64,000 nucleotides of DNA from Blastocatellia bacterium. Lineage in GTDB: Bacteria; Acidobacteriota; Blastocatellia; UBA7656. Positions 1 to 64,000 of this stretch are shown one piece after another. Position numbers and translations under genes: made by a program. The number at the start of each line of letters is the position of its first letter. Positions within the stretch are counted from its first letter, which is position 1. The DNA lies in assembly GCA_035258805.1 (NCBI GenBank), contig DATFWY010000251.1:843-64842 (forward strand). Reading direction: 5' to 3'. A model generated the notes under the pieces. That model ran no database searches. It had not been told where the DNA came from and saw nothing but the letters and a program-made list of their open reading frames with translations.

Positions 1-1924
1 AGATCTTCACCCGATGGAGCAGCCTCTGAAGGGCCAGGATTGCCCGGCCACGATCGGCTTCGAACCGAGCGTAAAGATTGTGGGCCAGCGGCAAGTCCGG
101 ATTCAGCCGAAAGGCCCGTTGAAACGCCTGGTCGGCTAGTTCCAGGTCCTGGTCAGCGTGTGAGCTCCACTTGGCTTGCCACCAGTAGCAGCGGCCCAGA
201 CGCGCCCAGGTTGGTGCGTACTGAGGGTCGAGTTCCACAGACCGCTCGTAGAGAACGCGCGCGTCCGAGATCTGCCGCACGTCCTGCGCAGCTTCGTTCG
301 CGCGCAGATAGAGTTCGTAAGCGATGGCGTTGGCGGGAACATCACGCTCGACCATCTCACGTTCTCTCGACGTAAGCGGCACGGAGAGTGAATCGACAAT
401 GCGGTTCACAAGATCGTCGTGTACCTGGAATATGTCCCCCAGGTCTACCTGAGCAGTATGGGACCAGATCAACGTCCCGGATGGTGCTTCGACTAACTGC
501 GCACTCAAGCGAACTTGATCGCCCGCTCTCAGCAACGTGCCCGTCAGCACCGTATTGACAGCCGCTTCGGTAGCGATCACCCGCAGATCCGGATCGGCGT
601 TCGCAAACCGTGATGCAGACAGGCTTGACCGGATCACTAACGAATTCAGTCCCGCAAGGGAACTACTAATGGCATCGGGCAAGCTGAACGCGAGAAATTC
701 CGTCTCTTCGTCTGGTCGGAGCATTCGGAAAGGCAGCACTATCAATCGCCGTTCACCGCCCAGGGTCGCGACACCGGCTCCGATACTTAGGGCGCGCTGA
801 TCCCGGACCATGCTCGCGGACGGGATTCGCTGCAGTTCCGCTTGCACCTCAAGGTCGCGTTTGAGCTGTTTGAGATCGATCAGTAGGTCCGATACGGTTT
901 GGTAACGTGCGCTGGCGTCTTTGCGCATAGTCTTACTGACGATGCGCTCCAACTCCCGCGGAACGTCCGGCATTTGATGCTCGAGCATGTCCGGCTCACG
1001 ATTCAGAATTGCGCTTAACACGTCCAGCATCGTGGGCCCTGCAAACGGCTGCCGCCCAGCCAACATTTCATAGAGCACGCACCCCAGGCTCCAAATGTCC
1101 GTGCGCGCATCGACTTCGAGTCCGCGCGCCTGCTCCGGCGACATATAATTGGCCGTACCCATCACTACCCCGGGCTGCGTCTCAAGCTTTTGCCGTGTCG
1201 GTGCTAAGCTGTCGCTGCCTGCGGTTGACTCGGTGAGTTTCGCCAGGCCAAAGTCCAGGACTTTCAAGAAGCCATCAGTGCGCAGCATCAGATTCTCCGG
1301 CTTGATGTCACGATGGATAATTCCGGCCTGATGCGCTACCGCCAGTGCGCTCGCCACCTGAACTGCTACATCCAACACCTCGCCCACGGTCATGTGCGCG
1401 CCCGTCATGTGATCGCGCAGCGTCTCTCCTTCAACGTATTCAGTGGCGATGAAGTGCAGTGAGTCTTCCTGCCCAATCTCATGAATGGTTAGGATGTTGG
1501 GATGATTGAGCGCCGAAGCTGAGCGCGCCTCCTGCCGGAACCGCCGCAGGCGGTCCTCATCTTTGGTTACGTCGCCGCGCAACAGTTTGAGCGCGACCTT
1601 TCGACCGAGGCTCGTATCGTGGGCCAGGAATACCTCACCCATTCCGCCGCGCCCGATGCGGCTCAGTACTTGGTAATGGCCGATTTGTTTGCCTACGATT
1701 CGACCTGCCTGGTCATCGGCGAGCATCTCGGTGACTGCTTCAGCGGCGACTGCTTTAATGGAATCCCCGGCTTGATCGTGAGAAGAGATGAGCGATTCTA
1801 CTTCGCTGCGGAGAAGCGCATCGTGACCGCAGGCTTGGGCTACAAATGCGGACCGCTCCGCCCGATTGCGCTCAAGTGCGGTTTGAAAAATCTGTTTTAC
1901 TTGCTGCCACCGCTCTGGTGTCAT
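1..1924 (-). CDS. Ser/Thr protein kinase with TolB-like and TPR C-terminal region (runs off the left edge)
   Basis: Not in the ORF track, probably because no stop lies in the window. Manual translation from ATG 1924: MTPERWQQV, GRGGMGEV, VALK, HRDIKPEN, DFGLAK, GTANYMSPEQ, then LIVLPF and TPR-like helices. The start and the last codons near base 1 are in the same frame. Confidence 0.9.
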   Translation of the reverse strand, partial: MTPERWQQVKQIFQTALERNRAERSAFVAQACGHDALLRSEVESLISSHDQAGDSIKAVAAEAVTEMLADDQAGRIVGKQIGHYQVLSRIGRGGMGEVFLAHDTSLGRKVALKLLRGDVTKDEDRLRRFRQEARSASALNHPNILTIHEIGQEDSLHFIATEYVEGETLRDHMTGAHMTVGEVLDVAVQVASALAVAHQAGIIHRDIKPENLMLRTDGFLKVLDFGLAKLTESTAGSDSLAPTRQKLETQPGVVMGTANYMSPEQARGLEVDARTDIWSLGCVLYEMLAGRQPFAGPTMLDVLSAILNREPDMLEHQMPDVPRELERIVSKTMRKDASARYQTVSDLLIDLKQLKRDLEVQAELQRIPSASMVRDQRALSIGAGVATLGGERRLIVLPFRMLRPDEETEFLAFSLPDAISSSLAGLNSLVIRSSLSASRFANADPDLRVIATEAAVNTVLTGTLLRAGDQVRLSAQLVEAPSGTLIWSHTAQVDLGDIFQVHDDLVNRIVDSLSVPLTSREREMVERDVPANAIAYELYLRANEAAQDVRQISDARVLYERSVELDPQYAPTWARLGRCYWWQAKWSSHADQDLELADQAFQRAFRLNPDLPLAHNLYARFEADRGRAILALQRLLHRVKI

Positions 1925-2095
1925 AATTTAAAGCGGCAAGTAACGAGTAATTGATCACCCTCCTCTCTAATCAATAAGGAGGTCAGTGACAGGCTTGCGC
2001 GAAGGCGTTGCCATAGAGAATGAGGAACCCGGGGAGATTCATTCCTTTGGTTCTGCCTAATTTACTCCTCTGTTCATAATAGAATCAATCAAAAG
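1270..2095. repeat. ~825-bp diverged direct repeat, copy 1 (kinase 5' part, sigma stub and upstream DNA); copy 2 at 12496-13320
   Basis: Colinear similarity from agccatcag to atcaatcaaaag in both copies, including non-coding sequence. Confidence 0.9.
1925..2014 (-). pseudogene. N-terminal stub of an ECF sigma factor (TIGR02999/Sigma70_ECF type)
   Basis: ATG 2014 reads MATPSRKPVTDLLID*RG(G)DQ, resembling the V-T-x-L-L-x-D-W-x-x-G-D start of kinase-linked ECF sigmas. It has a premature stop and a frameshift, and the rest of the gene is missing. Confidence 0.55.
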
Positions 2096-2208
2096 TGGGG
2101 CATTCAGTTGTTGACCCGTAGGGGAAGCTCGATCTCGATTGCTCCGTCAGGTCCTGGATGCTCTTGCTTTGTTACTTGTCTGAATTCCGGGTCGAATCCT
2201 TCAAGCTT

Positions 2209-2690
2209 CGCGTTGTTCTACGTCGCGCTTTGGGTCAGGCATACAACTGGGGACTAGTCGCCGAAACGTCGCCACGCTAGTCGATCCGCCTCGCACCGTA
2301 AAGCCAGAGATACGTCATGACCATCGAGGAAACGAAAGAGTTTCAAATAGCGTGCACAGGTAACCGGCTTGAAGCATTATTCACTGTCGTACTCGCGATG
2401 GGATTACCGTCAGGGTGAAGCTCTCGGCTTGCGGTGGGAAGATGTTGATTGGGAGTCCGTCGTGTTGCGTGCGTCATTCTCTTCAGCGCATCAATCGTAA
2501 GCTAATGCTAAAGGAAGTGAAGACCAAGAGCAGTCGTCGAGACTTGCCTTTAGTGGATGTCGTGGCCAACAGTCTACGAGCCCATCGGAGCCGTCAGCTC
2601 GCAAAAGACTTGTAGCGGGAAAGGATTGGCAAGAGACCGGGTTGGTGTTCACGACTATGATTGGGACTCCCCTCGACGCTCGTATAGTTG
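2209..2690 (+). pseudogene. Tyrosine recombinase/integrase relic 1
   Basis: Across frameshifts: RVVLRRALGQAYNWGLV, DPPR, NRLEALFTV, RQGEALGLRWEDVDW, KTKSSRRDLPL, LVFTT. Paralogous to 14633-15274. The catalytic C-terminus is missing. Confidence 0.8.
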
Positions 2691-2912
2691 TTGCTAGAGC
2701 GCTACAAGTTGGATGGGTTTAACATCGCGGTTAACGACGGCGTCGCAGCAGGACAAACCATCGAACACGCGCACATTCACGTGATTCCTCGGCGGAACGG
2801 CGATGTCGCTGATCCGAGAGGAGGAGCGAGGAATATCATTCCGGAGAGGGCGAGATACGGGAAGCCTAAGCAATGGTGCCAACAGACGATGAACAGGTTC
2901 AGTTTCTTCTAA
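2688..2912 (+). pseudogene. HIT-family protein, C-terminal fragment
   Basis: DGFNIAVNDGVAAGQTIEHAHIHVIPRR contains the HxHxH triad. The N-terminal half is absent and the fragment abuts the integrase relic. Confidence 0.75.
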
Positions 2913-3033
2913 AGACACAGCGCCTGCTGGGCGAGGTCCTGTTCACTGCGACATACAAGGTCGCACCCTTCTGACCGTCTCACCAGGCTACTGGGTACTG
3001 AGATTTGGGGTTACTACAGCGAGCAGAGTGAAG

Positions 3034-3966
3034 CTACTGCTTCTTGAGCCTGGCACTCTCTTTTACGCCCATGAGCTCGTGCATCACTTCGTTATAGTAG
3101 GGCTTGTCCTTAAGAGCCGCGTGCGATGCCGGGAAATAAACAAGTGTAATCCTCGCGACCGCTTGTTCGAAGCTGCGCAACACGATTGCACAGCGATAGC
3201 CGTCTGGCAGGCGAATATTGTCGATCATAGGTAAATCGCAAAATCCTACACAGAATACCGAATCAACAGCCGTCGCGTCCCGCTGCTCTGGGCTCCTCAC
3301 CTCCAACAGCACTCGTATTTCTTTCCTCTCGCTATTCACACTAAGCGCGGTCAGCTTAAAGTCTCTCTGCGGAGCAATCAATTCCAATTCTTGCCCACTT
3401 TTTGTGGACTGCTCCAGTTTTGGTAGCGAGGTGTCAATTACAACTAGCCCGTCTGGCTTGACCTCACCCTCAAGGGTTACCGGGGTGCTGTTTTCAAAAT
3501 AGACGTCGGCATCAAGCTTCCCCTCAGCCTCTAGTGAGGTAAGTTGCCTGGCGATCACATCCTTTGCAAGTTGTTCCAATCGACCCTCATACTTTTTCCT
3601 TTTCTGCCCCGAACTATCACCTTCTACGACTCGTCTGTAAACGTCCTTGAAGAGAGGGCCGAGATCGATCGACTCGTGAAAATTATAGGCTAGCAGTTCC
3701 AGATCCAACACTTCCCTGTCTAATGTCTGGGGATTTGACTCTGCGAAGGTTTTGATCGCTGAGTTAAACATGTCTTTGCGAAGGGAGGTATCCGCTTCCT
3801 CTCTTTTGCCCATCAAATCAGCGTAGAATTTGGCTTTGGTGTCTTCAGCCTGACGAGCATTGAGCTGGAATCCAATCAGAGCCACCGCCACCGCGGTAAG
3901 CAAACCGCCCACAGGCGACAGAATAATTTGCGCTTTGTCCCATCCGTCCTTAGTTCCGCTTGTCAC
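3034..3966 (-). CDS. Hypothetical protein, N-terminal membrane anchor
   Basis: 310-aa ORF, GTG start with GAGGAGG RBS, one hydrophobic segment near the N-terminus. Confidence 0.75.
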   Translation of the reverse strand: MTSGTKDGWDKAQIILSPVGGLLTAVAVALIGFQLNARQAEDTKAKFYADLMGKREEADTSLRKDMFNSAIKTFAESNPQTLDREVLDLELLAYNFHESIDLGPLFKDVYRRVVEGDSSGQKRKKYEGRLEQLAKDVIARQLTSLEAEGKLDADVYFENSTPVTLEGEVKPDGLVVIDTSLPKLEQSTKSGQELELIAPQRDFKLTALSVNSERKEIRVLLEVRSPEQRDATAVDSVFCVGFCDLPMIDNIRLPDGYRCAIVLRSFEQAVARITLVYFPASHAALKDKPYYNEVMHELMGVKESARLKKQ

Positions 3967-3968
3967 TA

Positions 3969-4340
3969 CTACCTCCTCTTCAAGACATATCGCCCATTCT
4001 CATTTACCAGTTCGAAATCGTATCGTGCGGGATCATTGGACGAGACAACAAAGGCAGGGTCCGTCCACTGATTGGAATACTTCACTTTCAATTCGCACCT
4101 CATTCCTGGCGGAACGTCAGTGCTGTAAGCCCCATAGTCATCAGTTTTGATGGTTATCGAAGGACGACCACTACATGTAATCTGTACCTCCACTCCGCTT
4201 CCGACCGAGCGTCCGCCCTCTTTCAAATTTCCGAAGACTTTACCAGCGAAAGCGGGAGATGCAAGAAGGAGGATGAACGTCGCTAAGAGAGCAATGCGGT
4301 TCATTATGTTAGCCTCCGCGAAGGAAATGTATCCAGCCAA
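3969..4340 (-). CDS. Hypothetical small secreted beta-sandwich-like protein
   Basis: Signal peptide MNRIALLATFILLLASPAFA; TDDYGAYS resembles carboxypeptidase-regulatory-like domains; 2-bp gap to the next gene. Confidence 0.7.
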   Translation of the reverse strand: MAGYISFAEANIMNRIALLATFILLLASPAFAGKVFGNLKEGGRSVGSGVEVQITCSGRPSITIKTDDYGAYSTDVPPGMRCELKVKYSNQWTDPAFVVSSNDPARYDFELVNENGRYVLKRR

Positions 4341-4898
4341 CCCGACGCAGGGTTCGGTTCTTCATTGTTATCAGGGATGCATTACACCGAGATTCCGAAA
4401 CGAATGTAGTTTTCACCCAACATTACGAGCAACGCTATCCACGAGCTTGTTTAAAGTCCCAGAGACGCGCTCCACATTGAACGATGACGATGATGTGTAG
4501 TGTAGCTACCCGCAATCGTTTCCGGACCTCCAGCATGACAGGTGACGTAACCTGGTCAAGCATCACGACCTGCTACACGAATTTTGATGGTCCATCGTAG
4601 TTTAGCCTAGAGAGCCGATCTTACAACTGGCAATTATTACAGGTCCTTAGGTGCGGACGAGGATCCTTGAGCGAAGTTGTCGCGTCAACAGATCCGAATA
4701 GGATTTTAATTGCAGAGTTGCTCGGTTTGAATGAGTTTCGTCATTGTCGCAAAGAGTTCAGAGAGGGTCCGGCCCTCGTATGAAGAACCGTGCCATTTCG
4801 CCCCGCTTCTTGACCATCTAAGTAACCGCATTTGATCCACGGAACCTCTGTTATCTCATATATCGTAATAATTAGTAATCTCAGATGGTAGGCCTAGT

Positions 4899-5534
4899 AT
4901 GAGCCTGCGTTATTGCCAGAATTGCGGCATTGAAATCAAGAGGATTCCAGTGAGCGTTACTGGAAATGTACTAGAAGTTGAGCCCCATTTCTGCCGCAGT
5001 TGCGGGCAAGCGCTCGTTTCGCCTGTATTTGTGGATTCTGAATGGGATTCCGACGATCTTGAAGTTGATTCGGAATTTGACATCTATGATTTCAAAAACG
5101 TACAAGAAATTGCGAACATAGCTATACCTGAGAATGCTAAGGAGCTTACGCTTGAACAACTCCGGAAGCATGCGGTTCAAGCAATATGGAAGCGACTAAC
5201 AGGAATTGACCCCTTCCCAGACCCTGAAACCGAAGCTGCGGTCGCCCGCGAACATGAGCGGCAAATGCAAGTCTTCATAGAACGTGGGACTCCGCCCAGC
5301 ATGGCGCTCCCTGCTTCTCATCATCAGGCAGGTCAACGCCTCGCGGACTCACTCCAAAAACATCACCTTGCCTGGGTAAATGGGCTAGTTTCACACGTAA
5401 GCTGGACAGCGGAAGAGGTGGAGACATATAGGCCAATAGTAGCAAAGTTTTACTACACAATTGAGCCTTGTGACTGCGATGCTGTTGAATACGTGCCGAG
5501 TGAGACTGCTACAGGATTCCTGCGCAAAGCGTGA
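4899..5534 (+). CDS. Hypothetical protein with N-terminal zinc ribbon
   Basis: CQNC...CRSC pairs; 211-aa ATG ORF. Confidence 0.6.
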   Translation: MSLRYCQNCGIEIKRIPVSVTGNVLEVEPHFCRSCGQALVSPVFVDSEWDSDDLEVDSEFDIYDFKNVQEIANIAIPENAKELTLEQLRKHAVQAIWKRLTGIDPFPDPETEAAVAREHERQMQVFIERGTPPSMALPASHHQAGQRLADSLQKHHLAWVNGLVSHVSWTAEEVETYRPIVAKFYYTIEPCDCDAVEYVPSETATGFLRKA

Positions 5535-5753
5535 GTCGCTCTGAAATCGCGCCTCAACCACTCTTTAAAAGTTTGCCTTCAGCGCAAGGTTAGATCGTCG
5601 GCCATCGTACTCGAAGAACCGTGCCTTTTATTTGTGGTTTCCCGCCTCGATGAGTATCTCTTTTAAAAGAAAATCTTAGAATTCGAGTCTGCGTAGGCAA
5701 TCGGCGACTACCGCCGAATGACAAATTACTCTTGTGTATTTGTAAAGGATTTA

Positions 5754-5880
5754 CTATTGTTTGCTATATGGCTGCCAAAGCAAACCGATGGTTAGTGTGT
5801 TGGCCTCCGGCATATCGCAAGCGATGAACTTTACATCGCTGTCTCGCAACTTAAAGATGAATGCCACTGAAGCACATAGG
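5754..5880 (-). pseudogene. Serine recombinase (resolvase) fragment
   Basis: VAFIFKLRDSDVKFIACDMPEANTLTIGL resembles the segment that follows the DRLxR motif in resolvases. Confidence 0.5.
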
Positions 5881-5979
5881 ACACCTTCGGTCCAGGTCGA
5901 GCGCGCACGGTCTATTCTTATATCATGAGAGCACAATTGATTGTAGCCCGACCGGTACCTACAATCAGTCTTAGCGGTC

Positions 5980-6182
5980 CTACAACTTCCTGAGGTACGC
6001 CAGCAACGCGGCGCGCTCATCCTCAGCGATGAACCCCCGATCCACGACAAGGCCGTTGGACGAAACAATCGGCGGTAAGTTGGCGGCGGATTCAGCCGAG
6101 CCGCCCGCCGGAACATGGCGTCGTAATGATCGAGCACCTCTTCAAGCGTTGCCGCGGAATTGTTGTGGAAATAGGGTTTTGA
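5980..6182 (-). pseudogene. C-terminal fragment of a cytochrome c peroxidase/MauG-like protein
   Basis: PYFHNNSAATLEEVLDHY, then after a frameshift ERAALLAYLRKL*. Confidence 0.55.
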
Positions 6183-6358
6183 ACCCTCGCCCTCCTGATC
6201 CACAGTTTGATGAAGGTCGTCCATAACGTACTGTTGCGTGCTATCTCGTTAAGAAAATTGCACTGTCTTTCCACTACGTCCTGAGGAGGCGCGTGCCCGT
6301 GATACAGAGCACGCAATGACAGGGCCAAAGTACCGCGCTCAGACGCGTTGCAGCAATA

Positions 6359-7399
6359 TTATTTACCAGATTTGCCCAATAAGAATGCGCGCATCTCTCG
6401 TACCACTTCGTCCTGTTTTTGGATGAAGCAAGAGTGGTCAGTGTTCGGCATTTCGATGACCCGCCCCCGCACCATCTCTCTTTTGAACCGGGCAATATTC
6501 TCTCTTTGATGCGGGATCAGGACCTGCTCGATAAAATCCTTCATTTTCTTTCGCGACGCTTCATCAGGAAAAACCTCACACATCGCGGCAACATCATATA
6601 AAGCATAGAAGCTCAATGCCGCTGCTTTCACTTTTGTATAATCAGGATGAGATTCGTCAGACCCTTTGCGCATAGCTGCATAAACCGCATCAGGTGTTGC
6701 TCTCTGGTAGACTCCTTCTTGCGGATCGAAGATGATAATATCACGCAGGTCTGCTTCCCAGGCGTCCGTCCACGGTTTAGACCAGTTTTTCATCACCCAC
6801 TCGTGAACATTTTCAAAAGAGGCTCGATCTGCTTTTGAGGCTGCTGGCGGTGAGGGAGCCTGCTTAAATTTTTCAGGCAATCCTGCATAATCGTATGCCG
6901 CGTCCAGATAAACCAATCTTTCGACACGATCAGGGTATACCTCTGCAAATCTTGTTAGTTCATTTCCGGCAAGTGAATGCCCAACTAAAGTGACACGCCT
7001 AATCTTCATCAAATCAAGGAACTGCCTGATGTCTTCAACGAGCGTTCCCGTATCGTACCCACTTTCGGGTTTATCAGATTTGCCCTGCCCCCGTCTTGTC
7101 AACCCCAGGACGCGAAAGCTATCTGTAAATTTTGGCGCTAAATCATCGAAGATGTGCGCTGAGTCGCCCATCCCAGTAAGGAAGAGTAAGGGCTCATTCT
7201 TGCCGCCCCAATCCAAGTAGTGAAGCCTGATTCCGTTTACTACGACGAAGCCGACTTTGTGGGGAGATTTATCCACCCAGGTGTCAGTAGCGTGAATAGC
7301 TTGAACTGTGCTGCGGGAAGATTCCTTCTTGTCCACTGTTTGACCGAGAATCAGAGGCGGCAGGGAAATCATCAAGACTACGAGTCGACGTTTCATCAC
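6359..7399 (-). CDS. Secreted alpha/beta hydrolase with canonical triad
   Basis: GHSLAG nucleophile elbow, YLDAA, C-terminal DHSCF His; signal-like N-terminus. Confidence 0.9.
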   Translation of the reverse strand: MMKRRLVVLMISLPPLILGQTVDKKESSRSTVQAIHATDTWVDKSPHKVGFVVVNGIRLHYLDWGGKNEPLLFLTGMGDSAHIFDDLAPKFTDSFRVLGLTRRGQGKSDKPESGYDTGTLVEDIRQFLDLMKIRRVTLVGHSLAGNELTRFAEVYPDRVERLVYLDAAYDYAGLPEKFKQAPSPPAASKADRASFENVHEWVMKNWSKPWTDAWEADLRDIIIFDPQEGVYQRATPDAVYAAMRKGSDESHPDYTKVKAAALSFYALYDVAAMCEVFPDEASRKKMKDFIEQVLIPHQRENIARFKREMVRGRVIEMPNTDHSCFIQKQDEVVREMRAFLLGKSGK

Positions 7400-7503
7400 G
7401 TATATAGGGAAGATTCTGGATCGAGTTCAGTTAAGCTACAAAACTTATAATCGAGGGAAACGAGCTTGTATTCCTGGTCGCTGGATCTTCCCAGGAAAGC
7501 GCA

Positions 7504-8175
7504 TTATTTACTCGCGCTGTTCTTCTCCAGCTTTTCTGCGCTCTTGCTGATCCTGCGGCTAAGCTCGATGATGCTGTCAAGATCACGAGCAGCCTGCTTT
7601 TGAAATGTGGGATCAATCGACCCGTCACTGTAGAAGACTGGATTTGTGACAAACTTGGTAATCAGTTTCTTGAGGTCAGACAGAGGATTAGCGATTTGAT
7701 CGTGGTCTAATTCGCTCGATGCCGTTTTCTTCTTTTCAGCCACGATTACAGGAAGCAAGAGGTTAGATTTGAGTCTTGTCGCCCGCCTTTCAACTTCGGC
7801 TGTTTTTTCAAAAACATCCTTGTAATCAAGCGCCATCCCAGGCGAGATAAGTGGTTGCTCATTGATTTCCAATAGACGCTTGAAGTCCTCGGTAGCTTGT
7901 TTCAATGCAATCTCTTTGTCTCGTTGGTTGGGTTTGGCTTTCTCCTTCGAGATCACCTTTATCATCTCTAAATCGCTGAAGTGCTTATCACGCTCCATCC
8001 TGTCGACGTCCGCTCCGCTGGGTTGGGGATAGAACGTCGGTTTCGAACTCGAACTGGACGGCGATTTAGTTGGGGATTGCTGGGCAAGGAGTAGAGTCGA
8101 GATTGCCAAAACAAGAACAGCCGCCGCTAAGGTCGTCGACGCCGTTGCAATGCGAGCAGAGAAAGCGTTTTTCAT
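7504..8175 (-). CDS. Hypothetical secreted helical protein
   Basis: Likely ATG 8175 with RBS (track start 8226); signal peptide, Ser/Pro linker, helical body. Confidence 0.7.
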   Translation of the reverse strand: MKNAFSARIATASTTLAAAVLVLAISTLLLAQQSPTKSPSSSSSKPTFYPQPSGADVDRMERDKHFSDLEMIKVISKEKAKPNQRDKEIALKQATEDFKRLLEINEQPLISPGMALDYKDVFEKTAEVERRATRLKSNLLLPVIVAEKKKTASSELDHDQIANPLSDLKKLITKFVTNPVFYSDGSIDPTFQKQAARDLDSIIELSRRISKSAEKLEKNSASK

Positions 8176-8254
8176 TTCAATTCCCCCTTTCTCCGCGGAG
8201 CATTTCATGCAAGCACCGCGAGTCAACTATCTCGTCCGGTTACTGCAATGAGAC

Positions 8255-8278
8255 GTGGGGAGCCGATGGGCTCCCCAC
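8255..8278 (-). terminator. 10-bp perfect hairpin after the receptor gene (terminator or mRNA-stabilising stem)
   Basis: gtggggagcc-gatg-ggctccccac, 24 bp past the stop at 8302; U-tract is weak. Confidence 0.5.
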
Positions 8279-8301
8279 CTGTTAGCTGCAGCCGGTTCAG
8301 C

Positions 8302-11300
8302 TTACCAGTCTACACGGAATCCAAGCTGGATGAAACGCGGCTGGTTGTACTGACTATTCAAAACGCCGAAGCTGGCCGGATCCGTGAAGTCGAGGAACAG
8401 ATCCGAAAATTCGACGCGGTTGAAGACGTTGGTGAAATCAGCAGAGAAGCGGAGGTGCACCCTCTCCGTGATCGTCGTCTGTTTTCCGATTGACAGGTCC
8501 ATGTTCCAACGACCCAAGCCGCGGATTGCTCCGCGGTGCTGATTGGTGTCTTCGCTGATACGAATCTGCCGGAAGCTGTTGTAGACCTCCTCAGGATTCT
8601 TGAAGTAGTTGAGCCCCGTGCCTCCCCCGCCGGCATTGGTGCCAACGCCGCCAGAGCCGACAACACCCTTGTGCACAGATGTGTTGAAATTGCCCTTCGT
8701 CGGAACCATCGAGTCGCAATTACCAAAGATGCCCTGCCCAAATTCCTGACAGACGCCTTGGTTGAAATCAAGCGGCAACCCGCTGGCATACGTATAGATG
8801 CCAGAGGTGTACCACCCGCTGATCAACTTGTCCCACCAGCGCCCGCCCCGCCCGAACGGTAACTGATGATACCAGTACGCGTTCAAGGTGTGACGACGAT
8901 CGAAAATGGCCGGGCCGAAATCAAACTCCAGATTGTACGCATTAGTAGCAGAGTTGAGCGTGTTCTGATTGATCCCGATCATGTCCCTCGTCCTCGATAG
9001 GGTGTAGTTAGTCCCCAACGTGAGGCCATGGCTCATCCGCTTGGTCAAGGTCACAAACCCAGCGTGATAATCCGACCGCCCGAGGTCGCTGATCATATAC
9101 AGCATCTCGATTGAGTCGATGATTGCCGGACCGGTAATCAGGCTGTCGTTTATGCTCCTCCACACGTCATAGACCGCACCGCTTTGGATTGAACCGCCAA
9201 GCTCGTTCACTACACCAGCAGTGCAACCAGGCGCGCAGAAATCGCTGCCTTTCAGCATGTTCTCAAACCACGCCTGCGAGGCGGGGCTTTTCCCAGCTCT
9301 TAGCTGAGAGGCGACCGCATCGAACGCCTGCGCAAAAGTCTGGCCTGACTTCGGGTCCTTCATAAAGAAAGGAGCCTGGTTCAGATCGAGTCCTTGATAC
9401 AGACCGTGCGACACGCGCCCCACATAGCCAACTTCGAGCAGCATGTTCCAGGGCAGCTCACGCTGAAAGGTGACGTCCCATCCATGTGAAGACCCGACCT
9501 GTCGCTTCGGATCGATCTGGAAGGAGAGAAACTCAGGATTGCTGTTCACACCAGGAGTGATTGGCAACTTCGCGCTAGGAATAGTAGGCAAGGGTACCGT
9601 GCTGCCATCCACGCCGATACGAAAGGCGGTTGATGGATTCGTCCCGCCGCCACCAAGACATTGACCGCCGATACTGGGACCCTGGCAGGTAAGCGTCAGG
9701 CCGTATCCAACGCCAAGAATGGGTATCATTACGATGCCCACTCCGTTGATCCGGTCGTAGCTCAGCGCGTAGCCGCCTCGCAATACGCTCTTGTGGTCGC
9801 CAAACAGCTTGCCCATGAATCCGCTTGTGAACGAGGGGTTCCACGCAGCAGCGATCCGCGGACCGAGGTTGTTCCAATCAGGATCATACGGATACTTGCG
9901 TCCCGTCTCCCCGACCGGCAGATACCCGATCACCGGGTTGTACACCTGGCCCGCATTAGCAGCCGCTTCGCGCGCTTTGAGGAAATCACGAACGTTGAGG
10001 ACCTTGTTGCCATTACCAGTGTCAACCATCAAGGTTTGTTTACCCTCCTTCTCCAATGGAGGTAACTGAACGTTGTAGGTTAAGCCGTAACTCAACGTTA
10101 GAGAGGGCTTGATTCTCCAGATGTCATTCGCGAACAGCTCGAATGCATTTACCTTGACCTCCTCGCGGAGCGGGGTCCCAGGAGCGTTGAGCTCCAACTG
10201 CCCGTTTCGTGTAGCCAGCACTGTGGCCCTATCAACGATACCCAACATCGCCGAATAAAGCGTGTTCCAACGCGTGACATCCCCAGACTGAAGACAGTTG
10301 CTACTAACACCTGCGCCACATGTCGGCGGCCGGTTCGCATCCGGGATGAGCACGTTCGTGCCTTTAGTGACTTGATAAATCAGCGAGGTAAGGCCACCAA
10401 CTACCTTATCATCGCGCTGGTGGATTATGTTCTGGTGCGTATACCGGCCCCCAAACTGATAAGTGTGCTCACCTTTGGCCCAGGTTGTGTTGTCCTGGAA
10501 CGTGTAATCTCTTCCGTTCCAGATGCGGCCGCGAGCGTTTTGGGTGTCTATGTTCACCGGTTCATCAATGAAGCTGTTTACGCCTTCGCCGGCAATCGCG
10601 AGCGCTGCAGACGTGCCGGATACCAGAGGGCTCGGTTTCTGGGTGGCCCACTCCCACCAGTGGCGAAGCCAGTTGAAGCGGAAGTCAGTCGTCAGACGAG
10701 GAGTGATTGATCCCGTGAGACCGCCGACAACATATCGAGGCTGAAGCGGCCTGTTGGCGGTAGGCACCGGGCTCCCGCCAGTTATGTTGATCTGGGCCAG
10801 CGAGGGTTGAGCTGTACGGCCGTAGCGATAGCTGCCCATAAATTGCCACTTGTCGGAGAAGTGATGGTCTAACCTCATGACCCCAAAATCTTCTGTGAGG
10901 GAGAAGGGCGCGGCAGCTCGGAAGCCAATCGTGTTAAGGCCATCCCCAGAGGAGGAATCGTTACCCGCAGGCAGGAGGTCGAGCTGAGCCTTTACCACCG
11001 GGCTGATGCCCTTATTTCTCGGGTCACACGGAGAATTGTTCGCCGGTCCGCAAAGCGTCGACGTGCCAAGGTTGTAGCTCACTATAACGCCGCTGGCATT
11101 CTTGAAGCGCAGGATGCCTGCCTTGAAGGTATCGGTCGGCACCAGACGCAGGGTGTCTCCGGACTGTGGGAAGCGCCTCCCCTCGTAATGCCCGAAGATG
11201 AATGTCTTGTCCTTCCAGATTGGACCGCCCAGAGACAGCCCGAACCGGTTGTCCTTCAACTCGGGATCCTTCTGGCCGAGCCGGTTCCGAGTGAAGGTGT

Positions 11301-12114
11301 TGGCATTCAGGTTGTCGTTCTGGTGATACCAGTAAGCGGAGCCATGGAATTCATTCGTTCCGCGCTTGGTCACCAGGTTCACCTGGGCGCCGGCCGATCG
11401 CCCAAAGGTCGCGTTCGGGTTGTTGGTATTGACGCGGAACTCTTCGAGGCTTTCGGCTGGCGTGGGGACAACGGCTCTCGGTGTACCTGCAAAGCCGTTA
11501 TTGTATCCACCGTTGCCTTCAGTGTTGCTGGTGGCGTCTCCGCCGTCCACCATGAAGGTGTTCTGGTCGCTTCTCGCGCCGGCAACTTGACCGCCAGTTC
11601 CTTCCCCTTCACTCCGACCAGGCGTAACCATGGGCTGGAGGTTGAGCAAGGCGGTGGCATCGCGCGACAAGCTCGGCAGCCTTGAAAGCGCATCGGCGCC
11701 TATCACGTTCCCTACCGTGGCATCGAGCTTCTGAAGCTCTGCTCCGGTGCCAGCAGACACTTCAACCCTCTCAGTAATAGCTCCCGCCTCCAATGTAACG
11801 TTGACCAGGTATTGCCTGCCAACATCGATTTTTTGAGAGTTTATCACGGCCTGGCGGAAGTTTTGCATAGTGACCGTGATCCTGTAGACGCCGGGCTGGA
11901 CTGACGTGAACAGATATTGCCCGGCGTCATTGGTAGTCTGTTTGCGCTCTTGGTTCGTTGCGGTGTCGAGCAGCGTGATGGTGGCCCCCGGAACTATTGC
12001 GCCTTGAGAATCGGCTACTGTCCCGGAGATAGTCGACCCAGTTTGTGAGTGAGCAACCGCAAGAACACTGAAGAACAGAAACAAGGTGAGCGTACTTCTC
12101 TTCAGCTGTCGCAT
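8302..12114 (-). CDS. TonB-dependent-receptor-like outer membrane protein (carboxypeptidase-like N-domain, Oar-like)
   Basis: Signal peptide, GTVADSQGAIVPGA, EFRVNTNN...FGRSAGAQVNLVTKRGTNEFHG, C-terminal PRFIQLGFRVDW; 1270 aa. Confidence 0.9.
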   Translation of the reverse strand: MRQLKRSTLTLFLFFSVLAVAHSQTGSTISGTVADSQGAIVPGATITLLDTATNQERKQTTNDAGQYLFTSVQPGVYRITVTMQNFRQAVINSQKIDVGRQYLVNVTLEAGAITERVEVSAGTGAELQKLDATVGNVIGADALSRLPSLSRDATALLNLQPMVTPGRSEGEGTGGQVAGARSDQNTFMVDGGDATSNTEGNGGYNNGFAGTPRAVVPTPAESLEEFRVNTNNPNATFGRSAGAQVNLVTKRGTNEFHGSAYWYHQNDNLNANTFTRNRLGQKDPELKDNRFGLSLGGPIWKDKTFIFGHYEGRRFPQSGDTLRLVPTDTFKAGILRFKNASGVIVSYNLGTSTLCGPANNSPCDPRNKGISPVVKAQLDLLPAGNDSSSGDGLNTIGFRAAAPFSLTEDFGVMRLDHHFSDKWQFMGSYRYGRTAQPSLAQINITGGSPVPTANRPLQPRYVVGGLTGSITPRLTTDFRFNWLRHWWEWATQKPSPLVSGTSAALAIAGEGVNSFIDEPVNIDTQNARGRIWNGRDYTFQDNTTWAKGEHTYQFGGRYTHQNIIHQRDDKVVGGLTSLIYQVTKGTNVLIPDANRPPTCGAGVSSNCLQSGDVTRWNTLYSAMLGIVDRATVLATRNGQLELNAPGTPLREEVKVNAFELFANDIWRIKPSLTLSYGLTYNVQLPPLEKEGKQTLMVDTGNGNKVLNVRDFLKAREAAANAGQVYNPVIGYLPVGETGRKYPYDPDWNNLGPRIAAAWNPSFTSGFMGKLFGDHKSVLRGGYALSYDRINGVGIVMIPILGVGYGLTLTCQGPSIGGQCLGGGGTNPSTAFRIGVDGSTVPLPTIPSAKLPITPGVNSNPEFLSFQIDPKRQVGSSHGWDVTFQRELPWNMLLEVGYVGRVSHGLYQGLDLNQAPFFMKDPKSGQTFAQAFDAVASQLRAGKSPASQAWFENMLKGSDFCAPGCTAGVVNELGGSIQSGAVYDVWRSINDSLITGPAIIDSIEMLYMISDLGRSDYHAGFVTLTKRMSHGLTLGTNYTLSRTRDMIGINQNTLNSATNAYNLEFDFGPAIFDRRHTLNAYWYHQLPFGRGGRWWDKLISGWYTSGIYTYASGLPLDFNQGVCQEFGQGIFGNCDSMVPTKGNFNTSVHKGVVGSGGVGTNAGGGGTGLNYFKNPEEVYNSFRQIRISEDTNQHRGAIRGLGRWNMDLSIGKQTTITERVHLRFSADFTNVFNRVEFSDLFLDFTDPASFGVLNSQYNQPRFIQLGFRVDW

Positions 12115-12421
12115 TTGTGATCCTCCTGAAGTTTGCGCGATAACGCAAACTCGATTTGAGAAGCCAATAGCCCGCCCGGTATCGACCGGCGAACCTCATC
12201 TTAGCCCAGCGATTGCCGCCGTGGTATGCTGCGGCTTACGTGCATGCTGAGCGGTTAACCGTTAGTCAAACCTCGGTGAAGCGTGTCGACTAATAAGGCC
12301 GTTGAAATGAAGGATTCGTACAAGTGCGCCGCAGCCCTGAGGTGAGCAGTCAGGAGTTAAGAATCCGCCGCGACTGGCCGGATTATATCACCAACGCCCG
12401 CCATCGCAACCTTTTTATTGT

Positions 12422-13149
12422 TCACCAGAAACGGCTGCGTGGAGTTAGAGAATTGCGAGTCTTCCTACGTTTAGAGAACTGTCTGTCTTTCTCACAGCCA
12501 TCAGCGCGGACCATTATGTTTTCAGGCTTGATGTCTCGATGAACTATTCCCGCTTGATGCGCCGCTGCCAGCCCGCTCGCCACCTGAACTGCCACACGCA
12601 GCGTCTCGCCCAGAGTCATACCTGCACTCGAAATGTGCTGACGTAGAGTCTCTCCATCTACGTACTCGGTAGCCATAAAGTGCAGAGGGCCTTCTTGACC
12701 GATTTCATGGATGGTGAGGATATTCGGATGATTGAGCGCAGATGCAGCACGCGCCTCCTGCCGGAACCGGCCCAGCCGCTCTCGTTCGTGGTGAACTCGC
12801 TGCGCAGCAGTTTTAGCGCAACTCTTCGACCCAACTTCGTGTCCTCAGCAAGGAATACTTCACCCATTCCGCCGCGTCCGATGCGGCTTAGGACCTGGTA
12901 ATGGCCGATTTCTTTGCCTACGATTCGATTTGCCCGGTCATCGGCGAGCATCTCGGTGGCAGCTTCACCGGCCACTGCTTCGATGGAATCCCCGGCTTGA
13001 TCATGAGAAGAGATGAGCGATTCCACTTCGCTGCGAAGAACCGCATCGTGACCGCAGGCCTGGGCTACAAATGCGGACCGCTCCGCAGGGTTACGCTCAA
13101 GTGCGGATTGAAAAATTTGTTTTACTTGTGGCCACCGCTCTGGCGTCAT
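12422..13149 (-). pseudogene. Ser/Thr kinase pseudogene (paralog of 1-1924)
   Basis: MTPERWPQV start; 1-bp deletion near 12782; similarity stops just after HRDIKPENIMVRADG at ~12496. Confidence 0.85.
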
Positions 13150-13320
13150 AATTTACAGCGGCAAGCGGCGAGTAATTGATCACCCGCTCCAATCAATAAG
13201 GAGGTCAATGACATCCTTGCGCGAAGTCGTTGCCATAGAGAATGAGGAACCTTACCGGGAGATTTATTCCTTTGGTTCTGCCTAATTTACTCCTCAGTTC
13301 ATTATCGAATCAATCAAAAG
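12496..13320. repeat. ~825-bp diverged direct repeat, copy 2
   Basis: Aligns with 1270-2095. Confidence 0.9.
13150..13236 (-). pseudogene. ECF sigma factor N-terminal stub, copy 2
   Basis: MATTSRKDVIDLLIDWSG(G)DQ, then the same deletion up to the kinase ATG. Confidence 0.55.
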
Positions 13321-13364
13321 CGGTAGCACCAACTTATTAATTATTAAGTAAGAGGAATGACCAG

Positions 13365-13595
13365 ATGCGACGCTTGCGAATGAGATCACTGACGACTGCG
13401 GAGGTAACTGCGAGACTAGTTGTTCACCAGACCCACGTTCAAGTCTTGATCCGCGAGGGCCGCTTGCCCGCGCAGAAATTCGGGAACATGTTTCTAGTTG
13501 ATGAGAAGCATTTGAAGCTCGTTGCTGATCGCAAGCCCGGTCGGCCTCGCTCGAAGGCGAAGGCTAATCGCGGCAGGGGCGGTGGCCGTAAGTAA
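13365..13595 (+). CDS. Excisionase-like helix-turn-helix protein (HTH_17 type) with AT-hook-like tail
   Basis: LTTAEVTARL...VQVLIREGRLPAQKFGNMFLV and KPGRPR. Confidence 0.75.
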   Translation: MRRLRMRSLTTAEVTARLVVHQTHVQVLIREGRLPAQKFGNMFLVDEKHLKLVADRKPGRPRSKAKANRGRGGGRK

Positions 13596-13711
13596 AGCAA
13601 GGTGCTAAGGATTCGATTTTTGATCTGTCCAATATAATCCTTTGACCAATTCGTGGAACTTAACGCTATGTTTGTCTTGGCTTAGGCGTCGATTAACAGC
13701 CGAGTACAAGG

Positions 13712-14284
13712 ATGGATGAATTTCTGAAAATGAGTTACGTACTCTCGCCGCTGCTGGTCGGGCTCGCCTTCCACGGTTTGTGTATAAAGTTCGGCTGGCT
13801 GCGTTTGCTCGCGCGGCCTATCGATGCCGGAGCCACGCTGCGCGGCAGACAGCGCTTCGGGGCCAACAAGACGTGGCGAGGCGTGGTAGCGGTCGCCCTC
13901 GGTACAGCGGCAGGCTTCGGGCTTCAGGCATTGCTGCATTGCGTTGGCGGCGGGCATAGTCTGGAAGTCCTCGACTACGGCAACCCCGCGGTAGTAGTGC
14001 TTGGGCTGGCGGTGGGGGCGGCTGCAATGCTGAGTGAGCTCCCGAACAGTCTGCTGAAACGTCAGTTGGGGATAGCGCCGGGAGCAGCCAGTCGCGGCGT
14101 TTTGGGCGTAGTGTTCTACGCGTTGGACCAGATCGACATGTTGGTTGGAGTATGGGTCGTGTTGGGCTTCGTCGTGGGAATAACAGCGGCGCGGGTGCTA
14201 TGGTCGGTGGTGTTTCTGTTCGTCGCTCATCAGCTTCTCACGGTGGTAGGCTATGGGCTTGGGATGCGGGCGACGGCACGCTGA
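13712..14284 (+). CDS. CDP-archaeol synthase (CarS/DUF46)-like membrane cytidylyltransferase
   Basis: FGANKTWRG, SELPNSLLKRQLGI and LDQID motifs; multiple transmembrane segments. Confidence 0.8.
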   Translation: MDEFLKMSYVLSPLLVGLAFHGLCIKFGWLRLLARPIDAGATLRGRQRFGANKTWRGVVAVALGTAAGFGLQALLHCVGGGHSLEVLDYGNPAVVVLGLAVGAAAMLSELPNSLLKRQLGIAPGAASRGVLGVVFYALDQIDMLVGVWVVLGFVVGITAARVLWSVVFLFVAHQLLTVVGYGLGMRATAR

Positions 14285-14632
14285 CGGCTCCGCCTAATCA
14301 GTGACGCGTCGGCTTGTCGGCTCATTAGTTAGTATTACTGTGAAAAAGATAGTCCTGATTTTCGTGTGTTGGCAAAAGAACGCTTCACAAGGCGAAGGCT
14401 AAAGACTTGTACCTCAGCCCACTATTTCTGGGCAGCCTGCGATATGCGAGAAATCTAAGGCCCGACGGCATTTTCTTACTGTCGACAAAGTACGGGCTTT
14501 GGAGCTAGATGTTGTGGCTGTAAACGAAGGTCCTCGACGAACACAACAGAAGTGCCCTTATGTTTTGTTCAATAAGTCCGGCTCTCTCTCAATTTGGCTA
14601 TGTCTCTTCCATCTCTTCGTGGTCGCATTCGG

Positions 14633-15274
14633 GATCCATCTCGTCGGACACGAGGGCTATGATACGTCCGATGACTATCGAGGAGACGAAAGCTTTTCTA
14701 ACGTGTGCAAAGGAAACCGGCTCGAAGCACTATTCACTGTCGCGCTCGCGATGGGATTGCGTCAGGGTGAAGCTCTTGGCTTGCGATGGGAAGATGTTGA
14801 TTGGGAATCCGGCTTGTTGCGCGTGCGTCATTAACTTCAGCGCATCAACCGTAAGCTTGTACTCAACGAACTGAAGACTAAGAGTAGTCGTCGAGAGTTG
14901 CCGCTAATCGATGTCGTGGCTAATAGTCTACGAGCCCATCGGAGCCGCCAACGTTCTGAAAGACTTGCAGCCGGACAGGATTGGCAAGAGATCGGTTTGT
15001 GTTCACGACTACGATTGGGGCTCCGCTCGACGCCCGGAACGTCGTTCGAAGCTACCATAAAGTTCTAGCTGATGCCGGATTGGCTCTGAGGCGCTTTCAC
15101 GACCTTCGCCACGGATGCGCCACGCTCCTCTCAGCTCAAGGGGTTCCAATCAAAACGGTCTCGGATATTCTGGGCCACAGCCAAATCAGCATAACCGCCG
15201 ATATATACGGGCATGTAGTGCCGGAGGCGCACCGCGCCGCCCTGCAGGCAATTGACAAAGTTTTGGCAATATAA
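14633..15274 (+). pseudogene. Tyrosine integrase relic 2 (catalytic domain)
   Basis: GLRQGEALGLRW, RFHDLRHGCA, LGHSQISITADIYGH. Internal TAA at 14832-14834 plus frameshifts; N-terminus absent. Confidence 0.85.
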
Positions 15275-15290
15275 TCAATGCGGAAGTCGG

Positions 15291-15312
15291 TTGCTGTCAA
15301 GATTGCTGTCAA
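15291..15312 (+). repeat. Putative integrase arm-type sites, left pair (TTGCTGTCAA x2)
   Basis: ttgctgtcaa-ga-ttgctgtcaa just after the integrase stop. Confidence 0.6.
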
Positions 15313-15324
15313 TTCCGTAAAATG

Positions 15325-15356
15325 AGTTAGGGCCACGCATAAACGTGGCCCTAACT
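15325..15356. terminator. 13-bp perfect hairpin, likely intrinsic terminator
   Basis: agttagggccacg-cataaa-cgtggccctaact followed by gttttgatttattt. Confidence 0.75.
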
Positions 15357-15369
15357 GTTTTGATTTATT

Positions 15370-15414
15370 TGATGAGCCGTGCAGGGCTCGAACCTCCGAC
15401 CCGCTGATTAAGAG
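15370..15414 (-). other. 3' fragment of tRNA-Lys(CTT), probable att core
   Basis: Minus strand: CTCTTAATCAGCGGGTCGGAGGTTCGAGCCCTGCACGGCTCATCA, i.e. anticodon loop, T-loop and acceptor strand. The 5' half is absent and the T-stem has one mismatch. Confidence 0.75.
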
Positions 15415-15509
15415 GCCGGGGCAAACGTATTGTGGTGTGTTGCTCTGTCCAGAAAACAACAACTTACGTGTTGCTGCGTCCATTGCGTGTTGCCTCGTTC
15501 CGTCCCGTC

Positions 15510-15529
15510 TGCTGTCAAGGTTGCTGTCA
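15510..15529 (+). repeat. Putative integrase arm-type sites, right pair
   Basis: tgctgtcaa-gg-ttgctgtca, same motif and orientation as 15291-15312. Confidence 0.6.
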
Positions 15530-15894
15530 TTTTTTTCTGCAGCCAAGAGCCAACCCGCGAGCCGAACTGAAGCCGAATAGTAAAGCCCCTACGAGTCTTT
15601 AGTGATTGTTTTAATTGCACGACATAGCTACAAGCGCACTGTTGGCTAGGATGGAAATGCAAGCACCGTTAGCACAACCAGAAGTGATTTCATTCGCTAT
15701 CCTCCAGAAATCGCGTCGGCATTGGACGGGTATGAACCAGATCTACATTCTCCAATTGTAGTCTTCATTCTGCGCCTTTGCGTAGAATTTCGGTCGAGCT
15801 CGTAGCGCGGAAGCAACGGAAGGCTGCTCAACGCTGAAACACCGCACGTTTCCGTAAGAGGATTGATCATATATAGGACAGGAAAGAACCACGT

Positions 15895-16581
15895 TTATCG
15901 CACGGCCGATCCAAATCGCTTTCGGGTTTCACCAGCTGTCGCCTCAATACCCTGCAGCACAAAGCGCGCTAGCGCCTCAGTATACTCGGCCCTAGTGACA
16001 CCTTTAAGGTTCCATCGCTTGAGCGCCCAAGCCGAACACATCAGCGGTAAGACGTTCTCAAGGATTTGACTATTCGGAATGTTGAAGACGCCCCTTTTCA
16101 CGCCGCGCTCGAGAACCTCAGAGAAAATTCGCAAGTAACTCCTTTCTTTTCCAAATACGTCAGAAAGGTGCCCTGAAGTCTTCATCACCCGCGACTCCTG
16201 ATATAACAAGATTATCGCTTCCTGATACTCGTCGGTGTGCTCCATGGCCGCTCTTATCAGTGCCTTGATTTGTTCGACTGGATCGTCACTCTCTTTAGCC
16301 GCGTCCTGGAGCCTATGAGACAACTCGCTAAGAACGTTGTCATAAATCAAGAAAAGAATATCATCCTTGGTCTTTACGTAATCGTAAATTGACCCGTATG
16401 CCAGGCCGGCAAGCTTCGTTACCTGCTTTAAGTTTGTTTCGTGAAAGCCGTTCTCCGTGAAAGCTTTTAGCGCCGCCTCGCAGATCTGTTGCCGGCGCTT
16501 CTGCACAAGCGCCTCGTCCTTCACACTAGTGTGGATTCTATGGCCTCCCAAACTTTTCGTGATCTTGCTGTTGTTATTCAT
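15895..16581 (-). CDS. TetR/AcrR family transcriptional regulator
   Basis: RRQQICEAALKAFTENGFHETNLKQVTKLAGLAYGSIYDYVKTKDDIL HTH; ATG 16581 follows GGGGAGG (track start 16596). Confidence 0.92.
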   Translation of the reverse strand: MNNNSKITKSLGGHRIHTSVKDEALVQKRRQQICEAALKAFTENGFHETNLKQVTKLAGLAYGSIYDYVKTKDDILFLIYDNVLSELSHRLQDAAKESDDPVEQIKALIRAAMEHTDEYQEAIILLYQESRVMKTSGHLSDVFGKERSYLRIFSEVLERGVKRGVFNIPNSQILENVLPLMCSAWALKRWNLKGVTRAEYTEALARFVLQGIEATAGETRKRFGSAVR

Positions 16582-16603
16582 GACATACCTCCCCAACGAA
16601 TCT

Positions 16604-17065
16604 TCAATCCAAACCCTCTCTCAATCTGAACTTGGGTAATGTAATCTCATCGTTGATGTCTTCGAAGAGTACTTCTACATGATTTCCTATATTTACGTCG
16701 CCCGGGTCACAATCAACGACATTGCTCATCATCCGTACACCTTCTTCCAAATCGATCAACGCAAGCACGTAGGGGACTTTGTCCCGAAAGAACGGGGACG
16801 GCGGCCGATGTATTACCGTAAAAGAGTACACAACGCCGCGGCCGCTGCTCTTGCGCCATTCGAAGCGTTCGGAAAGACAATGCGGACATATGAGCCGTGG
16901 ATAAAATCGGAACTTATCGCAATCGAGGCACTGCTGAAGCACAAGCTGGTGACCTCGAGCAGCGTCCCAGTATTCCTGAGAGTCCCGATCGGGCTTCGGC
17001 AAAGGACCTTCATATATCGGCACTGTTAGTTCCCCAATATCAGCGTTGCGTGGCTCGAAAGCCAT
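16604..17065 (-). CDS. DUF35 family Zn-ribbon/OB-fold protein
   Basis: CLDC...CPHC and G-x-VYSFTVIH...PYVLALIDLEEGVRMMSN; true start may be GTG 17023. Confidence 0.92.
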   Translation of the reverse strand: MAFEPRNADIGELTVPIYEGPLPKPDRDSQEYWDAARGHQLVLQQCLDCDKFRFYPRLICPHCLSERFEWRKSSGRGVVYSFTVIHRPPSPFFRDKVPYVLALIDLEEGVRMMSNVVDCDPGDVNIGNHVEVLFEDINDEITLPKFRLREGLD

Positions 17066-18189
17066 CCACCTATGCCGTGGACTAGAGCGGTATTAGCATT
17101 ATGAACTTGCCGGTCTCCGCACTCGCCCCGCAGTTGGCGCACAGCTTCGATGATCAAGAAAATACCCAGGGCGCCAGGGTGCGTATAGCTCAAGCCGCCC
17201 CCAGAAGTATTTGTAGGTAGTGCGCCACTCGGGCCTATCCGACCCCCGCTCACAAAGCTGCCTCCCTCCCCTTTGTTACAAAAACCAAGGTCTTCAAGGG
17301 CCAATATCACGGAGATAGTAAAAGAATCATATATCTCGATCAGATCGATATCCGACGCCGTCATCCCGGCCATACCGTATGCTTGGCGGCCTGAATTGAC
17401 TGCTTCAGTAATGGTAGCATTCGACATTTGAGTGATCGTGTTATGGCTCGTTGCGAACCCTGAACCGAGCACAAACACGGGCGCTTTGCGCAGATCCCGA
17501 GCTCTCTCCGCCGACGTAATGACTACCGCCCCGCCTCCGTCGGTCATCAAACAACAATCGAGCCTTCGAAGGGGCTTGGAGATCATTGGGGAGTCAAGCA
17601 CGTCCTTCACCGTTATCGGCTGTCGCATCACCGCCTTTGGATTTAGCATCGCCCATCGGCGGCTCGATACAGCCACTTCGGCCATTTGTTCTGAAGTGGT
17701 CCCGTATTCGTGCATGTGTCTTGCTGCAGCGAGCGCATATGCGGAGATGGGGGAGAGGTCACCATAAGGCGTTTCGAACTGGGCGGCCGGCATTTGCGGG
17801 TCAACACCGCCTCCCTCTATAACGCGCCTGCGATCCGACCACAGCGAACTTCCGTATGTAATAAGCACTACCTCGCATAATCCCGCTGAGATCGCAAGCG
17901 CCGCGTGCTCAACAAGCGATTCAAAAGCCGAGCCGCCGGTCACGGTTGTGTCGGTAAATCGAAGCCGTAGTCCCAGATATTCCGCGATCTGTAGACTTGG
18001 CAATCCTAAGAAACCCACTGCCATCAGTGAATCGACATCCGACAGCTTCAACCCTGCGTCATTCAGCGCTCTTTTTGCAGCGAGCGCCTGATGCTGCAAA
18101 GCAGTTAACGGTATTCCCTGACCGCAGTCCGACTCGGCCACTCCTGCAATTGCGACGACTCTATTGAAAGCACCTGATTTCAGCCGCAC
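17026..18189 (-). CDS. Thiolase-superfamily protein (SCP-x/Ltp2-like, no nucleophilic Cys)
   Basis: AIAGVAES, DCCLMTDGGGA, EIYDSF, NTSGGGLSYTHPG; TGGSAF sits where thiolases have CAS. Confidence 0.9.
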   Translation of the reverse strand: MRLKSGAFNRVVAIAGVAESDCGQGIPLTALQHQALAAKRALNDAGLKLSDVDSLMAVGFLGLPSLQIAEYLGLRLRFTDTTVTGGSAFESLVEHAALAISAGLCEVVLITYGSSLWSDRRRVIEGGGVDPQMPAAQFETPYGDLSPISAYALAAARHMHEYGTTSEQMAEVAVSSRRWAMLNPKAVMRQPITVKDVLDSPMISKPLRRLDCCLMTDGGGAVVITSAERARDLRKAPVFVLGSGFATSHNTITQMSNATITEAVNSGRQAYGMAGMTASDIDLIEIYDSFTISVILALEDLGFCNKGEGGSFVSGGRIGPSGALPTNTSGGGLSYTHPGALGIFLIIEAVRQLRGECGDRQVHNANTALVHGIGGWLSSHATLILGN

Positions 18190-18199
18190 CTCCGCGAAA

Positions 18200-19645
18200 T
18201 TACATTAATATGATCGCAATTATTGTTGTCGCCGCCAGACCGAGTGTCACCGGAATAAAATTCTTGGCCGCCAATTCTTGTGGAGAAACCCTGCAGATGG
18301 CTGCTACCGGCACAACCCCCCACGGGATGATACAGCCGCCGCCCACCCACACCGTGGCAATTTGTCCGAGCGCCGCGATAGTACTAGCCTTCAGGGTGGC
18401 GACGGATGCGAACGCACCCGCAAGCGAACCCGTGAGCGGCAGCCCGCTGAACCCCGAGCCTACCAAGCCGACGACGCCACCAATGGTCGTCTCCATCAAA
18501 CCGACCGAGATGCGACTGAGCGGCAACACATTTGAGAGCGCACCCGCAAGATCGAACAGCAGACCTCGCGCACCTTCGCCGAAAACCTGTTTGGCGATAT
18601 CAGCCGAGCCCAGATAAAAGAATGAAGCGATGATTATCACCGGCGTGAAAATCTTCATGCCAAAACTGAACCCTTTGATTAGATAGTCGGTGATCATATC
18701 GAAGGCTTCAGCTCGTTTATCCAGGAGCGTGAAGATCGCCAGCAACAGGAGTGTAACTCCGCCGATTATCGACGTTGCTTCACCGCCGCGTATGCGGAAC
18801 GCAATCAGGGCGACGACCACCAGAAGATATGTGAGCGGCACGACACCCGCAGCAACGCGCGCAAGAAGTGCCGGTCTCGGTGGGTCTATTGTTACAGTTG
18901 TAATCTCCGCGGACGCATTGGCAGTACCAACCCCGAATGCGCCAACCGCGGCTTCGGTCGTCAGGTCCCCTGATTTTGACGCTTCTGCGTCCTCGAGTTC
19001 TCGTGCATGTGCTGCAATGTCGCGGCGCGCAATCAGAAAGGACGCCGTCACCGTTACAATGCTCATTGTTAGAATGAGTGGAATTCCACTCAACATAACC
19101 GACTCTACCGGCAAATTCGCTGCCTTCGCACTTATGTTTGGCGCACCCTGGATCACATAGTCCGTTGAGAGCGCAATGCCGTGACCAAAGATGTTCATCG
19201 CCACAGCGGCCGAGATTGCGGGGAGTCTGACCGAGGAAGCCGCTGGTACCAGGACCGCTCCAACCAGCGCGGTAGCAGGTGACGGCCAAAGAAAATAAGA
19301 GGCGACCAGCATCACGAGACCGATTACCCAAAAGGCGATCTCCGGAGACTTCATGAGCTTGCGGGCAGGCGCCACCATCAATTGTTCGGCCCGCATGGCC
19401 TCGAGCCCCGCAGCCAGCCCTACAATCATCGAGATGACTAATATGATATCCAACAACTCTCTCGTGGCTATTACCGAGGATTTGAATACAGTCTCGATCG
19501 CACCTAGCGGAGAACCGGTAATCGTCCAACCAAGGATGAAAGAGCCAGCTATACATGGTATGAGCGCATCGCGCCTTGCGGCCATCGTTATGATGACCGC
19601 TATCACAAACACTGCGTAGATCCAATGGGCTGCAGTCAAGTGCAT
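18200..19645 (-). CDS. Multi-pass membrane protein, putative transporter
   Basis: About 12 hydrophobic segments; likely ATG 19645 (track start 19729). Confidence 0.8.
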   Translation of the reverse strand: MHLTAAHWIYAVFVIAVIITMAARRDALIPCIAGSFILGWTITGSPLGAIETVFKSSVIATRELLDIILVISMIVGLAAGLEAMRAEQLMVAPARKLMKSPEIAFWVIGLVMLVASYFLWPSPATALVGAVLVPAASSVRLPAISAAVAMNIFGHGIALSTDYVIQGAPNISAKAANLPVESVMLSGIPLILTMSIVTVTASFLIARRDIAAHARELEDAEASKSGDLTTEAAVGAFGVGTANASAEITTVTIDPPRPALLARVAAGVVPLTYLLVVVALIAFRIRGGEATSIIGGVTLLLLAIFTLLDKRAEAFDMITDYLIKGFSFGMKIFTPVIIIASFFYLGSADIAKQVFGEGARGLLFDLAGALSNVLPLSRISVGLMETTIGGVVGLVGSGFSGLPLTGSLAGAFASVATLKASTIAALGQIATVWVGGGCIIPWGVVPVAAICRVSPQELAAKNFIPVTLGLAATTIIAIILM

Positions 19646-19689
19646 GAAATGTCTTTGATCCGTGGTTAAATCCGTGCCGTGGCGATTGT

Positions 19690-21297
19690 TCAGCGTCTCA
19701 GCTGATAACCCGCCGCCTCGCGGTCCCATGTTTCAGCGTTGTTACCTTCGGCCTGAAGCTTGTACTTCTCAACTCGCTGAGTGGGTGTCTTAGGCAACTG
19801 TTCGCGGAATTCAACAAAGCGGGGAACCATGAAATACGCCATGCGACTTTCGCAAAACGCGATCAAGTCTTCAGGCTGCAATTTTTCTCCTTCCTTCAGA
19901 ACCACAATTATTTTGAGATCATCCTCGCCAAGATCAGAAGGGACAGGTATCGCAGCAGACTCAAGCACACTCTCGTGTTGATTCACAATGCACTCTACCT
20001 CGAAAGCAGAGATATTCTCTCCCCGTCGCCGAATTGATTCTTTTTTTCTGCCAACGAAGTAAAGGAATCCGTCTTGATCCATATAACCGAGGTCCCCGGT
20101 GTGGAACCACAGGTTTGAGAAGGCGCTTAGAGTCTCTTCCGGCATGTTGTAGTAACCGGACATCATTGTATAAGGCTCCCGCGTACGCATTACGATTTCG
20201 CCTATTTGGCGTGGACCGAGCGATAGATCGTTCTCATCAACTATTCTCACTTCACTGTTGCCGGTCGGTCTTCCGCAACAACCGGGTCGCCGAGGTTCAG
20301 CAATAGCAGGAGGCGCAACAATCCCTTCTGTCAGTCCAAACGTCTCATAGACGACTCGTAACCCGAATCGTCTTTCGAATCCTTCCAGGTCGTCGGGAGG
20401 TGGAACAACCATCGCGAGACGAACTTTGTGATCTTGATCATCGGGGCGCTGCGACGCCTTATAGAGGATATTGCCCATGGCCCCCAAAGCAAGAAACACG
20501 GTCGCCCGTGAGCGCCTTATCTCACTCCAGAAGGTGCTGGCGCTGAAGTGCTCATACATCGAGACCCGCGCGTCAAACAGCAGCGCAGCCATCAGTGTGC
20601 AGACTTGAGCGTTGACGTGAAAGAGCGGTAAACAGGTGTAGAGTGTGTCCTCTGGCCCGTTCCTCATTCCGCTTCCGATCGTCATGGCTGCGTGATAATA
20701 ATAATGATGGCTCATCACCACCCCTTTGGAAGGTCCGGTGGTGCCGCTGGTGAACAGAATTGTCATTGGATCGGAATGTTTGACCTGGGCATACGCGAGC
20801 TCGGCCGACTCAGAGAGCAAAGCAGAGAGTGGGCGTAAGCAAATATCCCCGATTGGTTTAGCCACGCGGTTTGAATCGCTCCAGTCTCTTATGTAGACCG
20901 TCTTGACCTTTCCTATGCCGTTTCCGATCTCAAGGATGCGATCGACAAGAAGAGAATCTGTTATCACTGCTTCAACATCCGATTTGTCTAGCAGGTATCC
21001 CAGCAGATCCCCTTTCTGGGCTGTATTGATCGGAACCATCACCGCTCCGATCTTCGCTAGTCCAAACCAGGAGTAAAGATATTCAGGACAATTAGGCAGC
21101 ATGATGGCGACCTTGGTACCATAACCAATCTTGTTTTGCAGAAAGCCATTCGCTATTCGGTTCGCAATATTGTCCAAATCTTTGTAGGAAACATTAAGTT
21201 CCCCTTTGAAATCCAGGAAGACACGGTCGCCGTGTACGCGGGCCTGTTGACCGAGTACGTTTCCAAGCACTCTCTCTTTGACTGGTAGGTCTAACAC
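19690..21297 (-). CDS. ATP-dependent acyl-CoA ligase (CaiC-like)
   Basis: FTSGTTGPSKG, YETFGLTE, WFHTGDLG, RRRGENIS, PKTPTQRVEK. Confidence 0.92.
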   Translation of the reverse strand: MLDLPVKERVLGNVLGQQARVHGDRVFLDFKGELNVSYKDLDNIANRIANGFLQNKIGYGTKVAIMLPNCPEYLYSWFGLAKIGAVMVPINTAQKGDLLGYLLDKSDVEAVITDSLLVDRILEIGNGIGKVKTVYIRDWSDSNRVAKPIGDICLRPLSALLSESAELAYAQVKHSDPMTILFTSGTTGPSKGVVMSHHYYYHAAMTIGSGMRNGPEDTLYTCLPLFHVNAQVCTLMAALLFDARVSMYEHFSASTFWSEIRRSRATVFLALGAMGNILYKASQRPDDQDHKVRLAMVVPPPDDLEGFERRFGLRVVYETFGLTEGIVAPPAIAEPRRPGCCGRPTGNSEVRIVDENDLSLGPRQIGEIVMRTREPYTMMSGYYNMPEETLSAFSNLWFHTGDLGYMDQDGFLYFVGRKKESIRRRGENISAFEVECIVNQHESVLESAAIPVPSDLGEDDLKIIVVLKEGEKLQPEDLIAFCESRMAYFMVPRFVEFREQLPKTPTQRVEKYKLQAEGNNAETWDREAAGYQLRR

Positions 21298-21383
21298 GTT
21301 AGTGATGCAGCTTAGATCAGCAAAACGCCATTGAAGCGATCACCTGAATATTCGACGTCGCTTCTCTTCGTTCAGGAGGCGCT

Positions 21384-22202
21384 TCATGGATTGCGTAACC
21401 GTCGGCTCTGGACTCGACTGGAAATAGAGCGGAAGGGTCGTTCTCCAATTTGATCCAGAACCCATCTTGTGATGCCTTCTTCGATAGGTTCCCGTTTCGG
21501 ATGCTCCGAGCGCCATACACTGAACATTGTTGTAGCAATGCCAATATCAGCGAAAACCCAGATGCGACTACTCGGATTGCGAGTTAGATTGTAAGCGGCT
21601 GCCATATCCTGAAATCCTGTTCGGTCCTCCTTGCTCACAATCAGGAGCAGAGCCGCGGATCGTTGAGCCCCTATTGCCTTCTTTGCTGATTCGCTAAGAC
21701 GACCGGATATCAAAACGATTGCTTTGATCCTTGGATCCCCTACCGAGCCGAGGATAGCCGCATCCGCGCTCTCCTCTTCTGCCACAATTGCGATCCTCGC
21801 AGGATCAACTGACTCCTGGCCGGCTAGAAACTTGATTGCTCCTCTGACATCGAGGTAGATCTTAGACAACTCGTCGGAGCTGAACGAATGCAACTCCTTT
21901 TTACCCATGCTACTCCCACGACCACGAAGATCTATGCGAAGCGTGGACACACCTTTCCCGCCGATGATCTGTGCAAGGCCGGGATACAGATACTGGCCAT
22001 AGGCTTCACGGTCGTGCGCAAAAGCGTGCAGAAACAACACCGCCGGAGTCTTGTGCGTATCGTTCTTTGGAGCATTAAACATCCCTGATATGGTCCACCC
22101 GTCCTCGGTTTTAAAGGATACTTCTCGCTCGGTCGCAGCCTGATCTGCTGCTGGCTGCGCTGACGGGGTAAGTAATATCGCGAGCAACAGGATTGAGTTC
22201 AT
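21384..22202 (-). CDS. Secreted alpha/beta-hydrolase-fold protein, single A-type domain, triad absent
   Basis: Signal peptide; EVSFKTEDGW, IDLRGRGSS, RIAIVAEEES, LISGRLS. Confidence 0.85.
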   Translation of the reverse strand: MNSILLLAILLTPSAQPAADQAATEREVSFKTEDGWTISGMFNAPKNDTHKTPAVLFLHAFAHDREAYGQYLYPGLAQIIGGKGVSTLRIDLRGRGSSMGKKELHSFSSDELSKIYLDVRGAIKFLAGQESVDPARIAIVAEEESADAAILGSVGDPRIKAIVLISGRLSESAKKAIGAQRSAALLLIVSKEDRTGFQDMAAAYNLTRNPSSRIWVFADIGIATTMFSVWRSEHPKREPIEEGITRWVLDQIGERPFRSISSRVQSRRLRNP

Positions 22203-22240
22203 CTACAAGTTCCATTTAAGAAGCTATTGATCAGATCCAA

Positions 22241-23641
22241 CTACAGGTGCTCCTTCATCCACAGTGACAGGCGTGCAATCAGGTTGTGATCAAGTTCGAA
22301 TAGCTGATATCCGATCGCTCCGCCGTCATAAACTATGATTTCACTCCCTTTCGCCTTCGTGAGACCGTACATTTCGGTCAGCGCTTTTGTTACTGCTTCA
22401 TGTCCGCGGCTCGTCACATAAAGCACGGGGCGGCTTTGAGTGGCGAAGTAAGCCTTTTCCTTTTCTGTAGGAATATAACCGGTCAGCACTACAGCGGTCT
22501 TAATCCTCGGTTCCTCTGCCGCCGCCGCCATTGCGTATTTTGCGCCAATCACAGTTCCTATAATTCCGATTCGTGTTGAATCGACTTCGGGACGAGTTGC
22601 CAGGTAATTTACGGCCGCTTTTGCATCGAGATTGCCCTTATCGCGCTCTGCTTTTGACAATTCAAAGTAATGTCCCTTGCCGGTGCTCTTGCCCTTACCG
22701 CGCCAATCAATGTTCAGGACCGCGAATCCGGATCTTGCTAGAGCGAATTCGAGCTCATGATAAGCGTAGCGATCACTAAGCCCGGAATGAAGGAGAATAA
22801 CCGCCGGCACTTTTACTTCTTTTTTTTGCGGCAGTCGGAGGTTCGCATACAGCGCCCACTCATCTTCTGTTTGAAAGGACACCTCGCTAACCGTGCCGTC
22901 AGCTAAGAGCCGGTTCGCAATCCACTGACCTATTGAAGTACTAAGCGGTATTTCATCCGGGTACTTTTTACTGAAAGACTGCAACATCGCTGTTCCAATG
23001 CCAAGATCGTTGAACACACGAATCTCGGCATTACTTTCTTTGGACCGAAAATACGTGTCGGTCATATCCGCGAATCCCTTTTTGTCTTCCGCACTGACAA
23101 CAAGGAGGAGAGAAAGATCCTTCGATTTGGCAATTTGTTCCTTTGCCCCGTCGTCGAGTCTGCCAGAGAGCAAAGCAATCGCTCCGACTCGCGTATCTCC
23201 TCTGCACCCGTCGACTGCTGCCTGGGCATCGGCGCTGGCTGCTACGATACCCAAGCGCGAGGCATCGATGCCTTTTTGTGCACCCAAAAACTCGAGAGCG
23301 GCCCTGACATCAAGCCGTGTTTGGGAGAGCGCGATTCTGGACGCACCCTTCTGCTCAAGGGTTAAAGTCGCCGCACCTGCGGCGGTGATAATTGGAACGA
23401 GTTGGTTGAGGTCGGAGATAGATTTCTCTTTACCAGCTACGCGATCGATGTTGGGAGCTGGAAGGATTACGACAGCCGGTATACTATCTTGCGCGTTCTG
23501 AGGCATTGCCAGCGTTGCGTTGACGGTCTGCCCTCGCTGATTCTTAAAGGAGACAGGAAGGTCAGCGGCGAGGACTCTTCTGGTAAACAATGGGTAGAAC
23601 AGTGCGATTAAGAACAAGAAAAGCACGGCCCGTTGTTTCAT
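22241..23641 (-). CDS. Secreted tandem (A+B) alpha/beta-hydrolase-fold protein, triad absent
   Basis: Signal peptide; two domains; IDWRGKGKS, GTVIG elbow, YDGGAIGYQLF. Confidence 0.88.
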   Translation of the reverse strand: MKQRAVLFLFLIALFYPLFTRRVLAADLPVSFKNQRGQTVNATLAMPQNAQDSIPAVVILPAPNIDRVAGKEKSISDLNQLVPIITAAGAATLTLEQKGASRIALSQTRLDVRAALEFLGAQKGIDASRLGIVAASADAQAAVDGCRGDTRVGAIALLSGRLDDGAKEQIAKSKDLSLLLVVSAEDKKGFADMTDTYFRSKESNAEIRVFNDLGIGTAMLQSFSKKYPDEIPLSTSIGQWIANRLLADGTVSEVSFQTEDEWALYANLRLPQKKEVKVPAVILLHSGLSDRYAYHELEFALARSGFAVLNIDWRGKGKSTGKGHYFELSKAERDKGNLDAKAAVNYLATRPEVDSTRIGIIGTVIGAKYAMAAAAEEPRIKTAVVLTGYIPTEKEKAYFATQSRPVLYVTSRGHEAVTKALTEMYGLTKAKGSEIIVYDGGAIGYQLFELDHNLIARLSLWMKEHL

Positions 23642-23764
23642 GGATTCAGTTCCTATTGAGCCAACAAGAGCAGGCCAAGATGGCGAAACAGCGTGACTTG
23701 CTATGGCGTCGTACCGGCTCTGCTAAAAAGGGGTTCCCAGGACAAAATCCGCAATGTAGCTGCC

Positions 23765-23815
23765 GACTGATTGATCGGTCGGAGGATTATATGAACGCCC
23801 AAATATCATTGTCAA
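23765..23815 (-). promoter_or_regulatory. sigma70 promoter plus palindromic operator O1
   Basis: TTGACA (23815-23810), 18-bp spacer, TATAAT (23791-23786); GACTGATTGATCGGTC at 23765-23780. Confidence 0.85.
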
Positions 23816-23932
23816 GATCGCGCGCTTAATCGTCGACCTTTGATAGATTGGGATCGCGACTCAACACGCACTTGTTGATCTTGATTCCATTGCGTTCTAG
23901 GAGAAAACTGGCGCGACGAACAGTCGGCACGA

Positions 23933-26068
23933 CTACCGGCGCGTCGCAAGATTATTTAACAGTATAGAAACAGTGTCAGAGTCGCGATTTGCCACAGCTA
24001 AGTCGAGCTTCCCATCATTGTTAAAATCTGCGGCAGTAATCCCGCGCGTCGCCGCTGCGGCACCAAAACTTAACCCCGCCCGAAATCCTCCCTTGCCGTC
24101 GCCGAGCACCACCGAGACGGTTGCCGATCCAAAATTCACAACCGCCAGGTCCAAATTCCCGTCACCGTTGAAATCCCCTGCCGTTAGTACCGCCGAGGTT
24201 TCGCCGGCCGCAACATTCTGCGGTTGACCGAAGCGTCCTGCACCATCGCCGTACAACACCGATATGCTCGCTTCCGCTGTATTCGCTGTTGCGCCATCCA
24301 GCTTGCCGTCTTTATTGAAGTCACCAACAACAATCGAAAAGGGACCGCGGCCGGTTGCAAAATCGACGGCTTCTTTGAACCCGCCCTTTCCATCACCCAG
24401 CAATACCGAGACGCTCGACGAGCCGAGGTTCGCAGTTACTAAATCAATGTTTCCGTCGTTATTCAGATCTCCGGCCGCAACCCCGCTGGGCCCGCGCCCA
24501 GTTTTATAGTTAACAGCAGCGGAGAAGCTGCCGCTTCCATTCCCAAGCAATACCGAGATGGTATTTGAGTCCCGGTTCACAACGGCCACATCCAAATGAC
24601 CGTCCTTATTGAAATCCTGCACAACTAGAAAGCTCGGGCCGCCTCCGGTCTTAAAACTTGTTGGAGCTGAAAAACCTCCCTTGCCATCGCCCAACAGGAT
24701 TGCGACATCACCAGAGTTGTCGTTGCCTACAACCAGGTCCAGATTCCCATCGCTATTGAAATCTCCCGCGCCGACTGCTCGAGGTCCGTCGCCGGCTCCG
24801 AACTGAGTTGGCGCTCCGAATCCTCCCCTTCCGTCTCCGAGAACGATCGCGACTTTTGTGGGGAAAGCAGTCACCGCAAGGTCAATGTTTCCGTCCTTAT
24901 TAAAATCGGCGGCGACCAGTGCTCGTGGGAAATGTCCTACCGGGTAATTTGGACAGTCGATTAGTCCGCCCCTTCCGTCGCCAGGAAGGATCGAAACACT
25001 TTCCGAATCGCGGTTGGACACGGCAACATCCGGGTTTCCATCCTTGTTGAAGTCGGCTATACCGACGGCAATAGGAAAGTCTCCGACCTTAAAGTTCTTT
25101 GCAGTCGAGAAACTTCCCCGACCGTCGCCACTCAACACCGAAACTGTCCCGGAGAGACGATTCGCTGTCACCAAATCGGCGTGTCCATCTCGATTCAAGT
25201 CAGCACTGCAAATGTATTGCGGTTCAGCACCAACATTGAAATGTTTCGGTGGAGAAAAATGAGCGGTGCCATCGCCGATCCAGACGGTCACAAAACCGGA
25301 CTTCGGATGTGCGGTGACAAGGTCTTGCTTGCCATCCTCGTTAACATCGGCGGAGATTACAGAAATTGGATTATCACCAACGCCCAAATCATCTCCCGGC
25401 TTAAAAGCTCCTTTTCCGTCTCCGAGCAGGATGGTAACGTTCGCAGAGCGCCTGTTGGCGACTGCGAGATCGAGGTTGCCGTCACGGTTAAAGTCCGCGC
25501 AGGCGATTGAACGCGGCTCGCTTCCCGCCCTCACGGTGAGTGGTTCTCGAAAACCACCCTTGCTGTCTCCTAACAAAACGGAAACACTGTTCGAGAAGCC
25601 ATTGGATACAGCAATGTCTGCCGCCGCGTCGTGGTTGAAATCTCCGGACACGACCGAGGTAGGACCATCACCAACTGGGTAGTTTTTAACTTGGTTCATA
25701 CCCCGGTGACCGTCTGAGATCAATACTGACACATTGGCTGAGAGCCAGTTCGCCACGACGATATCCGAATGGCCGTCGCCGTTGAGGTCTGAGAGGATGA
25801 CGGCGATCGGCGCGCTGCCGACGGCGATCCTGGTTTCCGAGTCTAAGCCGCCGGAGGCATTACCGAAGAAGACCGAGACAGCGCCGGATCCAAAATCTGC
25901 TGAGACCAAGTCGAGGTTTCCGTCGCTGTCGATGTCAGCGATGGCGATGGAGGCGGGGTAGTGTTTGACTGTGATTTCGCGTCGAGCTTGAAAGGAAATC
26001 TCCTGGCCTGGCGCAACTATGAGGCCGGTTAGCAGTGACATGAGGAGCGTTGACAACAAGATTCTCAT
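23933..26068 (-). CDS. Secreted FG-GAP/VCBS repeat protein (14 repeats)
   Basis: Signal peptide and 14 D-x-N/D-x-D-G/A-x-x-D motifs counted. Confidence 0.93.
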   Translation of the reverse strand: MRILLSTLLMSLLTGLIVAPGQEISFQARREITVKHYPASIAIADIDSDGNLDLVSADFGSGAVSVFFGNASGGLDSETRIAVGSAPIAVILSDLNGDGHSDIVVANWLSANVSVLISDGHRGMNQVKNYPVGDGPTSVVSGDFNHDAAADIAVSNGFSNSVSVLLGDSKGGFREPLTVRAGSEPRSIACADFNRDGNLDLAVANRRSANVTILLGDGKGAFKPGDDLGVGDNPISVISADVNEDGKQDLVTAHPKSGFVTVWIGDGTAHFSPPKHFNVGAEPQYICSADLNRDGHADLVTANRLSGTVSVLSGDGRGSFSTAKNFKVGDFPIAVGIADFNKDGNPDVAVSNRDSESVSILPGDGRGGLIDCPNYPVGHFPRALVAADFNKDGNIDLAVTAFPTKVAIVLGDGRGGFGAPTQFGAGDGPRAVGAGDFNSDGNLDLVVGNDNSGDVAILLGDGKGGFSAPTSFKTGGGPSFLVVQDFNKDGHLDVAVVNRDSNTISVLLGNGSGSFSAAVNYKTGRGPSGVAAGDLNNDGNIDLVTANLGSSSVSVLLGDGKGGFKEAVDFATGRGPFSIVVGDFNKDGKLDGATANTAEASISVLYGDGAGRFGQPQNVAAGETSAVLTAGDFNGDGNLDLAVVNFGSATVSVVLGDGKGGFRAGLSFGAAAATRGITAADFNNDGKLDLAVANRDSDTVSILLNNLATRR

Positions 26069-26083
26069 AATCGCTCAAGGCCT

Positions 26084-26130
26084 GACCGATCAGTCAGTCA
26101 GATACTACTTACAGTCGTTTCATCAGTCAA
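26084..26130 (-). promoter_or_regulatory. sigma70-like promoter plus operator O2
   Basis: TTGACT (26130-26125), 17-bp spacer, TAGTAT (26107-26102); minus-strand GACTGACTGATCGGTC at 26099-26084. Confidence 0.75.
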
Positions 26131-26229
26131 TTGGAGATTTGTATCAACTCCGATGATTGGAGTTTTATGCGCAGAATCTGGGTTAGATCCTGGCGGTTCC
26201 GTCGCGTCCGATGCTTGCTGGCACATTTC

Positions 26230-26277
26230 TTGACAAGCTTCCCTCTTTATGCTACGGTCGCGACTGATCGGTCAGTC
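26230..26277 (+). promoter_or_regulatory. sigma70-like promoter plus operator O3
   Basis: TTGACA (26230-26235), 17-bp spacer, TACGGT (26253-26258); GACTGATCGGTCAGTC at 26262-26277. Confidence 0.75.
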
Positions 26278-26399
26278 ATCCTGAATATCGAACAATAAGA
26301 AGCGCTCAAGGGGACGCTCCCGTGAGGGGGAGCTAGGCAAGGTTTCCTGAATCCACGCGTGGCCCAGAATTCCGTGCAAATCATCTAGGACACCGTGTA

Positions 26400-27002
26400 A
26401 TGTCGATGACAGATATTCATTTCACCACGACCTCCGCCAAAGTCTTCGCGCCGCTGCTCCGGCTCCTATATCAGAGCGGCTTCTTCTTCGCACCTGTCTT
26501 TCTTTCAGTGATGACCATCCCAGCCATCGCCCTGTTCATATGGGTCGTCAAGAAAATACGGCGCAACCGCACCCTCAGCGCTACTTCACGCACGATCCGG
26601 ATCTTCTGGTTCTCCTTCTATTTCTATATCTCCTGGATGGCACTGAATTCTCTCGCAGTCGGATTTAAGACAATGATTGTAGAAGAGCTTGTATACCAGG
26701 AGCGGAAATGGTTCGAACCTTATCTGCCTGGAATTCACTTCTATATTACTAGTGCGTGCCTCGCTTATCTCGCCCTTATCGTCAATTCGCGGTACCGGTT
26801 CATAGATCTGCTGCTTGCCATTTACTTGCAAGTCGCGCTTATTGCGGGCTATGCGACCGCAGGTTACAGAACTTTCAACGAGGATCGAGACGGCGCTATC
26901 GGAGGAGTTCTCCTCCTTCTCTTTTTCGCAGTGTGCAACTACGACCTAGTCAAGCGTGTATACAAGAGTCGCGCTTGGCAGCTTCTGCCGCAGCCTGCGT
27001 AG
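26400..27002 (+). CDS. Hypothetical membrane protein (~5 TM)
   Basis: 200-aa hydrophobic ORF downstream of promoter O3. Confidence 0.75.
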   Translation: MSMTDIHFTTTSAKVFAPLLRLLYQSGFFFAPVFLSVMTIPAIALFIWVVKKIRRNRTLSATSRTIRIFWFSFYFYISWMALNSLAVGFKTMIVEELVYQERKWFEPYLPGIHFYITSACLAYLALIVNSRYRFIDLLLAIYLQVALIAGYATAGYRTFNEDRDGAIGGVLLLLFFAVCNYDLVKRVYKSRAWQLLPQPA

Positions 27003-27158
27003 AAGCTTGAGGATCAACCTGTCTGAGGCGGGCTAGGGTTGTCTCTTTTTCATAATGTGTTCGGTCAGCCTGGAATTGCTGGAAAGAGCCATTCGCGGCT
27101 GCACCGGGCAATGTGAATGATACAGATTAGCGTTTCGGCGGGTTCCGAGGGCAAACTG

Positions 27159-28040
27159 ATGCTCAGAACCATCATCGTTTCGCTTATTGTCGCCTCCACC
27201 CTCGCGTGTGACCATCTTCGGCATGACAATCATGCCTCCGCTGCGGCTGTTGTTCCGGAGGCTGAAAAAATAAAACACCCTGAGCTGGAGCCCGAGCTTG
27301 TGTTTATACCCCCAAGCCGTTGTCTCATTGGCAGCGAGAACCGTGGAGCAGGTGAACGACCCACTCACCAGGTTAGTCTTGACGGATATTATATTGGGCA
27401 ATTCGAAGTAACAAACGGACAGTTCAAGACCTTCTGTGATGAAACAGGGCGCAAGTATCCGGAAGCTCGATGGACTCATCATTCTCACGACGCGTCGGCC
27501 TCATATCTTATTGAAAAGCCCAGTTACCCAGTGGTGGACGTGAACTGGGACGATGCTGTGGCTTATTGCAAGTGGTTAAGCGAGAAGACACATAAGAAGT
27601 ACAGACTCCCCACTGAGGCTGAGTGGGAAAATGCGGCGCGCGGCGGATTAGAAGGCAAGCTATATCCGTGGGGAGATGAGCCTTACGATTCAAACGGAAG
27701 TTATCGCGCGAACTGTGGCTCCGAAGCGGATAACGATGGCGTTCGATCGAGGGATGGTTTTCTTTACGCTGCGCCAGTCGGAAGTTTCCCGCCAAATGGT
27801 TACGGTATCTACGATATGGCCGGCAACGTCTGGGAGTGGTGTTCGGACGTTTATGATGAACAGTATTACTCCCGTTCACCCGATGCTAATCCAGAGAATT
27901 CGGAGGTCGGCGATAAGCGTGTGGTACGCGGCGGCTCCTGGTTCGGCGGTCCCGACAAATTGAGGTGTGCCGCAAGGCTCTGGAACTACGCATCAATTCG
28001 CTATGCCAGCACCGGATTTCGTGTCGCAATGACGCCGTAG
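27159..28040 (+). CDS. FGE/SUMF1-domain lipoprotein (not a catalytic FGE)
   Basis: FEVTNGQF, PVVDVNWDDA, RLPTEAEWE, DMAGNVWEW, GFR; lipobox-like LAC; likely ATG 27159. Confidence 0.9.
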   Translation: MLRTIIVSLIVASTLACDHLRHDNHASAAAVVPEAEKIKHPELEPELVFIPPSRCLIGSENRGAGERPTHQVSLDGYYIGQFEVTNGQFKTFCDETGRKYPEARWTHHSHDASASYLIEKPSYPVVDVNWDDAVAYCKWLSEKTHKKYRLPTEAEWENAARGGLEGKLYPWGDEPYDSNGSYRANCGSEADNDGVRSRDGFLYAAPVGSFPPNGYGIYDMAGNVWEWCSDVYDEQYYSRSPDANPENSEVGDKRVVRGGSWFGGPDKLRCAARLWNYASIRYASTGFRVAMTP

Positions 28041-28090
28041 GCGTACAACTCCTGATAAAGATGAGACCCGAAAAGGACTCGGAGGTAACA

Positions 28091-31000
28091 ATGAAAATCA
28101 CTCGAAACGCTCCTACACTCTCCGCTCGTGCTTTCGTTGCGTTTGTTCTGCTCTCCATTCTCTCTTTGCACGCTCCATTATCGACTGCCCAAAACCTGAC
28201 AGCCACGGTCTTCGGCGTGGTCTCAGATGCTAACGGCGCTTTAGTTTCCGACGCGAAGATAATCGTTAGGAATGTTCAAACTAATGCGACGCGATCGGGC
28301 ATGAGTGACGGAGAGGGCCGATTTCACATCGGCGATCTCGCGCCAGGAGAATACGATGTAATCGCAGAACATCAGGGCTTCAGAAAGGAGCTGCGTACGG
28401 GCATCGTGCTCACCGTCGGACGCGACGCGGCAGTGAATTTCACGCTGGAAGTAGGAGCCGTTACTGATCAGATGATCATAACCGGGGATGCCCCTCTGGT
28501 TAATACCACATCTTCAGAGATCTCGGCACTGGTAAACGAACGGACGATCAAGGAGCTGCCGCTCAACGGTCGAGACCTCTTCCAGTTGGCAACCTTGCAG
28601 ATAGGAGTTGTAAACGCGGGAACTCTGACTGACGAGCCGCTCGACGCAGGCACTGGAGCGGTAAAGATGTCGATCAATGGTGGCCGGATCACATACAATA
28701 ACTTCCTGCTGGATGGAGCCACCGTCAACGAAGTTCAGAACACCACGCCGGGATCCGTCGCTGGAGGCTTCACTGGCGTAGATGCTGTGCAAGAGTTCCA
28801 ACTGTTGACCAACAACTACAGCGCGGAGTTTGGCGGGGCTAGCGGCGGTATAATCAATATTGTCAGCAAATCTGGCGGCAATCAGCTTCACGGAACCGCG
28901 TTCGAGTTCGCGCGCAATTCTGTATTTGACGCGCGCAACTTCTTCGACCTCGAGGACGTGCCGGATTTCAGCCGTAATCAGTTCGGCGGCAGCATCGGAG
29001 GACCGATTAAAAAGGACAAGACATTCTTTTTCGGGGCCTACGAAGGTTTCCGGGAAACCCTTACCAAGTCACAAAGATTCTTCGTGCCAACAGAGGCCGC
29101 GCGTAAGGGCATTCTCCCGTCAGGTCCAGTCGTGGTGGCTGATTCGGTTAAACCCTATCTTGCCCTCTATCCGCTACCGAATGCAGGCGACATAGGCGGC
29201 GGCCTTGGGGCTTTCATAAGGGGCGAGAGCGGAGAAACAAACGAAGATTTTTTCGCGATACGCATAGATCACACGCTATCTTCAAAAGATACCCTGTTCG
29301 GCAGGTACACGTTTGATAATTCCAACAGCACCAAGCCCGATCATGTGATCTCCGACTCAGTTCTGGAGGGACGCAATCAATACGTTGGTCTTGGTGAGAC
29401 CCACATCTTCAATGCTAAATTGCTGAACAACCTGCGGGCTTCCTACGCCCGCACCAAAGTCTTTGGAGATCTGGTCGATGTGGTCCAGGTTCCACAATCT
29501 CTCGTCTGGGTGCCGGGTCAGACAGTGCTCGGGCTTTTCCGGGATATCGGAGGGCTTACACCGCTCTCCGATCGAATCCTTGTGCCTCGGTTTCTGATCC
29601 AGAACAACATTCAGTTTAACGATCAGCTCACTTATACTCGAGGCACTCATAGCATGAAGATGGGCTTTAGCGAGCTTAGGACACAACTAAACGCGGTATC
29701 GACCGACGTACCAGCCGGGGCTTACATCTTTGGATCTTATGCGAATTTCCTGAGGGGCAGGACGCAAATCTTCGCTGCGCCGCTAGCAAACGCAAACGAT
29801 CCTTATCGAGGAATCCGCACCTGGGCCACTGCGGCCTACTTTCAAGATGACTGGAAGGTACGAAGAAATGTGACACTGAACCTCGGACTCCGTTACGAGA
29901 CGATCACCAGTCCGGACGAAGTCAACGGCAAGATAACCAACATTCGCGATATTCTGCACGACACCAAGCCGACTGTTGGGCACCCCTTCTTCAAAAACAA
30001 CACCCTCAAAGACTTTGGTCCGCGGCTCGGCTTCGCCTGGGATATCACCGGGGACGGCAAGACCAGTCTCAGAGGAGGGTATGGGATTTTCTATCCATTG
30101 CTTCTTCCATATTCTTACCGATTCGAAATGTCTGGCGTAGATCCATTCTTTGTAATTGGGCTGGCGTTCGGATCGGTGTTCGGCGCTCCGGAGACTTTTC
30201 CCAACTCGTTCTCCCATGTTGCGAATGTTCCCGGAGCCATTGCAGAAACGGTATACGACTTCGATCCGGCGACCTCTTATGTGCATCAATGGAACTTGAG
30301 CGTTCAAAGAGACCTTGTGCGCGGCCTCACAGCAACTGTCGCATACGTCGGATCAAGAGGAATCCATTTGCCGACTAATGGCAACCGCAACACCGCGGGG
30401 AACTTTATTATTCTTCCAAACGGTGAGAAGCAGTTTCCAGTGACCGGAAATAACCCTCGTCGGAATCCTGCCTTTGGGCCTATTCGTCAGCAAACACACA
30501 ACGGAGATTCCTATTATCACGGATTGCAGGCAAACCTGGAGCGTCGCTTCGCCAATGGCTTACAGTTTCAGGCAGCGTACACATTCTCGAAATCTATCGA
30601 CACTGCCTCCGATAGCCTCGGCTATTACACTTTAGACGCAGTACAGTTGTCTCAAGATCCTTCTAATCAAAGAGGAGAGAGGGGCCTGTCGGCGTTCGAT
30701 GTTCGCCACAATTTTTCGCTAAACGCTATCTATCAACTGCCGTATCACGGCGAGCCGGGAGCGCAGGGTGGGCGAAGAGTGTCTGACTGGTTCCTGGCTG
30801 ATTGGGAGGTAAACACCATCATTACCGCGCATTCCGGCACTCCGTTTAATCCAACCATCAGCTTCAACAACTCCCGAGACGGCAACCAGGATAATGTCGA
30901 AAGGCCCGACTGGGCGCCCGGCTTCACCGCAGGCAGCGCGACCACAGGAGATCCTCAACATTTCATCAATGAGAAGGCGTTCGTAGTTGCGCCGGTGGGC

Positions 31001-31270
31001 CAGTTTGGAAATGTCGCCAGAGACGCATTGATTGGACCGGATCTTTTCACTGTTGACCTCTCGCTGCTGAAGTCAATTCCGATCAAAGAGCGCGCTAAAC
31101 TACAGTTTAGGGCCGAAGCCTTTAACCTCTTTAACCGGGCTAATTTTGCACTGCCGGGGGTCGTGACGGTGTTTTCGCAAGGAGGGGTGACTCCGCCGAA
31201 TTTTGGACAGATCACTTCAACTGCAACGACTTCGCGGCAGCTGCAATTTGGCATCAAGTTCATTTTCTAG
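28091..31270 (+). CDS. TonB-dependent-receptor-like outer membrane protein 2
   Basis: ATG 28091 after GGAGG; EFQLLTNNYSAEFG, NQFGGSIGGP, terminal RQLQFGIKFIF. Confidence 0.92.
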   Translation: MKITRNAPTLSARAFVAFVLLSILSLHAPLSTAQNLTATVFGVVSDANGALVSDAKIIVRNVQTNATRSGMSDGEGRFHIGDLAPGEYDVIAEHQGFRKELRTGIVLTVGRDAAVNFTLEVGAVTDQMIITGDAPLVNTTSSEISALVNERTIKELPLNGRDLFQLATLQIGVVNAGTLTDEPLDAGTGAVKMSINGGRITYNNFLLDGATVNEVQNTTPGSVAGGFTGVDAVQEFQLLTNNYSAEFGGASGGIINIVSKSGGNQLHGTAFEFARNSVFDARNFFDLEDVPDFSRNQFGGSIGGPIKKDKTFFFGAYEGFRETLTKSQRFFVPTEAARKGILPSGPVVVADSVKPYLALYPLPNAGDIGGGLGAFIRGESGETNEDFFAIRIDHTLSSKDTLFGRYTFDNSNSTKPDHVISDSVLEGRNQYVGLGETHIFNAKLLNNLRASYARTKVFGDLVDVVQVPQSLVWVPGQTVLGLFRDIGGLTPLSDRILVPRFLIQNNIQFNDQLTYTRGTHSMKMGFSELRTQLNAVSTDVPAGAYIFGSYANFLRGRTQIFAAPLANANDPYRGIRTWATAAYFQDDWKVRRNVTLNLGLRYETITSPDEVNGKITNIRDILHDTKPTVGHPFFKNNTLKDFGPRLGFAWDITGDGKTSLRGGYGIFYPLLLPYSYRFEMSGVDPFFVIGLAFGSVFGAPETFPNSFSHVANVPGAIAETVYDFDPATSYVHQWNLSVQRDLVRGLTATVAYVGSRGIHLPTNGNRNTAGNFIILPNGEKQFPVTGNNPRRNPAFGPIRQQTHNGDSYYHGLQANLERRFANGLQFQAAYTFSKSIDTASDSLGYYTLDAVQLSQDPSNQRGERGLSAFDVRHNFSLNAIYQLPYHGEPGAQGGRRVSDWFLADWEVNTIITAHSGTPFNPTISFNNSRDGNQDNVERPDWAPGFTAGSATTGDPQHFINEKAFVVAPVGQFGNVARDALIGPDLFTVDLSLLKSIPIKERAKLQFRAEAFNLFNRANFALPGVVTVFSQGGVTPPNFGQITSTATTSRQLQFGIKFIF

Positions 31271-31381
31271 TTTTGTCGAAGCGAGCAAGGTCCTATCTAA
31301 AATCAGACCAGTGCATATTGAGCAGGCGCAAGTGTGCCCCCAAGTAGACTGCGGGTTTTGCTTCCCGCTTGGGCCATTACG

Positions 31382-32956
31382 ATGAGTTTTAAAAAAACGA
31401 CTCTCCTTTCGGCGATTGCGATTTCGGCATTTGTAAGCCTACTGACCAGGATTAGCAGTAATCCTCAAGCGTCCGCCGAGACAAAGGGCTACGCGATGTC
31501 AGGCAGGGTTTCGGATGTTCAAGGAAAAACCCTTCCAGGGATTTTTGTGAGCGCTCGTAATTCCGCAACCGGCCAAACTACGTATGCGCTCACTCAGGCC
31601 CAGGGGACCTTTCGCATTCCACATCTTCGAATGGGTGAGTATGACGTAAGAGTTGTCGATCGAGGCTGGCAGGGGGATGCACAACAAGTCAAACTGAGCG
31701 AAAACACTGCGTCGGTGAACCTCAAAGTGAAGCCTGATCGCATCGACATTTCAGAACTAACCAGCGCCGAGTTGTTGCCGCTATTGCCAGAGGGTGAGGG
31801 CAAACGGATTCTGCTTTCGAATTGTATCAGCTGCCACACACTCCAGAAGTTCGTTACAGGCACCTGGGATGCGAATGGCTGGAGCGGCATCGTCAACTCA
31901 ATGAAGAAGTCCTTTGGCGCTACGGTCCCAGAAGGGAAAGCCGGAATTCTCATTGATTTTTTGAGCGGTGCTTTTGCCCCGGAGTCGCACCTGCAAAAAG
32001 CTGCCAAAGCATTACGATTCACACCCGTAAAGCCGATCGAAGTAATCTATAACGCGTGGGACATTCCTCTTCAAAAGGCACTGCCGCATACTGTGACGCT
32101 CGATGCGCACGGCAATGGCTGGTTCACCGATCCCATGGGTTCGCGTTTGGGTTACCTCGATGTCGCAACTGGAAAGTTTAAGATCTGGCCCACCCCCACT
32201 CGCAACTCGCTCCCGCACGGAATCGTTGTGGACAAGCGAGGACAGGTCTGGTTCACAGAGCGGCTTCAGTTCGAACCTGCTAATAAGATCGCCAGCTTTG
32301 ACCCGTCGTCGGAGAAGTTTACCGAATATTCGTTGCCCCAAAACATTTCAGGACCTCATACCCCAATCCTCGATCGGCAGGGTATTTTGTGGATTACTGA
32401 ATACGAGGGCAATCGCATAGCGCGGTTTGATCCCGAAACACGGAAATTCACCGAATACAGTGTGCCCACAAAAGACGCCAAGCCATACGGCCTCGATATA
32501 GATAGGGATGGTGTAATCTGGATTGCAGAGATTGGAAGCGGGGGCCTTGGCAAGCTCGATCCCAAAGTTGGAAAGGTCGTTGACTATCCTACACCGACGA
32601 AGAATTCGGGCGTACGCCGCGTTCGGGCTGATTCAAAAGGGCGAATCTGGTTCACGGAATTCCTTGGCGATCGTCTGGGTATGTTTGATCCAAGGACTGA
32701 GAAGATGGTTGAGTTTTTAATGCCGGGCATCCGCCCTCAGCCATACGCACTGGAAGTAACGCACGATGACAAGATATGGCTATCTACCTGGCATCAGGAT
32801 TCGATGATCAGGTTTGATCCCGATACCGAGACCTTTTGCACGTACCCGGTACCCTTCCTTGATTTAGAAATCCGAGACTTCAGAGTCGATAGTGACGACA
32901 CAGTATGGTTCGTAGCGATGATACCGAACAAGATCGTAAGCATGAGCGTGCGTTGA
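31382..32956 (+). CDS. Secreted fusion: carboxypeptidase-like domain, cytochrome c and Vgb (virginiamycin B lyase)-like beta-propeller
   Basis: CISCH heme motif; repeats such as G-x-IWFTE/IWITE and FDP-x-T-x-KFTEY. Confidence 0.88.
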   Translation: MSFKKTTLLSAIAISAFVSLLTRISSNPQASAETKGYAMSGRVSDVQGKTLPGIFVSARNSATGQTTYALTQAQGTFRIPHLRMGEYDVRVVDRGWQGDAQQVKLSENTASVNLKVKPDRIDISELTSAELLPLLPEGEGKRILLSNCISCHTLQKFVTGTWDANGWSGIVNSMKKSFGATVPEGKAGILIDFLSGAFAPESHLQKAAKALRFTPVKPIEVIYNAWDIPLQKALPHTVTLDAHGNGWFTDPMGSRLGYLDVATGKFKIWPTPTRNSLPHGIVVDKRGQVWFTERLQFEPANKIASFDPSSEKFTEYSLPQNISGPHTPILDRQGILWITEYEGNRIARFDPETRKFTEYSVPTKDAKPYGLDIDRDGVIWIAEIGSGGLGKLDPKVGKVVDYPTPTKNSGVRRVRADSKGRIWFTEFLGDRLGMFDPRTEKMVEFLMPGIRPQPYALEVTHDDKIWLSTWHQDSMIRFDPDTETFCTYPVPFLDLEIRDFRVDSDDTVWFVAMIPNKIVSMSVR

Positions 32957-32975
32957 TCAATTCCGAAACTGGCTG

Positions 32976-34496
32976 GTGCCTGACCTCTCTGCCTCGCCGA
33001 TTCTCAAGTTCGTATCAGGCCTCACCGAAGAGTCGCGAAAGAACGCGGAGGCGTTGCAGGCAATCGTAATATCGATTACGGCGGCTTCTTCAAACATTTT
33101 ACCTGTCCTGCCAGTGACCATAAGACTGACTTCCAGAAGGACGTTTCTTCAGTCATCGATGATTGCAACCGCGGGCGTTCTGTCGTCTTCATCACTTAGA
33201 GTCCAAGGGCATCATTCGGCTGACTGGCCATCGCACGGCTGGGATATTGCCCAGAGCCGTTTCAACGCAAACGAGTCGATACTCGGACCTAAGAACGTAT
33301 CCAACCTGAAAATCCGATGGGAGTTCGAAGCTGGATCCGGCATTACCGGAACTCCCGCAGTTATAGGCGATCGGGTAATCGCAGCGTCTTGGGATGGCCG
33401 AATATACGTGCTGAACAGGCTAACGGGAAAACTTCTCTGGTCGTTTGAAGCGGGCTTGCGAAAGTACCCTCCGGATCGCACGCTCGGCATATTTGCATCC
33501 CCGGCAGTAGCGGACAATACAGTCTACATTGCTTCTGATCGTTTGTTGGCGCTGGATCTCGAAACCGGCCAAAGGCGATGGGAGAGAATAGTTGGAGAGC
33601 CGGCGAAGACTTTTGAATATTTTTGGGCTCCGCCGCTGGTATATGGGGGCAGAGTATTTGCAGGGGCTTCAGACGGCAGCGAGACTGAAACGAGAGGCCG
33701 GATCGTTTGCGTAGACGCTAAAACGGGAGCGCTGCGATGGAACTTCTATACGGTCGCCGCAAATGTTGCCGGAGGCGCGTTGTTTGCCGCACAGTCTCTG
33801 GATCCGCTCTCGCGAACGCTCTACGCTGCGACCGGAAGCCCGTTTCACGTTGGACCGGGACCTCTTCCGCATAGTTGCAGTCTGATTGCGCTCAACGCTG
33901 ATACAGGTGCGCTACGCTGGGCTGATCAGGTCCACCCACATGATTCCCGGAATCTCGACCTTAACTGTCCGCCTATGCTGCTATCGGTGATGCGGGACGG
34001 GAACCTGCGTAATCTGATCATTGTCGGTGGGAAAGACGGAATCCGAGCCTGGGACCGCCAGACAAAAAAGCGTATCTGGCACGTCCAGTTGACTCCCGCC
34101 CTTCCTCCCGGTGGAAAGGAGTCATTGCCCACCAGCGGACCGGAAACCGGACCAACATCAAATGCCAATGGCCTCGTATTCTTCGCTTCAAACAATCATC
34201 CGGATAAGAGTTGTTCGATTGCCGCTATCGATGGAGCAACTGGTGATCTTCGGTGGATCCACACGCTCTCAGCCTTCCAATTCGGACCAATGTCAGTCGC
34301 GAATGGGCTCGTCTGTATGGGGCTCGCAGACGGAAAGATCAGGTGCTGGCTTGCGCAGGACGGGTCTCAACTGTGGGAATCATCGACCGTGGACCCTATC
34401 GCCGCAGGTCCGGCGATTGCCCATGGCATGGTATTGGTTGGCACTGGTGCGGGTTCATATATGCCAGGAAAGAGGCTGGTCGCTTTTGGAATATGA
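32976..34496 (+). CDS. PQQ-type beta-propeller protein with TAT signal (PVA-dehydrogenase-like)
   Basis: SRRTFL, then W-x-x-HGWDIAQSRFN and repeated LD/IDxxTGxxxW motifs; real start is probably later (e.g. GTG 33114). Confidence 0.82.
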   Translation: MPDLSASPILKFVSGLTEESRKNAEALQAIVISITAASSNILPVLPVTIRLTSRRTFLQSSMIATAGVLSSSSLRVQGHHSADWPSHGWDIAQSRFNANESILGPKNVSNLKIRWEFEAGSGITGTPAVIGDRVIAASWDGRIYVLNRLTGKLLWSFEAGLRKYPPDRTLGIFASPAVADNTVYIASDRLLALDLETGQRRWERIVGEPAKTFEYFWAPPLVYGGRVFAGASDGSETETRGRIVCVDAKTGALRWNFYTVAANVAGGALFAAQSLDPLSRTLYAATGSPFHVGPGPLPHSCSLIALNADTGALRWADQVHPHDSRNLDLNCPPMLLSVMRDGNLRNLIIVGGKDGIRAWDRQTKKRIWHVQLTPALPPGGKESLPTSGPETGPTSNANGLVFFASNNHPDKSCSIAAIDGATGDLRWIHTLSAFQFGPMSVANGLVCMGLADGKIRCWLAQDGSQLWESSTVDPIAAGPAIAHGMVLVGTGAGSYMPGKRLVAFGI

Positions 34497-34552
34497 ACCC
34501 ACCGATTCTGGCAATTCAACGAAGAGATAAATTGAGATCTGCGATTACGCTA

Positions 34553-36052
34553 TTAAGGCGTCGCGGCTATCTTTGCTTTAGTATTCTCAGCCGCAACCTC
34601 TTCCTGTTCGTATTCGCCTAGCGGCTTGTTTCCTCGGACAAGCGACATCACCACTGCTAGTGAGCAAATGCAGGCAGACAGCAGATACATAGCGCGTACC
34701 GCCGCGACGAACGATTGTTGATCAGCCAGAGCAGCTTCTGCTGCTTGCGTCTGCATTTGTTTTAGAGCGGCCGCTTGTGCAACCGTGAAGCAGAGACTCG
34801 TCACCGCTACCCCGCTCATAGATCCGAGATTCTTGATTGCGCTTATCATCCCTGAGGCTATTCCAATTCGACTTGTGGGCACCGCACCCATGATCGCGCT
34901 GTTGTTGGGTGGCTGAAACAAACCCATTCCGATACCGAACGGAAGCATACGCAAGATCACACCCAGTGGTGTCGTTGCCGTGGTGAGCGTACTTAGACAG
35001 ATCAGACCGAAACAGTTAATTACCGCTCCTGTTGTAGAGATCAGCCGCGCGCCGAGCCTATCAGAAAGGTAACCCCCAAGAGGGGCAAAGATCAGCAGGA
35101 CGATAGGGATGGGAGCCATAATGTAGCCGGATCTTGTACGGTTCAAGCCAAGACCCCGGTCCAGGTAGAACGGCAACAAGAATGATACGGATGCCATCGC
35201 CCAGAAGCTCAAATAACTGCTTGCAGTTGCGGCGCTAAAAGCTTGTCGCCGAAATAAGCTAAGATCCAGAAGCGGCTGCTTGACCCGAGTTTCAATCGTG
35301 AAGAAAACTGCGGTGAGAATCAGCATTCCGAGCAACAGTCCAAGGACGACGGAAATTTGCCAGTCGCTTCTCGATAGCGTGTTTATTAAGAAAAGGAAAC
35401 AGCTGAGGCTGCCCAGAAGTGTAATCGCACCACCGATGTCGAATCTTTCTCCAGTGCCGCGCGTTGTCGTTGTCGGCAGCTCCTTCACTGCCAGAACGAC
35501 GCCGGCGATGCCAATTGGTATGTTTACGTAAAAAATCGAGCGCCATCCAATGTTGTCTGCAAGAAAACCGCCGAGTAGCGGACCTATGATAGCTGAAGCT
35601 GCGAGAACCGATGCCATCATTCCGAGAGCTCGGCCTCTCTCTTCCTGCGGAAATACCTCCGTAACGATGGCCGTTCCGTTTGCTAGCAGTGAAGCAGCGC
35701 CCACACCTTGAAGACATCTAAACGCGACCAGAGACCAAACGTTGGGCGCCTCGCCGCAAAGCGCTGAGCTGATCGTGAAAACGACAAAGCCAAAAATGTA
35801 AAGCTTCTTTCTTCCGTGTATGTCTGCAGCTCTACCGAAGATCACTACCAGGCCGGTGATCATCAACAAGTATGATGTTACTATCCACTCGATGACGGAA
35901 AGATCAGCCTGAAAATATCGAGAGAGGCTCGGGAGGGCTATATTGACGATGCTCGAATCCAGGTACGCGATAAACGTTCCTATTGCCACGCAAAAAAAGC
36001 ATATCCACTTTCGTGGCACAGGATGGTCTGTAATGTGATTAACCGCTTCCAA
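34553..36052 (-). CDS. MFS transporter, DHA2 (EmrB/QacA) family
   Basis: LDSSIVNIALP, GRAADIHGRKK, WRSIFYVNIPIG; ~14 TM. Confidence 0.93.
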   Translation of the reverse strand: MEAVNHITDHPVPRKWICFFCVAIGTFIAYLDSSIVNIALPSLSRYFQADLSVIEWIVTSYLLMITGLVVIFGRAADIHGRKKLYIFGFVVFTISSALCGEAPNVWSLVAFRCLQGVGAASLLANGTAIVTEVFPQEERGRALGMMASVLAASAIIGPLLGGFLADNIGWRSIFYVNIPIGIAGVVLAVKELPTTTTRGTGERFDIGGAITLLGSLSCFLFLINTLSRSDWQISVVLGLLLGMLILTAVFFTIETRVKQPLLDLSLFRRQAFSAATASSYLSFWAMASVSFLLPFYLDRGLGLNRTRSGYIMAPIPIVLLIFAPLGGYLSDRLGARLISTTGAVINCFGLICLSTLTTATTPLGVILRMLPFGIGMGLFQPPNNSAIMGAVPTSRIGIASGMISAIKNLGSMSGVAVTSLCFTVAQAAALKQMQTQAAEAALADQQSFVAAVRAMYLLSACICSLAVVMSLVRGNKPLGEYEQEEVAAENTKAKIAATP

Positions 36053-36092
36053 GATGTTAGTGGGCGAGTCGCGAGCGCCTATGGTCCTGGTC

Positions 36093-37547
36093 TCACTCGC
36101 GACGTTTGAAGGCTCTTAATATTTCCTGGTACTGCTCGCGACTGTAATAGCCCTTGATCGAAGGATCTGCGTCGTAATCAGGAACGTACTCTTCCCGCAG
36201 AAGCTCATCTGCATCGCCGTACTTCGCCGCTATTCGTCGGATTTCAGGATCGTCAAGCAGCATAAGATGGCCCGATTCCACAATCTTTTTTCCATTCACA
36301 TAGACTGTCGGATAAGGAAGGAAGATATCGCTGTGCCAGGTTGGTAAGTCCTCCTTCATGCCATCCAAACCGGACCAACCCTTTCCGAAGCCTATATGAA
36401 CAAAACCCGATCGCTTGATTTCACACCACCAGTAGTTGTACGAGCCTTGTTGTTCGAAATATTTGGAGTTGAAAAAGTCTGGTCTTATAACCTTAGGGTT
36501 CGTGCCGAAGTAAACACCCTCGACCCAGGCCACGCCCTTGCCGTGCGGGAAGCCGTAATCCACGTCTTTGTACTTCTCAATGCCGTCACGCCACTCCACT
36601 GCGGTTTTGCCCTCGCCCTCTACCCTCACGATTTGACCATTCTCGATAAACAATTTCAGCGGCGACGTCGGGCCGGTGGGCAATGAAGTAGTTACAATCA
36701 CGCCTCGAGCATCGGGCTTCTTGGACAGCCCTGGCGAGATTTTGTTGTGAATAAACATGTACTCCATCCGGTGGGTGAGTGGGACCTCAATTCGGTTTAG
36801 ATCATATGCGAAATGTTGGCGTATCCAGTTGCGGTCGACATCTTCGGTGAACGTCACATCGGTGCCCAGCTGGTTTGTTATGCGTATCACTTTCGCGCCG
36901 CCGTCTACGTCGGTTTGCTCGTATAGTTTCCTTTGAAGCGCCACGTCCAGCTCCGCAGGGTATGTCGTCCACTTGGTGAACGCCAACTGCTCGCGAGTGT
37001 AGATATTACCTGGCAATCCAATGCGCCCACGGTTCCATTTTTCTTCAACTGTCTGTCGTCTTATTCCGTGATTGATGTTAATCGGCGCCAGCACAAGCGT
37101 CGCATCGGCCTTCATGATCGCGTTATCGAGCCACGTGGGCCACCAGCTCGTAGGTTCCGATCCCATCGGACCGGCTTCGGGGTTGACTCGATGTGAGGTA
37201 AGGTCCAGCGTCACTACGTCGACGATGGCGCCACGTTCTCTCGCGGCTCGCGCCCAGGCTTCCGTAATTAGGGGATCACCGGTCCTGGAATCGTCTACGA
37301 TGAGCACCTGCTCTCCTTTTTTGACCTTGGTCCCGTGTTCCAGATAATATCGCGTCCCGGGTAGCAGCTGTTCGACTGAGGTAACTTTATATCGGTCGGG
37401 GATTGTCGGTTTGCCGGTGCCCGCCGGGAAGTATGAGATGATCTTATTCTCTTTGTTTGCCTGCTTGTCCAGACCCGCTTGTCCCAGAGCCGTTTGGATA
37501 AATATTAATGTTGTTATCAGCAGAATGCCCCAATGTGCACGCTTCAT
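36093..37547 (-). CDS. Secreted M29-aminopeptidase/NicX-fold metalloprotein 1
   Basis: Signal peptide; EGVYFGTNP, HIGFG, HSD near the C-terminus; paralog of 61555-63105. Confidence 0.7.
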   Translation of the reverse strand: MKRAHWGILLITTLIFIQTALGQAGLDKQANKENKIISYFPAGTGKPTIPDRYKVTSVEQLLPGTRYYLEHGTKVKKGEQVLIVDDSRTGDPLITEAWARAARERGAIVDVVTLDLTSHRVNPEAGPMGSEPTSWWPTWLDNAIMKADATLVLAPININHGIRRQTVEEKWNRGRIGLPGNIYTREQLAFTKWTTYPAELDVALQRKLYEQTDVDGGAKVIRITNQLGTDVTFTEDVDRNWIRQHFAYDLNRIEVPLTHRMEYMFIHNKISPGLSKKPDARGVIVTTSLPTGPTSPLKLFIENGQIVRVEGEGKTAVEWRDGIEKYKDVDYGFPHGKGVAWVEGVYFGTNPKVIRPDFFNSKYFEQQGSYNYWWCEIKRSGFVHIGFGKGWSGLDGMKEDLPTWHSDIFLPYPTVYVNGKKIVESGHLMLLDDPEIRRIAAKYGDADELLREEYVPDYDADPSIKGYYSREQYQEILRAFKRRE

Positions 37548-37643
37548 ATTTGTCGCCTTTCAGAGCTCTTGCAGGATTGGCGGATCAGAAACTGACTGCG
37601 AAATAATAGGATCCAATCAATTCCGCGTGATCAATCAAAAGGA

Positions 37644-39026
37644 CTAATATCGTTGCCGTTTTGCCACACCGAGCGTGTCCTTCATGACCTTGCCACCCTT
37701 CATCACAAACTTCACATCTTCCAGAGTTGACATGTCGGCCAGAGGGTCACCACTGACCGCGATCACATCAGCACATTTGCCTGGTTCAATAGATCCGACA
37801 TCCTTTGAGAGCATCAGCAGTTGCGCGGCAATCGAAGTAGCCGACAATATGGCTTGCTGCGCCGGCATTCCCCACTTGACCATGAGCGAAAGTTGACGGG
37901 CGTTTGCACCGTGAGGAATGATGCCGGTATCAGTGCCAAAGGCTATTTGAACACCACCCTTCAGCGCCTTAACAAAACTCTCGTGCTTTACATCGTGAAG
38001 CTTACGCGCCTTTTCCATCGCATAAGCCGGTGTCTTGTTCTTTTCGCCCTGAGCGAGAGTGTACTCAGAAGTATAGATTGTTGGAACCAGGTACGCATTC
38101 TGCTGTTTGAATAACGCGATCGCTTCATCATCGAGCACGCTCCCATGCTCGATTGACCTGACTCCGGCTCTCAGAGCTGATTTTGTGCCATCGACTCCGT
38201 GAGAATGCGCCGCGACGTATCGCCCGAACCTGCGCGCTTCATCGACCGCTGCCTTCATTTCGTCAAACGAAAACTGCTCCCGTCCGGGGTCGTCACCGGC
38301 AGTGTAGATACCGCCGGTGGCGGCTATCTTTATCCAATCCGCGCCCCACTTGACCTCTTTTCGTACTGCCTTACGTACTTCATCTACGCTGTCCACGATT
38401 TCGCCAAAGCCGGCGATGTTTAACTCAGGAGCCGTGTTATTGAAATCCGCGTGACCGCCGGTGATCGATAGCAGATGTCCGGCAGCTACTATCCTCGGAC
38501 CCTGCACTTTTTTTGCATTGATCTCATCCCTGACCACGAGGTGGGCGTAGTACGGGTCCATATCGCCAGGATCTCGAATAGTCGTGAAACCAGCGTCGAG
38601 GTCCTTCTGCGCATTGATTAGACCTTCGATGGCATTAAGAGCTGACGAACGTCTAAGATAGGAGTCCTGTGTGTAACCTGCATCAGGAATAATGTGTGAA
38701 TGCACATCGATGAGGCCGGGCAACACCGTTGCGTTGCTGAGGTCGATGACGATCGCACCTTGAGGTATTGTGAGGCCCTCACTTTTTCTTACACTCTCAA
38801 TCCTCTCTCCCCGAATCACGACAGTCATTCGGTCCTGAGATTGGCCGTTGCGGCCGTCAATCAGCTTGCCGCAGCGGATGACAGTTAATTGTTCGGCACT
38901 GGATTGCTGCCCGTACATGGTCCGACCGAGTCCAAATATCGTAAGGACGATTGTTACCGCGGCAATTGCGTCTAAAGATACTTTCGATTTCATCGAAGCG
39001 AGCTCTCCGTTACTCTTAATACTCAT
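37644..39026 (-). CDS. Secreted amidohydrolase (Xaa-Pro dipeptidase-like subgroup)
   Basis: PGLIDVHSH, KIAATGG, AAHSHG, IEHG, FGTD. Confidence 0.92.
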   Translation of the reverse strand: MSIKSNGELASMKSKVSLDAIAAVTIVLTIFGLGRTMYGQQSSAEQLTVIRCGKLIDGRNGQSQDRMTVVIRGERIESVRKSEGLTIPQGAIVIDLSNATVLPGLIDVHSHIIPDAGYTQDSYLRRSSALNAIEGLINAQKDLDAGFTTIRDPGDMDPYYAHLVVRDEINAKKVQGPRIVAAGHLLSITGGHADFNNTAPELNIAGFGEIVDSVDEVRKAVRKEVKWGADWIKIAATGGIYTAGDDPGREQFSFDEMKAAVDEARRFGRYVAAHSHGVDGTKSALRAGVRSIEHGSVLDDEAIALFKQQNAYLVPTIYTSEYTLAQGEKNKTPAYAMEKARKLHDVKHESFVKALKGGVQIAFGTDTGIIPHGANARQLSLMVKWGMPAQQAILSATSIAAQLLMLSKDVGSIEPGKCADVIAVSGDPLADMSTLEDVKFVMKGGKVMKDTLGVAKRQRY

Positions 39027-39049
39027 CCCGAACAGAAGAATTGTCTTGT

Positions 39050-39568
39050 TTACTTACCAGCTCCGGGCATTGATGACTCGTGCAGGTGAACGATTACCCA
39101 GGCTCCATCCCGCTTCTCAAAAACGTAGCTGCCTCGCCCGCTGCCAACCTGCAGCTTGTTGCCTACGAGTCCTGAGAAGCTCCAGTGGCAGCTCACGATG
39201 GCAATCGAGCCGTAAACCTGAACAATAGGTTGACGGATGTTGATATTCATAGTGGAAATTGATGAGACGTATCCCTCCAGGCCCTTCCGCATCTCATTCC
39301 AACCCTCAATTCGGAGCGGTTTGCTTGGGTCGGGCCAGAATGCCTGGAGCTTATCGTCATTCGCGAACGATTTGGTAAGAGTCGCGAGGTCCTTCTTCTC
39401 GTAAGCATGAATGTAACGAAAGAACGCGTCGCTCACCTGCTCCGTATCGTTGGCTGGAGACGCGATCAGACTTCCAACAGCAGCGCCCGCGCGTTCGGAT
39501 TTCGAGCTTAGGGCGCCGAGTAAGAACACGAGAAGCAGTGCATTGATAAAGTAAGAGGTCCTCGCCAT
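39050..39568 (-). CDS. Secreted NTF2/SnoaL-like protein
   Basis: Signal-like N-terminus; VYGSIAIV and terminal WVIVHLHES. Confidence 0.85.
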   Translation of the reverse strand: MARTSYFINALLLVFLLGALSSKSERAGAAVGSLIASPANDTEQVSDAFFRYIHAYEKKDLATLTKSFANDDKLQAFWPDPSKPLRIEGWNEMRKGLEGYVSSISTMNINIRQPIVQVYGSIAIVSCHWSFSGLVGNKLQVGSGRGSYVFEKRDGAWVIVHLHESSMPGAGK

Positions 39569-39635
39569 ATTTTTTCCCCCCTCGCACCAGGAGACAAGAC
39601 CTTCGCGAAGCGCATCATTTCCGGTACTGCAGCCC

Positions 39636-41108
39636 TCAATCTTTGAGGCGCCGGGTCAGCCGACTCTTAACCCATTTAACCATTCGCTCCTCCAGTCCCT
39701 CATCTGTCTCAAATAGCTGATATCCAACCGCGCCACCGTCATAGATCCATACTTCGCTTCCCTTATCCTTGGTTAGATCGTAGAGGTCTGAAATCGCGTT
39801 TGTCACCGGAGCAAAGCCGCGGCTGCCAATAAACAGGATCGGGAAATGCGCCCCGGCGATCTCATCCCTCTCTTTTGCACTTGGTATGTAACCCGAGAGC
39901 ATAACGAGAGCGCCAATCCTCGTATCGCCCAGCGCGGCCATCACGGCAAATTTAGCACCTAGATATGTTCCCAATATCGCAAGTTTTGTTGGATCTACCT
40001 GTGACTGCTCGGCAAGGACATTCACCGCTCCCTTAGCATCTAGATAAGCGCGATCGCGTTCTTCTCTTGCGAGAGAGAAGTAATTGCCTTTTTCGCGACT
40101 TTTGCCGCGCCCACGCCAATCAATGTTGACTACAGCTATTCCATGTTTCGCGAACAGGATTTCGAGGTCATGAAAGATGTAACGATCGCTCCAACCCGAG
40201 TGCAATAAAACAACTCCGGGAACGCGTGTCTCTGCATCAATGTTCTCGGGTATTCGGAGATTGCCGTATATCATCCAGCCATCTTCGCTTTTGAAGGACA
40301 CCTCTTTTACTCTCCCGAGAGATTTCAATCGCAAGGCGATCCAATTGCAGATAACCTCTTCGATTGGTTTTTCGTCACCGGGATCTCGAGGCACCAAGCC
40401 GATTTTTTCGGTGTCGACTCCCTGACTCTTGGCTAAGAAATCAACGCCTTTCTTGTCGGGATACTTGTAGCGCCAGACTGTAAACATGGTCGTACCCATA
40501 CCCATGTTTTCGTAGACGCGGAATTCGCTTTCAGGGCTTTCCGATCTGGAGTAAATCGAAGACATCGCTTCAAATCCAGCTTTGTCTTCCTTGCTAACCA
40601 CGCACTGGATTGGGAGTCGATTGTTTGCCGCAAGCAGATCGCGGGCGCTCTCACTCAGCCTTCCGGAAAGCATTGACAGGGCCTTGACCCGAGGATCTCC
40701 GGCCGTCCCGGTGACAGCCCATTCTGAGCTTACCTCCTCGGCGAAGACCGCGATGCGATCTGAATCTATTTGAGGCTGTTCCGCCATGAAGTTCAATGCG
40801 GCTTGAACATCGTGACGAATATTTGCTTTCTGTGATTCGGTGAACGAGTGATATTCCTGTGAGCCAATGCTTTCGCCTCGACCTCTCCAATCGATGCGCA
40901 AGACGGCGACTCCCTGAGAGTTGAGCAACTGAGCCATACCCGGGTACACGAATGACGTAAATGCATCTCGATCGTGTCCGGCACCGTGAAGGAGCAGCGC
41001 GCCGGGCGCGCGCTCCTCAGCACTCGCTCCGCCGGGAAGGTGCAGTGAGCCGTGAATCGTCCAACCGTCCTCGGTATCAAACTTTACCTGGCGTTCCGAA
41101 GATTCCAT
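39636..41108 (-). CDS. Tandem (A+B) alpha/beta-hydrolase-fold protein, no signal peptide, triad absent
   Basis: Two F-x-T/S-EDGW starts; AEEVS and GTYLG elbows; YDGGAVGYQLF. Confidence 0.88.
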   Translation of the reverse strand: MESSERQVKFDTEDGWTIHGSLHLPGGASAEERAPGALLLHGAGHDRDAFTSFVYPGMAQLLNSQGVAVLRIDWRGRGESIGSQEYHSFTESQKANIRHDVQAALNFMAEQPQIDSDRIAVFAEEVSSEWAVTGTAGDPRVKALSMLSGRLSESARDLLAANNRLPIQCVVSKEDKAGFEAMSSIYSRSESPESEFRVYENMGMGTTMFTVWRYKYPDKKGVDFLAKSQGVDTEKIGLVPRDPGDEKPIEEVICNWIALRLKSLGRVKEVSFKSEDGWMIYGNLRIPENIDAETRVPGVVLLHSGWSDRYIFHDLEILFAKHGIAVVNIDWRGRGKSREKGNYFSLAREERDRAYLDAKGAVNVLAEQSQVDPTKLAILGTYLGAKFAVMAALGDTRIGALVMLSGYIPSAKERDEIAGAHFPILFIGSRGFAPVTNAISDLYDLTKDKGSEVWIYDGGAVGYQLFETDEGLEERMVKWVKSRLTRRLKD

Positions 41109-41133
41109 AATCTCCTCCCGAGAGAGGCAGTGG

Positions 41134-42633
41134 TCACTTTCTGAAATGATTTGCGGTGATTCGCTGAGCGGCGAGAACGCAGACTGTAGCTATAGGCCCT
41201 ACAGCATCTCCTGAAGATGAGCGCGGAACGACGCTTCCGTCGCAGATGAAAAGACCGCTTACATCATGCGATTCGAAATTTGGATTGACCACAGATACCT
41301 TTGGGTCTGACCCGGCTTTGCAGGTGCTAATGCCGTGAGCTATGTGGTAGATGGGCGGCATATCGTACCCGACAATCTTTTTTGCGCCCATCTTCTGCAA
41401 TACTTCTCGAGACATTTCACCGCCTTCACGCAAGCGCTTTACGATGATTTCATTGCCTTCGTACTCCATCTGCGAAGTCCGGAGATTTATGTATCCCCGA
41501 TAACCCTCTGGCTTCTTAAGCACAACAAGCGTTCCGCCCCGGTGCATTCGTGCCTGCTTCATAAATTGCTTGTGCTCGCGGCCGAAGGCGGGGGCAAATG
41601 GACTGAAGGCCAAACCCCAGGGCTCATCTACGCCAATCATTCCGCTATCTTTTATTCTGAGCCTCCCGTAGGCGTTAGGGCCTGCATCATCCAGGAAGAA
41701 ATATCCGGCGGGCGCTGCGCCGCGTGAGCCATCCTTTATGACTTCATCGAAGTATGCATGCACAATGATAGCGGCGTGTATATCCAGGTGTTTGCCGATA
41801 TTGTTATTCTCAACAATAAGTTTTGCACCGAGTTCTTCCTTTGAACCATAACCGGACATGAAGAGCAGGCGTGGCGTGCCGATCACTCCAGCGCTCACGA
41901 TTATGTTTGGTGCTTTCAGCTCAACCATTGCTCCGCCCTGCTGAAAGGCGACGCCGGTTGCAGTTGGACGTGCTCCCCTTTTCTCGATAATTACTCGGTC
42001 CACTGTAGCATTTGGGATGATGTCGACACCGTGCTTCTCGGCAAGCGGTATGTACGTCGTCATCGCATTCATTTTGCTGTCATAACGGCAGAAGTATCCG
42101 CCTTCGCAGAATCCGCAGTAAATACAATTGCGTCGGGCAACCTGTGCAGAGTGAACCTCGCGGCCAAGTGCGCGTGCGGCGTCTCGAAACATGAGACAGC
42201 CCTTCGAGAGCACTTCGTCGGGTTCCGTGTGGATGTTGTAGATCTTTTCGACTTCTGCTGCAGCTCCGCGGCAAGCATCCTCGGTCCAATCAGTGCCTTC
42301 GTCCACCCAGTGCTTATAATCGACGCTGTATGGCAGGTAAACGCTGGCGCCGTAATGCATTGTAGTACCGCCTACCATCTTGACCATGCCCCATGGCCAC
42401 ATGCGCTCAGGAGCATCGTCGCTAAATACATTGGTGATCAACTGTCGCCTCGATGGGATTCCGTAACCAGGTCGAGGCTCGCCTTTCCAATATGGACCGG
42501 CCTCGAGCATCGCGATGCGCAGTTGCTCACCGTTCTTCGGGTTGACTCCCTTCGCGGCGAGATGTGCCGCCAGGATGCTGCCGCCAACCCCGGAACCGAT
42601 TATTATCACGTCGTAGTTCTTTTGAGTTTGCAT
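41134..42633 (-). CDS. GMC family FAD oxidoreductase
   Basis: DVIIIGSGVGG, VGGTT, CIYCGFCEGGYFC, HGISTCKAG, GLFICDGSV. Confidence 0.93.
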   Translation of the reverse strand: MQTQKNYDVIIIGSGVGGSILAAHLAAKGVNPKNGEQLRIAMLEAGPYWKGEPRPGYGIPSRRQLITNVFSDDAPERMWPWGMVKMVGGTTMHYGASVYLPYSVDYKHWVDEGTDWTEDACRGAAAEVEKIYNIHTEPDEVLSKGCLMFRDAARALGREVHSAQVARRNCIYCGFCEGGYFCRYDSKMNAMTTYIPLAEKHGVDIIPNATVDRVIIEKRGARPTATGVAFQQGGAMVELKAPNIIVSAGVIGTPRLLFMSGYGSKEELGAKLIVENNNIGKHLDIHAAIIVHAYFDEVIKDGSRGAAPAGYFFLDDAGPNAYGRLRIKDSGMIGVDEPWGLAFSPFAPAFGREHKQFMKQARMHRGGTLVVLKKPEGYRGYINLRTSQMEYEGNEIIVKRLREGGEMSREVLQKMGAKKIVGYDMPPIYHIAHGISTCKAGSDPKVSVVNPNFESHDVSGLFICDGSVVPRSSSGDAVGPIATVCVLAAQRITANHFRK

Positions 42634-42640
42634 TGATTAG

Positions 42641-43291
42641 TCAGCGCCGCCAGAGTTTCTGAAATTTCGTCCTGCACTCTTCTTCTTCTTGCCAGGTCAT
42701 CTGTGCTTTAAAACCGGAGATGTCCCAGCCGGTGACCAGATCATTGGTGTTCGGGTTTGTGATTTGGTGTTTGTCTCTCTGTTTTAGTATTGGGACTCCA
42801 GCCTGGTCTCGCGGGATGACGTTCTCCGGATAATTCTGATAGAAGACCGTAAACACTCGTGTTCTGGTTTGACGATATACCTTTTGCAGAACCTTGAGAC
42901 GATTCTTATCGCTAATTTTGCTCCCATCTATGATTAACAGGAGGTAGTCAGCTCGGTGAGAGGGTGCAAGCTGAAGAAATGTTCTGCCCTCGAAGAATTC
43001 GGTGCTGCCTTGATTGAAGGCTTCAAGGTCGTCGTCGCTTATTCCGTCGAGCTTCTTCATGACCTCTTCAGTAATCTTGTGTTGCTCCAGGCTTTTGTAA
43101 CCCGGATCGCCTGGGTCCGTCGGGATCAGCGTGTCGCCAATCGATGCAATCATCGCGTGGCGGTCAAGCCTAGAAGCTTGATGACTTTCACTTCTTCCAT
43201 AAGCCAAGCCCGACCCGATGCTTGTGATTGCGATCGAGCCGGCGCCCGATCTCTTCAGGAATTCTCTACGGGAAACTTTGCTTTTGCTCAT
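42641..43291 (-). CDS. TAT-signal protein, gluconate-2-dehydrogenase subunit 3-like
   Basis: SRREFLK; IGDTLIP...PG; F-x-QL-x-x-x-x-R pattern; directly upstream of the GMC gene. Confidence 0.7.
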   Translation of the reverse strand: MSKSKVSRREFLKRSGAGSIAITSIGSGLAYGRSESHQASRLDRHAMIASIGDTLIPTDPGDPGYKSLEQHKITEEVMKKLDGISDDDLEAFNQGSTEFFEGRTFLQLAPSHRADYLLLIIDGSKISDKNRLKVLQKVYRQTRTRVFTVFYQNYPENVIPRDQAGVPILKQRDKHQITNPNTNDLVTGWDISGFKAQMTWQEEEECRTKFQKLWRR

Positions 43292-43358
43292 ACCTCAATC
43301 AACCTCTCACGATGCGCTCAACGATGGTGGTATTTCCAGAACCCACAAGTCCCTCAGT

Positions 43359-43658
43359 TCATAGATTACGAGTTAACTCCAACAGCTTTTGGTAGCTAAT
43401 GGCGCTCCAGGTTTCAACAGAGCTTGCCATGCCTGAAGCGAGTATGACGGAGGCCATTTTGAAGGCGGTCTCTTCATTTGGAGCCTCGAGAATATCCATA
43501 AAATCGTACGGTCCCAGCAGAGCGAGGTGTTCTCTAACATTCACCTCGGGGCAAGCTTCTCTGTACCGCGCTCCAACCTTTTTCCCGATCTCTTCCATCG
43601 ACTTGATATTCTTCGCAAGCTCCGGCGCCATCTTTATCAACATCACAAACGTTGCCAT
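43359..43658 (-). CDS. GYD-domain protein
   Basis: LLGPYDFMDILEAPNEETA; ATG 43658 after AGGAG. Confidence 0.85.
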   Translation of the reverse strand: MATFVMLIKMAPELAKNIKSMEEIGKKVGARYREACPEVNVREHLALLGPYDFMDILEAPNEETAFKMASVILASGMASSVETWSAISYQKLLELTRNL

Positions 43659-43749
43659 TTGATATCTCCTTTCAAGTGTTCGACCACGCAATGAGAGTGC
43701 GCACAAGCCGCCCTAAACAACAGGGCATGCTTTGCGAGGACGCGATCTT

Positions 43750-44136
43750 TTACTGGCTCAAAATATCAATCACGACTTCGTCCTCGACGAACTGCTTGTA
43801 CTGCTCATGCAACCGCTTGCTCTGCGGACTCTTGATGTAAGCCTCCTTGGCTTCCTTGTTCACGAAGTCGATCGACATGCCATATTTGTACTTTGTGAGA
43901 TTGCTCGTCTGCGGGCCAACCACGATATTGGTTGCGCCACTGATCGTGGGTAACGTCGCTCTTGTTTCAGCGAGAATTCGATCGATAGCAGACTGCGGCA
44001 CATCAGCCTTGAAGTTAAACGCGACCGCGTGCCGCAGAATTCCCTTCGGCGCGTTTACCGGAGGAGTCTGTTTAGCACCCACCAGCACGACCAATATCAG
44101 CAGTAGAGTCAGACAAACTGGAATCAAGCGCTTCAT
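43750..44136 (-). CDS. Secreted Dabb (stress-responsive A/B barrel) protein
   Basis: Signal peptide; LRHAVAFNFK and YGMSIDF...AY. Confidence 0.8.
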   Translation of the reverse strand: MKRLIPVCLTLLLILVVLVGAKQTPPVNAPKGILRHAVAFNFKADVPQSAIDRILAETRATLPTISGATNIVVGPQTSNLTKYKYGMSIDFVNKEAKEAYIKSPQSKRLHEQYKQFVEDEVVIDILSQ

Positions 44137-44203
44137 TGCAACCTCCTGAGTATCCTATGCGGCGGTATTAAACCGACACTCCTCATTCTGCAATTCTCTG
44201 GGG

Positions 44204-44947
44204 CTATTCCTGCCAACGAATCTTCTTGAAATAATTCCGCCGACGCTCCTCTTCACTCCAGGTGAGTGGACCGGGATAACCCGCCCTGTCCCATCCAGTG
44301 AATATCTCTTGCGTGTTCGGATTAGTGATCTGATGATCATCACCGTTGGCTAGTAGCGGCACGCGGTGCGCATCGTTCGGCCAACGATCCTCCGGGTAGT
44401 TCTGATAGTAGACCGTGAAGACGATTTCTCGAACGTGCGCGTAAATCTCCTTCAGCTTTGTCTGAAGGGTCTCATCTTTGAACCCGCCGGTTTGAAGGAT
44501 CCTGTTGAAATACTCGGCGCGTTGATTTTCTTGCAAGTGCACGAACGCGCCTCCGAGCTGCTCCGAACTTGATCGGTCGAAGAGTTCCAGATCGGCATCC
44601 GGAAATTCTTCAAGCCGGCGGTTGATCTCGTCAGTGATTCCTTTCCATTCGAGATCCCTATAGCCAGGATCTCCCGGCGCAGAAGGAATCAGCGTGTCGC
44701 CGATTGCGAAGAGTATGGCTTGCCGGTTGACCCTGGGAAAGGCTTGTTCTCTAGAAGTCGTCTGCTCTTCCGCGTCTGAACCTGAATGTAGCGTCGTAGG
44801 CGACCCCGAGGAGGGCGGCCCATCCTCAGCGGCCTTTATTCCGGCCATCCCGGCAATAGTAACTGTTCCGGCGGTCGCGGTCGTTCTTATGAAGTCGCGT
44901 CGCGAAACGCCTTTGTCCTTCTTACTCTTTCTTTTTTGCTTTGCCAT
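44204..44947 (-). CDS. TAT-signal protein, paralog of 42641-43291
   Basis: SRRDFIR; shared IGDTLIP, TVYYQNYPE, HQITNPNT and TGWD; likely ATG 44947. Confidence 0.75.
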   Translation of the reverse strand: MAKQKRKSKKDKGVSRRDFIRTTATAGTVTIAGMAGIKAAEDGPPSSGSPTTLHSGSDAEEQTTSREQAFPRVNRQAILFAIGDTLIPSAPGDPGYRDLEWKGITDEINRRLEEFPDADLELFDRSSSEQLGGAFVHLQENQRAEYFNRILQTGGFKDETLQTKLKEIYAHVREIVFTVYYQNYPEDRWPNDAHRVPLLANGDDHQITNPNTQEIFTGWDRAGYPGPLTWSEEERRRNYFKKIRWQE

Positions 44948-44995
44948 ACTCTCACTCAGGATTGGACACACTCCGTCTCTTGATCCGTTGTCGGT

Positions 44996-46462
44996 TTATA
45001 AGCTGAGTTGCGGCTTCAACCACTTCACGATAAATGGCTGAAGGTTTTCATCGAGATCGAACAGTTGATATCCGATTGAACCGCCCTCGTATTCAAGCAG
45101 TGTGCTTCCGTGATCCTTTGCCATTTTGTAGAAATCACGAAAGGCTTGGGCGATTGGAGGCAAGCCCAAAGTAGAGACGAAAAGAATCGGGAATTTCGAT
45201 TTCTCTACATCTGCTCGGTCCGGCATTCCTCCGAGCATCACAAATGACTTCACCCGAGAATCCGAGCAGGCAGCCTTCAAACCGTACTTCACTCCGATGG
45301 ATGTTGTCACCAAAGCTAGTCGATCGGAATTGACTGCAGTCTGTGCAGCAAGAAACTCCAGAGCGGCCTTGACGTCGAGATATGCTTTGTCCCGTTCCGC
45401 TATTGGGAGATCAAAGTAATTTCCCTTTTCCTGGCTTTTGCCCCGTCCACGAAAATCAAAATTAAGTACGACGAATCCCGCGGCGGATAGCAGTTGCTCG
45501 AGGTTGTCGAAAACATGGCGGTCGGTTAAATAAGAATGCACCAGTACTACTCCGGGCGCCTTGGGCTGATTCGCGCTTTGCGGCATTCGCAGAGTACCAT
45601 ACAGATTCCACCCGTCGTCTGTTCGAAAGGAAACATCCCGGGCCGAAGCGCGAAGCCTGGGCACAACCCAATCCGCGACGACAGTTTCAAGTGGTTTCTC
45701 GTTTGGGAATTTGTTGGCGTACATGATGAACATCGAATTGCCAATGCCGATGTCGCGATAAATCATCAAATCACTGGTCGGATTCGTTGATAATTTGTAG
45801 ACCTCTGCCATGTCAGCGAGTCCGATCTTGTCTTCTTTGGATGCGAGGCACAGCACCGGCAAGTCACTGCGACTCGCAATGACATCTTTTGCACCTTGAC
45901 CCAACCTCCCGGAGAGCAATACCAGCGTACGAACTCTCCGATCTTTATAAGAAGCGATCACCGCGGGTTCTGCTGTCACGCTTTCCGCGACTACTCCGAT
46001 CCGGTCCGGATCCACTATGGGCTGACGGCTAAGGAAGTCAATAGCTCCGCTCACATCGAGAGAGATTTTCGAGCGCTGCTCTGAATTGAAGGCGTTATAC
46101 TCCGTTGGCTCAGCGCTCTTACCTCTCCCTCTAATGTCGATGCGCAGCGTTGCGGTATCGCCCAACTCAGATCTTAAGCTTAGTTTTGCGAAAGTGTTTG
46201 GTCCGATCTGGTGACCTCCCAGATAGATGTCACGGTCGTGAGCGGGTGAATGAACCATGACAACCCCCGGAATCTTCCTTCCAGGGGTCAGGCCGGCGGG
46301 AATGCTTAGCGTGCCGTGAATGACCCAGCCGTCTTCGGTCTTAAAAGAAACCTCCTTCTCATCAAAATTGGACTTAGCCGCGTTTTGCTCCTGCGGGACA
46401 CCTGCGGCGAGATTCCAAAGAAGCAGTACTAATGCTGGCGCGCTGGAGAGCGCTCGTTTCAT
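44996..46462 (-). CDS. Secreted tandem (A+B) alpha/beta-hydrolase-fold protein, catalytic His absent
   Basis: Signal peptide; AESVT and TTSIG elbows; YEGGSIGYQLF. Confidence 0.88.
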   Translation of the reverse strand: MKRALSSAPALVLLLWNLAAGVPQEQNAAKSNFDEKEVSFKTEDGWVIHGTLSIPAGLTPGRKIPGVVMVHSPAHDRDIYLGGHQIGPNTFAKLSLRSELGDTATLRIDIRGRGKSAEPTEYNAFNSEQRSKISLDVSGAIDFLSRQPIVDPDRIGVVAESVTAEPAVIASYKDRRVRTLVLLSGRLGQGAKDVIASRSDLPVLCLASKEDKIGLADMAEVYKLSTNPTSDLMIYRDIGIGNSMFIMYANKFPNEKPLETVVADWVVPRLRASARDVSFRTDDGWNLYGTLRMPQSANQPKAPGVVLVHSYLTDRHVFDNLEQLLSAAGFVVLNFDFRGRGKSQEKGNYFDLPIAERDKAYLDVKAALEFLAAQTAVNSDRLALVTTSIGVKYGLKAACSDSRVKSFVMLGGMPDRADVEKSKFPILFVSTLGLPPIAQAFRDFYKMAKDHGSTLLEYEGGSIGYQLFDLDENLQPFIVKWLKPQLSL

Positions 46463-46521
46463 AAATCAGTTCTCCTTTTGAAACAGCAACGGTTTCACCT
46501 CGATCATGGCCGAGATCCTGA

Positions 46522-47412
46522 TTATTTCCCGAAGGACTCAGCAAGGTAACGGGCCACCAGTTCCGACTCTGACCATGTCAACTGCGCGCCGCGTGACACC
46601 ATGTCGTGAACTGTTCGTTTCCAGCCTTCTGGTTCCTTTCTCTGACCAGTGATCGTTTGCAAGCTGTGACATTGAACACATGTTGCAAGGATGAGGCCCT
46701 TTCCTTCTTTGTCTGGAAGCAGCGCCGATAGATCGGCTGGCCTGGATGCATTCCCAGTTGAACCAGCTGAAGATCGGCCGCTTTGGGAGACACCGTCGGG
46801 CCCAAAATTCGTCGCAAGGTATTCAACAACTGTGGCTATTTCTTCGGGGCGCAGATTGGCGCCGAGACGTACCATGTCTTTCACGCTTGCAAGCCAACCG
46901 GAAGAATCCTTTCGTTTCGTCGTTATACGGTTCAAAGCATGGCAATCAACACAGGATCTCCGGATGATTCCCTTCGCAGCACCCTCGGGCAGGCTTTCTG
47001 TCGACGCCTGTTCGCGCTGACCCGCGGCGGCCTTGCCTGCGATCTCGGATTTTTCATTTGTTGATCCGGAACCTGCCGACCCAGGGCCAAAGCTTTGTGA
47101 CAGGTAAGTTGAAATCAATTCGATTTCGTCGGGGGCAATCTGCGCGCCTCGCGCGATCATGTCCCTGACAGTCCTCACCCACTGAACCTCGCTCTTGCGT
47201 TGCAACACAATCGGACCGAGCGAGTGACATTGTGTACAGGTCGCGATCACAAGATTTCTTCCAGCACCATCGGGCAATGAACTGGTTCTATCCCGGCTGC
47301 CAACTTCGATGGGAACCTGAGCGCGAAGGACAACGGATCCAACGCACAGAGCATAGGCGACCACAAAAGCGGCTCGTAGTTTTGGCATTTTGGAGATCAT
47401 ATGAGTGTTCAC
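46522..47412 (-). CDS. Secreted triheme cytochrome c (three tandem monoheme modules)
   Basis: CTQCH, CVDCH and CVQCH, each followed by W-x3-V-x2-M; Ser/Gly linkers. Confidence 0.9.
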   Translation of the reverse strand: MNTHMISKMPKLRAAFVVAYALCVGSVVLRAQVPIEVGSRDRTSSLPDGAGRNLVIATCTQCHSLGPIVLQRKSEVQWVRTVRDMIARGAQIAPDEIELISTYLSQSFGPGSAGSGSTNEKSEIAGKAAAGQREQASTESLPEGAAKGIIRRSCVDCHALNRITTKRKDSSGWLASVKDMVRLGANLRPEEIATVVEYLATNFGPDGVSQSGRSSAGSTGNASRPADLSALLPDKEGKGLILATCVQCHSLQTITGQRKEPEGWKRTVHDMVSRGAQLTWSESELVARYLAESFGK

Positions 47413-47433
47413 CGCTTGCTAGTGAAGCTGTCC

Positions 47434-49332
47434 CTAAACCTTCTTCGTTCGTCGTTCGGCGACCGAGTAGCGCGGATACCATGTTGATTCAGATCCTATT
47501 CCGCTGCGTTCGATCACGACATCAACAATGTAAGGCCTTCCATCGCGCGTTGCTTTTACCCCGCGCTGAAGGGCTGCACGCAGGCCGTCTGGATTTGTCA
47601 CCGCTTCGCCCGCGATTCCAAAACCGGCGCCGATCCTGGCGAAATCAACGTCTGGGCTTCCCAGGTAACACGCCATATCTTTTCCGGTTTGCCCTTGTTT
47701 TCCCATTTTGCCGAGAATTCGCTGTCGAGGTTCGTTGTAACCTCGATTATTGAAGACCACCGTAATTACCGGGACCTCATAGCGCGCCATGCTCCACAAT
47801 GCAGGTAAGCCGCCAAACATGAAGGCTCCGTCGCCTATAACCGAGACCACCTGTCTATTCGGCTGAGCGAGCTTGGCCCCGATCGACAGCCCCACTCCCC
47901 ATCCAAGCGCCTGTTGCTGAGAACGTCCGATACGCAGTCGTCCGTTATCGCCTGTACGAAGATAACTGAAGAGTTTCGACTTTTCTGTGCTCAATTCATC
48001 GACTATCAGCGCATCCTTGTCAATTGCGTTATCGATCTCCATTGCGAGACGCTGCCAGGAGATCGGATTATTGTCCCAATTTCCCTTGGCTACTGCGCTA
48101 AGAGAATCCTGCATCGATTTGTTGAATGCGGCTATCGCTTCGATTCGAGGCTTAGCTATTCCGGCCAGTCGCTCCTTGGTCGCCGTGCTCTTTATCGCTG
48201 TGATTATGTCGCGTACTCCGAGCCGAACGTCGGCCAGCATTGGCAGCTCCACCGAGTAGGCTTTATTGATCTCGTCGGATTCAGTGGTGATTTGAATCAC
48301 CTTTGTGTTTCCGGGACTAGGAAGGAATCCTCCGAGTACCAGCAACACATCGGCGGCTCTCGGGAATCGAGTATTCGGAGTGTGCTCGGCGTTGATGAAC
48401 AACGGGTGTGCTGTCGGAAAACAGTCGACCCAGGAATCAATCAGCACTCGCATTGCGGGAATCCCGAGCAACTCCGCAAGCTCTATACATTCGGGCCGCG
48501 CCCCGCTAGTCCACGCTTCAGGGCCCGCATACAAGCACGGGTTCTTAGCCTCCAGCAGCATGCGGGCCGCCGTTTCCACTGCGGCAGCCGGCGGCCTGAT
48601 CGCAGCGGGGATGTTGAACTTTTCCTGGGGAACGATCGTAGCGGCGACATCCTTGCGAACAAGTACGTCTTCGGGATAGGTCGTGAGCACCGGTCCACCC
48701 GGCGGAGTGGTCGCTACCTTTATTGCTCGGCGCGTGACGTCGGTTATCACGTCTGATTGTGATACGAGCCAATGCCATTTTGATGTTGCCCCGGCTGTAT
48801 TCAGCAGGACTCTCCCTTCGTAGATGCCAGTTTGATCCTCAAACTCCGTTGGGACCATATCAGTGGCGACGATGATCGGTAGCCGAGCCGACCGCGCGTT
48901 AAACATATTCGATGATGCATGAGGTGCTCCTGCGACTGACATCATAGCTACGCCAATCTTGCCTGATGCCATAGCGATGCCCGAGGCAATCGCAACGCCC
49001 TGACCTTCTTCAACCGCTAGAACCAGGTGCATTCGCGGATGGTCGACGAGAGCGTCATAAACACCACGCGAATGCGATGAGTTGCCGACCACAACGAATT
49101 CAGCCCCGGCCGCGCACCACTGCTCAACCAGTACTTCTCCTCCGGTGCCTTGCATCGTCTTTACACCGTTAGCTCCCTCACCTACGAGCTCTGTCCCCGC
49201 GGCAGTCAGCGGACTCAAGGATTCCAATACAGCGTTTGCTGCAACTGTGCTGAAACCAGCGGCCGCCATTTTCTTCAGAAACCCGCGGCGGGATAGACCA
49301 TTGTTCAGGTAACGCATCACCAGGTCTCGCAT
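47434..49332 (-). CDS. Thiamine diphosphate-dependent enzyme (benzoylformate decarboxylase-like) with TAT signal
   Basis: SRRGFLKK; LAVEEGQGVAIASG; GDGAFMFG...VVFNNRGY. Confidence 0.9.
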   Translation of the reverse strand: MRDLVMRYLNNGLSRRGFLKKMAAAGFSTVAANAVLESLSPLTAAGTELVGEGANGVKTMQGTGGEVLVEQWCAAGAEFVVVGNSSHSRGVYDALVDHPRMHLVLAVEEGQGVAIASGIAMASGKIGVAMMSVAGAPHASSNMFNARSARLPIIVATDMVPTEFEDQTGIYEGRVLLNTAGATSKWHWLVSQSDVITDVTRRAIKVATTPPGGPVLTTYPEDVLVRKDVAATIVPQEKFNIPAAIRPPAAAVETAARMLLEAKNPCLYAGPEAWTSGARPECIELAELLGIPAMRVLIDSWVDCFPTAHPLFINAEHTPNTRFPRAADVLLVLGGFLPSPGNTKVIQITTESDEINKAYSVELPMLADVRLGVRDIITAIKSTATKERLAGIAKPRIEAIAAFNKSMQDSLSAVAKGNWDNNPISWQRLAMEIDNAIDKDALIVDELSTEKSKLFSYLRTGDNGRLRIGRSQQQALGWGVGLSIGAKLAQPNRQVVSVIGDGAFMFGGLPALWSMARYEVPVITVVFNNRGYNEPRQRILGKMGKQGQTGKDMACYLGSPDVDFARIGAGFGIAGEAVTNPDGLRAALQRGVKATRDGRPYIVDVVIERSGIGSESTWYPRYSVAERRTKKV

Positions 49333-49417
49333 TGGAGTTCTCCTTCGTCTGTTTCCACGTCAGACTCTTTGCACCGGGTTCCGATCCAGCTTTACCGATC
49401 CATCACTTCGAGAAACC

Positions 49418-50908
49418 TCAACGATTTGCCGATTTACTCTTCTCGAGTCTATCCAATTCTCGTTCAAGCCAAACCGGACGAGTAATTGTTGGCGTAGGTA
49501 TTGGAATCGAATAGTTCGGGTGATAGCTTATGTCTATTACCTGCCCATCCTTTAACACTGCAGTCACACGTTGAGCATTACGAATATCGTCGAGCGGGTT
49601 GGCGCTAACCACGATCATATCCGCTCGTTTGCCTGGCTTGATGGTCCCGAGTTCCCTACCCTTTCCGAGGAATTCGGCATTGTCGCGAGTTGCGATTGTA
49701 ATCGCCTGCATCGGCGTGAATCCTGCGTCAACCAGAAACATCATCTCTCTTTGCAGGCTCAATCCAGGAACGGACAGGAAGGTGTCAGAGCCCGCCACTA
49801 TTTTTCCGCCGGCCTTGTAGAACGCCTTCAAAAGATCCTGTATTTTCTTGTAGCCCACGCGCATCTCAGCCAGGTCGTCTGCGCTCTTGAGTTTGTAAAC
49901 GATTGAGGTAGCCCACATCTTCTTGACGTCGTCCGGAACATAGGCCAGTTGCGGATTCCTGGAATACTCAGCGTCTTCACGAGCGAAATCGTCCCGCCTT
50001 TCCGTAGCCATTCTCCACCAACTGGACATAGTCGGTATCAACGCGACCTTCTTGCCAGCGAGGTATTTCGCAAGTTGTTCCGCTTTGACTGGATCAATCT
50101 TCGAAAATGACTTGATGTCATTGATGAACATCTGCAATTCATTCGGTGTTGACGTGAGTCGCCGGGGATAGTCAGTGAGAGCCTGGACGATTCCGCTCGC
50201 GTGTTCAAGGCCGTCGATGCCTGCGTCCGCAGCTTCACGAGCATCTACGCTCCTCAGATGTCCCGTGACAGGTATCCCAAGCTTGTGCGCTTCTTCGATG
50301 ATTGCTTTCAAAAGCTCCGGAGTGATCTTCTCACGCACCTTGATGGCCGATGCTCCCTTGCCGTGAAGCAGATCCACCGCGCGCTTCGCCTGCGTCTCGT
50401 TTTCAACGGCGACGTGCGTTTCCCTGGCCGGCGGCGGCGTGTCCAGTCCGTCACCAACGTAGAAGATCCGAGGTCCGCGTATCCTTCCTTGCTCAACAGC
50501 GGCGCTGACATCGGCGATCCATTGAAGGTCATTACCAAGATCTTTAACAGTGGTTACCCCATTCGCTAAGAAGAGCTCGCCCATCCAATCGTGGTAATGT
50601 ACGTGCATATCGATCAGACCGGGAAGAACGAACTTGCCCGTGGCATCTACGATCTTTGTTGCCTTGGGAAACTTCGCCGTAGCCTTTGTTCCGATTTGCG
50701 CGATCTTATTGCCTTTGATTAGAACGACTGAATCCGGGATCGGCGGCCCGCCGTTTCCATCGATGAGTGTCCCGCCAATTACGGCAACCATCTGCTCGGG
50801 TTGTGCAATGGATTGAGTGCTTGCTCCCGATTGTATCAGGCCGAGAATAGACAGAGATAAGCAAACAACTCGCAGCATTCTGCGAAGGCCGAGGTGCGTT
50901 CCCTTCAT
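49418..50908 (-). CDS. Secreted amidohydrolase
   Basis: Signal peptide; PGLIDMHVH, TGH, LEH, GSD, GKRAD. Confidence 0.92.
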   Translation of the reverse strand: MKGTHLGLRRMLRVVCLSLSILGLIQSGASTQSIAQPEQMVAVIGGTLIDGNGGPPIPDSVVLIKGNKIAQIGTKATAKFPKATKIVDATGKFVLPGLIDMHVHYHDWMGELFLANGVTTVKDLGNDLQWIADVSAAVEQGRIRGPRIFYVGDGLDTPPPARETHVAVENETQAKRAVDLLHGKGASAIKVREKITPELLKAIIEEAHKLGIPVTGHLRSVDAREAADAGIDGLEHASGIVQALTDYPRRLTSTPNELQMFINDIKSFSKIDPVKAEQLAKYLAGKKVALIPTMSSWWRMATERRDDFAREDAEYSRNPQLAYVPDDVKKMWATSIVYKLKSADDLAEMRVGYKKIQDLLKAFYKAGGKIVAGSDTFLSVPGLSLQREMMFLVDAGFTPMQAITIATRDNAEFLGKGRELGTIKPGKRADMIVVSANPLDDIRNAQRVTAVLKDGQVIDISYHPNYSIPIPTPTITRPVWLERELDRLEKSKSANR

Positions 50909-50927
50909 GTTCTGTTCTCCTGAAAAC

Positions 50928-51389
50928 CTATTTCGGCAGGTTCGTAGCTTGATGCGCTACCAGTCTCCACTGACCCTGCTGTTTCACGTAAACACGCAGA
51001 AAGCGGTTTTGCACAGTGTAATCCTGTCCCTGGTATTTCGCGTTGATGGTGTTTCGGCCCGCCAGGATTGCAGTATTGCCGTATACCTTGGCGACTACAT
51101 CGTCTCTTTCAATAGACAGGTATGTGCGGTCGCCCGCTTTGAACCCGGCTATGACCTCTGCTTTTGTTTCGACCTTCCCTGTCGGGTGTACATACGTACA
51201 GTCATCGGCAAGTATGCGGCTCAGGGCCGCGGTGTCGCCGTGCATGTAGGCCTCGGCTCGCTCAGTATCTACTTTCAACACTTCTTCCTCGGCTTTAACA
51301 TCGGCTGGCGTGCGCTTACTGTTCTCCTGGGCTTTGATTGAAAACACGGAAAGAAAAATTAAAGCACCAACAAAAGCGATCCGCTTCAT
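50928..51389 (-). CDS. Secreted NTF2-like (DUF4440) protein
   Basis: Signal peptide; ILADDCTYVHPTG, VYGNTAIL, WRLVAHQAT. Confidence 0.9.
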   Translation of the reverse strand: MKRIAFVGALIFLSVFSIKAQENSKRTPADVKAEEEVLKVDTERAEAYMHGDTAALSRILADDCTYVHPTGKVETKAEVIAGFKAGDRTYLSIERDDVVAKVYGNTAILAGRNTINAKYQGQDYTVQNRFLRVYVKQQGQWRLVAHQATNLPK

Positions 51390-51542
51390 ATCTTTTACAT
51401 CCTCCTTTGCAAAGTGCGCCTTGGCAAGAAGGCAACTTGCTCACTTATTCCACTCTCTCAAAGACTGTGTGAGAAATCATGAATACCACCGATGGGGCAG
51501 TGGGTGGTATTCAGGGCTTCACCCAGCCTCCCATGAATCGTC

Positions 51543-53021
51543 TCACTTTGTTTCTACCGATGTCTCGACTCCGGAGAGCATTTCGTCCAGAGTTGACCTG
51601 GGAATCAATTTGCCGCCGAGCACGACTGCGGCGATCCTCCTGGTGTTCCTGATTTCCTCAAGCGGATTGCCATCCAATAACACCAGGTCCGCTATCTTGC
51701 CCTTTTCAACTGTGCCGAGCGAGTCAAGCAATCCAAAGTACTCAGCAGGATTGCGCGTTGCGCAGCGGAGCGCGTCTACTGGAGTAAGTCCAGCCTTGAC
51801 CAGCAGAGCGAGCTCGTCGTGCAGGCTGAAGCCTGGATATTCGTAAAGACCGGCGGTATCGGTACCGGCCAGTAGCTTTACGCCGGATTTGTGCATCGCT
51901 CTTATGAGCCGTAATTGAGCCTCGAAAAGTCTTTGACGTTCAGGAAAGTACTCAGGATCAAACCCTTTCAAAAGAGCCGCCTTCTGGACCTTCCAGGAAT
52001 CTTTCCTTTCGCGGGGGATGTACTTGAGCCGAGAATCGTTGAGGAAATAGCGGTCATCAGTCATTGCGAGGTTTTGCCAGCCAACGAGTGTGGGCGTCTG
52101 CCAGGTACCGTTCTTAACAAAATGTGCAAAAAGGGCAGCCGCATTCTTGTCGTCGTAGGTATCGAGGGTCTTCAATTCGGTCCTTATTTCAGCGCCAACG
52201 AAAACAGACAGGCCCGATTTGGCGACTGTCGCGTTCGCTTCATCATGCAAGGCGTCGGCATTCTTGGAGCACGCAGAAACAACTCCAAAGAGGTGTTCGA
52301 GAGATTTCTGTCCAGCATCCGACGCTTCGGAAGCAGTGACGCTTGCGGGTACGTGGCCGGCAAACGAGAGGCCCTGTTTCTTTGCCTGCTCCGCAACAGC
52401 GAAGTACGATTCCCGCGGCAGCATTGAATAGACTTTTATGAAATCTGCGCCCTGCTGCTTTAGGTTATCCACCGCTTGCCGGGCTTCGATCGCGTTCTCA
52501 ACATTCAGAGAAGTTCGCCGTCCTATTTTGCGTGGTCCATCTACAATTACACCGGCGGCGAAGATGCGAGGGCCAATCAAAGTGCCATTGGCTATCTGTT
52601 TGCGCCACTCTTTGAGCTGTACAAACTCTTCCGGATTCCCGCCCATCTCGCGTATACCGGTCACACCGTTGGCGATGAAAAGCGCCAAAAACTCCATATA
52701 TGAGATGTGTGCGTGCATGTCCCACAGACCCGGAATCAAGAACTTGCCGCTTCCATCAAAGCGCTTGACATCCTTCGGCGCTTTGACATTATCGGTCGTA
52801 CCGATTTCCTTGATTCGATCGCCGACGATCACCACGGTCGTGTCACGGATGAGCCGGGCTCCAGTAGTGTCGACTACGGTGACGTGTGTTATAACGAGAG
52901 GAATTTTGGCCTCGCCTTTTAGTTGGGCAACCAAGAACGTACTGAGCGCAAAAATAATTAGAAGCGCAATGACAATCATCATTGCCGCCGTTAAGCGTCG
53001 AGATATTCCTTGTTCGCACAT
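51543..53021 (-). CDS. Secreted amidohydrolase
   Basis: PGLWDMHAH, FIKVY, FAGH, LEH, AGTD, GKIADLV. Confidence 0.92.
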   Translation of the reverse strand: MCEQGISRRLTAAMMIVIALLIIFALSTFLVAQLKGEAKIPLVITHVTVVDTTGARLIRDTTVVIVGDRIKEIGTTDNVKAPKDVKRFDGSGKFLIPGLWDMHAHISYMEFLALFIANGVTGIREMGGNPEEFVQLKEWRKQIANGTLIGPRIFAAGVIVDGPRKIGRRTSLNVENAIEARQAVDNLKQQGADFIKVYSMLPRESYFAVAEQAKKQGLSFAGHVPASVTASEASDAGQKSLEHLFGVVSACSKNADALHDEANATVAKSGLSVFVGAEIRTELKTLDTYDDKNAAALFAHFVKNGTWQTPTLVGWQNLAMTDDRYFLNDSRLKYIPRERKDSWKVQKAALLKGFDPEYFPERQRLFEAQLRLIRAMHKSGVKLLAGTDTAGLYEYPGFSLHDELALLVKAGLTPVDALRCATRNPAEYFGLLDSLGTVEKGKIADLVLLDGNPLEEIRNTRRIAAVVLGGKLIPRSTLDEMLSGVETSVETK

Positions 53022-53054
53022 AATCGCTGGGATGCCCGCTTTAATTCTGAGCGT

Positions 53055-53930
53055 TCAATCTACCGATCTCGGAGCGTTCTTCTCTTTACGCGTCCGGTTG
53101 CCAAGTGTTGCCGATAACCAGGAACCAACCATCTCTTCTATGGGCGGTTCGTTTGGAAACTCGAATCGCCAGGTGCTGAACATCGTGGTCCCCATCGCAA
53201 GCCCATCAAAAACCTGTATCCGGCTGTTCCCGTTTTTTGAAGCGAGATAAGCGTCGACCATATCCTTGAGCCCAGGCTTGTCTTCCTTACTGACGAGACA
53301 AAAGATCGGTTTGCGGGTCCTGGAAAATGCATCTACGGCAAAGCGATTGAGACGACCAGAGATCAGAACGCAAGCGACGACGTGTTTGCTTGTTGCAGCC
53401 GCAGTCAAAACGGCGCCGGCAGTATCCTGTTCCCCTACGATGCCAATGTGATTTCGCTTAACTCCTGTTTGCGCTAGGAACTGAAGCGCGGCTTTAACGT
53501 CCAATAGAACGGCCTCCCGCTGCTCCGGAGCCATCGAATGAAATCTCTGCGGCTCGCGACTGGCTCCTCGCCCGCGAATGTCAATTCTAAGCGTCGCAAG
53601 CCCATGGCTGGATAACGTATCTGCCAGGCTGGGGGTCGAAATCTGGCCAAAGGCGTCGGATTCGTGTCTTGAGCCGTGCACCAGGACGACGCCGGGCACC
53701 CTGCCGCTACTTCGCGGGATGTGAAGCGTTCCGATAATTCGCCAACCGTCCTTCGTTTTGAATTCGACTGTTTCCTCGCACCCCAGATCTGCGGCTGACG
53801 CTGCGCTAGCCGCGATGGATGATGCGTTTGAACCCATCTCGCTGCTTCGACGTTGCTCGACCGCACCTGACGCGAATCCTGCTGTGTTCGTCGATTTGGA
53901 TTTCACTGGGCTACACCAGCTTTGAGCCAT
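53055..53930 (-). CDS. Alpha/beta-hydrolase-fold protein, single A-type domain, triad absent
   Basis: VEFKTKDGW, IDIRGRGAS, GEQDT elbow, GLAMGTTMF. Confidence 0.85.
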   Translation of the reverse strand: MAQSWCSPVKSKSTNTAGFASGAVEQRRSSEMGSNASSIAASAASAADLGCEETVEFKTKDGWRIIGTLHIPRSSGRVPGVVLVHGSRHESDAFGQISTPSLADTLSSHGLATLRIDIRGRGASREPQRFHSMAPEQREAVLLDVKAALQFLAQTGVKRNHIGIVGEQDTAGAVLTAAATSKHVVACVLISGRLNRFAVDAFSRTRKPIFCLVSKEDKPGLKDMVDAYLASKNGNSRIQVFDGLAMGTTMFSTWRFEFPNEPPIEEMVGSWLSATLGNRTRKEKNAPRSVD

Positions 53931-55240
53931 TCAACGACTAATGGCTCAAGCTTCGGGTCTAATTCGAAAAGCTGATAACCGATAGCGCCGCCGTCGTACA
54001 TAAGAAGACGCGTCAACTTGTCGGGCGTCGCTTCGTACAATGCTCGCATGATCTGAGTCACCTGCTTATGTCCGGTGCAGGTCACGTACAGAGTATGAAC
54101 CGCACCGCTGGTCAGGTAATCGCGTTCTTTGTCATCGACCGGTATGTATCCGGTCAACAATGCCAGAGCTTTGACGCGCGAATCTCCTATCGATCCGCGC
54201 ACTGCATGCTCGGCGCCGTGAACAACGCCGACAACCCCAACTCTATCTCGATCGACTCCGTCCTGTGACGTCAGAAAATCAATTGCCGCCTTTGCATCGA
54301 GCCTGCCATTAGCACGCTCCTCTTTCGAAAGATCGAAATACTTACCTTTGCTGGTGCTCTTGCCCCGGCCTCGCCAATCGATATTGAGCACGGCGAATCC
54401 TTCTCGCACAAGTAATCGTTCGAGACTTGCGAACACATATCGATCGCTGCGTCCGGAGTGCAGCAACACCGCGCCGGGTGACGGCCAGACATCGGTATCG
54501 GGGAACAGCAAATTGCCGAAGATCTCCCAACCATCTTCGGTTGTGAAGGAAACCTCACGCTCGCGGCCTACTGAAGAAAGCTGACGGCGAATCCATCCAG
54601 CTATCAGTTGCTCAATCGGTTCGCGATCCGGAAAACGGAATGCCCACTTCTCAATCATCCGCTCCCCGCGTCCCATCCCTTCGAAGACATGCAAGTCTGT
54701 ATCTGGATGGTTCGAGGAAAGATAAATGTCGGTCATGTCTCTCAAAGAAGCCTTGTCCTCGCTGCTCGCTATACACAAAACAGGGTCATCCTGCCACTCG
54801 GTAAGAAATTGCTTCGCGGTACTGCTCAATCGACCCGACAAGAACACGAAAGACCTGACTTGCGAAAAGGCGCGTGAGCCAAGGACTGCCGCGTCTGCAG
54901 CGCCTTTTTCGGCAATGATCGCGATGCGATCGCCGACACCCTGCCTGGCAGACAACAGCTCCACGGCCGATCTCACCGATTTCACCTGCCGGTCCGATTT
55001 ATGCAGTGAGTCCTTCTCTGTTCTTCTGTTGTTCTCAACTGTCTTATCTCGAAGCTCAACCCAATGAAACGACAAACCGGCAGATTCAATAGCCACAGAA
55101 AGCCGGTTGCTGGGAGCGATCGAGCTTCCGCGGCCATTTTTCCGGGAGGCTCGCGAAGACCTGAGCATTAGAACGCTACCAAGCGAGCTGGTTAAGCCCG
55201 TAGGATTCAAAGCGTCCACTTGTTCGTCCTTTATTCCCAA
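53903..55240 (-). CDS. Tandem (diverged A + B) alpha/beta-hydrolase-fold protein, triad absent
   Basis: AEKGA and GVVHG elbows; EVSFTTEDGW; YDGGAIGYQLF. Confidence 0.85.
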   Translation of the reverse strand: MGIKDEQVDALNPTGLTSSLGSVLMLRSSRASRKNGRGSSIAPSNRLSVAIESAGLSFHWVELRDKTVENNRRTEKDSLHKSDRQVKSVRSAVELLSARQGVGDRIAIIAEKGAADAAVLGSRAFSQVRSFVFLSGRLSSTAKQFLTEWQDDPVLCIASSEDKASLRDMTDIYLSSNHPDTDLHVFEGMGRGERMIEKWAFRFPDREPIEQLIAGWIRRQLSSVGREREVSFTTEDGWEIFGNLLFPDTDVWPSPGAVLLHSGRSDRYVFASLERLLVREGFAVLNIDWRGRGKSTSKGKYFDLSKEERANGRLDAKAAIDFLTSQDGVDRDRVGVVGVVHGAEHAVRGSIGDSRVKALALLTGYIPVDDKERDYLTSGAVHTLYVTCTGHKQVTQIMRALYEATPDKLTRLLMYDGGAIGYQLFELDPKLEPLVVEWLKAGVAQ

Positions 55241-55307
55241 TGCTAACTTTTCGATAACATTCCTAGGTGCAATCGTGACCGTCCCAGGAAAGATTGATAA
55301 TTACGTG

Positions 55308-56795
55308 CTAAGGGCACGTCGCGCCGCTGACGCCAACTTCCTTGAGTTCTGAGCGATGAACTTCGAGCTGCTTTTTGAACCACGAGACTATAGTTGGCTC
55401 GAGTTCTCTGTCCTCACGAAAACGTAAGTACGCTACGATGCTGCCTGGATACGTAAGCACCTTGTTTGAGTAATTCTCCGCGACGGTAGAAGCGAAATTC
55501 CTTGTCAGCTCCCCCATTCCGTCACCGGTAACGACAAGAACAGGTTGCTTGATTGAACTCAGAGTGTCCCGGTCGCCCGCATCGCTCCACGCCCACACCA
55601 CGGGATCGAGCATCCCAATTGCTCTCAAGTTCGGATTCTCTTTTGCGCCGTTTAGAGCATAGTTAGCCGCGAGCAATGCACCCAGAACACCTATTCGATC
55701 AGCATCGACACCATTGCACGAAGTGAGCACCTGATAGCCTCTATGAAGGTCGCGTCGTCCCGCCATGATTTCTGCGAGACTTTGGTCAATGTATGACCCT
55801 TTGTTGATGCTTTTGCCGATGCCCCGATATTCAAGGTTAAGAAAGGCTATGTTATTGGCCAGCAGCAATCGCTCGAGATTCCGATAGATGTTTCGATCAG
55901 TTAGCGCGGTGGGTAGGAGGATTACTCCGGGAACTGTCTGTCCACGATCTATTGCTTCCGGTAAACCGAGATTTGCGTAGAGTATCCATCCGTCCTCGGT
56001 TTCAATTGTTATCTCGCGAACGTTGCCCAAAAGTCGAAGCTGCTCTTCCAGCCAGGCCCCCGCGGCGAAGTCCAACGCGTTCTCTATAGGCCGGTCGGCA
56101 TATCGATTGCGCCACATATTACACATCGTGACGCCTACGCCGAGACCGTCCTGCACCCAAATATCGCTTTGCGGGTTTTTATTCAAACTGTAAGCCTTGG
56201 TCATATCAGCGAAGCCTCGCTTGTCTTCTTTGCTGACGATGAACAGCATCGGCTTGTTTCTGTTTCCAGCTAACACCTCCATTGCGCTCTGAGACAGAAT
56301 TCCGGAGAGAAGCACCAGAACACCGACCCGCGAATCTTGCATGGCGCCTATCACTGCAGGTCCGGCGCTGAACTCTTCGGCCACGACTCCAATGCGTCTG
56401 TGATCCACCTCATCCTGCGTGCCGATAAAGTCGAGCGCGGCCCGGACGTCCAGCACAACCTTGTCGCGCTCGGCCTGAGGCATTTCTATGAATGGAGTTC
56501 CTCCTTCGCTTTTCCCGCGTCCTCGTATGTCGATCCGCAACGTGACCACAGATTCCTGAAGCTTCGCCCAACCGGGAAAGCTGACCCAAACTGACCGCGA
56601 GTGCATTGAAGAGTGAAGCAGAAGGACAGCGGGACGCCTCTCCGATTTGGGCTGCTTCGACGGGATGGTGAGGGAACCACTAATGGTCCAGCCATCTTCA
56701 GTAACAAAGGTCACTTCTTTCTGAATTGAATCTGGCTTCAAATAGAAACCAGCCGGCTTGTCGTCCTTCTCATTCATTATCTGGTTGAACTTCAT
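55308..56795 (-). CDS. Tandem (A+B) alpha/beta-hydrolase-fold protein, triad absent
   Basis: EVTFVTEDGW, AEEFS and GALLA elbows, YPGSIV. Confidence 0.85.
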   Translation of the reverse strand: MKFNQIMNEKDDKPAGFYLKPDSIQKEVTFVTEDGWTISGSLTIPSKQPKSERRPAVLLLHSSMHSRSVWVSFPGWAKLQESVVTLRIDIRGRGKSEGGTPFIEMPQAERDKVVLDVRAALDFIGTQDEVDHRRIGVVAEEFSAGPAVIGAMQDSRVGVLVLLSGILSQSAMEVLAGNRNKPMLFIVSKEDKRGFADMTKAYSLNKNPQSDIWVQDGLGVGVTMCNMWRNRYADRPIENALDFAAGAWLEEQLRLLGNVREITIETEDGWILYANLGLPEAIDRGQTVPGVILLPTALTDRNIYRNLERLLLANNIAFLNLEYRGIGKSINKGSYIDQSLAEIMAGRRDLHRGYQVLTSCNGVDADRIGVLGALLAANYALNGAKENPNLRAIGMLDPVVWAWSDAGDRDTLSSIKQPVLVVTGDGMGELTRNFASTVAENYSNKVLTYPGSIVAYLRFREDRELEPTIVSWFKKQLEVHRSELKEVGVSGATCP

Positions 56796-56838
56796 CGCCG
56801 AGATCTGTAACTGAGCTCCAGCCTGGGCTTTCTGGTGA

Positions 56839-57841
56839 CTACTTGAATCGAGGAATTACTTCTCGACCAAACAACTCAATGCACCGCAGAACATCCGAGT
56901 GATCAGGTCCGTGCGGATGCCGAAACATCAGGATCATCGTTTCACATCCGATTTCTGTTTGGTACTTCTCTATTTCGCGTATGACTACATCAGGTGTTCC
57001 GGCGATTAAGCGGCCGGATGCCGCCTGCTCGAAGCGCCAGCCTGATGGATCGACTCCTCCAGTGTCTTTGAATAGCCCGAGCTGAACATAAGGTTTATAG
57101 AAAGCCTTCACGCAAGGCCACCATTTGTCTACAACCTCGTGCTGGCTTGGGGCTACCCAGGCGCTTCGCGCCAGTGCCACCTCCGAAGGCCTGCCGTTAT
57201 CGACTGCGGATTGGCGATAAATCTTCGCCCACTCCCTAGTAGTCTCGATTCCCTGAAGATTGTCGGTGGGCCATCCGTCTCCAATTCTTCCTGCCCGCAA
57301 GAGCCCCGGTTTTGAAATCGCGCCAATCCAAATTCGTGGCCCATTCGGCTGCACTGGCCTTGGAGAAACGCGGACGTTTTCCAACTGAAAATGTTCGCCT
57401 GAGAATGAAACCGTCTCTTCAGACCACGCGCGCCTGATTACTTCGACACTTTCCTGGAAACGACGGACGATGCCGTTTTTAGGAATGCCAAAAGCTGATC
57501 GGTTTTTTTTGACCGAGTCCAACTCCGAGTATGAAGCGACCACGAGAGATGTTGTCGACAACTGCAGCAATCTCAGCAACGTGAACCGGATGCCACATTG
57601 GTAGCTGCATAACATCAGACGCAATGATCATCCGACTTGTCCGAGCCGCAAGCGCGGCGGAGAACGTGAGGGCCGATGGCAGGTAGCCATCTGGGCTGTG
57701 ATGGTGCTCGCCCACCACCGCAAAATCGAAGCCGAATTTCTCCGCCGCTTCAGCCTCGCGGAAGGCTTCGTTGTACACCAACGCGATGTTCTCGCCGCGA
57801 GGTGGATCTTGAGTGTTTAGAACTATCCCAAACCGCATCAC
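56839..57841 (-). pseudogene. LLM-class (luciferase-like) flavin-dependent oxidoreductase split by a frameshift
   Basis: N-part 57479-57841 (GEHHHSPDGYLPS, DNISRGRFILGVG); C-part 56839-~57510 (PRPVQPNGPRIWIG). The frames switch at an A8 run (T8 at 57503-57510). Confidence 0.85.
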
Positions 57842-57906
57842 ATTCTCGCGATCAAAAGAAAATACTTACTGGCGAAGAGAGTTCTTAGGATTGCGTGTTC
57901 GACCTC

Positions 57907-58016
57907 GAACCGCAGGGATTTACAATCTTGTTCCGGGAACTCTGCCACAATCGCGGTACTCTGCGTTCTCCGCGGTTAAAGTCATTTCAACCGCTTAGAG
58001 CGCTGAGGTAACAGAG
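57907..58016. repeat. Degenerate REP-like palindromic element (AACCGC...GCAGAG / CTCTGC...GCGGTT type)
   Basis: ctctgcgttctccgcggtt at 57959-57977, with aaccgc-containing arms on both sides. Confidence 0.4.
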
Positions 58017-58032
58017 GAATCTTAACAACACA

Positions 58033-59520
58033 TTAATTAATGCTCGCAGCGCGGCCAATTACTTTCTCAACGTCAGCCTCCACTAAGGTTCCTTTGAAGA
58101 AATCGGCATTCGTGCCGGCAAAGAGAGAGACCGGATTTCCGAAAACGAAATCGCGGAAATCGGTTTCAGTAATGAGTTCCTTGTCCACCAGCTCCCAGGC
58201 TTCCTCGACCACTCTTGCCATATCCGGGACATCCCAGTGCGAGATGTCCGAACCGAAGATTGCATTTAGTCGCGCTCCGAATGGATTTACTTTTGAGTTG
58301 AAGGACCACGCATTGATGGGATCATCGGCCTCACAGCCAAAATAGAAGCTATTCACAAAGAGATCGCGAATATCCTCGGCTTTTTGAATATTGCAGTAGG
58401 CCCATTCATCCGGTGTTGGTTCGGTCTGTTTTGCTTCGTCGCGAACGGCGGCTCCGGCCCCAAGAGCCAGCGGATCCCTGCCAAGCTGGTCCAAGCGTGC
58501 ACCCATCGATCCGCCATATTGCTTGTACAGGTCGAATAGCAGTTTGCGATCGAGGTTGGCAGGGTTGGTATTCTCAAGGGCGGAGACGTTGCGCTTCTCC
58601 CAGTGTCCTATCAAATCTGCGTACAAGCTGCACGCCCACCCGACTCCGCACTCAAGGAATGCAAACTTTAGGTTCGGGAACCGCCTTGTCACTCCTCCCA
58701 AAAAAAGAGATTTGCATACCGCTTCGCCGGCTGTAGCGAAGCTGCCAATATGGTTATACACATATGCGGAGATCGAGTTTCTACTTCCCCAACCTGTCGC
58801 GCCGGTATGAAAGCAGGGCGCTACTTTCAGCTCAACGCATTTTGCCCACACAGGATCATAGTCATACTCACTATCCAGCCCATACGTATCCAGCCAGAAT
58901 GCCCATCGCGATGCCTGGGGCATTTCGCGTATGGCGGCGGGAATGGGTCGACGCACATATGCCTGCATGAAAACGACCTTCATTCCCAGCACGTTAACGG
59001 CGTGTTCGAGCTCTTCAATCGCTTCTTGCGGTTTGTGCATCGGTATGACGGCAGCTGCAGTGATGCGATCAGAATATTCCCGGTACAGATCGGCGTAGTA
59101 GGTGTTGTATGCGCGGCAAACTGCGCGGCGCAATTCTTCGTCTTTCGGATAGGTGGCGGACATACCGACAGACGGAAAGAGCACAGTGAAGTCCATCCCG
59201 AATTCATCGAGCCGTTCGTATAGCAGGCGAGGCAGCGTAGCTGTTGCTCGATCCAATGTGTTCTTTGTGGGTGCGCCCCACCAGGGCGAACGGGCAACTC
59301 GTGTATCCAGCCGTTCTTCGGGCGACAGATGGTCCCAGCTGAATAACCTGCTGCCCGCTATTGACGACACGTAGCCGTCGACAACACCTGGTCCGCCGAC
59401 TTGTCTGAGGTAATCCAAGACATCAGGCTCGAACTCAATCATGTGCCCATCACAATCAATAATCGGATGACCTATATGGGCGCGAACGTTCGCAGATTTA
59501 CTCGCGCTGGGCTTGGTCAT
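58033..59520 (-). CDS. Amidohydrolase_2 family protein (decarboxylase/hydratase-like), cytoplasmic
   Basis: IDCDGH, CFHTG, FLECG, FGSDISHWD; likely ATG 59520. Confidence 0.9.
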   Translation of the reverse strand: MTKPSASKSANVRAHIGHPIIDCDGHMIEFEPDVLDYLRQVGGPGVVDGYVSSIAGSRLFSWDHLSPEERLDTRVARSPWWGAPTKNTLDRATATLPRLLYERLDEFGMDFTVLFPSVGMSATYPKDEELRRAVCRAYNTYYADLYREYSDRITAAAVIPMHKPQEAIEELEHAVNVLGMKVVFMQAYVRRPIPAAIREMPQASRWAFWLDTYGLDSEYDYDPVWAKCVELKVAPCFHTGATGWGSRNSISAYVYNHIGSFATAGEAVCKSLFLGGVTRRFPNLKFAFLECGVGWACSLYADLIGHWEKRNVSALENTNPANLDRKLLFDLYKQYGGSMGARLDQLGRDPLALGAGAAVRDEAKQTEPTPDEWAYCNIQKAEDIRDLFVNSFYFGCEADDPINAWSFNSKVNPFGARLNAIFGSDISHWDVPDMARVVEEAWELVDKELITETDFRDFVFGNPVSLFAGTNADFFKGTLVEADVEKVIGRAASIN

Positions 59521-60884
59521 GCTTCTCTCTCCGTTTCGACCAGGACAACCGGATCCGTCCATCCGGCATTTTCTTCCGGCTGCTCGTGCCCGCTCTTAAA
59601 TGTTCGTACTTTACTCGGACGAGCGCTCCAGACCAGCACAATCGATGAAGCTACAACGGCAGTGGCAATGATGAACATTGCGCGGTAGCCGCCGGTCTTA
59701 TCAAAAGCGTAACCACCCAACCATGCGCCGAAGGCTCCACCAAAGCCGCCCAGCATGTTCATCGCTCCAAAAATTGACCCGAATCGCTTCCCCTGAAAAA
59801 CATCTGCCGCTGACGCCATGATCGCCGGAAAACTCATACCGAAACCGACGCCAAAAAAGACCGCGTAACCGTAGAGTAGAATCGTGGTTGGATAAACCTG
59901 AATGAGACTGAGTGCAAGAATCCCGGCAATATAAATGATGGCGCTGAGAGTCAGCGTCTTTTCTCTTCCGACCCGATCCGACAGGATGCCTCCAACGAAA
60001 TTGCCCGCAGTCGACATCAGGCCCTGTAACCCTACAAACGAAGCGGCTGTGATGCTGCTGATTCCGGCTGATTGCAAATAGGCAACCAATTGAACGCCGA
60101 TGAGGAAAGTGGCTCCAGTGGCGACGATGAACAGGAGGGCCAACGCCCAGAAGCGATATGTCCTCGCTGCGTTCTTGAGAGTCCACTCCGTTCCGGCCCA
60201 CTGCCGATCCACAACAACCATCTGACGGCCACGGGCACCGTGCGAGCCAGTCCCGGCGCCGGACGAAACTTCCGGGTGATTCTCGAGGCCCTTATCTGCG
60301 GGCTTGTGCCTTTGAAACAGGATTATGATTGGCACCACTATGACTGTAATGATCGCCGCCAGCCAGATGTAGGCAACACGCCATCCGGAACGTGAAATTA
60401 CATACTGAATTGCCGGAAAGAAAACGAGCCTCCCCAGGCCGAGGCTTGCCATGATGATCCCCAGAGCAGTCGCACGATTACGCCCAAACCAGTTCGAAAT
60501 AATCGCAGCATGCGGCACGACTTGAACCGCACAGAGTCCGACCGCGCCTACCAATCCGAACCAAAGATAGAAATGCCACAACTGGTGAATCTGACTTGAT
60601 CCCACAAAACCAGCGGCGAGAAGCAGGGCCCCAATCGGCATAACAGTGCGTGGCCCGTAACGGTCTATCAGGAGTCCAATCAAAGGTGACAGCGCACCGC
60701 TGACGAACAGATTCAGCGAGTAAACACTTGCCGTCGCTGCGCGCGTCCAGCCAAACTCTGTCAATATTGGCGGGTAGAAGAGAGAGAAGGAAAACCACGC
60801 TGGCGAGACAATTGCCATCGTTACAAATGAGACGGCAACGACAATCCAACCATAGTAGACTTTTTGACTGGGCTTACTGTCCAT
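59517..60884 (-). CDS. MFS transporter (12 TM)
   Basis: YYGWIVV, GLLIDRYGPR, GILSDRVGR. Confidence 0.93.
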   Translation of the reverse strand: MDSKPSQKVYYGWIVVAVSFVTMAIVSPAWFSFSLFYPPILTEFGWTRAATASVYSLNLFVSGALSPLIGLLIDRYGPRTVMPIGALLLAAGFVGSSQIHQLWHFYLWFGLVGAVGLCAVQVVPHAAIISNWFGRNRATALGIIMASLGLGRLVFFPAIQYVISRSGWRVAYIWLAAIITVIVVPIIILFQRHKPADKGLENHPEVSSGAGTGSHGARGRQMVVVDRQWAGTEWTLKNAARTYRFWALALLFIVATGATFLIGVQLVAYLQSAGISSITAASFVGLQGLMSTAGNFVGGILSDRVGREKTLTLSAIIYIAGILALSLIQVYPTTILLYGYAVFFGVGFGMSFPAIMASAADVFQGKRFGSIFGAMNMLGGFGGAFGAWLGGYAFDKTGGYRAMFIIATAVVASSIVLVWSARPSKVRTFKSGHEQPEENAGWTDPVVLVETEREA

Positions 60885-60926
60885 TCTCTGATGACTGCCG
60901 CCCTATTCCGAGGGAAGCTGATATTC

Positions 60927-61595
60927 CTAATCCTTGGTTTTGAGGTATGCCTTGATACGATTCAACGTTGTCGCACCGATCCCCTTAACTCGCAGCAGAT
61001 CTCCGACTGACCCGAACGCACCGGAGGACTCGCGGCTCTCGACTATTGCTCCGGCAAGCTCAGGCGTCAGACCGGGTAACCGCGCGAGTGCTTCGGCCGA
61101 GCTTGTATTTAGATTCATTGGGAGCTGTTCAATGGGGTTCTTTTCGCCAAAATTTTTCGATAGGTAGTCGATCAGCGGTTGAACATCTTCTTTGTCAACA
61201 GGAGCCTGATACGCTGAGATCATCTTCTGAACAGTAGTGCGCCAGTTGCTGCTTGATTTTTTTTGAGTTATGACCTGACTAAGGTCATGGCAACTCGAGC
61301 ATGCCAGCGCGACCTCAGCCTTCCCCGACCCTTCCGGCAAGAAAACGCTCCAGTCAACTTTCTCCGCTTTAGTTCCAGCGGCATCTTGATTGGCGACCGT
61401 AGAACGCGCTGCGCTAACAAGCGAGGCAACTGCAACCGTCAAACAGATGACACATTTTGTCCATTTCAAACGCGGCAGCCTGGGCGCATCCGAACCGAGC
61501 CTTCCCTCCTGGCTGGCGCGATGCACCGGAGACTGTCCCGTCTCCGGTCGCTTACTATTTGTATTCCTTCTTGGCTCGATCAATCGCCTCGCCAT
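60927..61595 (-). CDS. Cytochrome c plus ComEA-type helix-hairpin-helix fusion
   Basis: CSSCH; MNLNTSSAEALARLPGL...GAF-x-SV-x-DLLRVKGIG. Confidence 0.88.
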   Translation of the reverse strand: MARRLIEPRRNTNSKRPETGQSPVHRASQEGRLGSDAPRLPRLKWTKCVICLTVAVASLVSAARSTVANQDAAGTKAEKVDWSVFLPEGSGKAEVALACSSCHDLSQVITQKKSSSNWRTTVQKMISAYQAPVDKEDVQPLIDYLSKNFGEKNPIEQLPMNLNTSSAEALARLPGLTPELAGAIVESRESSGAFGSVGDLLRVKGIGATTLNRIKAYLKTKD

Positions 61596-63105
61596 AAGCC
61601 TTCCGCGCTTCCTGCTTCATATAGGTTTCAGGGTCGTTGGCGTAGTCTTTCATGTAATCGCCAGGTACGTTTATACCGGGAATTGCTGGAATCCAGTCTT
61701 CGCTCAACAGATCGTCAACGGTGCCATATTCTGGATGACTGGCAACGATCTTTGCGGCCAGTTCTCGAACGCTCGGGTCATCCATTGCTGTCAGGTGCCC
61801 CTTGTCTATGAGCTTTACTTCACGACCATCCTTTAGCTTACAGGTGTAAGTTGCAAAGTAGAGGTGTGCGTGGAAGTGATAAAACGGCAGTGATGGTTTT
61901 TGCCTGAGAGCCCATATCAGGTCGAGCGCCTGGCCAATACCGAGGTGCATAACACCAGAACGATCCCGCTCGCCTATAAAAGTTGGTCGCACGGTCGATG
62001 ATTCAAAGACATTGAACGGACGAATGACTTTTGGAGACGTGCCGATCGCTGCCTCGATGAACCAGTCAATGCCGGGACCGGGATAGTGCGGGAATTTAAC
62101 GTCCTTGTATTTTTCGATGAAGTCGGTCCAGAGCTTACCGAATTCACCGCCCCCTTCGATCCGAGTAATTTTATTGTGCTCCAGGAAGATCTTGATATGC
62201 GGGTAAGGACCTATATGATCAGAAGTACCTGCGACAACCCCATGCAAGTCAGACTTTGGAAGCACGATCCCAAACGGATATCCGGTAAGGTGCCCCGAGA
62301 TGATTGGGTCTTTGAGTGAGCCGTGGTGATAGACGTGAGTGCCGAATCCCTCGGTTTGGTAGCCCGGGTAGTTGCCATCCATTATTTGCCAGTACTCAGG
62401 GAACCAGGTAAACGTGACATCCGTTCCTTCCGGATCGGTGATCCTTACGGTATCGGTCTGCCTGAGGACTTTCCAGGAGACGCGATCCATCGCCTCGATA
62501 AGTTCCTCCGGGTACATTACCGCGGGGCTCGCGAGTTGCTCGCGTGTGGGCCAATCCATTGAAAAGCTGTAATACTTCAGCGTGCAGTTATTGTTTGCCC
62601 AAAAGGTTTGTCCGATTACCTTGTCATAGCCGGATTTCTTTGCGACTTCTTCTGTCCACTCGGGCCCCCCGAGCATCCACGCAGCCGGTTGGCTATCTAC
62701 AAGGATCTTCATCAGTTCGGGTGTTTTGAAGAGCCTTCTCTTTCCTTGCTCCTGGAAGACGTCGACCTGACACTTCATTTCGTCCCTGAGTACGCGCATG
62801 AAGGCTTCGAGCACCAATGGGTCAACATCGCTGTCTATGACGAAGAGGACTTTCTCGCCTCCTTTAACCGCATAGCCGGGGCGTTGATCGCCGGTATAGG
62901 GCATTGGTCTCTGGACTATTCGGCGGACGTAAGGGAGGAGCTGATCGGCGGTAGTAATCTCGGGGATCTTAGGATAACGTGGCGCCGGATAATCAAACTT
63001 AGCAGCTAGTGGCTTTTCGCTTCTTGCGTGTGATGGAACAGTAGCAGGTAAAAAGACGAGAAGCGCGATTGAGACGATGAATAGGCGGAAAGCTTTTCTA
63101 AACAT
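61555..63105 (-). CDS. Secreted M29-aminopeptidase/NicX-fold metalloprotein 2
   Basis: Likely ATG 63105 with signal peptide; EAAIGTSP, HLGIG, HFHAH. Confidence 0.7.
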   Translation of the reverse strand: MFRKAFRLFIVSIALLVFLPATVPSHARSEKPLAAKFDYPAPRYPKIPEITTADQLLPYVRRIVQRPMPYTGDQRPGYAVKGGEKVLFVIDSDVDPLVLEAFMRVLRDEMKCQVDVFQEQGKRRLFKTPELMKILVDSQPAAWMLGGPEWTEEVAKKSGYDKVIGQTFWANNNCTLKYYSFSMDWPTREQLASPAVMYPEELIEAMDRVSWKVLRQTDTVRITDPEGTDVTFTWFPEYWQIMDGNYPGYQTEGFGTHVYHHGSLKDPIISGHLTGYPFGIVLPKSDLHGVVAGTSDHIGPYPHIKIFLEHNKITRIEGGGEFGKLWTDFIEKYKDVKFPHYPGPGIDWFIEAAIGTSPKVIRPFNVFESSTVRPTFIGERDRSGVMHLGIGQALDLIWALRQKPSLPFYHFHAHLYFATYTCKLKDGREVKLIDKGHLTAMDDPSVRELAAKIVASHPEYGTVDDLLSEDWIPAIPGINVPGDYMKDYANDPETYMKQEARKAYGEAIDRAKKEYK

Positions 63106-63230
63106 AGATTGCCTCGTTATCCGGGAGAGGTTGTAGTTTCTAAGGTTGCGCAAGAGGTTCGGGAAGGGACGCTGCTTATGTTGCGCTGGCACTCCTGCAT
63201 CTGCCTACGTTTCCATCTTTTGGGGATGCT

Positions 63231-63279
63231 GACTGATTGGTCGGTCACCTATTTATCAAACCGCTTGTTCAGATGTCAA
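63231..63279 (-). promoter_or_regulatory. sigma70-like promoter plus operator O4
   Basis: TTGACA (63279-63274), then TGaTAAATA -10-like sequence; GACTGATTGGTCGGTC at 63231-63246. Confidence 0.75.
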
Positions 63280-63333
63280 GCGAGATGCACGCCTCGATCT
63301 CGCGATCCACTCGACTACACAAAAAAACCCCCG

Positions 63334-64000
63334 TTATCGCGTCCAGCTATCCCCATTATTTGTCGAACGGAAAACCCCTCCACCCGTGCCCGCAAACAGT
63401 GTCCCCGACGAATTAAAAACCAAACTGTACACCAGCAAATTGCTCAGCCCCACATTGTGAGCCGCCCAACGTTCTCCATCATCCTCTGATCGGAAAACCC
63501 CTGTGTCACATCCCACAAAGACTTGACCCGCCGCATTGAATGCAAACGCATAAAGTTTGTTATTTACCAATCCCTCGTTTCTCGAAGTCCACGTAGCACC
63601 GTTGTCGGTCGAACGCGATACTCGCCCGCCCTTGGTGGCTGCGAAGAGTCTCCCTCCAGCACCAACTGCAATCCCTTGGGCATGATTGCTGGGCAACCCA
63701 CTGTTGATCGCAGTCCAGCTGTCGCCATTGTCCGTTGAACGGTATGCGCCACCGCCACCCGTTCCGGCAAAGATTTGTCCAGAACCGTTTATAGCAAAAG
63801 CAAGTATGAATTGATCATTTAATCCCTTGTTGATTGTTGTCCAGGTATCTCCATTGTCGCTTGATCGGTATGCGCCACCACCATTGGTGCCGGCGAATAT
63901 TTGTCCCGCCGAGCTTATCGCAAATGCATATATCGTCGGATTTGACAGTCCCCGGTTTACCTTCTTCCAACTCTTTCCCTGATCCGTTGAGCGGAGCACT
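63334..64000 (-). CDS. BNR/Asp-box repeat beta-propeller protein (5' part outside the window)
   Basis: Repeated RS-x-D-x-G-x-S/T-W motifs. Confidence 0.88.
   Translation of the reverse strand, partial: VLRSTDQGKSWKKVNRGLSNPTIYAFAISSAGQIFAGTNGGGAYRSSDNGDTWTTINKGLNDQFILAFAINGSGQIFAGTGGGGAYRSTDNGDSWTAINSGLPSNHAQGIAVGAGGRLFAATKGGRVSRSTDNGATWTSRNEGLVNNKLYAFAFNAAGQVFVGCDTGVFRSEDDGERWAAHNVGLSNLLVYSLVFNSSGTLFAGTGGGVFRSTNNGDSWTR

Follow-up and report, generated by a model that had tools for sequence, protein, structure and literature searches.

Triad-less alpha/beta proteins in an operator-linked gene set of a Blastocatellia bacterium, probably an inducible catabolic system

Do the genes at 15895-63279 of this window (the whole stretch of DNA analysed, 64,000 nt) form one system, and does it degrade a compound or make one? 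The preliminary description proposed a system of about 47 kb under a single regulator, with four units behind operator-bearing promoters. These promoters hold up. A 16-bp palindrome, GACYGAYYRRTCRGTC, lies at positions 23765, 26084, 26262 and 63231, and starts 1-6 nt 3′ of the -10 box at all four window promoters. Allowing up to two mismatches to the pattern gave 11 matches against 0.95 expected, a count equalled by none of 100 shuffles.

O1, 23765..23780: operator directly 3′ of the -10 box of the g07 promoter, by palindrome search and promoter scan (TTGACA-18-TATAAT, minus strand, -35 at 23815-23810, -10 at 23791-23786; 12/12 promoter match in the scan)
O2, 26084..26099: operator 1 nt 3′ of the -10 box of the g08 promoter, by palindrome search and promoter scan (TTGACT-17-TAGTAT, 26130-26102, minus strand)
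O3, 26262..26277: operator 3 nt 3′ of the -10 box of the g09 promoter, by palindrome search (TTGACA at 26230-26235, 17-nt spacer, TACGGT at 26253-26258; hexamers read by eye, under the scan threshold)
O4, 63231..63246: operator 3 nt 3′ of the -10 box of the g37 promoter, by palindrome search (TTGACA-18-TAAATA, minus strand, -35 at 63279-63274, -10 at 63255-63250, by eye)

The four promoters head units of about 7.7 (7.75), 2.1, 8.1 and 28.6 kb, so the lengths given before were correct. Intergenic gaps within units are mostly below 100 nt; two gaps in the 28.6-kb unit, of 153 and 191 nt, could leave room for internal promoters, perhaps without an operator. The 7.7-kb unit runs from g07 to the regulator gene g01 and the 28.6-kb unit from g37 to g14. 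As g01 ends an operator-headed unit, it would therefore be autoregulated, and its orthologue in the genome G034 (70%) adjoins the operator. All units would be controlled by this one regulator and expressed together. Genes were called with Pfam and NCBIfam profiles, many family matches falling under curated cut-offs, and the inventory is as previously described.

g01, 15895..16596, minus: TetR-family regulator at the end of the 7.7-kb unit (TetR_N, TetR_C_24)
g02, 16604..17065, minus: DUF35 protein, Zn ribbon and OB fold (zf-ChsH2, OB_ChsH2_C)
g03, 17026..18189, minus: thiolase-fold protein of the Ltp2-like aldolase type, lacking the nucleophilic Cys (Thiolase_C_1)
g04, 18200..19729, minus: polytopic membrane protein and probable carboxylate carrier (at least 10 hydrophobic segments)
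g05, 19690..21297, minus: acyl-CoA ligase (AMP-binding; nearest NCBIfam model PRK06155, under cut-off)
g06, 21384..22202, minus: single triad-less alpha/beta domain with Sec signal (paralogue of g07, g18 and g24; N-terminus by eye)
g07, 22241..23641, minus: tandem triad-less alpha/beta protein with Sec signal (Pfam, paralogy, alignment)
g08, 23933..26068, minus: secreted FG-GAP/VCBS repeat protein, sole gene of its unit (13 FG-GAP_3 repeats)
g09, 26400..27002, plus: small membrane protein with 4 TM segments (no family match in Pfam or NCBIfam)
g10, 27117..28040, plus: FGE-sulfatase/PvdO-like lipoprotein (FGE-sulfatase, 226 bits)
g11, 27965..31270, plus: TonB-dependent receptor, acidobacterial type (CarboxypepD_reg and OMP_b-brl_4, 643 bits)
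g12, 31334..32956, plus: secreted protein with CarboxypepD_reg, one haem c domain and a Vgb-lyase-like propeller (profiles; CISCH at residue 164)
g13, 32976..34496, plus: TAT-signal PQQ-like beta-propeller (PQQ_2/PQQ; SRRTFL motif)
g14, 34553..36052, minus: MFS transporter, possibly an exporter (MFS_1; at least 10 hydrophobic segments)
g15, 36093..37547, minus: secreted NicX/M29-fold protein (predicted-structure fold matches)
g16, 37644..39026, minus: periplasmic amidohydrolase near the Caulobacter-type Xaa-Pro dipeptidase (Amidohydro_1)
g17, 39050..39568, minus: secreted SnoaL-like (NTF2-fold) protein (Pfam)
g18, 39636..41108, minus: tandem triad-less alpha/beta protein without signal peptide (AF2 model, alignment)
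g19, 41134..42633, minus: GMC flavoprotein without signal, candidate TAT hitch-hiker (GMC_oxred_N, GMC_oxred_C)
g20, 42641..43291, minus: TAT small protein, paralogue of g23 (SRREFL; Gluconate_2-dh3 at 22.1 bits, under cut-off)
g21, 43359..43706, minus: GYD-domain protein (Pfam)
g22, 43750..44136, minus: secreted Dabb (alpha+beta barrel) protein (Pfam)
g23, 44204..44971, minus: TAT small protein, paralogue of g20 (SRRDFI)
g24, 44996..46462, minus: tandem triad-less alpha/beta protein with Sec signal (Pfam, paralogy, alignment)
g25, 46522..47412, minus: trihaem cytochrome c paired with the ThDP enzyme (3 CXXCH motifs)
g26, 47434..49332, minus: TAT-exported ThDP enzyme, benzoylformate-decarboxylase-like (3 TPP domains; SRRGFL; GDG-x26-NN)
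g27, 49418..50908, minus: periplasmic amidohydrolase (Pfam, NCBIfam)
g28, 50928..51389, minus: secreted DUF4440/SnoaL-like protein (Pfam)
g29, 51543..53021, minus: periplasmic or membrane-anchored amidohydrolase (Pfam, NCBIfam)
g30, 53055..53930, minus: single triad-less alpha/beta domain (Pfam, paralogy)
g31, 53903..55240, minus: tandem alpha/beta protein without signal, domain 1 degenerate (Pfam, paralogy, alignment)
g32, 55308..56795, minus: tandem triad-less alpha/beta protein without signal (Pfam, paralogy, alignment)
g33, 56839..57841, minus: luciferase-like monooxygenase (LLM), frameshifted near 57491-57510 in this assembly
g34, 58033..59562, minus: cytoplasmic Amidohydro_2 protein, decarboxylase/hydratase-type TIM barrel (Pfam)
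g35, 59517..60884, minus: MFS carrier, monocarboxylate/oxalate-formate family (profiles; paralogues on contig C154 and at the end of C251)
g36, 60927..61595, minus: monohaem cytochrome c with a membrane anchor and a fused ComEA-like HhH domain (profiles, motif)
g37, 61555..63192, minus: secreted NicX/M29-fold protein, paralogue of g15 (31% identity)
63334..64000, minus: secreted BNR/sortilin-like protein, start of the upstream continuation (Pfam, paralogue comparison)

In total there are two MFS carriers, three Amidohydro_1 proteins and one Amidohydro_2 protein, and two SnoaL-like proteins. In g03, TGGSAF occupies the position of ACASGG in the true thiolase of a second locus described below. 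Homologues of g04 are named 'transporter', a few with PF03606 (DcuC), and its true start is probably later, giving 481 aa. Matches of g10 to the PvdO (141 bits) and GldK models, and of g16 to NF051886 (461 bits, cut-off 500), are under the cut-offs. PDB relatives are weak for g19 and likewise for g34 (PtmU3, 2,3-dihydroxybenzoate decarboxylase, ACMSD); g20 and g23 share 38% identity. The many Sec and TAT products noted earlier were confirmed: TAT motifs occur within the first 60 residues of g13, g20, g23 and g26, and inspection by eye indicated Sec, lipoprotein or anchor sequences at the N-termini of about 17 more.

The hallmark of the system is a set of 12 triad-less alpha/beta domains in seven genes, four of which (g18, g30, g31 and g32) encode no signal peptide. 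The domains match Peptidase_S9, S15 and S33 models, and in alignments the catalytic-triad Ser and His are missing from the tandem proteins, where these positions are not conserved. The AF2 model of g18 (pLDDT 90) has two minimal alpha/beta-hydrolase domains. The family is rare, with 96 members among 1.84 billion representatives. Neither NicX/M29-fold protein (g15, g37) has a Pfam match, and g15 has no PDB sequence match; its AF2 model (pLDDT 81) best fits NicX (E 2e-16), followed by M29 aminopeptidases.

Three redox assignments of the preliminary description were revised. The trihaem cytochrome g25, by gene pairing, belongs with the ThDP enzyme and not demonstrably with the GMC enzyme. The ThDP gene and the cytochrome c gene that follows it are a pair conserved in six distant contexts: a dihaem cytochrome gene lies 0-8 nt 3′ of the g26 homologue in six of eight contexts examined (short P0101 contigs taken as one), and the three of these cytochromes that were compared with g25 are homologous to it (33-39% identity). 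This conservation points to a periplasmic decarboxylating dehydrogenase. The best PDB matches of g26 are BbmA, BFDC and cyclohexane-1,2-dione hydrolase, and the TAT motif is retained in homologues of about 40% identity. The haem domain of g12 is homologous to the g25 repeats. PqqC was not found in the genome, so 'PQQ-type' applies to the fold only and no longer to a working redox enzyme. The LLM gene g33 is also lost from that list, being frameshifted here; its two frames match a single intact 334-aa orthologue of G034.

The proposed unity of the set was borne out, and its size was not. The whole 8.26-Mb genome contains eight strict operator sites, four in the window and four on contig C154. 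This second locus carries paralogues of g03, g05, g13, g19, g21, g22 and g35. It supplies a hydratase (ECH), an SDR, a true, Cys-containing thiolase, three acyl-CoA dehydrogenases (ACADs), a fused ETF and an aldehyde dehydrogenase (ALDH), all missing from the window, together with a DUF35 protein beside the thiolase, a gamma-glutamyltranspeptidase, an aspartate-dehydrogenase-like gene and two PaaK-like ligases resembling the biosynthetic ligases FlxY and BagE. The genes of both types are interleaved in single loci of two other Blastocatellia genomes, G034 and G014, where orthologous promoters also carry the operator; this puts the system at about 90 kb rather than 47 kb. It is contiguous in these relatives and split over two contigs here, with about 47 kb in the window and about 40 kb on C154. 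It also runs past 63279: beyond the window, C251 ends with a SnoaL-like gene, a g35-type MFS gene and an amidohydrolase gene. An integrase fragment lies to the left of the cluster.

Co-inheritance is seen in the few class genomes that carry the set. Of 401 class genomes, 6 have the alpha/beta family, spread over 5 of 88 genera. Four of the five other carriers have orthologues of the ThDP and GMC genes (68-87% identity), whereas seven non-carrier controls have none, one of them showing a ThDP homologue at 35% only. Three of those four carriers have g15 orthologues (75-87%), and the fourth, G052, has a 36% relative; the remaining carrier, G310, has alpha/beta proteins and lacks the ThDP, GMC and NicX-like genes. 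The order of the core block g18 to g27 is kept in G034, G014 (contigs C406 and C261), ACE_ACI1 (L023/L041, overlapping stretches of one record) and SMAG_U8334. The operator lies 5′ of cluster-type genes in G034, G014 (the same record as L034) and loci L026, L027, L029 and L039. In G034 the g08 orthologue lies directly 3′ of g02, and g09 orthologues come after the operator in G034 and G014. The carrier genomes that record titles identify are all MAGs, and the assembly containing the window is a draft of 338 contigs, which makes errors of binning or assembly possible; synteny reproduced on independent contigs (L023/L041, L024, L032 and C144 of G034) speaks against them.

No published pathway with this gene combination was found in the literature searched, in line with the earlier impression of an unfamiliar set. 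Read from family membership throughout, its steps would be as follows. The TetR protein g01 would sit on the palindrome, covering the transcription start at eight or more promoters, until freed by the substrate or an intermediate. The compound would cross the outer membrane through g11 and be acted on in the periplasm by the amidohydrolases g16, g27 and g29, of Xaa-Pro-dipeptidase or N-acyl-amino-acid type, and by the putative metalloproteins g15 and g37. The GMC flavoprotein g19 is probably carried out by the small TAT subunits g20 and g23. From g26, electrons would pass to its own multihaem cytochrome g25 in the oxidative decarboxylation of a 2-oxo acid, the pairing of the genes being what is seen; this acid may itself come from the GMC enzyme. 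Monocarboxylic acids formed in this way would enter the cytoplasm by g35 and its paralogues, which are MFS carriers of the MCT/OFA type, and by the DcuC-like g04, become CoA esters by g05 and the PaaK-like ligases, and proceed to the hydratase, the Cys-less thiolase/DUF35 aldolase, the true thiolase, the acyl-CoA dehydrogenases and ETF.

Of the two directions originally offered, uptake with periplasmic oxidation or cleavage and CoA activation is now favoured over synthesis and export because the second operator-bearing locus carries beta-oxidation-type genes missing from the window. A secondary metabolite, for example siderophore-like or redox-active, made here, matured in the periplasm, exported and taken up again by the TonB-dependent receptor seems very unlikely. 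It would account for the likeness of g10 to PvdO, the periplasmic maturation enzyme of pyoverdine, for g14 as a large MFS protein of possible exporter type and for the FlxY/BagE-like ligases, and polyketide tailoring often involves SnoaL and Dabb folds. A possible export role of g14, and the occurrence of PaaK-like ligases and PvdO-like proteins in biosynthetic contexts too, count against catabolism. However, profile calls in the window and C154 gave no PKS, NRPS, NIS synthetase, terpene synthase or glycosyltransferase core, the CoA genes form a degradative set, the MFS copies belong to the monocarboxylate type, and repressor operators at all promoters are a usual feature of inducible catabolism.

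Scavenging of peptides or proteins is also unlikely. The alpha/beta domains would then be decayed S9/S15/S33 peptidases kept for binding, as their profile matches allow, the amidohydrolases dipeptidases (compare the g16 score on the Caulobacter model), the M29-fold proteins aminopeptidases, which are among the g15 fold matches, and the redox enzymes would deaminate or oxidise amino or 2-oxo acids. The gamma-glutamyltranspeptidase and aspartate-dehydrogenase-like genes would fit, and Blastocatellia isolates prefer proteinaceous substrates. Yet the g15 fold is closer to NicX, ordinary peptide use would have no need of the CoA ligase and aldolase, three ACADs, ETF and ThDP-cytochrome module, and absence of the set from 395 of the 401 class genomes rules out a general nutritional trait. 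We likewise think it improbable that this is a mobile island of independent catabolic modules for different substrates, sharing a regulator only through joint assembly. Module order and copy number do vary between genomes, gene triads that join an alpha/beta protein with an amidohydrolase and an MFS carrier recur in L027, L028, L031, L037 and L039, the ThDP-cytochrome pair also stands alone elsewhere, and both G310 and the integrase fragment would suit such an origin; against it are the conserved g18 to g27 order and the same operator on the periplasmic and CoA modules.

The recurring triads resemble paralogous polysaccharide-utilisation modules. The triad-less domains probably bind substrate or act through a non-canonical catalytic mechanism, although these hallmark proteins may have no catalytic role. 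TonB-dependent uptake, several monocarboxylate-type MFS copies, the CoA ligase with its beta-oxidation set and the cytochrome-linked periplasmic dehydrogenases would, from what is known of these families, each argue for catabolism. The locus is thus best read as probably part of a substrate-inducible catabolic regulon, rather than a biosynthetic one, of a soil Pyrinomonadaceae bacterium (Acidobacteriota, Blastocatellia), and among possible substrates the families present slightly favour amide-conjugated aromatic or alicyclic carboxylic acids.

The 37 genes counted between 15895 and 63192 (g01–g37) are arranged in four units, in a host genome represented by an 8.26-Mb draft of 338 contigs with 98.7% completeness:

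g07 to g01, minus strand, unit of 7.75 kb
g08 alone, minus strand, unit of 2.1 kb
g09 to g13, plus strand, unit of 8.1 kb
g37 to g14, minus strand, unit of 28.6 kb

The gene inventory of the preliminary description was reproduced by Pfam and NCBIfam searches, and the NCBIfam search gave no key protein an equivalog-level name. That description also called the system largely periplasmic, which is fair in so far as four products (g13, g20, g23 and g26) carry TAT signals, located from their N-termini and a motif scan, and about 17 others have Sec, lipoprotein or anchor N-termini as read by eye. It does not extend to four of the alpha/beta proteins (g18, g30, g31 and g32), which have no signal, or to the CoA module, g21, g33 and g34, which are cytoplasmic. 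The system continues to the right, upstream of the g37 promoter, where genes for a BNR/sortilin-like protein, a SnoaL-like protein, an MFS transporter of the g35 type and an amidohydrolase occupy the DNA up to the contig end.

Each of the four units is headed by an operator-bearing promoter, as had been proposed, and this was confirmed by the site scan, by shuffled sequences and by the positions of the -10 hexamers. The candidate operator is the palindrome GACYGAYYRRTCRGTC, with copies at 23765, 26084, 26262 and 63231, every one of which starts 1–6 nt past a -10 hexamer. With up to two mismatches, 11 matches occur in the window where 0.95 are expected, a count that none of 100 shuffles equalled. 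Two promoters were recovered by the scan (TTGACA-18-TATAAT, a 12/12 match, and TTGACT-17-TAGTAT), and two that fall under the scan threshold were read by eye (TTGACA-17-TACGGT and TTGACA-18-TAAATA). Only eight strict operator sites exist genome-wide, four in the window and four on a second contig, C154; the backwards-read control gave none. Copies also lie upstream of cluster-type genes, at orthologous promoters, in two other genomes, G034 (another family of the same class) and G014 (the same genus; its record is also that of L034), and in loci L026, L027, L029 and L039. A TetR orthologue adjoins the operator in G034, and L027 also carries a TetR gene. The window's own TetR protein and predicted repressor, g01, scores over the cut-offs for TetR_N (34.5 bits) and TetR_C_24 (41.2 bits). 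The system thus shares with TetR regulons a regulator with a helix-turn-helix and a C-terminal ligand domain, an operator at the promoters, and conservation of the two together.

Relaxing the operator to any four central bases gave two further exact sites (contigs C139 and C144) and 74 one-mismatch sites, which were taken as chance and rejected as regulon members. One of the one-mismatch copies, CACCGATTGGTCGGTC at position 7613 of contig C58, has the typical centre and could be a ninth site. The sole intergenic gaps longer than 100 nt in the 28.6-kb unit (51390–51542 and 57842–58032) could hold operator-free internal promoters.

Contig C154 (44.7 kb) carries paralogues of the thiolase-fold protein g03 (47%), the acyl-CoA ligase g05 (55%), the GMC protein g19 (37%) and the MFS transporter g35 (46%), and also of g13, g21 and g22. 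It adds genes for CoA-dependent breakdown that are missing from the window, namely a crotonase, an SDR and a second DUF35 protein with a Cys-containing thiolase. Three acyl-CoA dehydrogenases are encoded there, one pimeloyl-CoA-dehydrogenase-like (pimC model) and one cyclohexane-1-carbonyl-CoA-dehydrogenase-like, both under the cut-offs, together with a fused ETF, a 2,5-dioxovalerate-dehydrogenase-like ALDH, two PaaK-like ligases, three Amidohydro_2 proteins (one TAT-signalled), a GGT and a dihaem oxidoreductase. In both G034 and G014, C154-type and window-type genes are interleaved on single contigs. G014, for example, has g17-g16-g15 followed by the C154 block 31417–39646 and by g14, and one stretch of G034 runs g05-g04-g03-g02-g08, the TAT Amidohydro_2 gene (C154 43226) and the C154 block 15401–24558. 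By this interleaved synteny the two loci of the present genome are one system of roughly 90 kb, so that the extent of ~47 kb originally proposed is too small. The public title of G014 (L022/L034/L038) is 'uncultured Clostridia bacterium', a label that is probably wrong, as its genes and placement are those of Pyrinomonadaceae.

Nearly all window genes have orthologues in G034 and G014 (45–87% identity), and the further MAGs ACE_ACI1, SMAG_U8334 and SMAG_U854 preserve the core order from g18 through g27. Two of the 40 nearest relatives carry the alpha/beta family; across the class it was detected in six genomes out of 401, which represent five of 88 genera and four families. Co-occurrence of the characteristic genes had been put forward as a check on the system, and they are indeed inherited together: of the five other carriers of the alpha/beta (pseudo-hydrolase) genes, four have ThDP and GMC orthologues as well, against 0/7 complete non-carrier controls, one of which has a 35% ThDP homologue only. 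Orthologues of the NicX-like g15 occur at 75–87% in three of these four carriers, and the other, G052, has a 36% relative. Carrier G310 has the alpha/beta genes only. This patchy distribution, with 65–74% identity across families, is consistent with horizontal spread, as is an integrase fragment beside the cluster. The named carrier relatives are MAGs and the host genome is a fragmented draft; no isolate is known as a carrier.

That fragment is a short ORF (14499–14874) left of the TetR end, which matches residues 19–58 only of a phage-integrase profile. The idea that the left border holds a tRNA-Lys fragment was rejected, as ARAGORN and Rfam detected neither a tRNA nor a fragment of one in 12000–16000. 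Further left, between the integrase remnant and an upstream receptor, an ORF at 13712–14284 has a CarS-like domain (CDP-archaeol synthase family), which is unusual in bacteria. The receptor, an acidobacterial-type TonB-dependent protein of 1270 aa, lies in 6359–12114 with an alpha/beta hydrolase that gives ordinary Abhydrolase_1 matches; the two are without an operator and are probably unrelated to the cluster.

The alpha/beta family comprises seven genes and 12 domains in the host genome, all inside the cluster. The model of g18 (pLDDT 90, pTM 0.87) consists of two minimal alpha/beta-hydrolase domains, and its Foldseek matches are generic esterases and lipases (E 6e-14 to 1e-9). The preliminary description had called these domains triad-less, and the alignments bear this out, the nucleophile and His positions being unconserved and the canonical triad absent. 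In a profile alignment with three solved esterases, the position of domain 2 opposite the Ser of GLSMGG holds Y, S, V, L or H, and where the esterases have the catalytic His of GGDH the family has V, I or A within GGAVGYQLF. The nucleophile position of domain 1 is likewise not conserved (E, S, K or G), and there is no invariant His among eight aligned tandem sequences (g07, g18, g24, g31, g32 and three orthologues). Residues that are invariant include D308-R309, R332/G333/G335/K336/S337, K340, Y343, D357, Y456 and Y463; their invariance outside the triad argues that the proteins are under selection for some role. In-frame stops inside alpha/beta matches proved to be only boundaries of adjacent genes (g06/g07).

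The family is rare, with 96 of 1.84 billion representatives scoring below 1e-30, and a search for related loci with the g18 sequence alone gave no match, an alignment query being needed. In related Blastocatellia its members are found among cluster-type genes, with recurring modules of an alpha/beta protein, an amidohydrolase and a monocarboxylate-type MFS transporter. Outside Acidobacteria, a gammaproteobacterium has them next to three TonB-dependent receptors, and in a Chloroflexota MAG their neighbours are a ThDP enzyme, ACADs and a family-III CoA transferase.

The second distinctive component is a pair of genes for a ThDP enzyme (g26) and a c-type cytochrome (g25):

46522–49332 of the window, and loci L043, L046, L048, L049, L050 and L051: ThDP-cytochrome pair, a module of two genes that is conserved across distant lineages

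The g26 protein has TPP_enzyme N, M and C domains, the GDG-x26-NN motif and the conserved Glu, and in this it is like BFDC, CDH and PoxB; it differs from all three in having a TAT signal for export and in being genetically coupled to a c-type cytochrome. Its closest solved sequences in the PDB are BbmA, benzoylformate decarboxylases (BFDC) and cyclohexane-1,2-dione hydrolase (CDH). Against 51 NCBIfam models it scores far under every cut-off (at best 202 bits versus 456, for PRK08327), so that by these scores it is not equivalent to the characterised members tested, including BFDC, ALS, POX, CDH and Xsc. Identity with the other ThDP enzymes of the host genome is at most about 28%. In a word-limited protein search, 530 homologues reached E ≤0.001. 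About 45 of these are close ones from Blastocatellia; many others, forming a group with roughly 40% identity whose named members are Verrucomicrobiae and Deltaproteobacteria MAGs, have equal length and the N-terminal TAT motif '...YL..G.SRR...'.

In six of eight distant contexts (short P0101 contigs being counted as one), a cytochrome of 172–183 aa is encoded 0–8 nt downstream of the g26 homologue. The L043, L046 and L048 copies, which were translated, prove to be dihaem proteins, 33–39% identical to the repeats of the trihaem g25 (E about 1e-33 to 1e-35), and the same type of haem module is found in g36 and g12. The neighbours of the pair vary from one context to another, which makes it a self-contained unit, and it often stands alone. 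UbiD-family genes lie nearby in three contexts, a weak hint of aromatic acids. The pairing itself is what is observed; by analogy with PoxB, a precedent for a ThDP enzyme feeding electrons to the respiratory chain, which it does through quinone, we infer that g26 may donate electrons to g25 and hence act as an oxidative decarboxylase. No report of a periplasmic ThDP enzyme or of a ThDP-cytochrome c enzyme was found in the literature.

The cytochrome g25 could also be assigned to the GMC protein g19, which has clear GMC domains, no signal of its own and weak similarity to the fructose dehydrogenase large subunit. A signal-less GMC large subunit with a small TAT subunit is the arrangement of fructose, gluconate 2- and sorbitol dehydrogenases and of glucoside 3-dehydrogenase. 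Unlike the three-subunit flavoprotein-cytochrome c dehydrogenases, the cluster has two paralogous candidate small subunits, g20 and g23, with TAT motifs and Gluconate_2-dh3 scores (22.1 and 20.1 bits) under the Pfam cut-off of 23.4, and the neighbouring trihaem cytochrome is homologous to those that accompany TAT-ThDP enzymes elsewhere. Since homologues of g25 accompany TAT-ThDP genes in six contexts without a GMC gene, g25 was taken as the probable partner of the ThDP enzyme.

The proteins g15 and g37 belong to no sequence family. The fold of g15 is closest to NicX 2,5-dihydroxypyridine dioxygenase (Foldseek E 2e-16) and then to the M29 aminopeptidase AmpS (4e-11), but in sequence it has no detectable likeness to these, and g15 and g37 are secreted. 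Residues D148, E199, D230, H267, H384 and H405 are near-invariant in the alignment of this type; the metal ligands of NicX are His/Ser/His/Asp and those of M29 enzymes Glu/Glu/His/His/Asp. PDB sequence searches with g15 and with g04, a DcuC-like polytopic carrier, gave nothing useful. The LLM gene g33 (56839–57841) has a frameshift near 57491–57510, either because it recently became a pseudogene or because the assembly is in error; the G034 orthologue is intact (334 aa).

A working PQQ dehydrogenase was considered and rejected, because PqqC is absent from the 98.7%-complete host genome, which seems to be without PQQ synthesis despite encoding several PQQ-like propellers. Two C154 genes (17922–18650 and 33800–34516) encode Haem_oxygenas_2/PqqC-like iron enzymes, one of them the genome's best PqqC match, far sub-threshold.

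Several known systems share features with the cluster. Its thiolase-fold protein g03 and free-standing DUF35 partner (153 aa), with an adjoining CoA ligase, form a thiolase-fold plus Zn-ribbon/OB pair like the Ltp2-ChsH2 steroid side-chain aldolase and the BbsAB benzoylsuccinyl-CoA thiolase, and g03, like Ltp2, is without the thiolase nucleophilic Cys. Degradation of steroids or bile acids, which this pair brings to mind, was rejected, as there are no other steroid genes: neither locus has MaoC or steroid genes among its Pfam-annotated genes, the DUF35 domain is separate rather than the C-terminus of a MaoC hydratase as in ChsH2, and the hydratase is a crotonase in the second locus. A polysaccharide utilisation locus of the Bacteroidota kind was rejected because the window has no SusD and no glycoside hydrolases; its receptor is of the acidobacterial OMP_b-brl_4 type, with no SusC/SusD pair.

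The closest likeness in overall logic is to the PEG (pegBCDAER) and PVA (pva) operons of sphingomonads, in which TonB-dependent uptake of a bulky substrate, periplasmic dehydrogenation, a permease and an acyl-CoA ligase stand under one regulator. The PEG system uses a GMC PEG dehydrogenase, and the PVA system a PQQ PVA dehydrogenase with cytochrome c plus an alpha/beta-fold hydrolase step. This likeness, drawn from the general literature, is one of logic. The present cluster has about 70 genes, its alpha/beta proteins are without a triad and its regulator is TetR rather than AraC; it has in addition the ThDP-cytochrome module, the NicX/M29-fold proteins and several amidohydrolases. In logic it also resembles TetR-controlled catabolic islands generally. 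The earlier view that the combination corresponds to no known pathway held up, with no match in the literature on Pyrinomonadaceae clusters, periplasmic ThDP enzymes or pseudo-hydrolases. The cluster is best described as a probable inducible catabolic supercluster that is a member of no named system compared, with at least two types of component that look new.

The biochemical steps, and the catabolic direction itself, we infer as follows. Repression by TetR would be relieved and all units induced; the substrate would be taken up through the TonB-dependent receptor, then hydrolysed in the periplasm and subjected to cytochrome-linked oxidation or decarboxylation. The resulting monocarboxylates would be imported, activated with CoA and passed through aldolase, thiolase and beta-oxidation steps. 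The substrate leans, tentatively at best, to amide-conjugated aromatic or alicyclic acids, because of the BFDC-like ThDP enzyme, the NicX fold, the decarboxylase-type Amidohydro_2 proteins, the PaaK-like ligases, the pimeloyl- and cyclohexanecarboxyl-CoA-dehydrogenase-like ACADs, the SnoaL/Dabb folds and the N-acyl-amino-acid-type amidohydrolases. Amide-linked hydroxy-acid lipids and peptides are open alternatives.

Taken jointly, the parts might represent a periplasmic oxidative pathway not described before, with two new types of enzyme at its core, the TAT ThDP-cytochrome and the triad-less tandem alpha/beta proteins, although we regard this full reading as rather doubtful. The ThDP enzyme and multihaem cytochrome c would then be a decarboxylating 2-oxo-acid (or diketone) : cytochrome c oxidoreductase. 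In the alpha/beta proteins other conserved residues (DR following the oxyanion strand, RGRGKS...KG.Y and GYQLF) would have taken the place of the Ser-His-Asp triad, making the proteins either catalysts or obligatory substrate carriers for the adjacent amidohydrolases.

Few catabolic pathways are known from Acidobacteria, although these rank with the most abundant bacteria of soil. The gene set of the cluster is large, clearly bounded and transferable, and it has one predicted operator at no fewer than eight promoters, a readable regulatory code that makes the system experimentally approachable. The repressor could be used as bait or as a biosensor for the inducer, which would identify the substrate. 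Two components matter beyond the host. The TAT-ThDP/cytochrome c pair suggests that ThDP chemistry outside the cytoplasm is directly wired to the respiratory chain; this module, which is widespread beyond Acidobacteria, has to our knowledge never been characterised and deserves its own study. The tandem alpha/beta proteins without a triad represent either a novel form of catalysis on an old fold or bacterial pseudo-hydrolases that serve as binding modules. If the joint reading of a periplasmic oxidative pathway is true, a few soil Blastocatellia could respire recalcitrant amide-linked organic acids of soil organic matter.

Follow-up and report, generated by a model that had tools for sequence, protein, structure and literature searches.

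What does an alpha/beta-hydrolase domain do once its catalytic triad is gone? The question is raised by a 64,000-nucleotide stretch of a Blastocatellia bacterium genome, hereafter the window, in which seven minus-strand genes encode 12 domains of this fold. An earlier note, made from the sequence alone, had described all 12 as lacking the triad and had suggested either pseudo-enzymes or novel chemistry. The alpha/beta-hydrolase fold is among the best-studied enzyme scaffolds, and nearly all of its chemistry runs through a nucleophile-His-acid triad. A family that has discarded Ser and His and fixed another His and Glu would be either a new catalytic solution or a clean bacterial case of an enzyme turned ligand-binder.

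Domain architecture and fold

The seven genes, named here by their first position, carry two domain types, A and B, joined as A-B fusions in five genes and with A alone in two (Table 1), and each open reading frame was found where the earlier note had placed it. In two fusions, 22241 and 53903, the A domain is degenerate (A*), and each of these genes adjoins an intact stand-alone A gene. Three signal peptides against four proteins without one had been read by eye; those of 22241 and 44996 look clear, while that of 21384 is weak because a charged n-region is absent. The N-terminus of 21384 is hydrophobic, a possible signal peptide.

Table 1. Paralogs and gene blocks in the window. A-domain motifs run from the His45 loop through the elbow and acid position to the post-beta8 loop; B-domain motifs start at the elbow. 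G014, G031 and G046 are other genomes.
Positions	Strand	Length (aa)	Type or content	N-terminus	A-domain motifs	B-domain motifs	Orthologs
15895..21297	-		Genes beside the 22241/21384 pair: TetR-like regulator and DUF35-like protein (from sequence reading), thiolase-like gene, membrane transporter, AMP-binding CoA ligase (Pfam-confirmed)				
21384..22202	-	272	Stand-alone A, intact site		LHAFAHDR (His45 equivalent), AEEES, SKEDR, GIATTMF		G014, G031, G046
22241..23641	-	466	A*-B fusion	Signal peptide	NIDR (no His45), AASAD	GTVIG, SRGHE, AIGYQLF	G014, G046, G031 (His45 kept; A degenerate in the window genome)
34553..63192	-		Co-directional block of ~24 genes, gaps at most ~190 nt, with five of the seven paralogs				
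39636..41108	-	490	A-B fusion	No signal peptide	GHDR, AEEVS, SKEDK, GMGTTMF	GTYLG, SRGFA, AVGYQLF	
44996..46462	-	488	A-B fusion	Signal peptide	AHDR, AESVT	TTSIG	G046 17894-19432, 59% identity
53055..53930	-	291	Stand-alone A, Glu-Gln type; partner gene of 53903		RHES, GEQDT, SKEDK, AMGTTMF		
53903..55240	-	445	A*-B fusion	TTG start	RASR, AEKGA, GRGERMI	GVVHG and CTGHK (His at nucleophile+1 and acid position), AIGYQLF	
55308..56795	-	495	A-B fusion, intact A, most divergent B	No signal peptide	MHSR, AEEFS, SKEDK, GVGVTMC	GALLA, SIVAYLRF	G046 47557-49047, 50% identity

Pfam returned weak, generic matches of partial coverage for each of the seven proteins (DLH, Abhydrolase_6, AXE1, Hydrolase_4), and no NCBIfam model scored above its cut-off; the top one, UilS lactonase, scored 57 bits where 400 are required. 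Neither database holds a curated model specific to the A/B family, and we found no paper on it. There is no close solved homolog; the best PDB match is an esterase (E 4e-26) over half of a B domain. Homology within the window is nevertheless far above chance, as the A profile matches all 12 domains (E 1e-17 to 1e-106), and the paralogs are 30-53% identical to each other. An AlphaFold2 model of the 39636 protein (pLDDT 94.5, pTM 0.91) consists of two canonical 8-stranded alpha/beta domains, with the canonical strand and helix order appearing twice, and its top Foldseek matches are all alpha/beta hydrolases, in line with the fold call of the earlier note. Model and matches place the seven proteins in the alpha/beta-hydrolase superfamily.

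Among solved structures, the family resembles a small feruloyl-esterase/MGL-like set (Pfam Hydrolase_4/DLH) comprising PET46 (8b4u), MHETase MHT043-5 (9pjb), TTL lipase (7q4h/9h0z) and Est1E (2wtm). It shares with them an 8-stranded fold that has no lid (Foldseek E 6e-15, target-normalised TM ~0.7), the D-x-R-G-x-G-x-S motif after beta4 and the strand-elbow-helix geometry, at 15-20% identity. By sequence, the A domain is closest to single-domain proteins of ~250 aa (E 1e-21 to 1e-30) from metagenome-assembled genomes (MAGs), one labelled Planctomycetes and some called 'dienelactone hydrolase'. This outgroup shares Ser172, Asp175, Thr206, Met208 and the D-R motif with the A domain; unlike it, the outgroup has a complete Ser-His-Asp triad, no Glu124 and no B fusion. 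By these alignments, the family is a rare one descended from small DLH/feruloyl-esterase-like alpha/beta hydrolases.

Loss of the catalytic triad

Because the nearest outgroup keeps its triad (IVGASIGAN / VASxxDxxS / NAGHGTxMF), the register of the A domain is fixed, and the corresponding segments of intact A domains read AEExS or xEQDT / SKEDK / GIGTTMF. An HMM alignment gives the same register, with the GLSMG Ser and GGDH His of solved esterases falling on the elbow and post-beta8 positions. Relative to the outgroup, Ser has become Glu or Gln and the loop His has become Ile, Val, Met or Phe, while Asp is kept. At the nucleophile position, the 114 intact A domains of the family have Glu (94) or Gln (20), the window A domains have E, S, E, S, Q, K and E in gene order, and B domains have Y, D, V, A, I or S. 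The post-beta8 His column is filled by I, V, M, F or L in A (one of the 94 Glu-Glu-type domains has His) and by L, I or V in B. The acid position is Asp175 in all 114 intact A domains, with no canonical His to pair with, and F, H, I or L in B. In the 39636 model, DSSP puts Glu125 and Tyr382 at the strand-turn-helix elbow, Asp175 past beta7, and Met204 and Val461 in the post-beta8 loop.

A MAFFT alignment of the 12 domains reproduced every elbow string that had been reported, and the absence of a Ser/Cys-His-Asp triad extends from all 12 to the family as a whole. The accompanying statement that no domain has a His is right for the canonical loop of the 12 window domains, but a conserved His lies elsewhere in the pocket region. 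Ser does occupy the nucleophile position in three window domains (A of 22241, A and B of 44996), none of which has a His partner. It is replaced in the orthologs seen for both A domains and, found in 6 of 115 B domains, is not conserved there. With no conserved Ser or Cys at the elbow and no post-beta8 His, assignment as Ser/Cys alpha/beta hydrolases (DLH PF01738, Hydrolase_4, AXE1) was rejected, and the alignments place the seven proteins outside the serine and cysteine hydrolases. The public labels 'dienelactone hydrolase' and 'acetyl esterase' are almost certainly wrong and will lead pathway predictions astray for MAGs of Blastocatellia and Acidimicrobiia.

In epoxide hydrolases and haloalkane dehalogenases, an elbow carboxylate replaces Ser and the canonical post-beta8 His activates water. 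The carboxylate elbow of the A domain is alike, but the canonical His is missing and the elbow can be Gln, as in 20 A domains; this Asp-nucleophile type was also rejected. Indeed, the Glu/Gln toggle means that the elbow residue cannot be a universal nucleophile.

A conserved His-Glu pair in the A domain

Two residues near the old active site are invariant in all 114 intact A domains: His45, two positions beyond the oxyanion residue, and Glu124, immediately before the nucleophile position. His45 occurs in 3 of 32 outgroup sequences and in none of 115 B domains, and its association with Glu124 is strong (Fisher p = 3e-34, a value that ignores kinship among the sequences). Intact A domains have just ten invariant columns: His45, Asp73, Arg75, Gly76, Arg77, Gly78, Asp100, Glu124, Ser148 and Asp175. 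Pocket neighbours, on the other hand, differ between orthogroups (residue 126 is V, F, E, A, I or Y; residue 206 is T or A), and an invariant core with variable neighbours is the pattern expected of enzyme paralogs. The new His falls on the last Gly of the HGFTG loop of the feruloyl-esterase/MGL-like enzymes. From this alignment and the canonical topology, His45, Glu124, Glu125 and Asp175 should be close in space. The conservation of His45 and Glu124 argues against simple inactivation of the A domain. Since the catalytic Ser and His are lost and a conserved His-Glu pair is gained in the same pocket, the seven proteins probably do something other than ester hydrolysis.

Distribution and age of the family

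The family is rare: a set of 1.84 billion representatives yields 68 clusters of it (50% identity), and it was present in 2 of 401 genomes of the phylum and 4 of 61 relatives. These four are exactly the relatives that have an ortholog of the TAT-ThDP enzyme described below, which bears out the proposal that the family marks this system. All copies in this genome lie within the window. The earlier note had called it locally expanded; as a recent expansion this does not hold. In the tree, five of the seven window paralogs cluster with orthologs from elsewhere in the class, and for the remaining two BLAST turns up orthologs. Orthologs across families of the class are 50-66% identical, more than the 30-45% among paralogs, and gene order is partly collinear with a genome of another family, so the paralogy is old. 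For example, positions 36093-63192 are collinear with 9.5-38 kb of G046:C144. Each paralog has been kept as an intact open reading frame.

The 53903/53055-type pair reaches further. Its two genes adjoin or overlap each other in MAGs labelled Acidimicrobiia, Chloroflexota, Burkholderiales and Acidobacteriota, and cross-phylum orthologs of 53055 always adjoin a 53903-like gene. One Dormiibacterota MAG, and also P0127, encodes the pair as a single A*-B-A fusion.

Genomic context

The co-directional block encodes three Amidohydro_1 proteins with hydrophobic N-termini, an Amidohydro_2 protein and a luciferase-like oxidoreductase (LLM) split into two ORFs. Its redox genes specify a GMC flavoprotein, a triheme cytochrome c and a ThDP enzyme with an RR-type (TAT-like) N-terminus, accompanied by two Gluconate_2-dh3-like small subunits with RR-type N-termini. 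MFS transporters, SnoaL and DUF4440 proteins and small GYD and Dabb proteins are also present, as are two paralogs of 484 and 545 aa with no assigned family. The GMC gene lies 25 nt upstream of 39636, an order (GMC, then A-B) that is kept on other contigs, and 44996 is flanked by the cytochrome gene and a TAT small-subunit gene. The family is a sharp marker of a ~30-45 kb accessory island of a soil bacterium, with its TAT-ThDP enzyme, GMC flavoprotein, triheme cytochrome and several amidohydrolases.

Beside the 22241/21384 pair, G014 has the same order as the window (A-B, A, CoA ligase, transporter, thiolase-like), and an AMP-binding gene follows an A*-B/A pair on an unrelated contig. Every context seen is rich in catabolic enzymes, with Amidohydro_1/3, Amidohydro_2, LLM, AMP-binding, TauD and GMC proteins recurring. 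A tandem or split multi-domain unit that is kept across phyla, always among catabolic enzymes, is worth testing.

Possible functions of the A and B domains

Our preferred reading, to which we assign a probability of roughly 45%, is that intact A domains have a neofunctionalised active site that works without serine. The pocket would have gained a new polar site in place of the Ser and His of the triad, with His45 supplied by the post-beta3 loop, Glu124 before the nucleophile position and Glu/Gln125 at the elbow. The former Ser172-x-x-Asp175 motif is retained, and an aliphatic residue stands in place of the canonical His. The B domain, with its signature of S/T-D-R, RGRGKS..KG.Y and G-Y-Q-L-F (and two conserved His in one orthogroup), has lost all three triad positions and would be a diverged partner. 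A working unit would then be one intact A site plus one B domain, provided either by a single A-B chain or by an A*-B chain in complex with a separately encoded A. Such a unit may work through carboxylate/imidazole chemistry, perhaps aided by a bound metal. Its substrates would be intermediates of the accessory catabolic pathways that hold these genes together with amidohydrolases, Amidohydro_2, a luciferase-like oxidoreductase, a CoA ligase and periplasmic GMC/ThDP oxidoreductases. To our knowledge, no described alpha/beta hydrolase draws its catalytic His from the post-beta3 loop.

The fuller form of this proposal, which we advance tentatively as somewhat short of an even chance, is a previously undescribed catalytic centre of His45, Glu124 and Glu/Gln125, perhaps with Asp175 or a metal ion. 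It would sit in an obligate A-B or A*-B + A assembly whose other domains are non-catalytic, an enzyme/pseudoenzyme heteromer found across several phyla and acting at a non-esterase step in the catabolism of amide or carboxylate compounds. Against an active site, the elbow residue toggles between Glu and Gln, two A domains of the window do without the His45/Glu124 site, and a polar conserved pocket is equally expected of a specific ligand- or metal-binding protein.

The family may instead consist of true pseudoenzymes, non-catalytic alpha/beta modules that bind a small molecule or a partner protein, a serious possibility that we rate somewhat below the preferred reading. An acidic A pocket could hold a protonated amine or a metal in a carrier, sensor, chaperone or extra subunit. 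The modules could, for example, be hitch-hiking or maturation partners of the amidohydrolases or of a GMC/small-subunit/cytochrome complex exported by TAT. Every domain has lost Ser and His, and B all three triad positions, which is consistent with this. The rigid A-B pseudo-dimer indicated by the pTM of 0.91 fits a scaffold, and signal-less 39636 directly follows a signal-less GMC gene near RR-type small-subunit genes, in an order conserved elsewhere; export is apparent for some copies and not for others. There are also eukaryotic precedents in DPP6/DPP10 and the neuroligins, which lost the nucleophile, kept the fold and bind partners (PMC4350108; PMC5943944; DPP10 in PMC4350108). Those proteins, however, fall into other subfamilies (S9, cholinesterase-like), show no rebuilt His/Glu site and stand outside catabolic operons. 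Five separate non-enzyme units in one catabolic island would be unusual, and strict invariance of His, Glu and Asp beside variable neighbours is more typical of catalysis. Moreover, some A*-B/A pairs have no GMC, TAT or cytochrome genes around them, which rules out a subunit role dedicated to such a complex. The earlier note had left the choice between pseudo-enzyme and novel chemistry open; the His45/Glu124 pair, the placement of A* beside A and the cross-phylum gene pair with its fusion tilt it toward a rebuilt functional site, though they do not prove catalysis.

Ordinary esterases or lactonases with an alternative Ser/Cys-His-Asp triad, such as Ser127 or Ser148 with His45 and Asp46, are improbable. 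Public records do annotate the genes as dienelactone hydrolases, His45, Ser148 and Ser172 are conserved in A, and Ser127 is present in 84 of 94 Glu-Glu-type A domains. However, Ser127 is the small-residue position of the elbow (nucleophile+2), where many members have G, A, T or D instead. The outgroup, which bears the triad, conserves Ser148 and Ser172 just as well, and this makes them ancestral structural residues rather than new nucleophiles. No Ser or Cys co-varies with His45, and B domains contain no candidate set at all. As for functionless, decaying relics of a duplicated esterase family, three domains are strongly degenerate (A in 22241 and 53903, B in 55308) and an LLM gene nearby is split. 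These signs are outweighed by seven intact ORFs, by orthologs that share 50-66% identity with them across other genera and families and keep their order, and by new residues invariant over 114 domains across phyla, a conservation that effectively refutes this reading.

Analogy to a heteromeric aldolase

For the preferred reading, a rebuilt A site working with a non-catalytic partner, Ltp2 with ChsH2-DUF35 offers a parallel. Ltp2 is a Cys-less thiolase-fold aldolase that is nevertheless catalytic; it works as a heteromer whose other member is non-catalytic, and its gene lies in catabolic clusters. The likeness is one of analogy only, in the lost nucleophile, the heteromer and the catabolic cluster; fold and chemistry are unrelated. 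On another contig, members of the family have thiolase/ChsH2-type genes nearby.

Loss of the catalytic triad

The seven open reading frames described in the earlier note (21384, 22241, 39636, 44996, 53055, 53903 and 55308, named by start coordinate) are all present on the minus strand of the window, and the elbow and His-loop strings given there were all reproduced in a MAFFT alignment of the 12 domains. These domains fall into two alpha/beta-hydrolase-fold types, with pairwise identities among the window paralogs of 30-44% for A and 32-53% for B. A Pfam scan returned generic alpha/beta-hydrolase models alone (DLH, Abhydrolase_6, AXE1, Hydrolase_4), at modest scores and mostly covering the N-terminal half of a domain. 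Neither Pfam nor NCBIfam gave a family-specific match for the seven proteins, the best NCBIfam match being a UilS lactonase model at 57 bits versus a cut-off of 400.

An AlphaFold2 model of the A-B protein 39636, whose residue numbering is used here, was built on 79 family sequences and has two canonical lid-less alpha/beta-hydrolase domains (pLDDT 94.5, pTM 0.91). Foldseek searches with this model matched true esterases only (PET46 8b4u, TTL lipase, Pf2001 and feruloyl esterases), at target-normalised TM-scores of about 0.7 and 15-20% identity; no solved triad-less homolog emerged from these or from PDB sequence searches. In HMM alignments, the GLSMG serine and GGDH histidine of solved esterases fall exactly onto the elbow and post-beta8 columns of the family. 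The strongest control on the register is a profile search run against 1.84 billion representative proteins. Just beyond the family lie single-domain proteins of about 250 aa (IVGASIGAN / VASxxDxxS / NAGHGTxMF) that keep an intact Ser-Asp-His triad. Because this outgroup triad occupies the same columns, the substitutions in A domains can be assigned: in intact copies the nucleophile serine is replaced by Glu (94 domains) or Gln (20), the canonical His of A domains by Ile, Val, Met or Phe, and the Asp is kept. In B domains all three positions are non-catalytic (Tyr/Asp/Val/Ala; Phe/His/Ile/Leu; Leu/Ile/Val). By these alignments the triad is truly absent and its register secure, and the absence claimed from the sequence alone is confirmed.

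The family is real and uncharacterised, and falls among triad-less alpha/beta-fold proteins. Its fold and nearest solved relatives are those of small feruloyl-esterase/MGL-like hydrolases, but the Ser and His that define them were looked for in the family and are not present. Asp-nucleophile hydrolases also carry a carboxylate at the elbow, as do most A domains, but keep the canonical His that the family has lost. DPP10 and the neuroligins have likewise lost the nucleophile, but they share neither the rebuilt site nor the genomic surroundings. The family is described by no entry in Pfam, NCBIfam or the PDB, and we found no paper on it in the literature on non-catalytic alpha/beta folds, nucleophile-elbow substitutions or TAT-ThDP/GMC clusters in Acidobacteria.

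Features of the paralogs, of the 39636 model and of the surrounding gene cluster (nucleotides of the window unless given as residues)
Feature	Position	Strand	Description
Two-domain A-B proteins		-	n = 5; 445-495 aa
Single A-domain proteins		-	n = 2; 272 and 291 aa
Beta5, elbow and helix, A domain of 39636 model	residues 114-124, Glu125, helix from 127		
Beta5, elbow and helix, B domain of 39636 model	residues 371-381, Tyr382, helix from 383		
Acid position after beta7, 39636 model	A, Asp175; B, Phe432		
Canonical-His loop after beta8, 39636 model	A, residues 200-206, Met204; B, Val461		
Block of about 24 co-directional genes	34553-63192		Short gaps; MFS transporters, three Amidohydro_1 enzymes with hydrophobic N-termini, SnoaL and DUF4440 proteins, GMC flavoprotein, two small-subunit paralogs, GYD and Dabb proteins, triheme cytochrome c, TAT-ThDP enzyme, luciferase-like oxidoreductase, Amidohydro_2 enzyme
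ThDP-dependent enzyme	47434-49332	-	SRRGFLKK-type N-terminus; nearest to BbmA and benzoylformate decarboxylase in PDB search (E about 1e-30)
Gluconate_2-dh3-like small subunits, paralogous	42641-43291 and 44204-44971	-	RR-type N-termini
GYD-domain and Dabb-domain small proteins	43359-43706, 43750-44136		Flanked by the two small subunits
Paralogous proteins of 484 and 545 aa	36093-37547 and 61555-63192	-	About 30% identical
LLM oxidoreductase	56839-57841	-	Split into two overlapping ORFs

An apparently rebuilt pocket in intact A domains

His45 is found in 114/114 A domains that have Glu124 and Glu/Gln125. This His belongs to the loop that follows beta3, two positions past the oxyanion residue; in PET46 and TTL its counterpart in the alignment is the last Gly of HGFTG. 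The same position is Ser or Thr in 115/115 B domains, whereas the outgroup that keeps the triad has Arg, Gly or Ser there, with His in 3 of 32 sequences. Invariance in intact A domains is confined to ten columns (His45, Asp73, Arg75, Gly76, Arg77, Gly78, Asp100, Glu124, Ser148 and Asp175). Of these, His45 and Glu124 are the ones not shared with the outgroup as invariant features, and their co-occurrence gives a Fisher p of 3e-34 with phylogeny ignored. The pocket-neighbour positions 126 and 206 vary among orthogroups. We infer from the canonical topology that His45, Glu124, Glu125 and Asp175 are close in space. Judged by conservation, the A pocket resembles a working site that selection strongly maintains rather than a decayed one. 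The earlier view of a pseudo-enzyme or novel-chemistry family was right about triad loss and overlooked this invariant His/Glu pair.

Degenerate copies, B domains and the paired unit

Two A domains in the window are degenerate (A*), lacking His45 and having scrambled elbows: 22241 (NIDR, AASAD) and 53903 (RASR, AEKGA). Directly after each comes an intact A gene that stands alone (21384 and 53055 respectively). As each A*-B gene adjoins an intact A gene, the window can be read as five units with one intact A site each. The same columns were read in a wider scan of one genome per species, which found 37 loci. Across these, 53903-type (A*-B) and 53055-type genes lie side by side or overlap (by 4 nt on two metagenome contigs), the latter with the motifs H-E-R, E-Q-D-T, S-x-E-D-R and G-x-G-T/I-T-M. 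Carriers of the pair include MAGs labelled Acidimicrobiia/Ilumatobacter, Chloroflexota, Burkholderiales, Acidobacteriota and others. Fused as A*-B-A, the two form a single frame of 727 aa in a Dormiibacterota MAG (L035) and a representative protein of 681 aa (P0127). Conserved adjacency and fusion are classical evidence for joint action of gene products, so the 53903-type and 53055-type proteins would be expected to work together.

B pocket residues differ from orthogroup to orthogroup. The domain is not featureless, since the 53903 orthogroup has conserved His residues of its own: G-x-x-H-G-A, with His at nucleophile+1, in 20/21 loci and x-G-H-x at the acid position in 16/18.

One locus, L030, comes from a MAG labelled 'uncultured Clostridia', and its 53903/53055-type genes are 64% identical to those of the window (amidohydrolase, 52%); Acidimicrobiia copies are far more distant, at about 43%. 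Mis-binning of an acidobacterial fragment probably explains the L030 contig, rather than an origin in Clostridia.

Distribution and age of the family

The family is rare. It comprises 68 clusters at 50% identity with E <= 1e-30 among the 1.84 billion representatives, and occurs in 4/61 related genomes (8-19 domain matches each, E <= 1e-30) and in 2/401 genomes of a phylum-wide sample. By public names, the closest homologs are from Blastocatellia/Pyrinomonadaceae, all in MAGs or metagenome contigs; cluster members are uninformatively named 'hypothetical' or 'dienelactone hydrolase'. An A-profile search of the 8.26-Mb assembly placed all family members within the window, its other matches being weak, partial and to ordinary hydrolases.

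The earlier note took the paralogs to be locally expanded; as a recent event, this is rejected by synteny and by the tree. The stretch 36093-63192 is collinear with 9.5-38 kb of contig C144 in G046, a genome from a different family of the class, whose island has orthologs of 6/7 window paralogs at 46-66% identity (BLAST). Its 21384-type ortholog enters the tree as locus L004. Five of the seven window paralogs cluster with orthologs from other genomes and not with one another (leaf W_55308_A is the B domain of gene 55308, and its position was disregarded). By this grouping, together with the conserved gene order, the paralogy is old. That the family marks this system, as had been proposed, holds up well: orthologs of the TAT-ThDP enzyme of the island (68-83% identity) occur in exactly the same four genomes.

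The catabolic island

Certain neighbours recur on other contigs, where a GMC gene is followed by a 39636-type A-B gene. Other linkages are an amidohydrolase with two or three A-B genes and then MFS and TetR genes, beside beta-oxidation/ChsH2-like genes, and the A*-B/A pair, which is accompanied by Amidohydro_2, TauD, AMP-binding and LLM genes. An exported ThDP enzyme, as predicted here from the RR-type N-terminus, would be unusual. The small-subunit, GYD and Dabb genes sit between the GMC and triheme cytochrome genes; other contigs have one small subunit and two GYD genes. The pathway substrate was not revealed by PDB searches with the GMC protein (a single weak match, to a chloramphenicol-inactivating oxidoreductase), the ThDP enzyme or the 484-aa neighbour.

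The 484- and 545-aa proteins bracket the co-directional block and are 70-77% identical to their counterparts in the syntenic G046 island. Neither has a Pfam match, nor the 484-aa protein a PDB sequence match, and by sequence they are an uncharacterised family tied to the same island. The LLM halves cover Pfam positions 1-116 (ORF 57479-57841) and 114-308 (ORF 56839-57624), and the G046 ortholog is a single intact ORF of 334 aa; the split points to a frameshift or assembly error.

Possible function

Our best reading, a tentative one with a probability of roughly 0.45, is that the intact A domain has been neofunctionalised to carry a non-serine active site, and that alpha/beta partner domains without catalytic function join it in a fixed assembly. 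His45, Glu124 and Glu/Gln125 would make up this active site, with Asp175 retained and a metal possible. This is favored because invariant new polar residues stand amid variable neighbours, degenerate copies in this window occur solely beside an intact one, pairing and fusion extend across phyla, and the neighbourhoods are uniformly enzymatic. With its His/Glu replacement invariant and its multi-domain unit conserved in split or fused form, the family is of more interest than a plain pseudoenzyme would be. The main alternative, only somewhat less likely than the best reading, is that its members are true pseudoenzymes binding a ligand or partner, for example as a partner of the TAT-exported GMC complex. 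Such a partnership is suggested by 39636, which lacks a signal peptide and comes directly after a signal-less GMC gene, but the family is also found where GMC and TAT genes are absent. A Ser-based triad built from other positions is improbable: the conserved Ser127, Ser148 and Ser172 are out as candidates, since each either occupies the small-residue elbow position or also occurs in the catalytic outgroup. Decaying gene relics are effectively excluded.

Related triad-less proteins

A distant tandem member of 493 aa (P0126; gene 8001-9482, locus L014, on a 1.29-Mb ENA contig) has elbows GSRFS and AATFA and loops GYGTTM and GRGTAM. Its neighbours encode a quinohemoprotein amine dehydrogenase alpha-like protein, an amidohydrolase, a cyclase, cytochrome c, an FAD oxidoreductase, a BKACE protein and a TRAP transporter, and the locus suggests that triad-less proteins form a wider clade with ties to the catabolism of amines or amides. 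A single-domain subfamily of about 255 aa (P0203, P0210, P0213, P0228, P0239 and others) has the elbow I-L-G-T-x-x-T-A-R and the His loop N-A-G-E/K/I-G-S, with Glu or Lys at the catalytic-His position and no Ser, and looks like a second, independent triad loss within the same clade.

Follow-up and report, generated by a model that had tools for sequence, protein, structure and literature searches.

An 18-bp palindrome that sits at four promoters in the 64-kb stretch of DNA analysed here (the window) is very probably the operator of the TetR-family protein encoded at positions 15895-16581, which is predicted to repress transcription at the start sites of a multi-locus regulon. Observed directly were the sites and how rare they are, their constant placement at promoters, and the fact that in other genomes they are inherited along with the TetR gene and the same target genes. 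To our knowledge, Acidobacteria have very few described transcription-factor regulons, and we know of none for Blastocatellia.

All four 16-mers of the original prediction were recovered at the same positions and on the same strands (O1 to O4, Table 1). They share the pattern GACYGAYYRRTCRGTC, which is expected 0.01 times in the window and reached the observed count in none of 100 dinucleotide shuffles. The 16-mer is preceded by Y and followed by R, which extends the full palindrome to 18 bp (yGACyGAyyrrTCrGTCr). A search of the window at up to three mismatches gave no further copy except an overlapping register of O2, in agreement with the claim that other intergenic gaps lack the motif. The genome-wide motif scan that had been proposed returned eight GACYGAYYRRTCRGTC sites in 8.26 Mb against about 0.1 expected, so that the motif is not one that is common at random positions, and all eight sites fall in two functionally related gene clusters, one in the window and the other on contig C154. 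In a PWM scan of the genome, the eight sites scored 24.2-24.5 bits and the next best matches 19.1, 18.8 and 18.5 bits, a drop exceeding 5 bits that is partly circular since the PWM was built from pattern-selected sites. A second register 4 bp away is present at O2 (26080-26095, weaker at 19.1 bits) and at L054:7021/7025, and is absent from most sites. Three one-mismatch candidates were rejected: C58:7613 and C139:30551 fall within ORFs of 1069 and 308 aa, respectively, and C144:36318 lies between ORFs but differs in the central tetramer and has no promoter. None of six site variants was found in about 8.4 million full-text papers.

Table 1. Putative operators, promoters and predicted transcription units in the window.
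Feature	Position	Strand	Sequence or content	Score or basis
Operon A promoter	23786..23815	-	TTGACA (23815..23810), 18-nt spacer, TATAAT (23791..23786)	score 11.5 (random 99th percentile 8.5)
Putative operator O1	23765..23780		GACTGATTGATCGGTC; promoter direction (minus) GACCGATCAATCAGTC	PWM 24.5 bits
Operon A	15895..23641	-	seven genes, TetR last	Pfam and NCBIfam
TetR-family repressor gene	15895..16581	-	228 aa; TetR_N + TetR_C_24; ATG at 16581	
FG-GAP gene promoter	26102..26130	-	TTGACT (26130..26125), 17-nt spacer, TAGTAT	score 9.0
Putative operator O2	26084..26099		promoter direction (minus) GACTGACTGATCGGTC	
FG-GAP/VCBS-repeat protein gene	23933..26068	-	711 aa; downstream of O2 promoter	
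Operon C promoter	26230..26258	+	TTGACA (26230-26235), 17-nt spacer, TACGGT	score 9.0
Putative operator O3	26262..26277		GACTGATCGGTCAGTC; most symmetric copy	
Operon C	26400..34496	+	five genes	profile searches
Operon D promoter	63250..63279	-	TTGACA (63279..63274), 16-18 nt, GATAAA or TAAATA	score 9.5
Putative operator O4	63231..63246		GACTGATTGGTCGGTC; promoter direction (minus) GACCGACCAATCAGTC	
Operon D	34553..63192	-	24 co-directional genes	

When a promoter was counted only if its sigma-70-type score reached the random 99th percentile, seven of the eight genome sites, and 24 of 31 with relatives included, were found to start 2-5 nt past the -10 box of a TTGAC(A/T)-N16-18 promoter, suggesting that the probable start site falls within them. 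Of the 24 promoter-linked sites, 20 have a gap of 2-3 nt after the -10 box; in the window the gap is 5 nt at O1, 2 nt at O2 (after TAGTAT), 3 nt at O3 (after TACGGT) and 3-5 nt at O4. The distance of 25-29 nt from the end of the -35 box was confirmed for O1 to O4, and the perfect TTGACA-18-TATAAT promoter that had been claimed is that of O1. In locus L041, one promoter has a site on either side, L041:2767 being upstream of the -35 box. C154:22131 and its counterpart L043:7249, both between genes, have no recognisable promoter, and start-site repression does not account for these two sites.

Operon A encodes, in order, an alpha/beta-hydrolase (466 aa), a hydrolase (272 aa), an acyl-CoA ligase, an unknown protein (509 aa), an SCP-x-type thiolase-like protein, a DUF35/ChsH2-type OB-fold protein and the TetR. 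This order with TetR last is kept in L036, L037, L056, L057 and L058, and comparative evidence supports the prediction that TetR, whose gene closes the O1 operon, is autoregulated. O2 lies 16 nt upstream of the ATG of the FG-GAP gene, and an orthologous site (L036:435) is present upstream of the FG-GAP orthologue. Operon C encodes an unknown protein (200 aa), an FGE-sulfatase-fold protein, a TonB-dependent receptor (CarboxypepD_reg + OMP_b-brl_4), a Vgb-lyase-like propeller and a PQQ-like propeller; orthologous O3 sites precede its equivalents in L036, L039, L042 and L057, and the promoter hexamers at L036:253 are identical to those of operon C.

The products of operon D include two unknown proteins of about 500 aa, an HHH protein, two MFS transporters, four amidohydrolases, five or six alpha/beta-hydrolase-fold proteins, a frameshifted luciferase-like monooxygenase, a TPP enzyme, a cytochrome c, a GMC oxidoreductase with two Gluconate_2-dh3-like subunits, and Dabb, GYD, SnoaL and DUF4440 proteins. 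Neither the mismatch search nor the PWM scan found an additional operator inside this operon. It is plausible that the O4 promoter drives all 24 genes, since intergenic gaps are mostly below 100 nt and terminator-like matches (26 vs 20.6 ± 4.0 in shuffled sequence) are not above the shuffled level; promoter-like matches are also at that level, which makes these internal counts uninformative either way. The proposed repression of the whole cluster by the TetR presupposes that O4 drives operon D in full.

The ATG of the TetR gene is preceded by a GGGGAGG Shine-Dalgarno sequence. The protein has the N-terminal HTH and the all-helical C-terminal domain of the TetR family: it matches TetR_N (PF00440, residues 38-81 of the longer TTG-start ORF; 34.5 bits vs a cutoff of 24) and TetR_C_24 (PF17932; 41.2 vs 26.4 bits), and its AF2 model (pLDDT 86, pTM 0.81) is all-helical with 10 helices, of which alpha1-3 have pLDDT above 90. 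A fold search gave 461 PDB matches at E <= 0.001, and the best 50 of the 461 are almost all TetR-family regulators. The nearest solved structures are 3dcf, KstR2, FadR and PfmR, and the best folds also include AibR, SaFadR and the cyclic-nucleotide sensor DarR; by sequence, the best named PDB matches are KstR2 and the FadR proteins of Bacillus and Thermus (E 1e-12 to 1e-13). The recognition helix GLAYGSIYDYV is near-invariant in orthologues of 54-88% identity, with one conservative change in a few, which fits the invariant operator motif, and it differs in paralogues at 35% identity. The 8.26-Mb genome holds no close TetR paralogue, the next being 33% identical. Profile scans recognised no other regulator in the window or the C154 cluster, and a search of C154 for a TetR paralogue likewise gave none. 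Some orthologues carry the automatic JGI label 'cholesterol catabolism regulator'.

To compare the distribution of the motif and the TetR gene, sites were counted by the strict pattern in 301 genomes of the class. Five genomes have a TetR orthologue, with 8, 4, 2, 3 and 0 sites, and the 296 others have 0-2 sites each, except for G163 with four; in this fragmented genome the core operon ends at a contig end just ahead of the expected TetR position. The co-occurrence of sites and TetR is significant (Fisher p = 3e-6). Moreover, metagenomic loci with TetR orthologues (58-87% identity) carry the motif upstream of orthologues of the same operons, and in G034 a copy lies 40 nt past the TetR stop codon. 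Because the palindrome is inherited with one TetR gene, it was assigned as the operator of that TetR, so that the original proposal of a TetR operator over the start site gains comparative support from the same genomes and the same target operons. A looser pattern, GACYGANNNNTCRGTC, gave counts equal to the reversed-pattern control in 40 relatives and was uninformative, and the pattern was tightened to a YYRR centre.

That motif presence tracks the TetR orthologue over these genomes also argues against the palindrome serving as operator for some other DNA-binding protein that is not linked to it, with the TetR controlling something else or only fine-tuning operon A. Near the sites in related loci there is no conserved regulator apart from the TetR, and its recognition helix stays near-constant while the protein diverges to 54% identity. 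An unlinked regulator is thus improbable, even with three observations in its favour: G034 has no strict site upstream of the TetR gene, G119 has a TetR orthologue and no strict site (in a fragmented assembly of 1150 contigs), and G057, G208, G268, G189 and G228 have two sites without an orthologue.

Alternatively, the motif could belong to the promoter or transcript itself, as a start-site or discriminator signature for RNA polymerase or an alternative sigma factor, or as a 5'-terminal mRNA hairpin acting in stability or translation. Its fixed position 2-3 nt past the -10 box, by which it would be partly transcribed, and the flagging of O4 in a hairpin-and-T-run scan are consistent with such a role, which is nevertheless very unlikely given that the palindrome can face either way with respect to the promoter, in one case lies upstream of a -35 box and in two cases stands between genes with no promoter. 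In RNA, the commonest variant GACCGATTAGTCAGTC would place a C-A mismatch in the stem, and a start site inside the palindrome would truncate the hairpin; the -35 and -10 boxes are of ordinary sigma-70 type, making a special sigma factor unnecessary. Two further readings, that the copies are relics of a short REP- or MITE-like mobile or repetitive element and that they recur by chance, are effectively refuted: REP elements are typically short palindromes, but only eight copies exist in 8.26 Mb, confined to one functional gene set, their flanks are alike only in the promoter boxes, sites at orthologous promoters are kept across genomes of different families, and chance is countered by the shuffled sequences.

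For the TetR as the cognate repressor, we infer binding to the palindrome, repression and induction by a ligand. One TetR dimer would occupy each palindrome, which, beginning 2-5 nt past the -10 hexamer, would span roughly -4 to +13, so that RNA polymerase would be blocked from forming or leaving the open complex. The symmetry of the sites and their use in either orientation fit binding by a dimer. Binding of two dimers, as in FadR or QacR, was considered owing to the second register at O2 and L054 and was not adopted generally, as most sites lack it. In the window, four promoters and 37 genes would be controlled, and the O1 promoter, driving an operon that ends in TetR, would provide negative autoregulation.

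The original prediction of one cluster holds for the four window sites and is too narrow for the regulon, which would take in four more operators on C154 and a probable ninth on C333. The C154 sites lie in a paralogous beta-oxidation-type cluster, three at promoters and one, C154:22131, at an internal position. C333:68844 differs from the pattern by one mismatch, lies upstream of a TonB receptor with full promoter architecture and is a probable regulon target. With its three loci, the whole regulon may comprise as many as about 70 genes.

The predicted regulon includes CoA ligase, thiolase, acyl-CoA dehydrogenase and enoyl-CoA hydratase genes. NCBIfam assigned only generic names to the key enzymes (acyl-CoA ligase, thiolase-domain protein, TPP-requiring protein) and left four proteins without a family, and Pfam and NCBIfam scans found no steroid ring-cleavage enzymes in either cluster. 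The most likely ligand, put forward tentatively, would be a CoA thioester that the acyl-CoA ligases of the regulon itself produce, which is plausible from these enzyme genes and as the nearest solved relatives (KstR2, FadR, AibR and PfmR) are mostly acyl-CoA sensors, these being distant homologues of 18-25% identity, with DarR an equally close fold. With similar reserve, the single-repressor regulon of about 70 genes may represent a catabolic pathway of soil Blastocatellia that is new to the literature, largely exported or periplasmic, and induced by its own CoA thioester. Its route would begin with TonB-dependent uptake, proceed through unusual two-domain alpha/beta-hydrolase-fold proteins and amidohydrolases and then periplasmic flavin and cytochrome dehydrogenases, and end with CoA-ester activation and beta-oxidation-like cleavage by thiolase-like/DUF35 pairs. 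The substrate could be an organic-acid ester or amide that derives from plants or humus.

A TetR dimer on a start site is a textbook mechanism, and the value of the finding lies in annotation and pathway discovery rather than in a new principle. The pairing of one repressor with one operator would join three scattered loci with about 70 genes, many without assigned function, into a co-regulated unit that guides the substrate search for an abundant soil-bacterial pathway. If it is correct, the motif would list the pathway genes in any genome and provide the basis for a biosensor of the pathway substrate.

The closest known systems are KstR and KstR2 of cholesterol catabolism in Mycobacterium and Rhodococcus, which, as is proposed here, combine a self-repressing TetR and a short palindrome with a large multi-locus catabolic regulon. 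KstR2 responds to a CoA thioester and binds AnCAAGnnCTTGnT. It shares the TetR_C_24 domain with the TetR studied here and is among its best PDB matches (E about 6e-13), and its targets, like those predicted here, include CoA ligases, acyl-CoA dehydrogenases and thiolase-like and DUF35 proteins. KstR controls 74-83 genes via 16-31 motif copies of its operator TnnAACnnGTTnnA (PMC1995591). GACYGAYYRRTCRGTC is unrelated to either operator. Protein identity is only 18-25% (about 20% to KstR2), the phylum differs (Acidobacteriota, Blastocatellia), and exported hydrolases, TonB receptors and propeller proteins are numerous in the regulon here. A KstR or KstR2 orthologue was rejected on the differing operator, the identity to KstR2 and the lack of steroid ring-cleavage enzymes in the cluster scans.

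The TetR-type FadR proteins of Bacillus subtilis, B. halodurans, Thermus and Sulfolobus, acyl-CoA-released repressors of beta-oxidation genes, are also among the nearest proteins in sequence and fold (1vi0, 3whb, 5gp9, 6en8). B. halodurans FadR binds 16-bp pseudo-inverted repeats (PMC5397183), and the 4-bp-offset registers at O2 and L054:7021/7025 resemble the two overlapping repeats of FadR, whereas one dimer per site is simpler for the mostly single-register sites here. The half-site is GACYGAY instead of ATGA(A/G)T in FadR, and the regulon reaches well beyond fatty-acid degradation. PaaR and PfmR of Thermus and AibR of Myxococcus, close in fold (3vpr, 5k7z), are released by specific acyl-CoAs and follow the logic proposed here, with a CoA thioester of the pathway as inducer and linkage of the repressor gene to CoA ligase or thiolase genes, but they have small local regulons and different operators.

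Matches of the degenerate 16-mer GACYGAYYGRTCRGTC in the window fall at the four positions named in the original prediction, the putative operators O1-O4, with only 0.01 matches expected from dinucleotide shuffles and the observed count reached in 0 of 100 shuffles. When up to three mismatches to the perfect palindrome were allowed, the window scan added only an overlapping register of O2. Sequence reading and promoter scoring both place a sigma-70-type promoter ahead of each operator. Each site lies 25-29 bp beyond its -35 box, as had been described, and the promoter singled out as a perfect TTGACA-18-TATAAT is that of O1. A weaker additional register, offset by 4 bp, is present in some operators (window 26080-26099 for O2 and L054:7021-7040 in a related locus), because of the GACn/GAYn 4-bp periodicity inside the half-sites.

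Operators of the window, their promoters and the units downstream
Operator	Site start	Promoter strand	-35	Spacer (nt)	-10	-10 to site (nt)	Unit coordinates	Unit downstream
O1	23765	minus	TTGACA	18	TATAAT	5	23641 to 15895 (minus)	seven-gene operon, TetR last (predicted control)
O2	26084	minus	TTGACT	17	TAGTAT	2		gene for 711-aa FG-GAP repeat protein
O3	26262	plus	TTGACA	17	TACGGT	3		divergent from O2: 200-aa unknown, FGE-sulfatase-fold protein, TonB-dependent receptor, two beta-propeller proteins
O4	63231	minus	TTGACA	16-18	GATAAA or TAAATA	3-5	63192 to 34553 (minus)	24 tightly packed genes

The O1 operon encodes two alpha/beta-hydrolase-fold proteins, an acyl-CoA ligase, a 509-aa unknown protein, an SCP-x-type thiolase-like protein, a DUF35/ChsH2-type OB-fold protein and the TetR-family regulator, which starts at an ATG at 16581 downstream of a GGGGAGG Shine-Dalgarno sequence. 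The TonB-dependent receptor of the O3 unit is of the acidobacterial CarboxypepD_reg/OMP_b-brl_4 type. Products of the O4 unit include amidohydrolases, alpha/beta-hydrolase-fold proteins, two MFS transporters, a TPP enzyme, and a GMC oxidoreductase with small subunits and cytochrome c. Internal promoter and terminator hits in this unit stayed at the level of shuffled sequence, giving no signal for or against O4 reaching all 24 genes. No transcription factor other than TetR is recognisable in the window annotation. The luciferase-like monooxygenase gene of the O4 unit is broken across two overlapping frames (56839-57841, minus), with ORF 57479-57841 matching Bac_luciferase profile positions 1-116 and ORF 56839-57624 positions 114-308, reflecting either a pseudogene-making frameshift or an assembly error. 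Just past the TetR end of the cluster, a 111-aa fragment of the phage integrase family (14499-14834), matching profile positions 19-58 only, may be a trace of earlier mobility; this would agree with the scattered occurrence of the regulon, seen in 5-6 of 301 class genomes.

The operator also occurs outside the window. In the whole assembly (8.26 Mb in 338 contigs; the window is C251:843-64842), the strict pattern has eight copies against about 0.1 expected from composition, namely O1-O4 and C154:6352, 10859, 22131 and 43027. With a symmetrised PWM, these eight sites score 24.2-24.5 bits, followed by 19.1 (second register of O2), 18.8 and 18.5 bits. The 18.8-bit match, internal to a large ORF, was rejected. 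The 18.5-bit match, C333:68844-68859 (GACCGGCCAGTCGGTC), has one mismatch and is preceded on the minus strand by TTGACA, 17 nt, TAGTAT and 2 nt; located about 350 nt upstream of genes for a 1177-aa TonB-dependent receptor and a cyclase-like 334-aa protein, it is probably a ninth operator of the regulon, its promoter having a long leader.

The second cluster, on contig C154 (6352-44377, about 38 kb), has four operators and is assigned to the same predicted regulon; no regulator was found in its annotation. It contains paralogues of window genes, including a CoA ligase (55% identity), thiolase-like and DUF35 proteins (two of the former with one of the latter), MFS transporters, amidohydrolases and a GMC oxidoreductase. 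It also encodes an enoyl-CoA hydratase, a short-chain dehydrogenase (SDR), three acyl-CoA dehydrogenases, a fused ETF beta-alpha and an aldehyde dehydrogenase, in addition to DoxX, a cupin, a Kelch protein, AhpC, two haem-oxygenase-like proteins, an HbpS-like protein, an aspartate dehydrogenase and a di-haem oxidoreductase. At three of the C154 sites, TTGACA begins exactly 33 nt before the site start, and a TAGAAT, TATAAT or CAAAAT box precedes the site by 3-4 nt. The fourth, C154:22131, sits in the short gap between the SDR gene and the first acyl-CoA dehydrogenase gene, as does its counterpart L043:7249 in genome G014, and promoter scoring recognised no promoter at either. This promoter-less operator, kept in two genomes of the genus, may act as a transcriptional roadblock or be part of a weak internal promoter.

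Comparative evidence supports the predicted assignment of these operators to TetR. A protein search returned 87 homologues, and the orthologues (54-88% identity) belong to Blastocatellia or Acidobacteriota wherever named; the host genome has no close paralogue, the next best being 33% identical. Five orthologue-bearing contigs (L036, L037, L056, L057 and L058) keep the core operon with TetR last, while TetR adjoins the FGE/TonB/propeller operon in L039 and follows a hydrolase/MFS operon in L041. Across such loci the motif recurs, nearly always behind a TTGAC(A/T), N17-18, -10 promoter, and the genes downstream are orthologues of window and C154 genes. TetR orthologues are present in five of 301 class genomes, whose strict-site counts are 8, 4, 2, 3 and 0. 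The remaining 296 have 0-2 sites each, except G163 with four, an 81% complete genome in which the core operon runs off the contig end just before the expected TetR position. TetR orthologues and at least two sites are associated over the 301 genomes (Fisher's test, p = 3e-6). Moreover, the recognition helix GLAYGSIYDYV is nearly unchanged in orthologues down to 54% identity, with one conservative change in a few, which fits the unchanged operator; it differs in 35%-identical paralogues. The original prediction, in which TetR represses the whole window cluster including itself, is supported, and is extended by the sites on C154 and probably C333: the predicted regulon is about twice the size then assumed and is shared by several Blastocatellia lineages. 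In L056, L057, L058 and the P0053 locus, the core operon or the FG-GAP gene has a divergent gamma-glutamyltranspeptidase gene beside it, which is absent from the corresponding position in the window.

A promoter element or an RNA element is a less likely reading of the motif. Promoters scoring no lower than the 99th percentile for random positions precede 24 of 31 sites in the host genome and relatives, and 20 of these 24 sites have 2-3 nt separating the -10 box from the 16-mer. The palindrome extends to 18 bp counting flanks (Y at -1, R at +17) and occurs in both orientations relative to the promoter, with GACCGAT...AGTCAGTC in the direction of transcription preferred. The metagenomic locus L041, whose TetR is 58% identical, has operators at 2767 and 2821, 54 bp from each other and on either side of one promoter: the first abuts it upstream beside the -35 region, and the second follows the -10 box. 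Together with the promoter-less sites, these features favour, at the sequence level, a dimeric DNA-binding protein over either alternative. With the -10 box set at -12 to -7, the operator would span about -4 to +13, including the start site, where steric repressors classically bind. Such a mechanism would be ordinary; of interest are the well-defined regulon itself, in a phylum that has been little studied, and the access that it offers to about 70 genes, many of which have no known function.

The C-terminal domain of TetR is TetR_C_24. Its best solved sequence relatives are 3dcf, KstR2, Bacillus FadR and a Thermus TetR (3vpr) (E 2e-13 to 1e-11), followed by Thermus FadR (3ang; E 2e-8), and the folds closest to its AF2 model (pLDDT 86) are DarR, KstR2, FadR, PfmR, AibR and SaFadR. 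DarR senses cyclic nucleotides, and most of the others CoA thioesters. NCBIfam naming of the key enzymes gave generic names only as substrate hints. Since two acyl-CoA ligases and a beta-oxidation set are among the products of the predicted regulon, a CoA thioester of the pathway would be the most plausible inducer.

In logic, the nearest analogue is mycobacterial KstR, a self-repressing TetR protein over 74-83 lipid/cholesterol catabolic genes that acts through a 14-bp palindrome present at 16-31 sites between genes (PMC1995591). The targets of B. halodurans FadR are 16-bp pseudo-inverted repeats (PMC5397183). Two FadR dimers occupy two overlapping 16-bp repeats, an arrangement that the shifted registers of O2 and L054 resemble. 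Six operator variants had no match in the searchable literature. The operator is unrelated in sequence to those of KstR and FadR, and TetR is only 18-25% identical to these proteins, indicating that it is a new family member rather than an orthologue of either.
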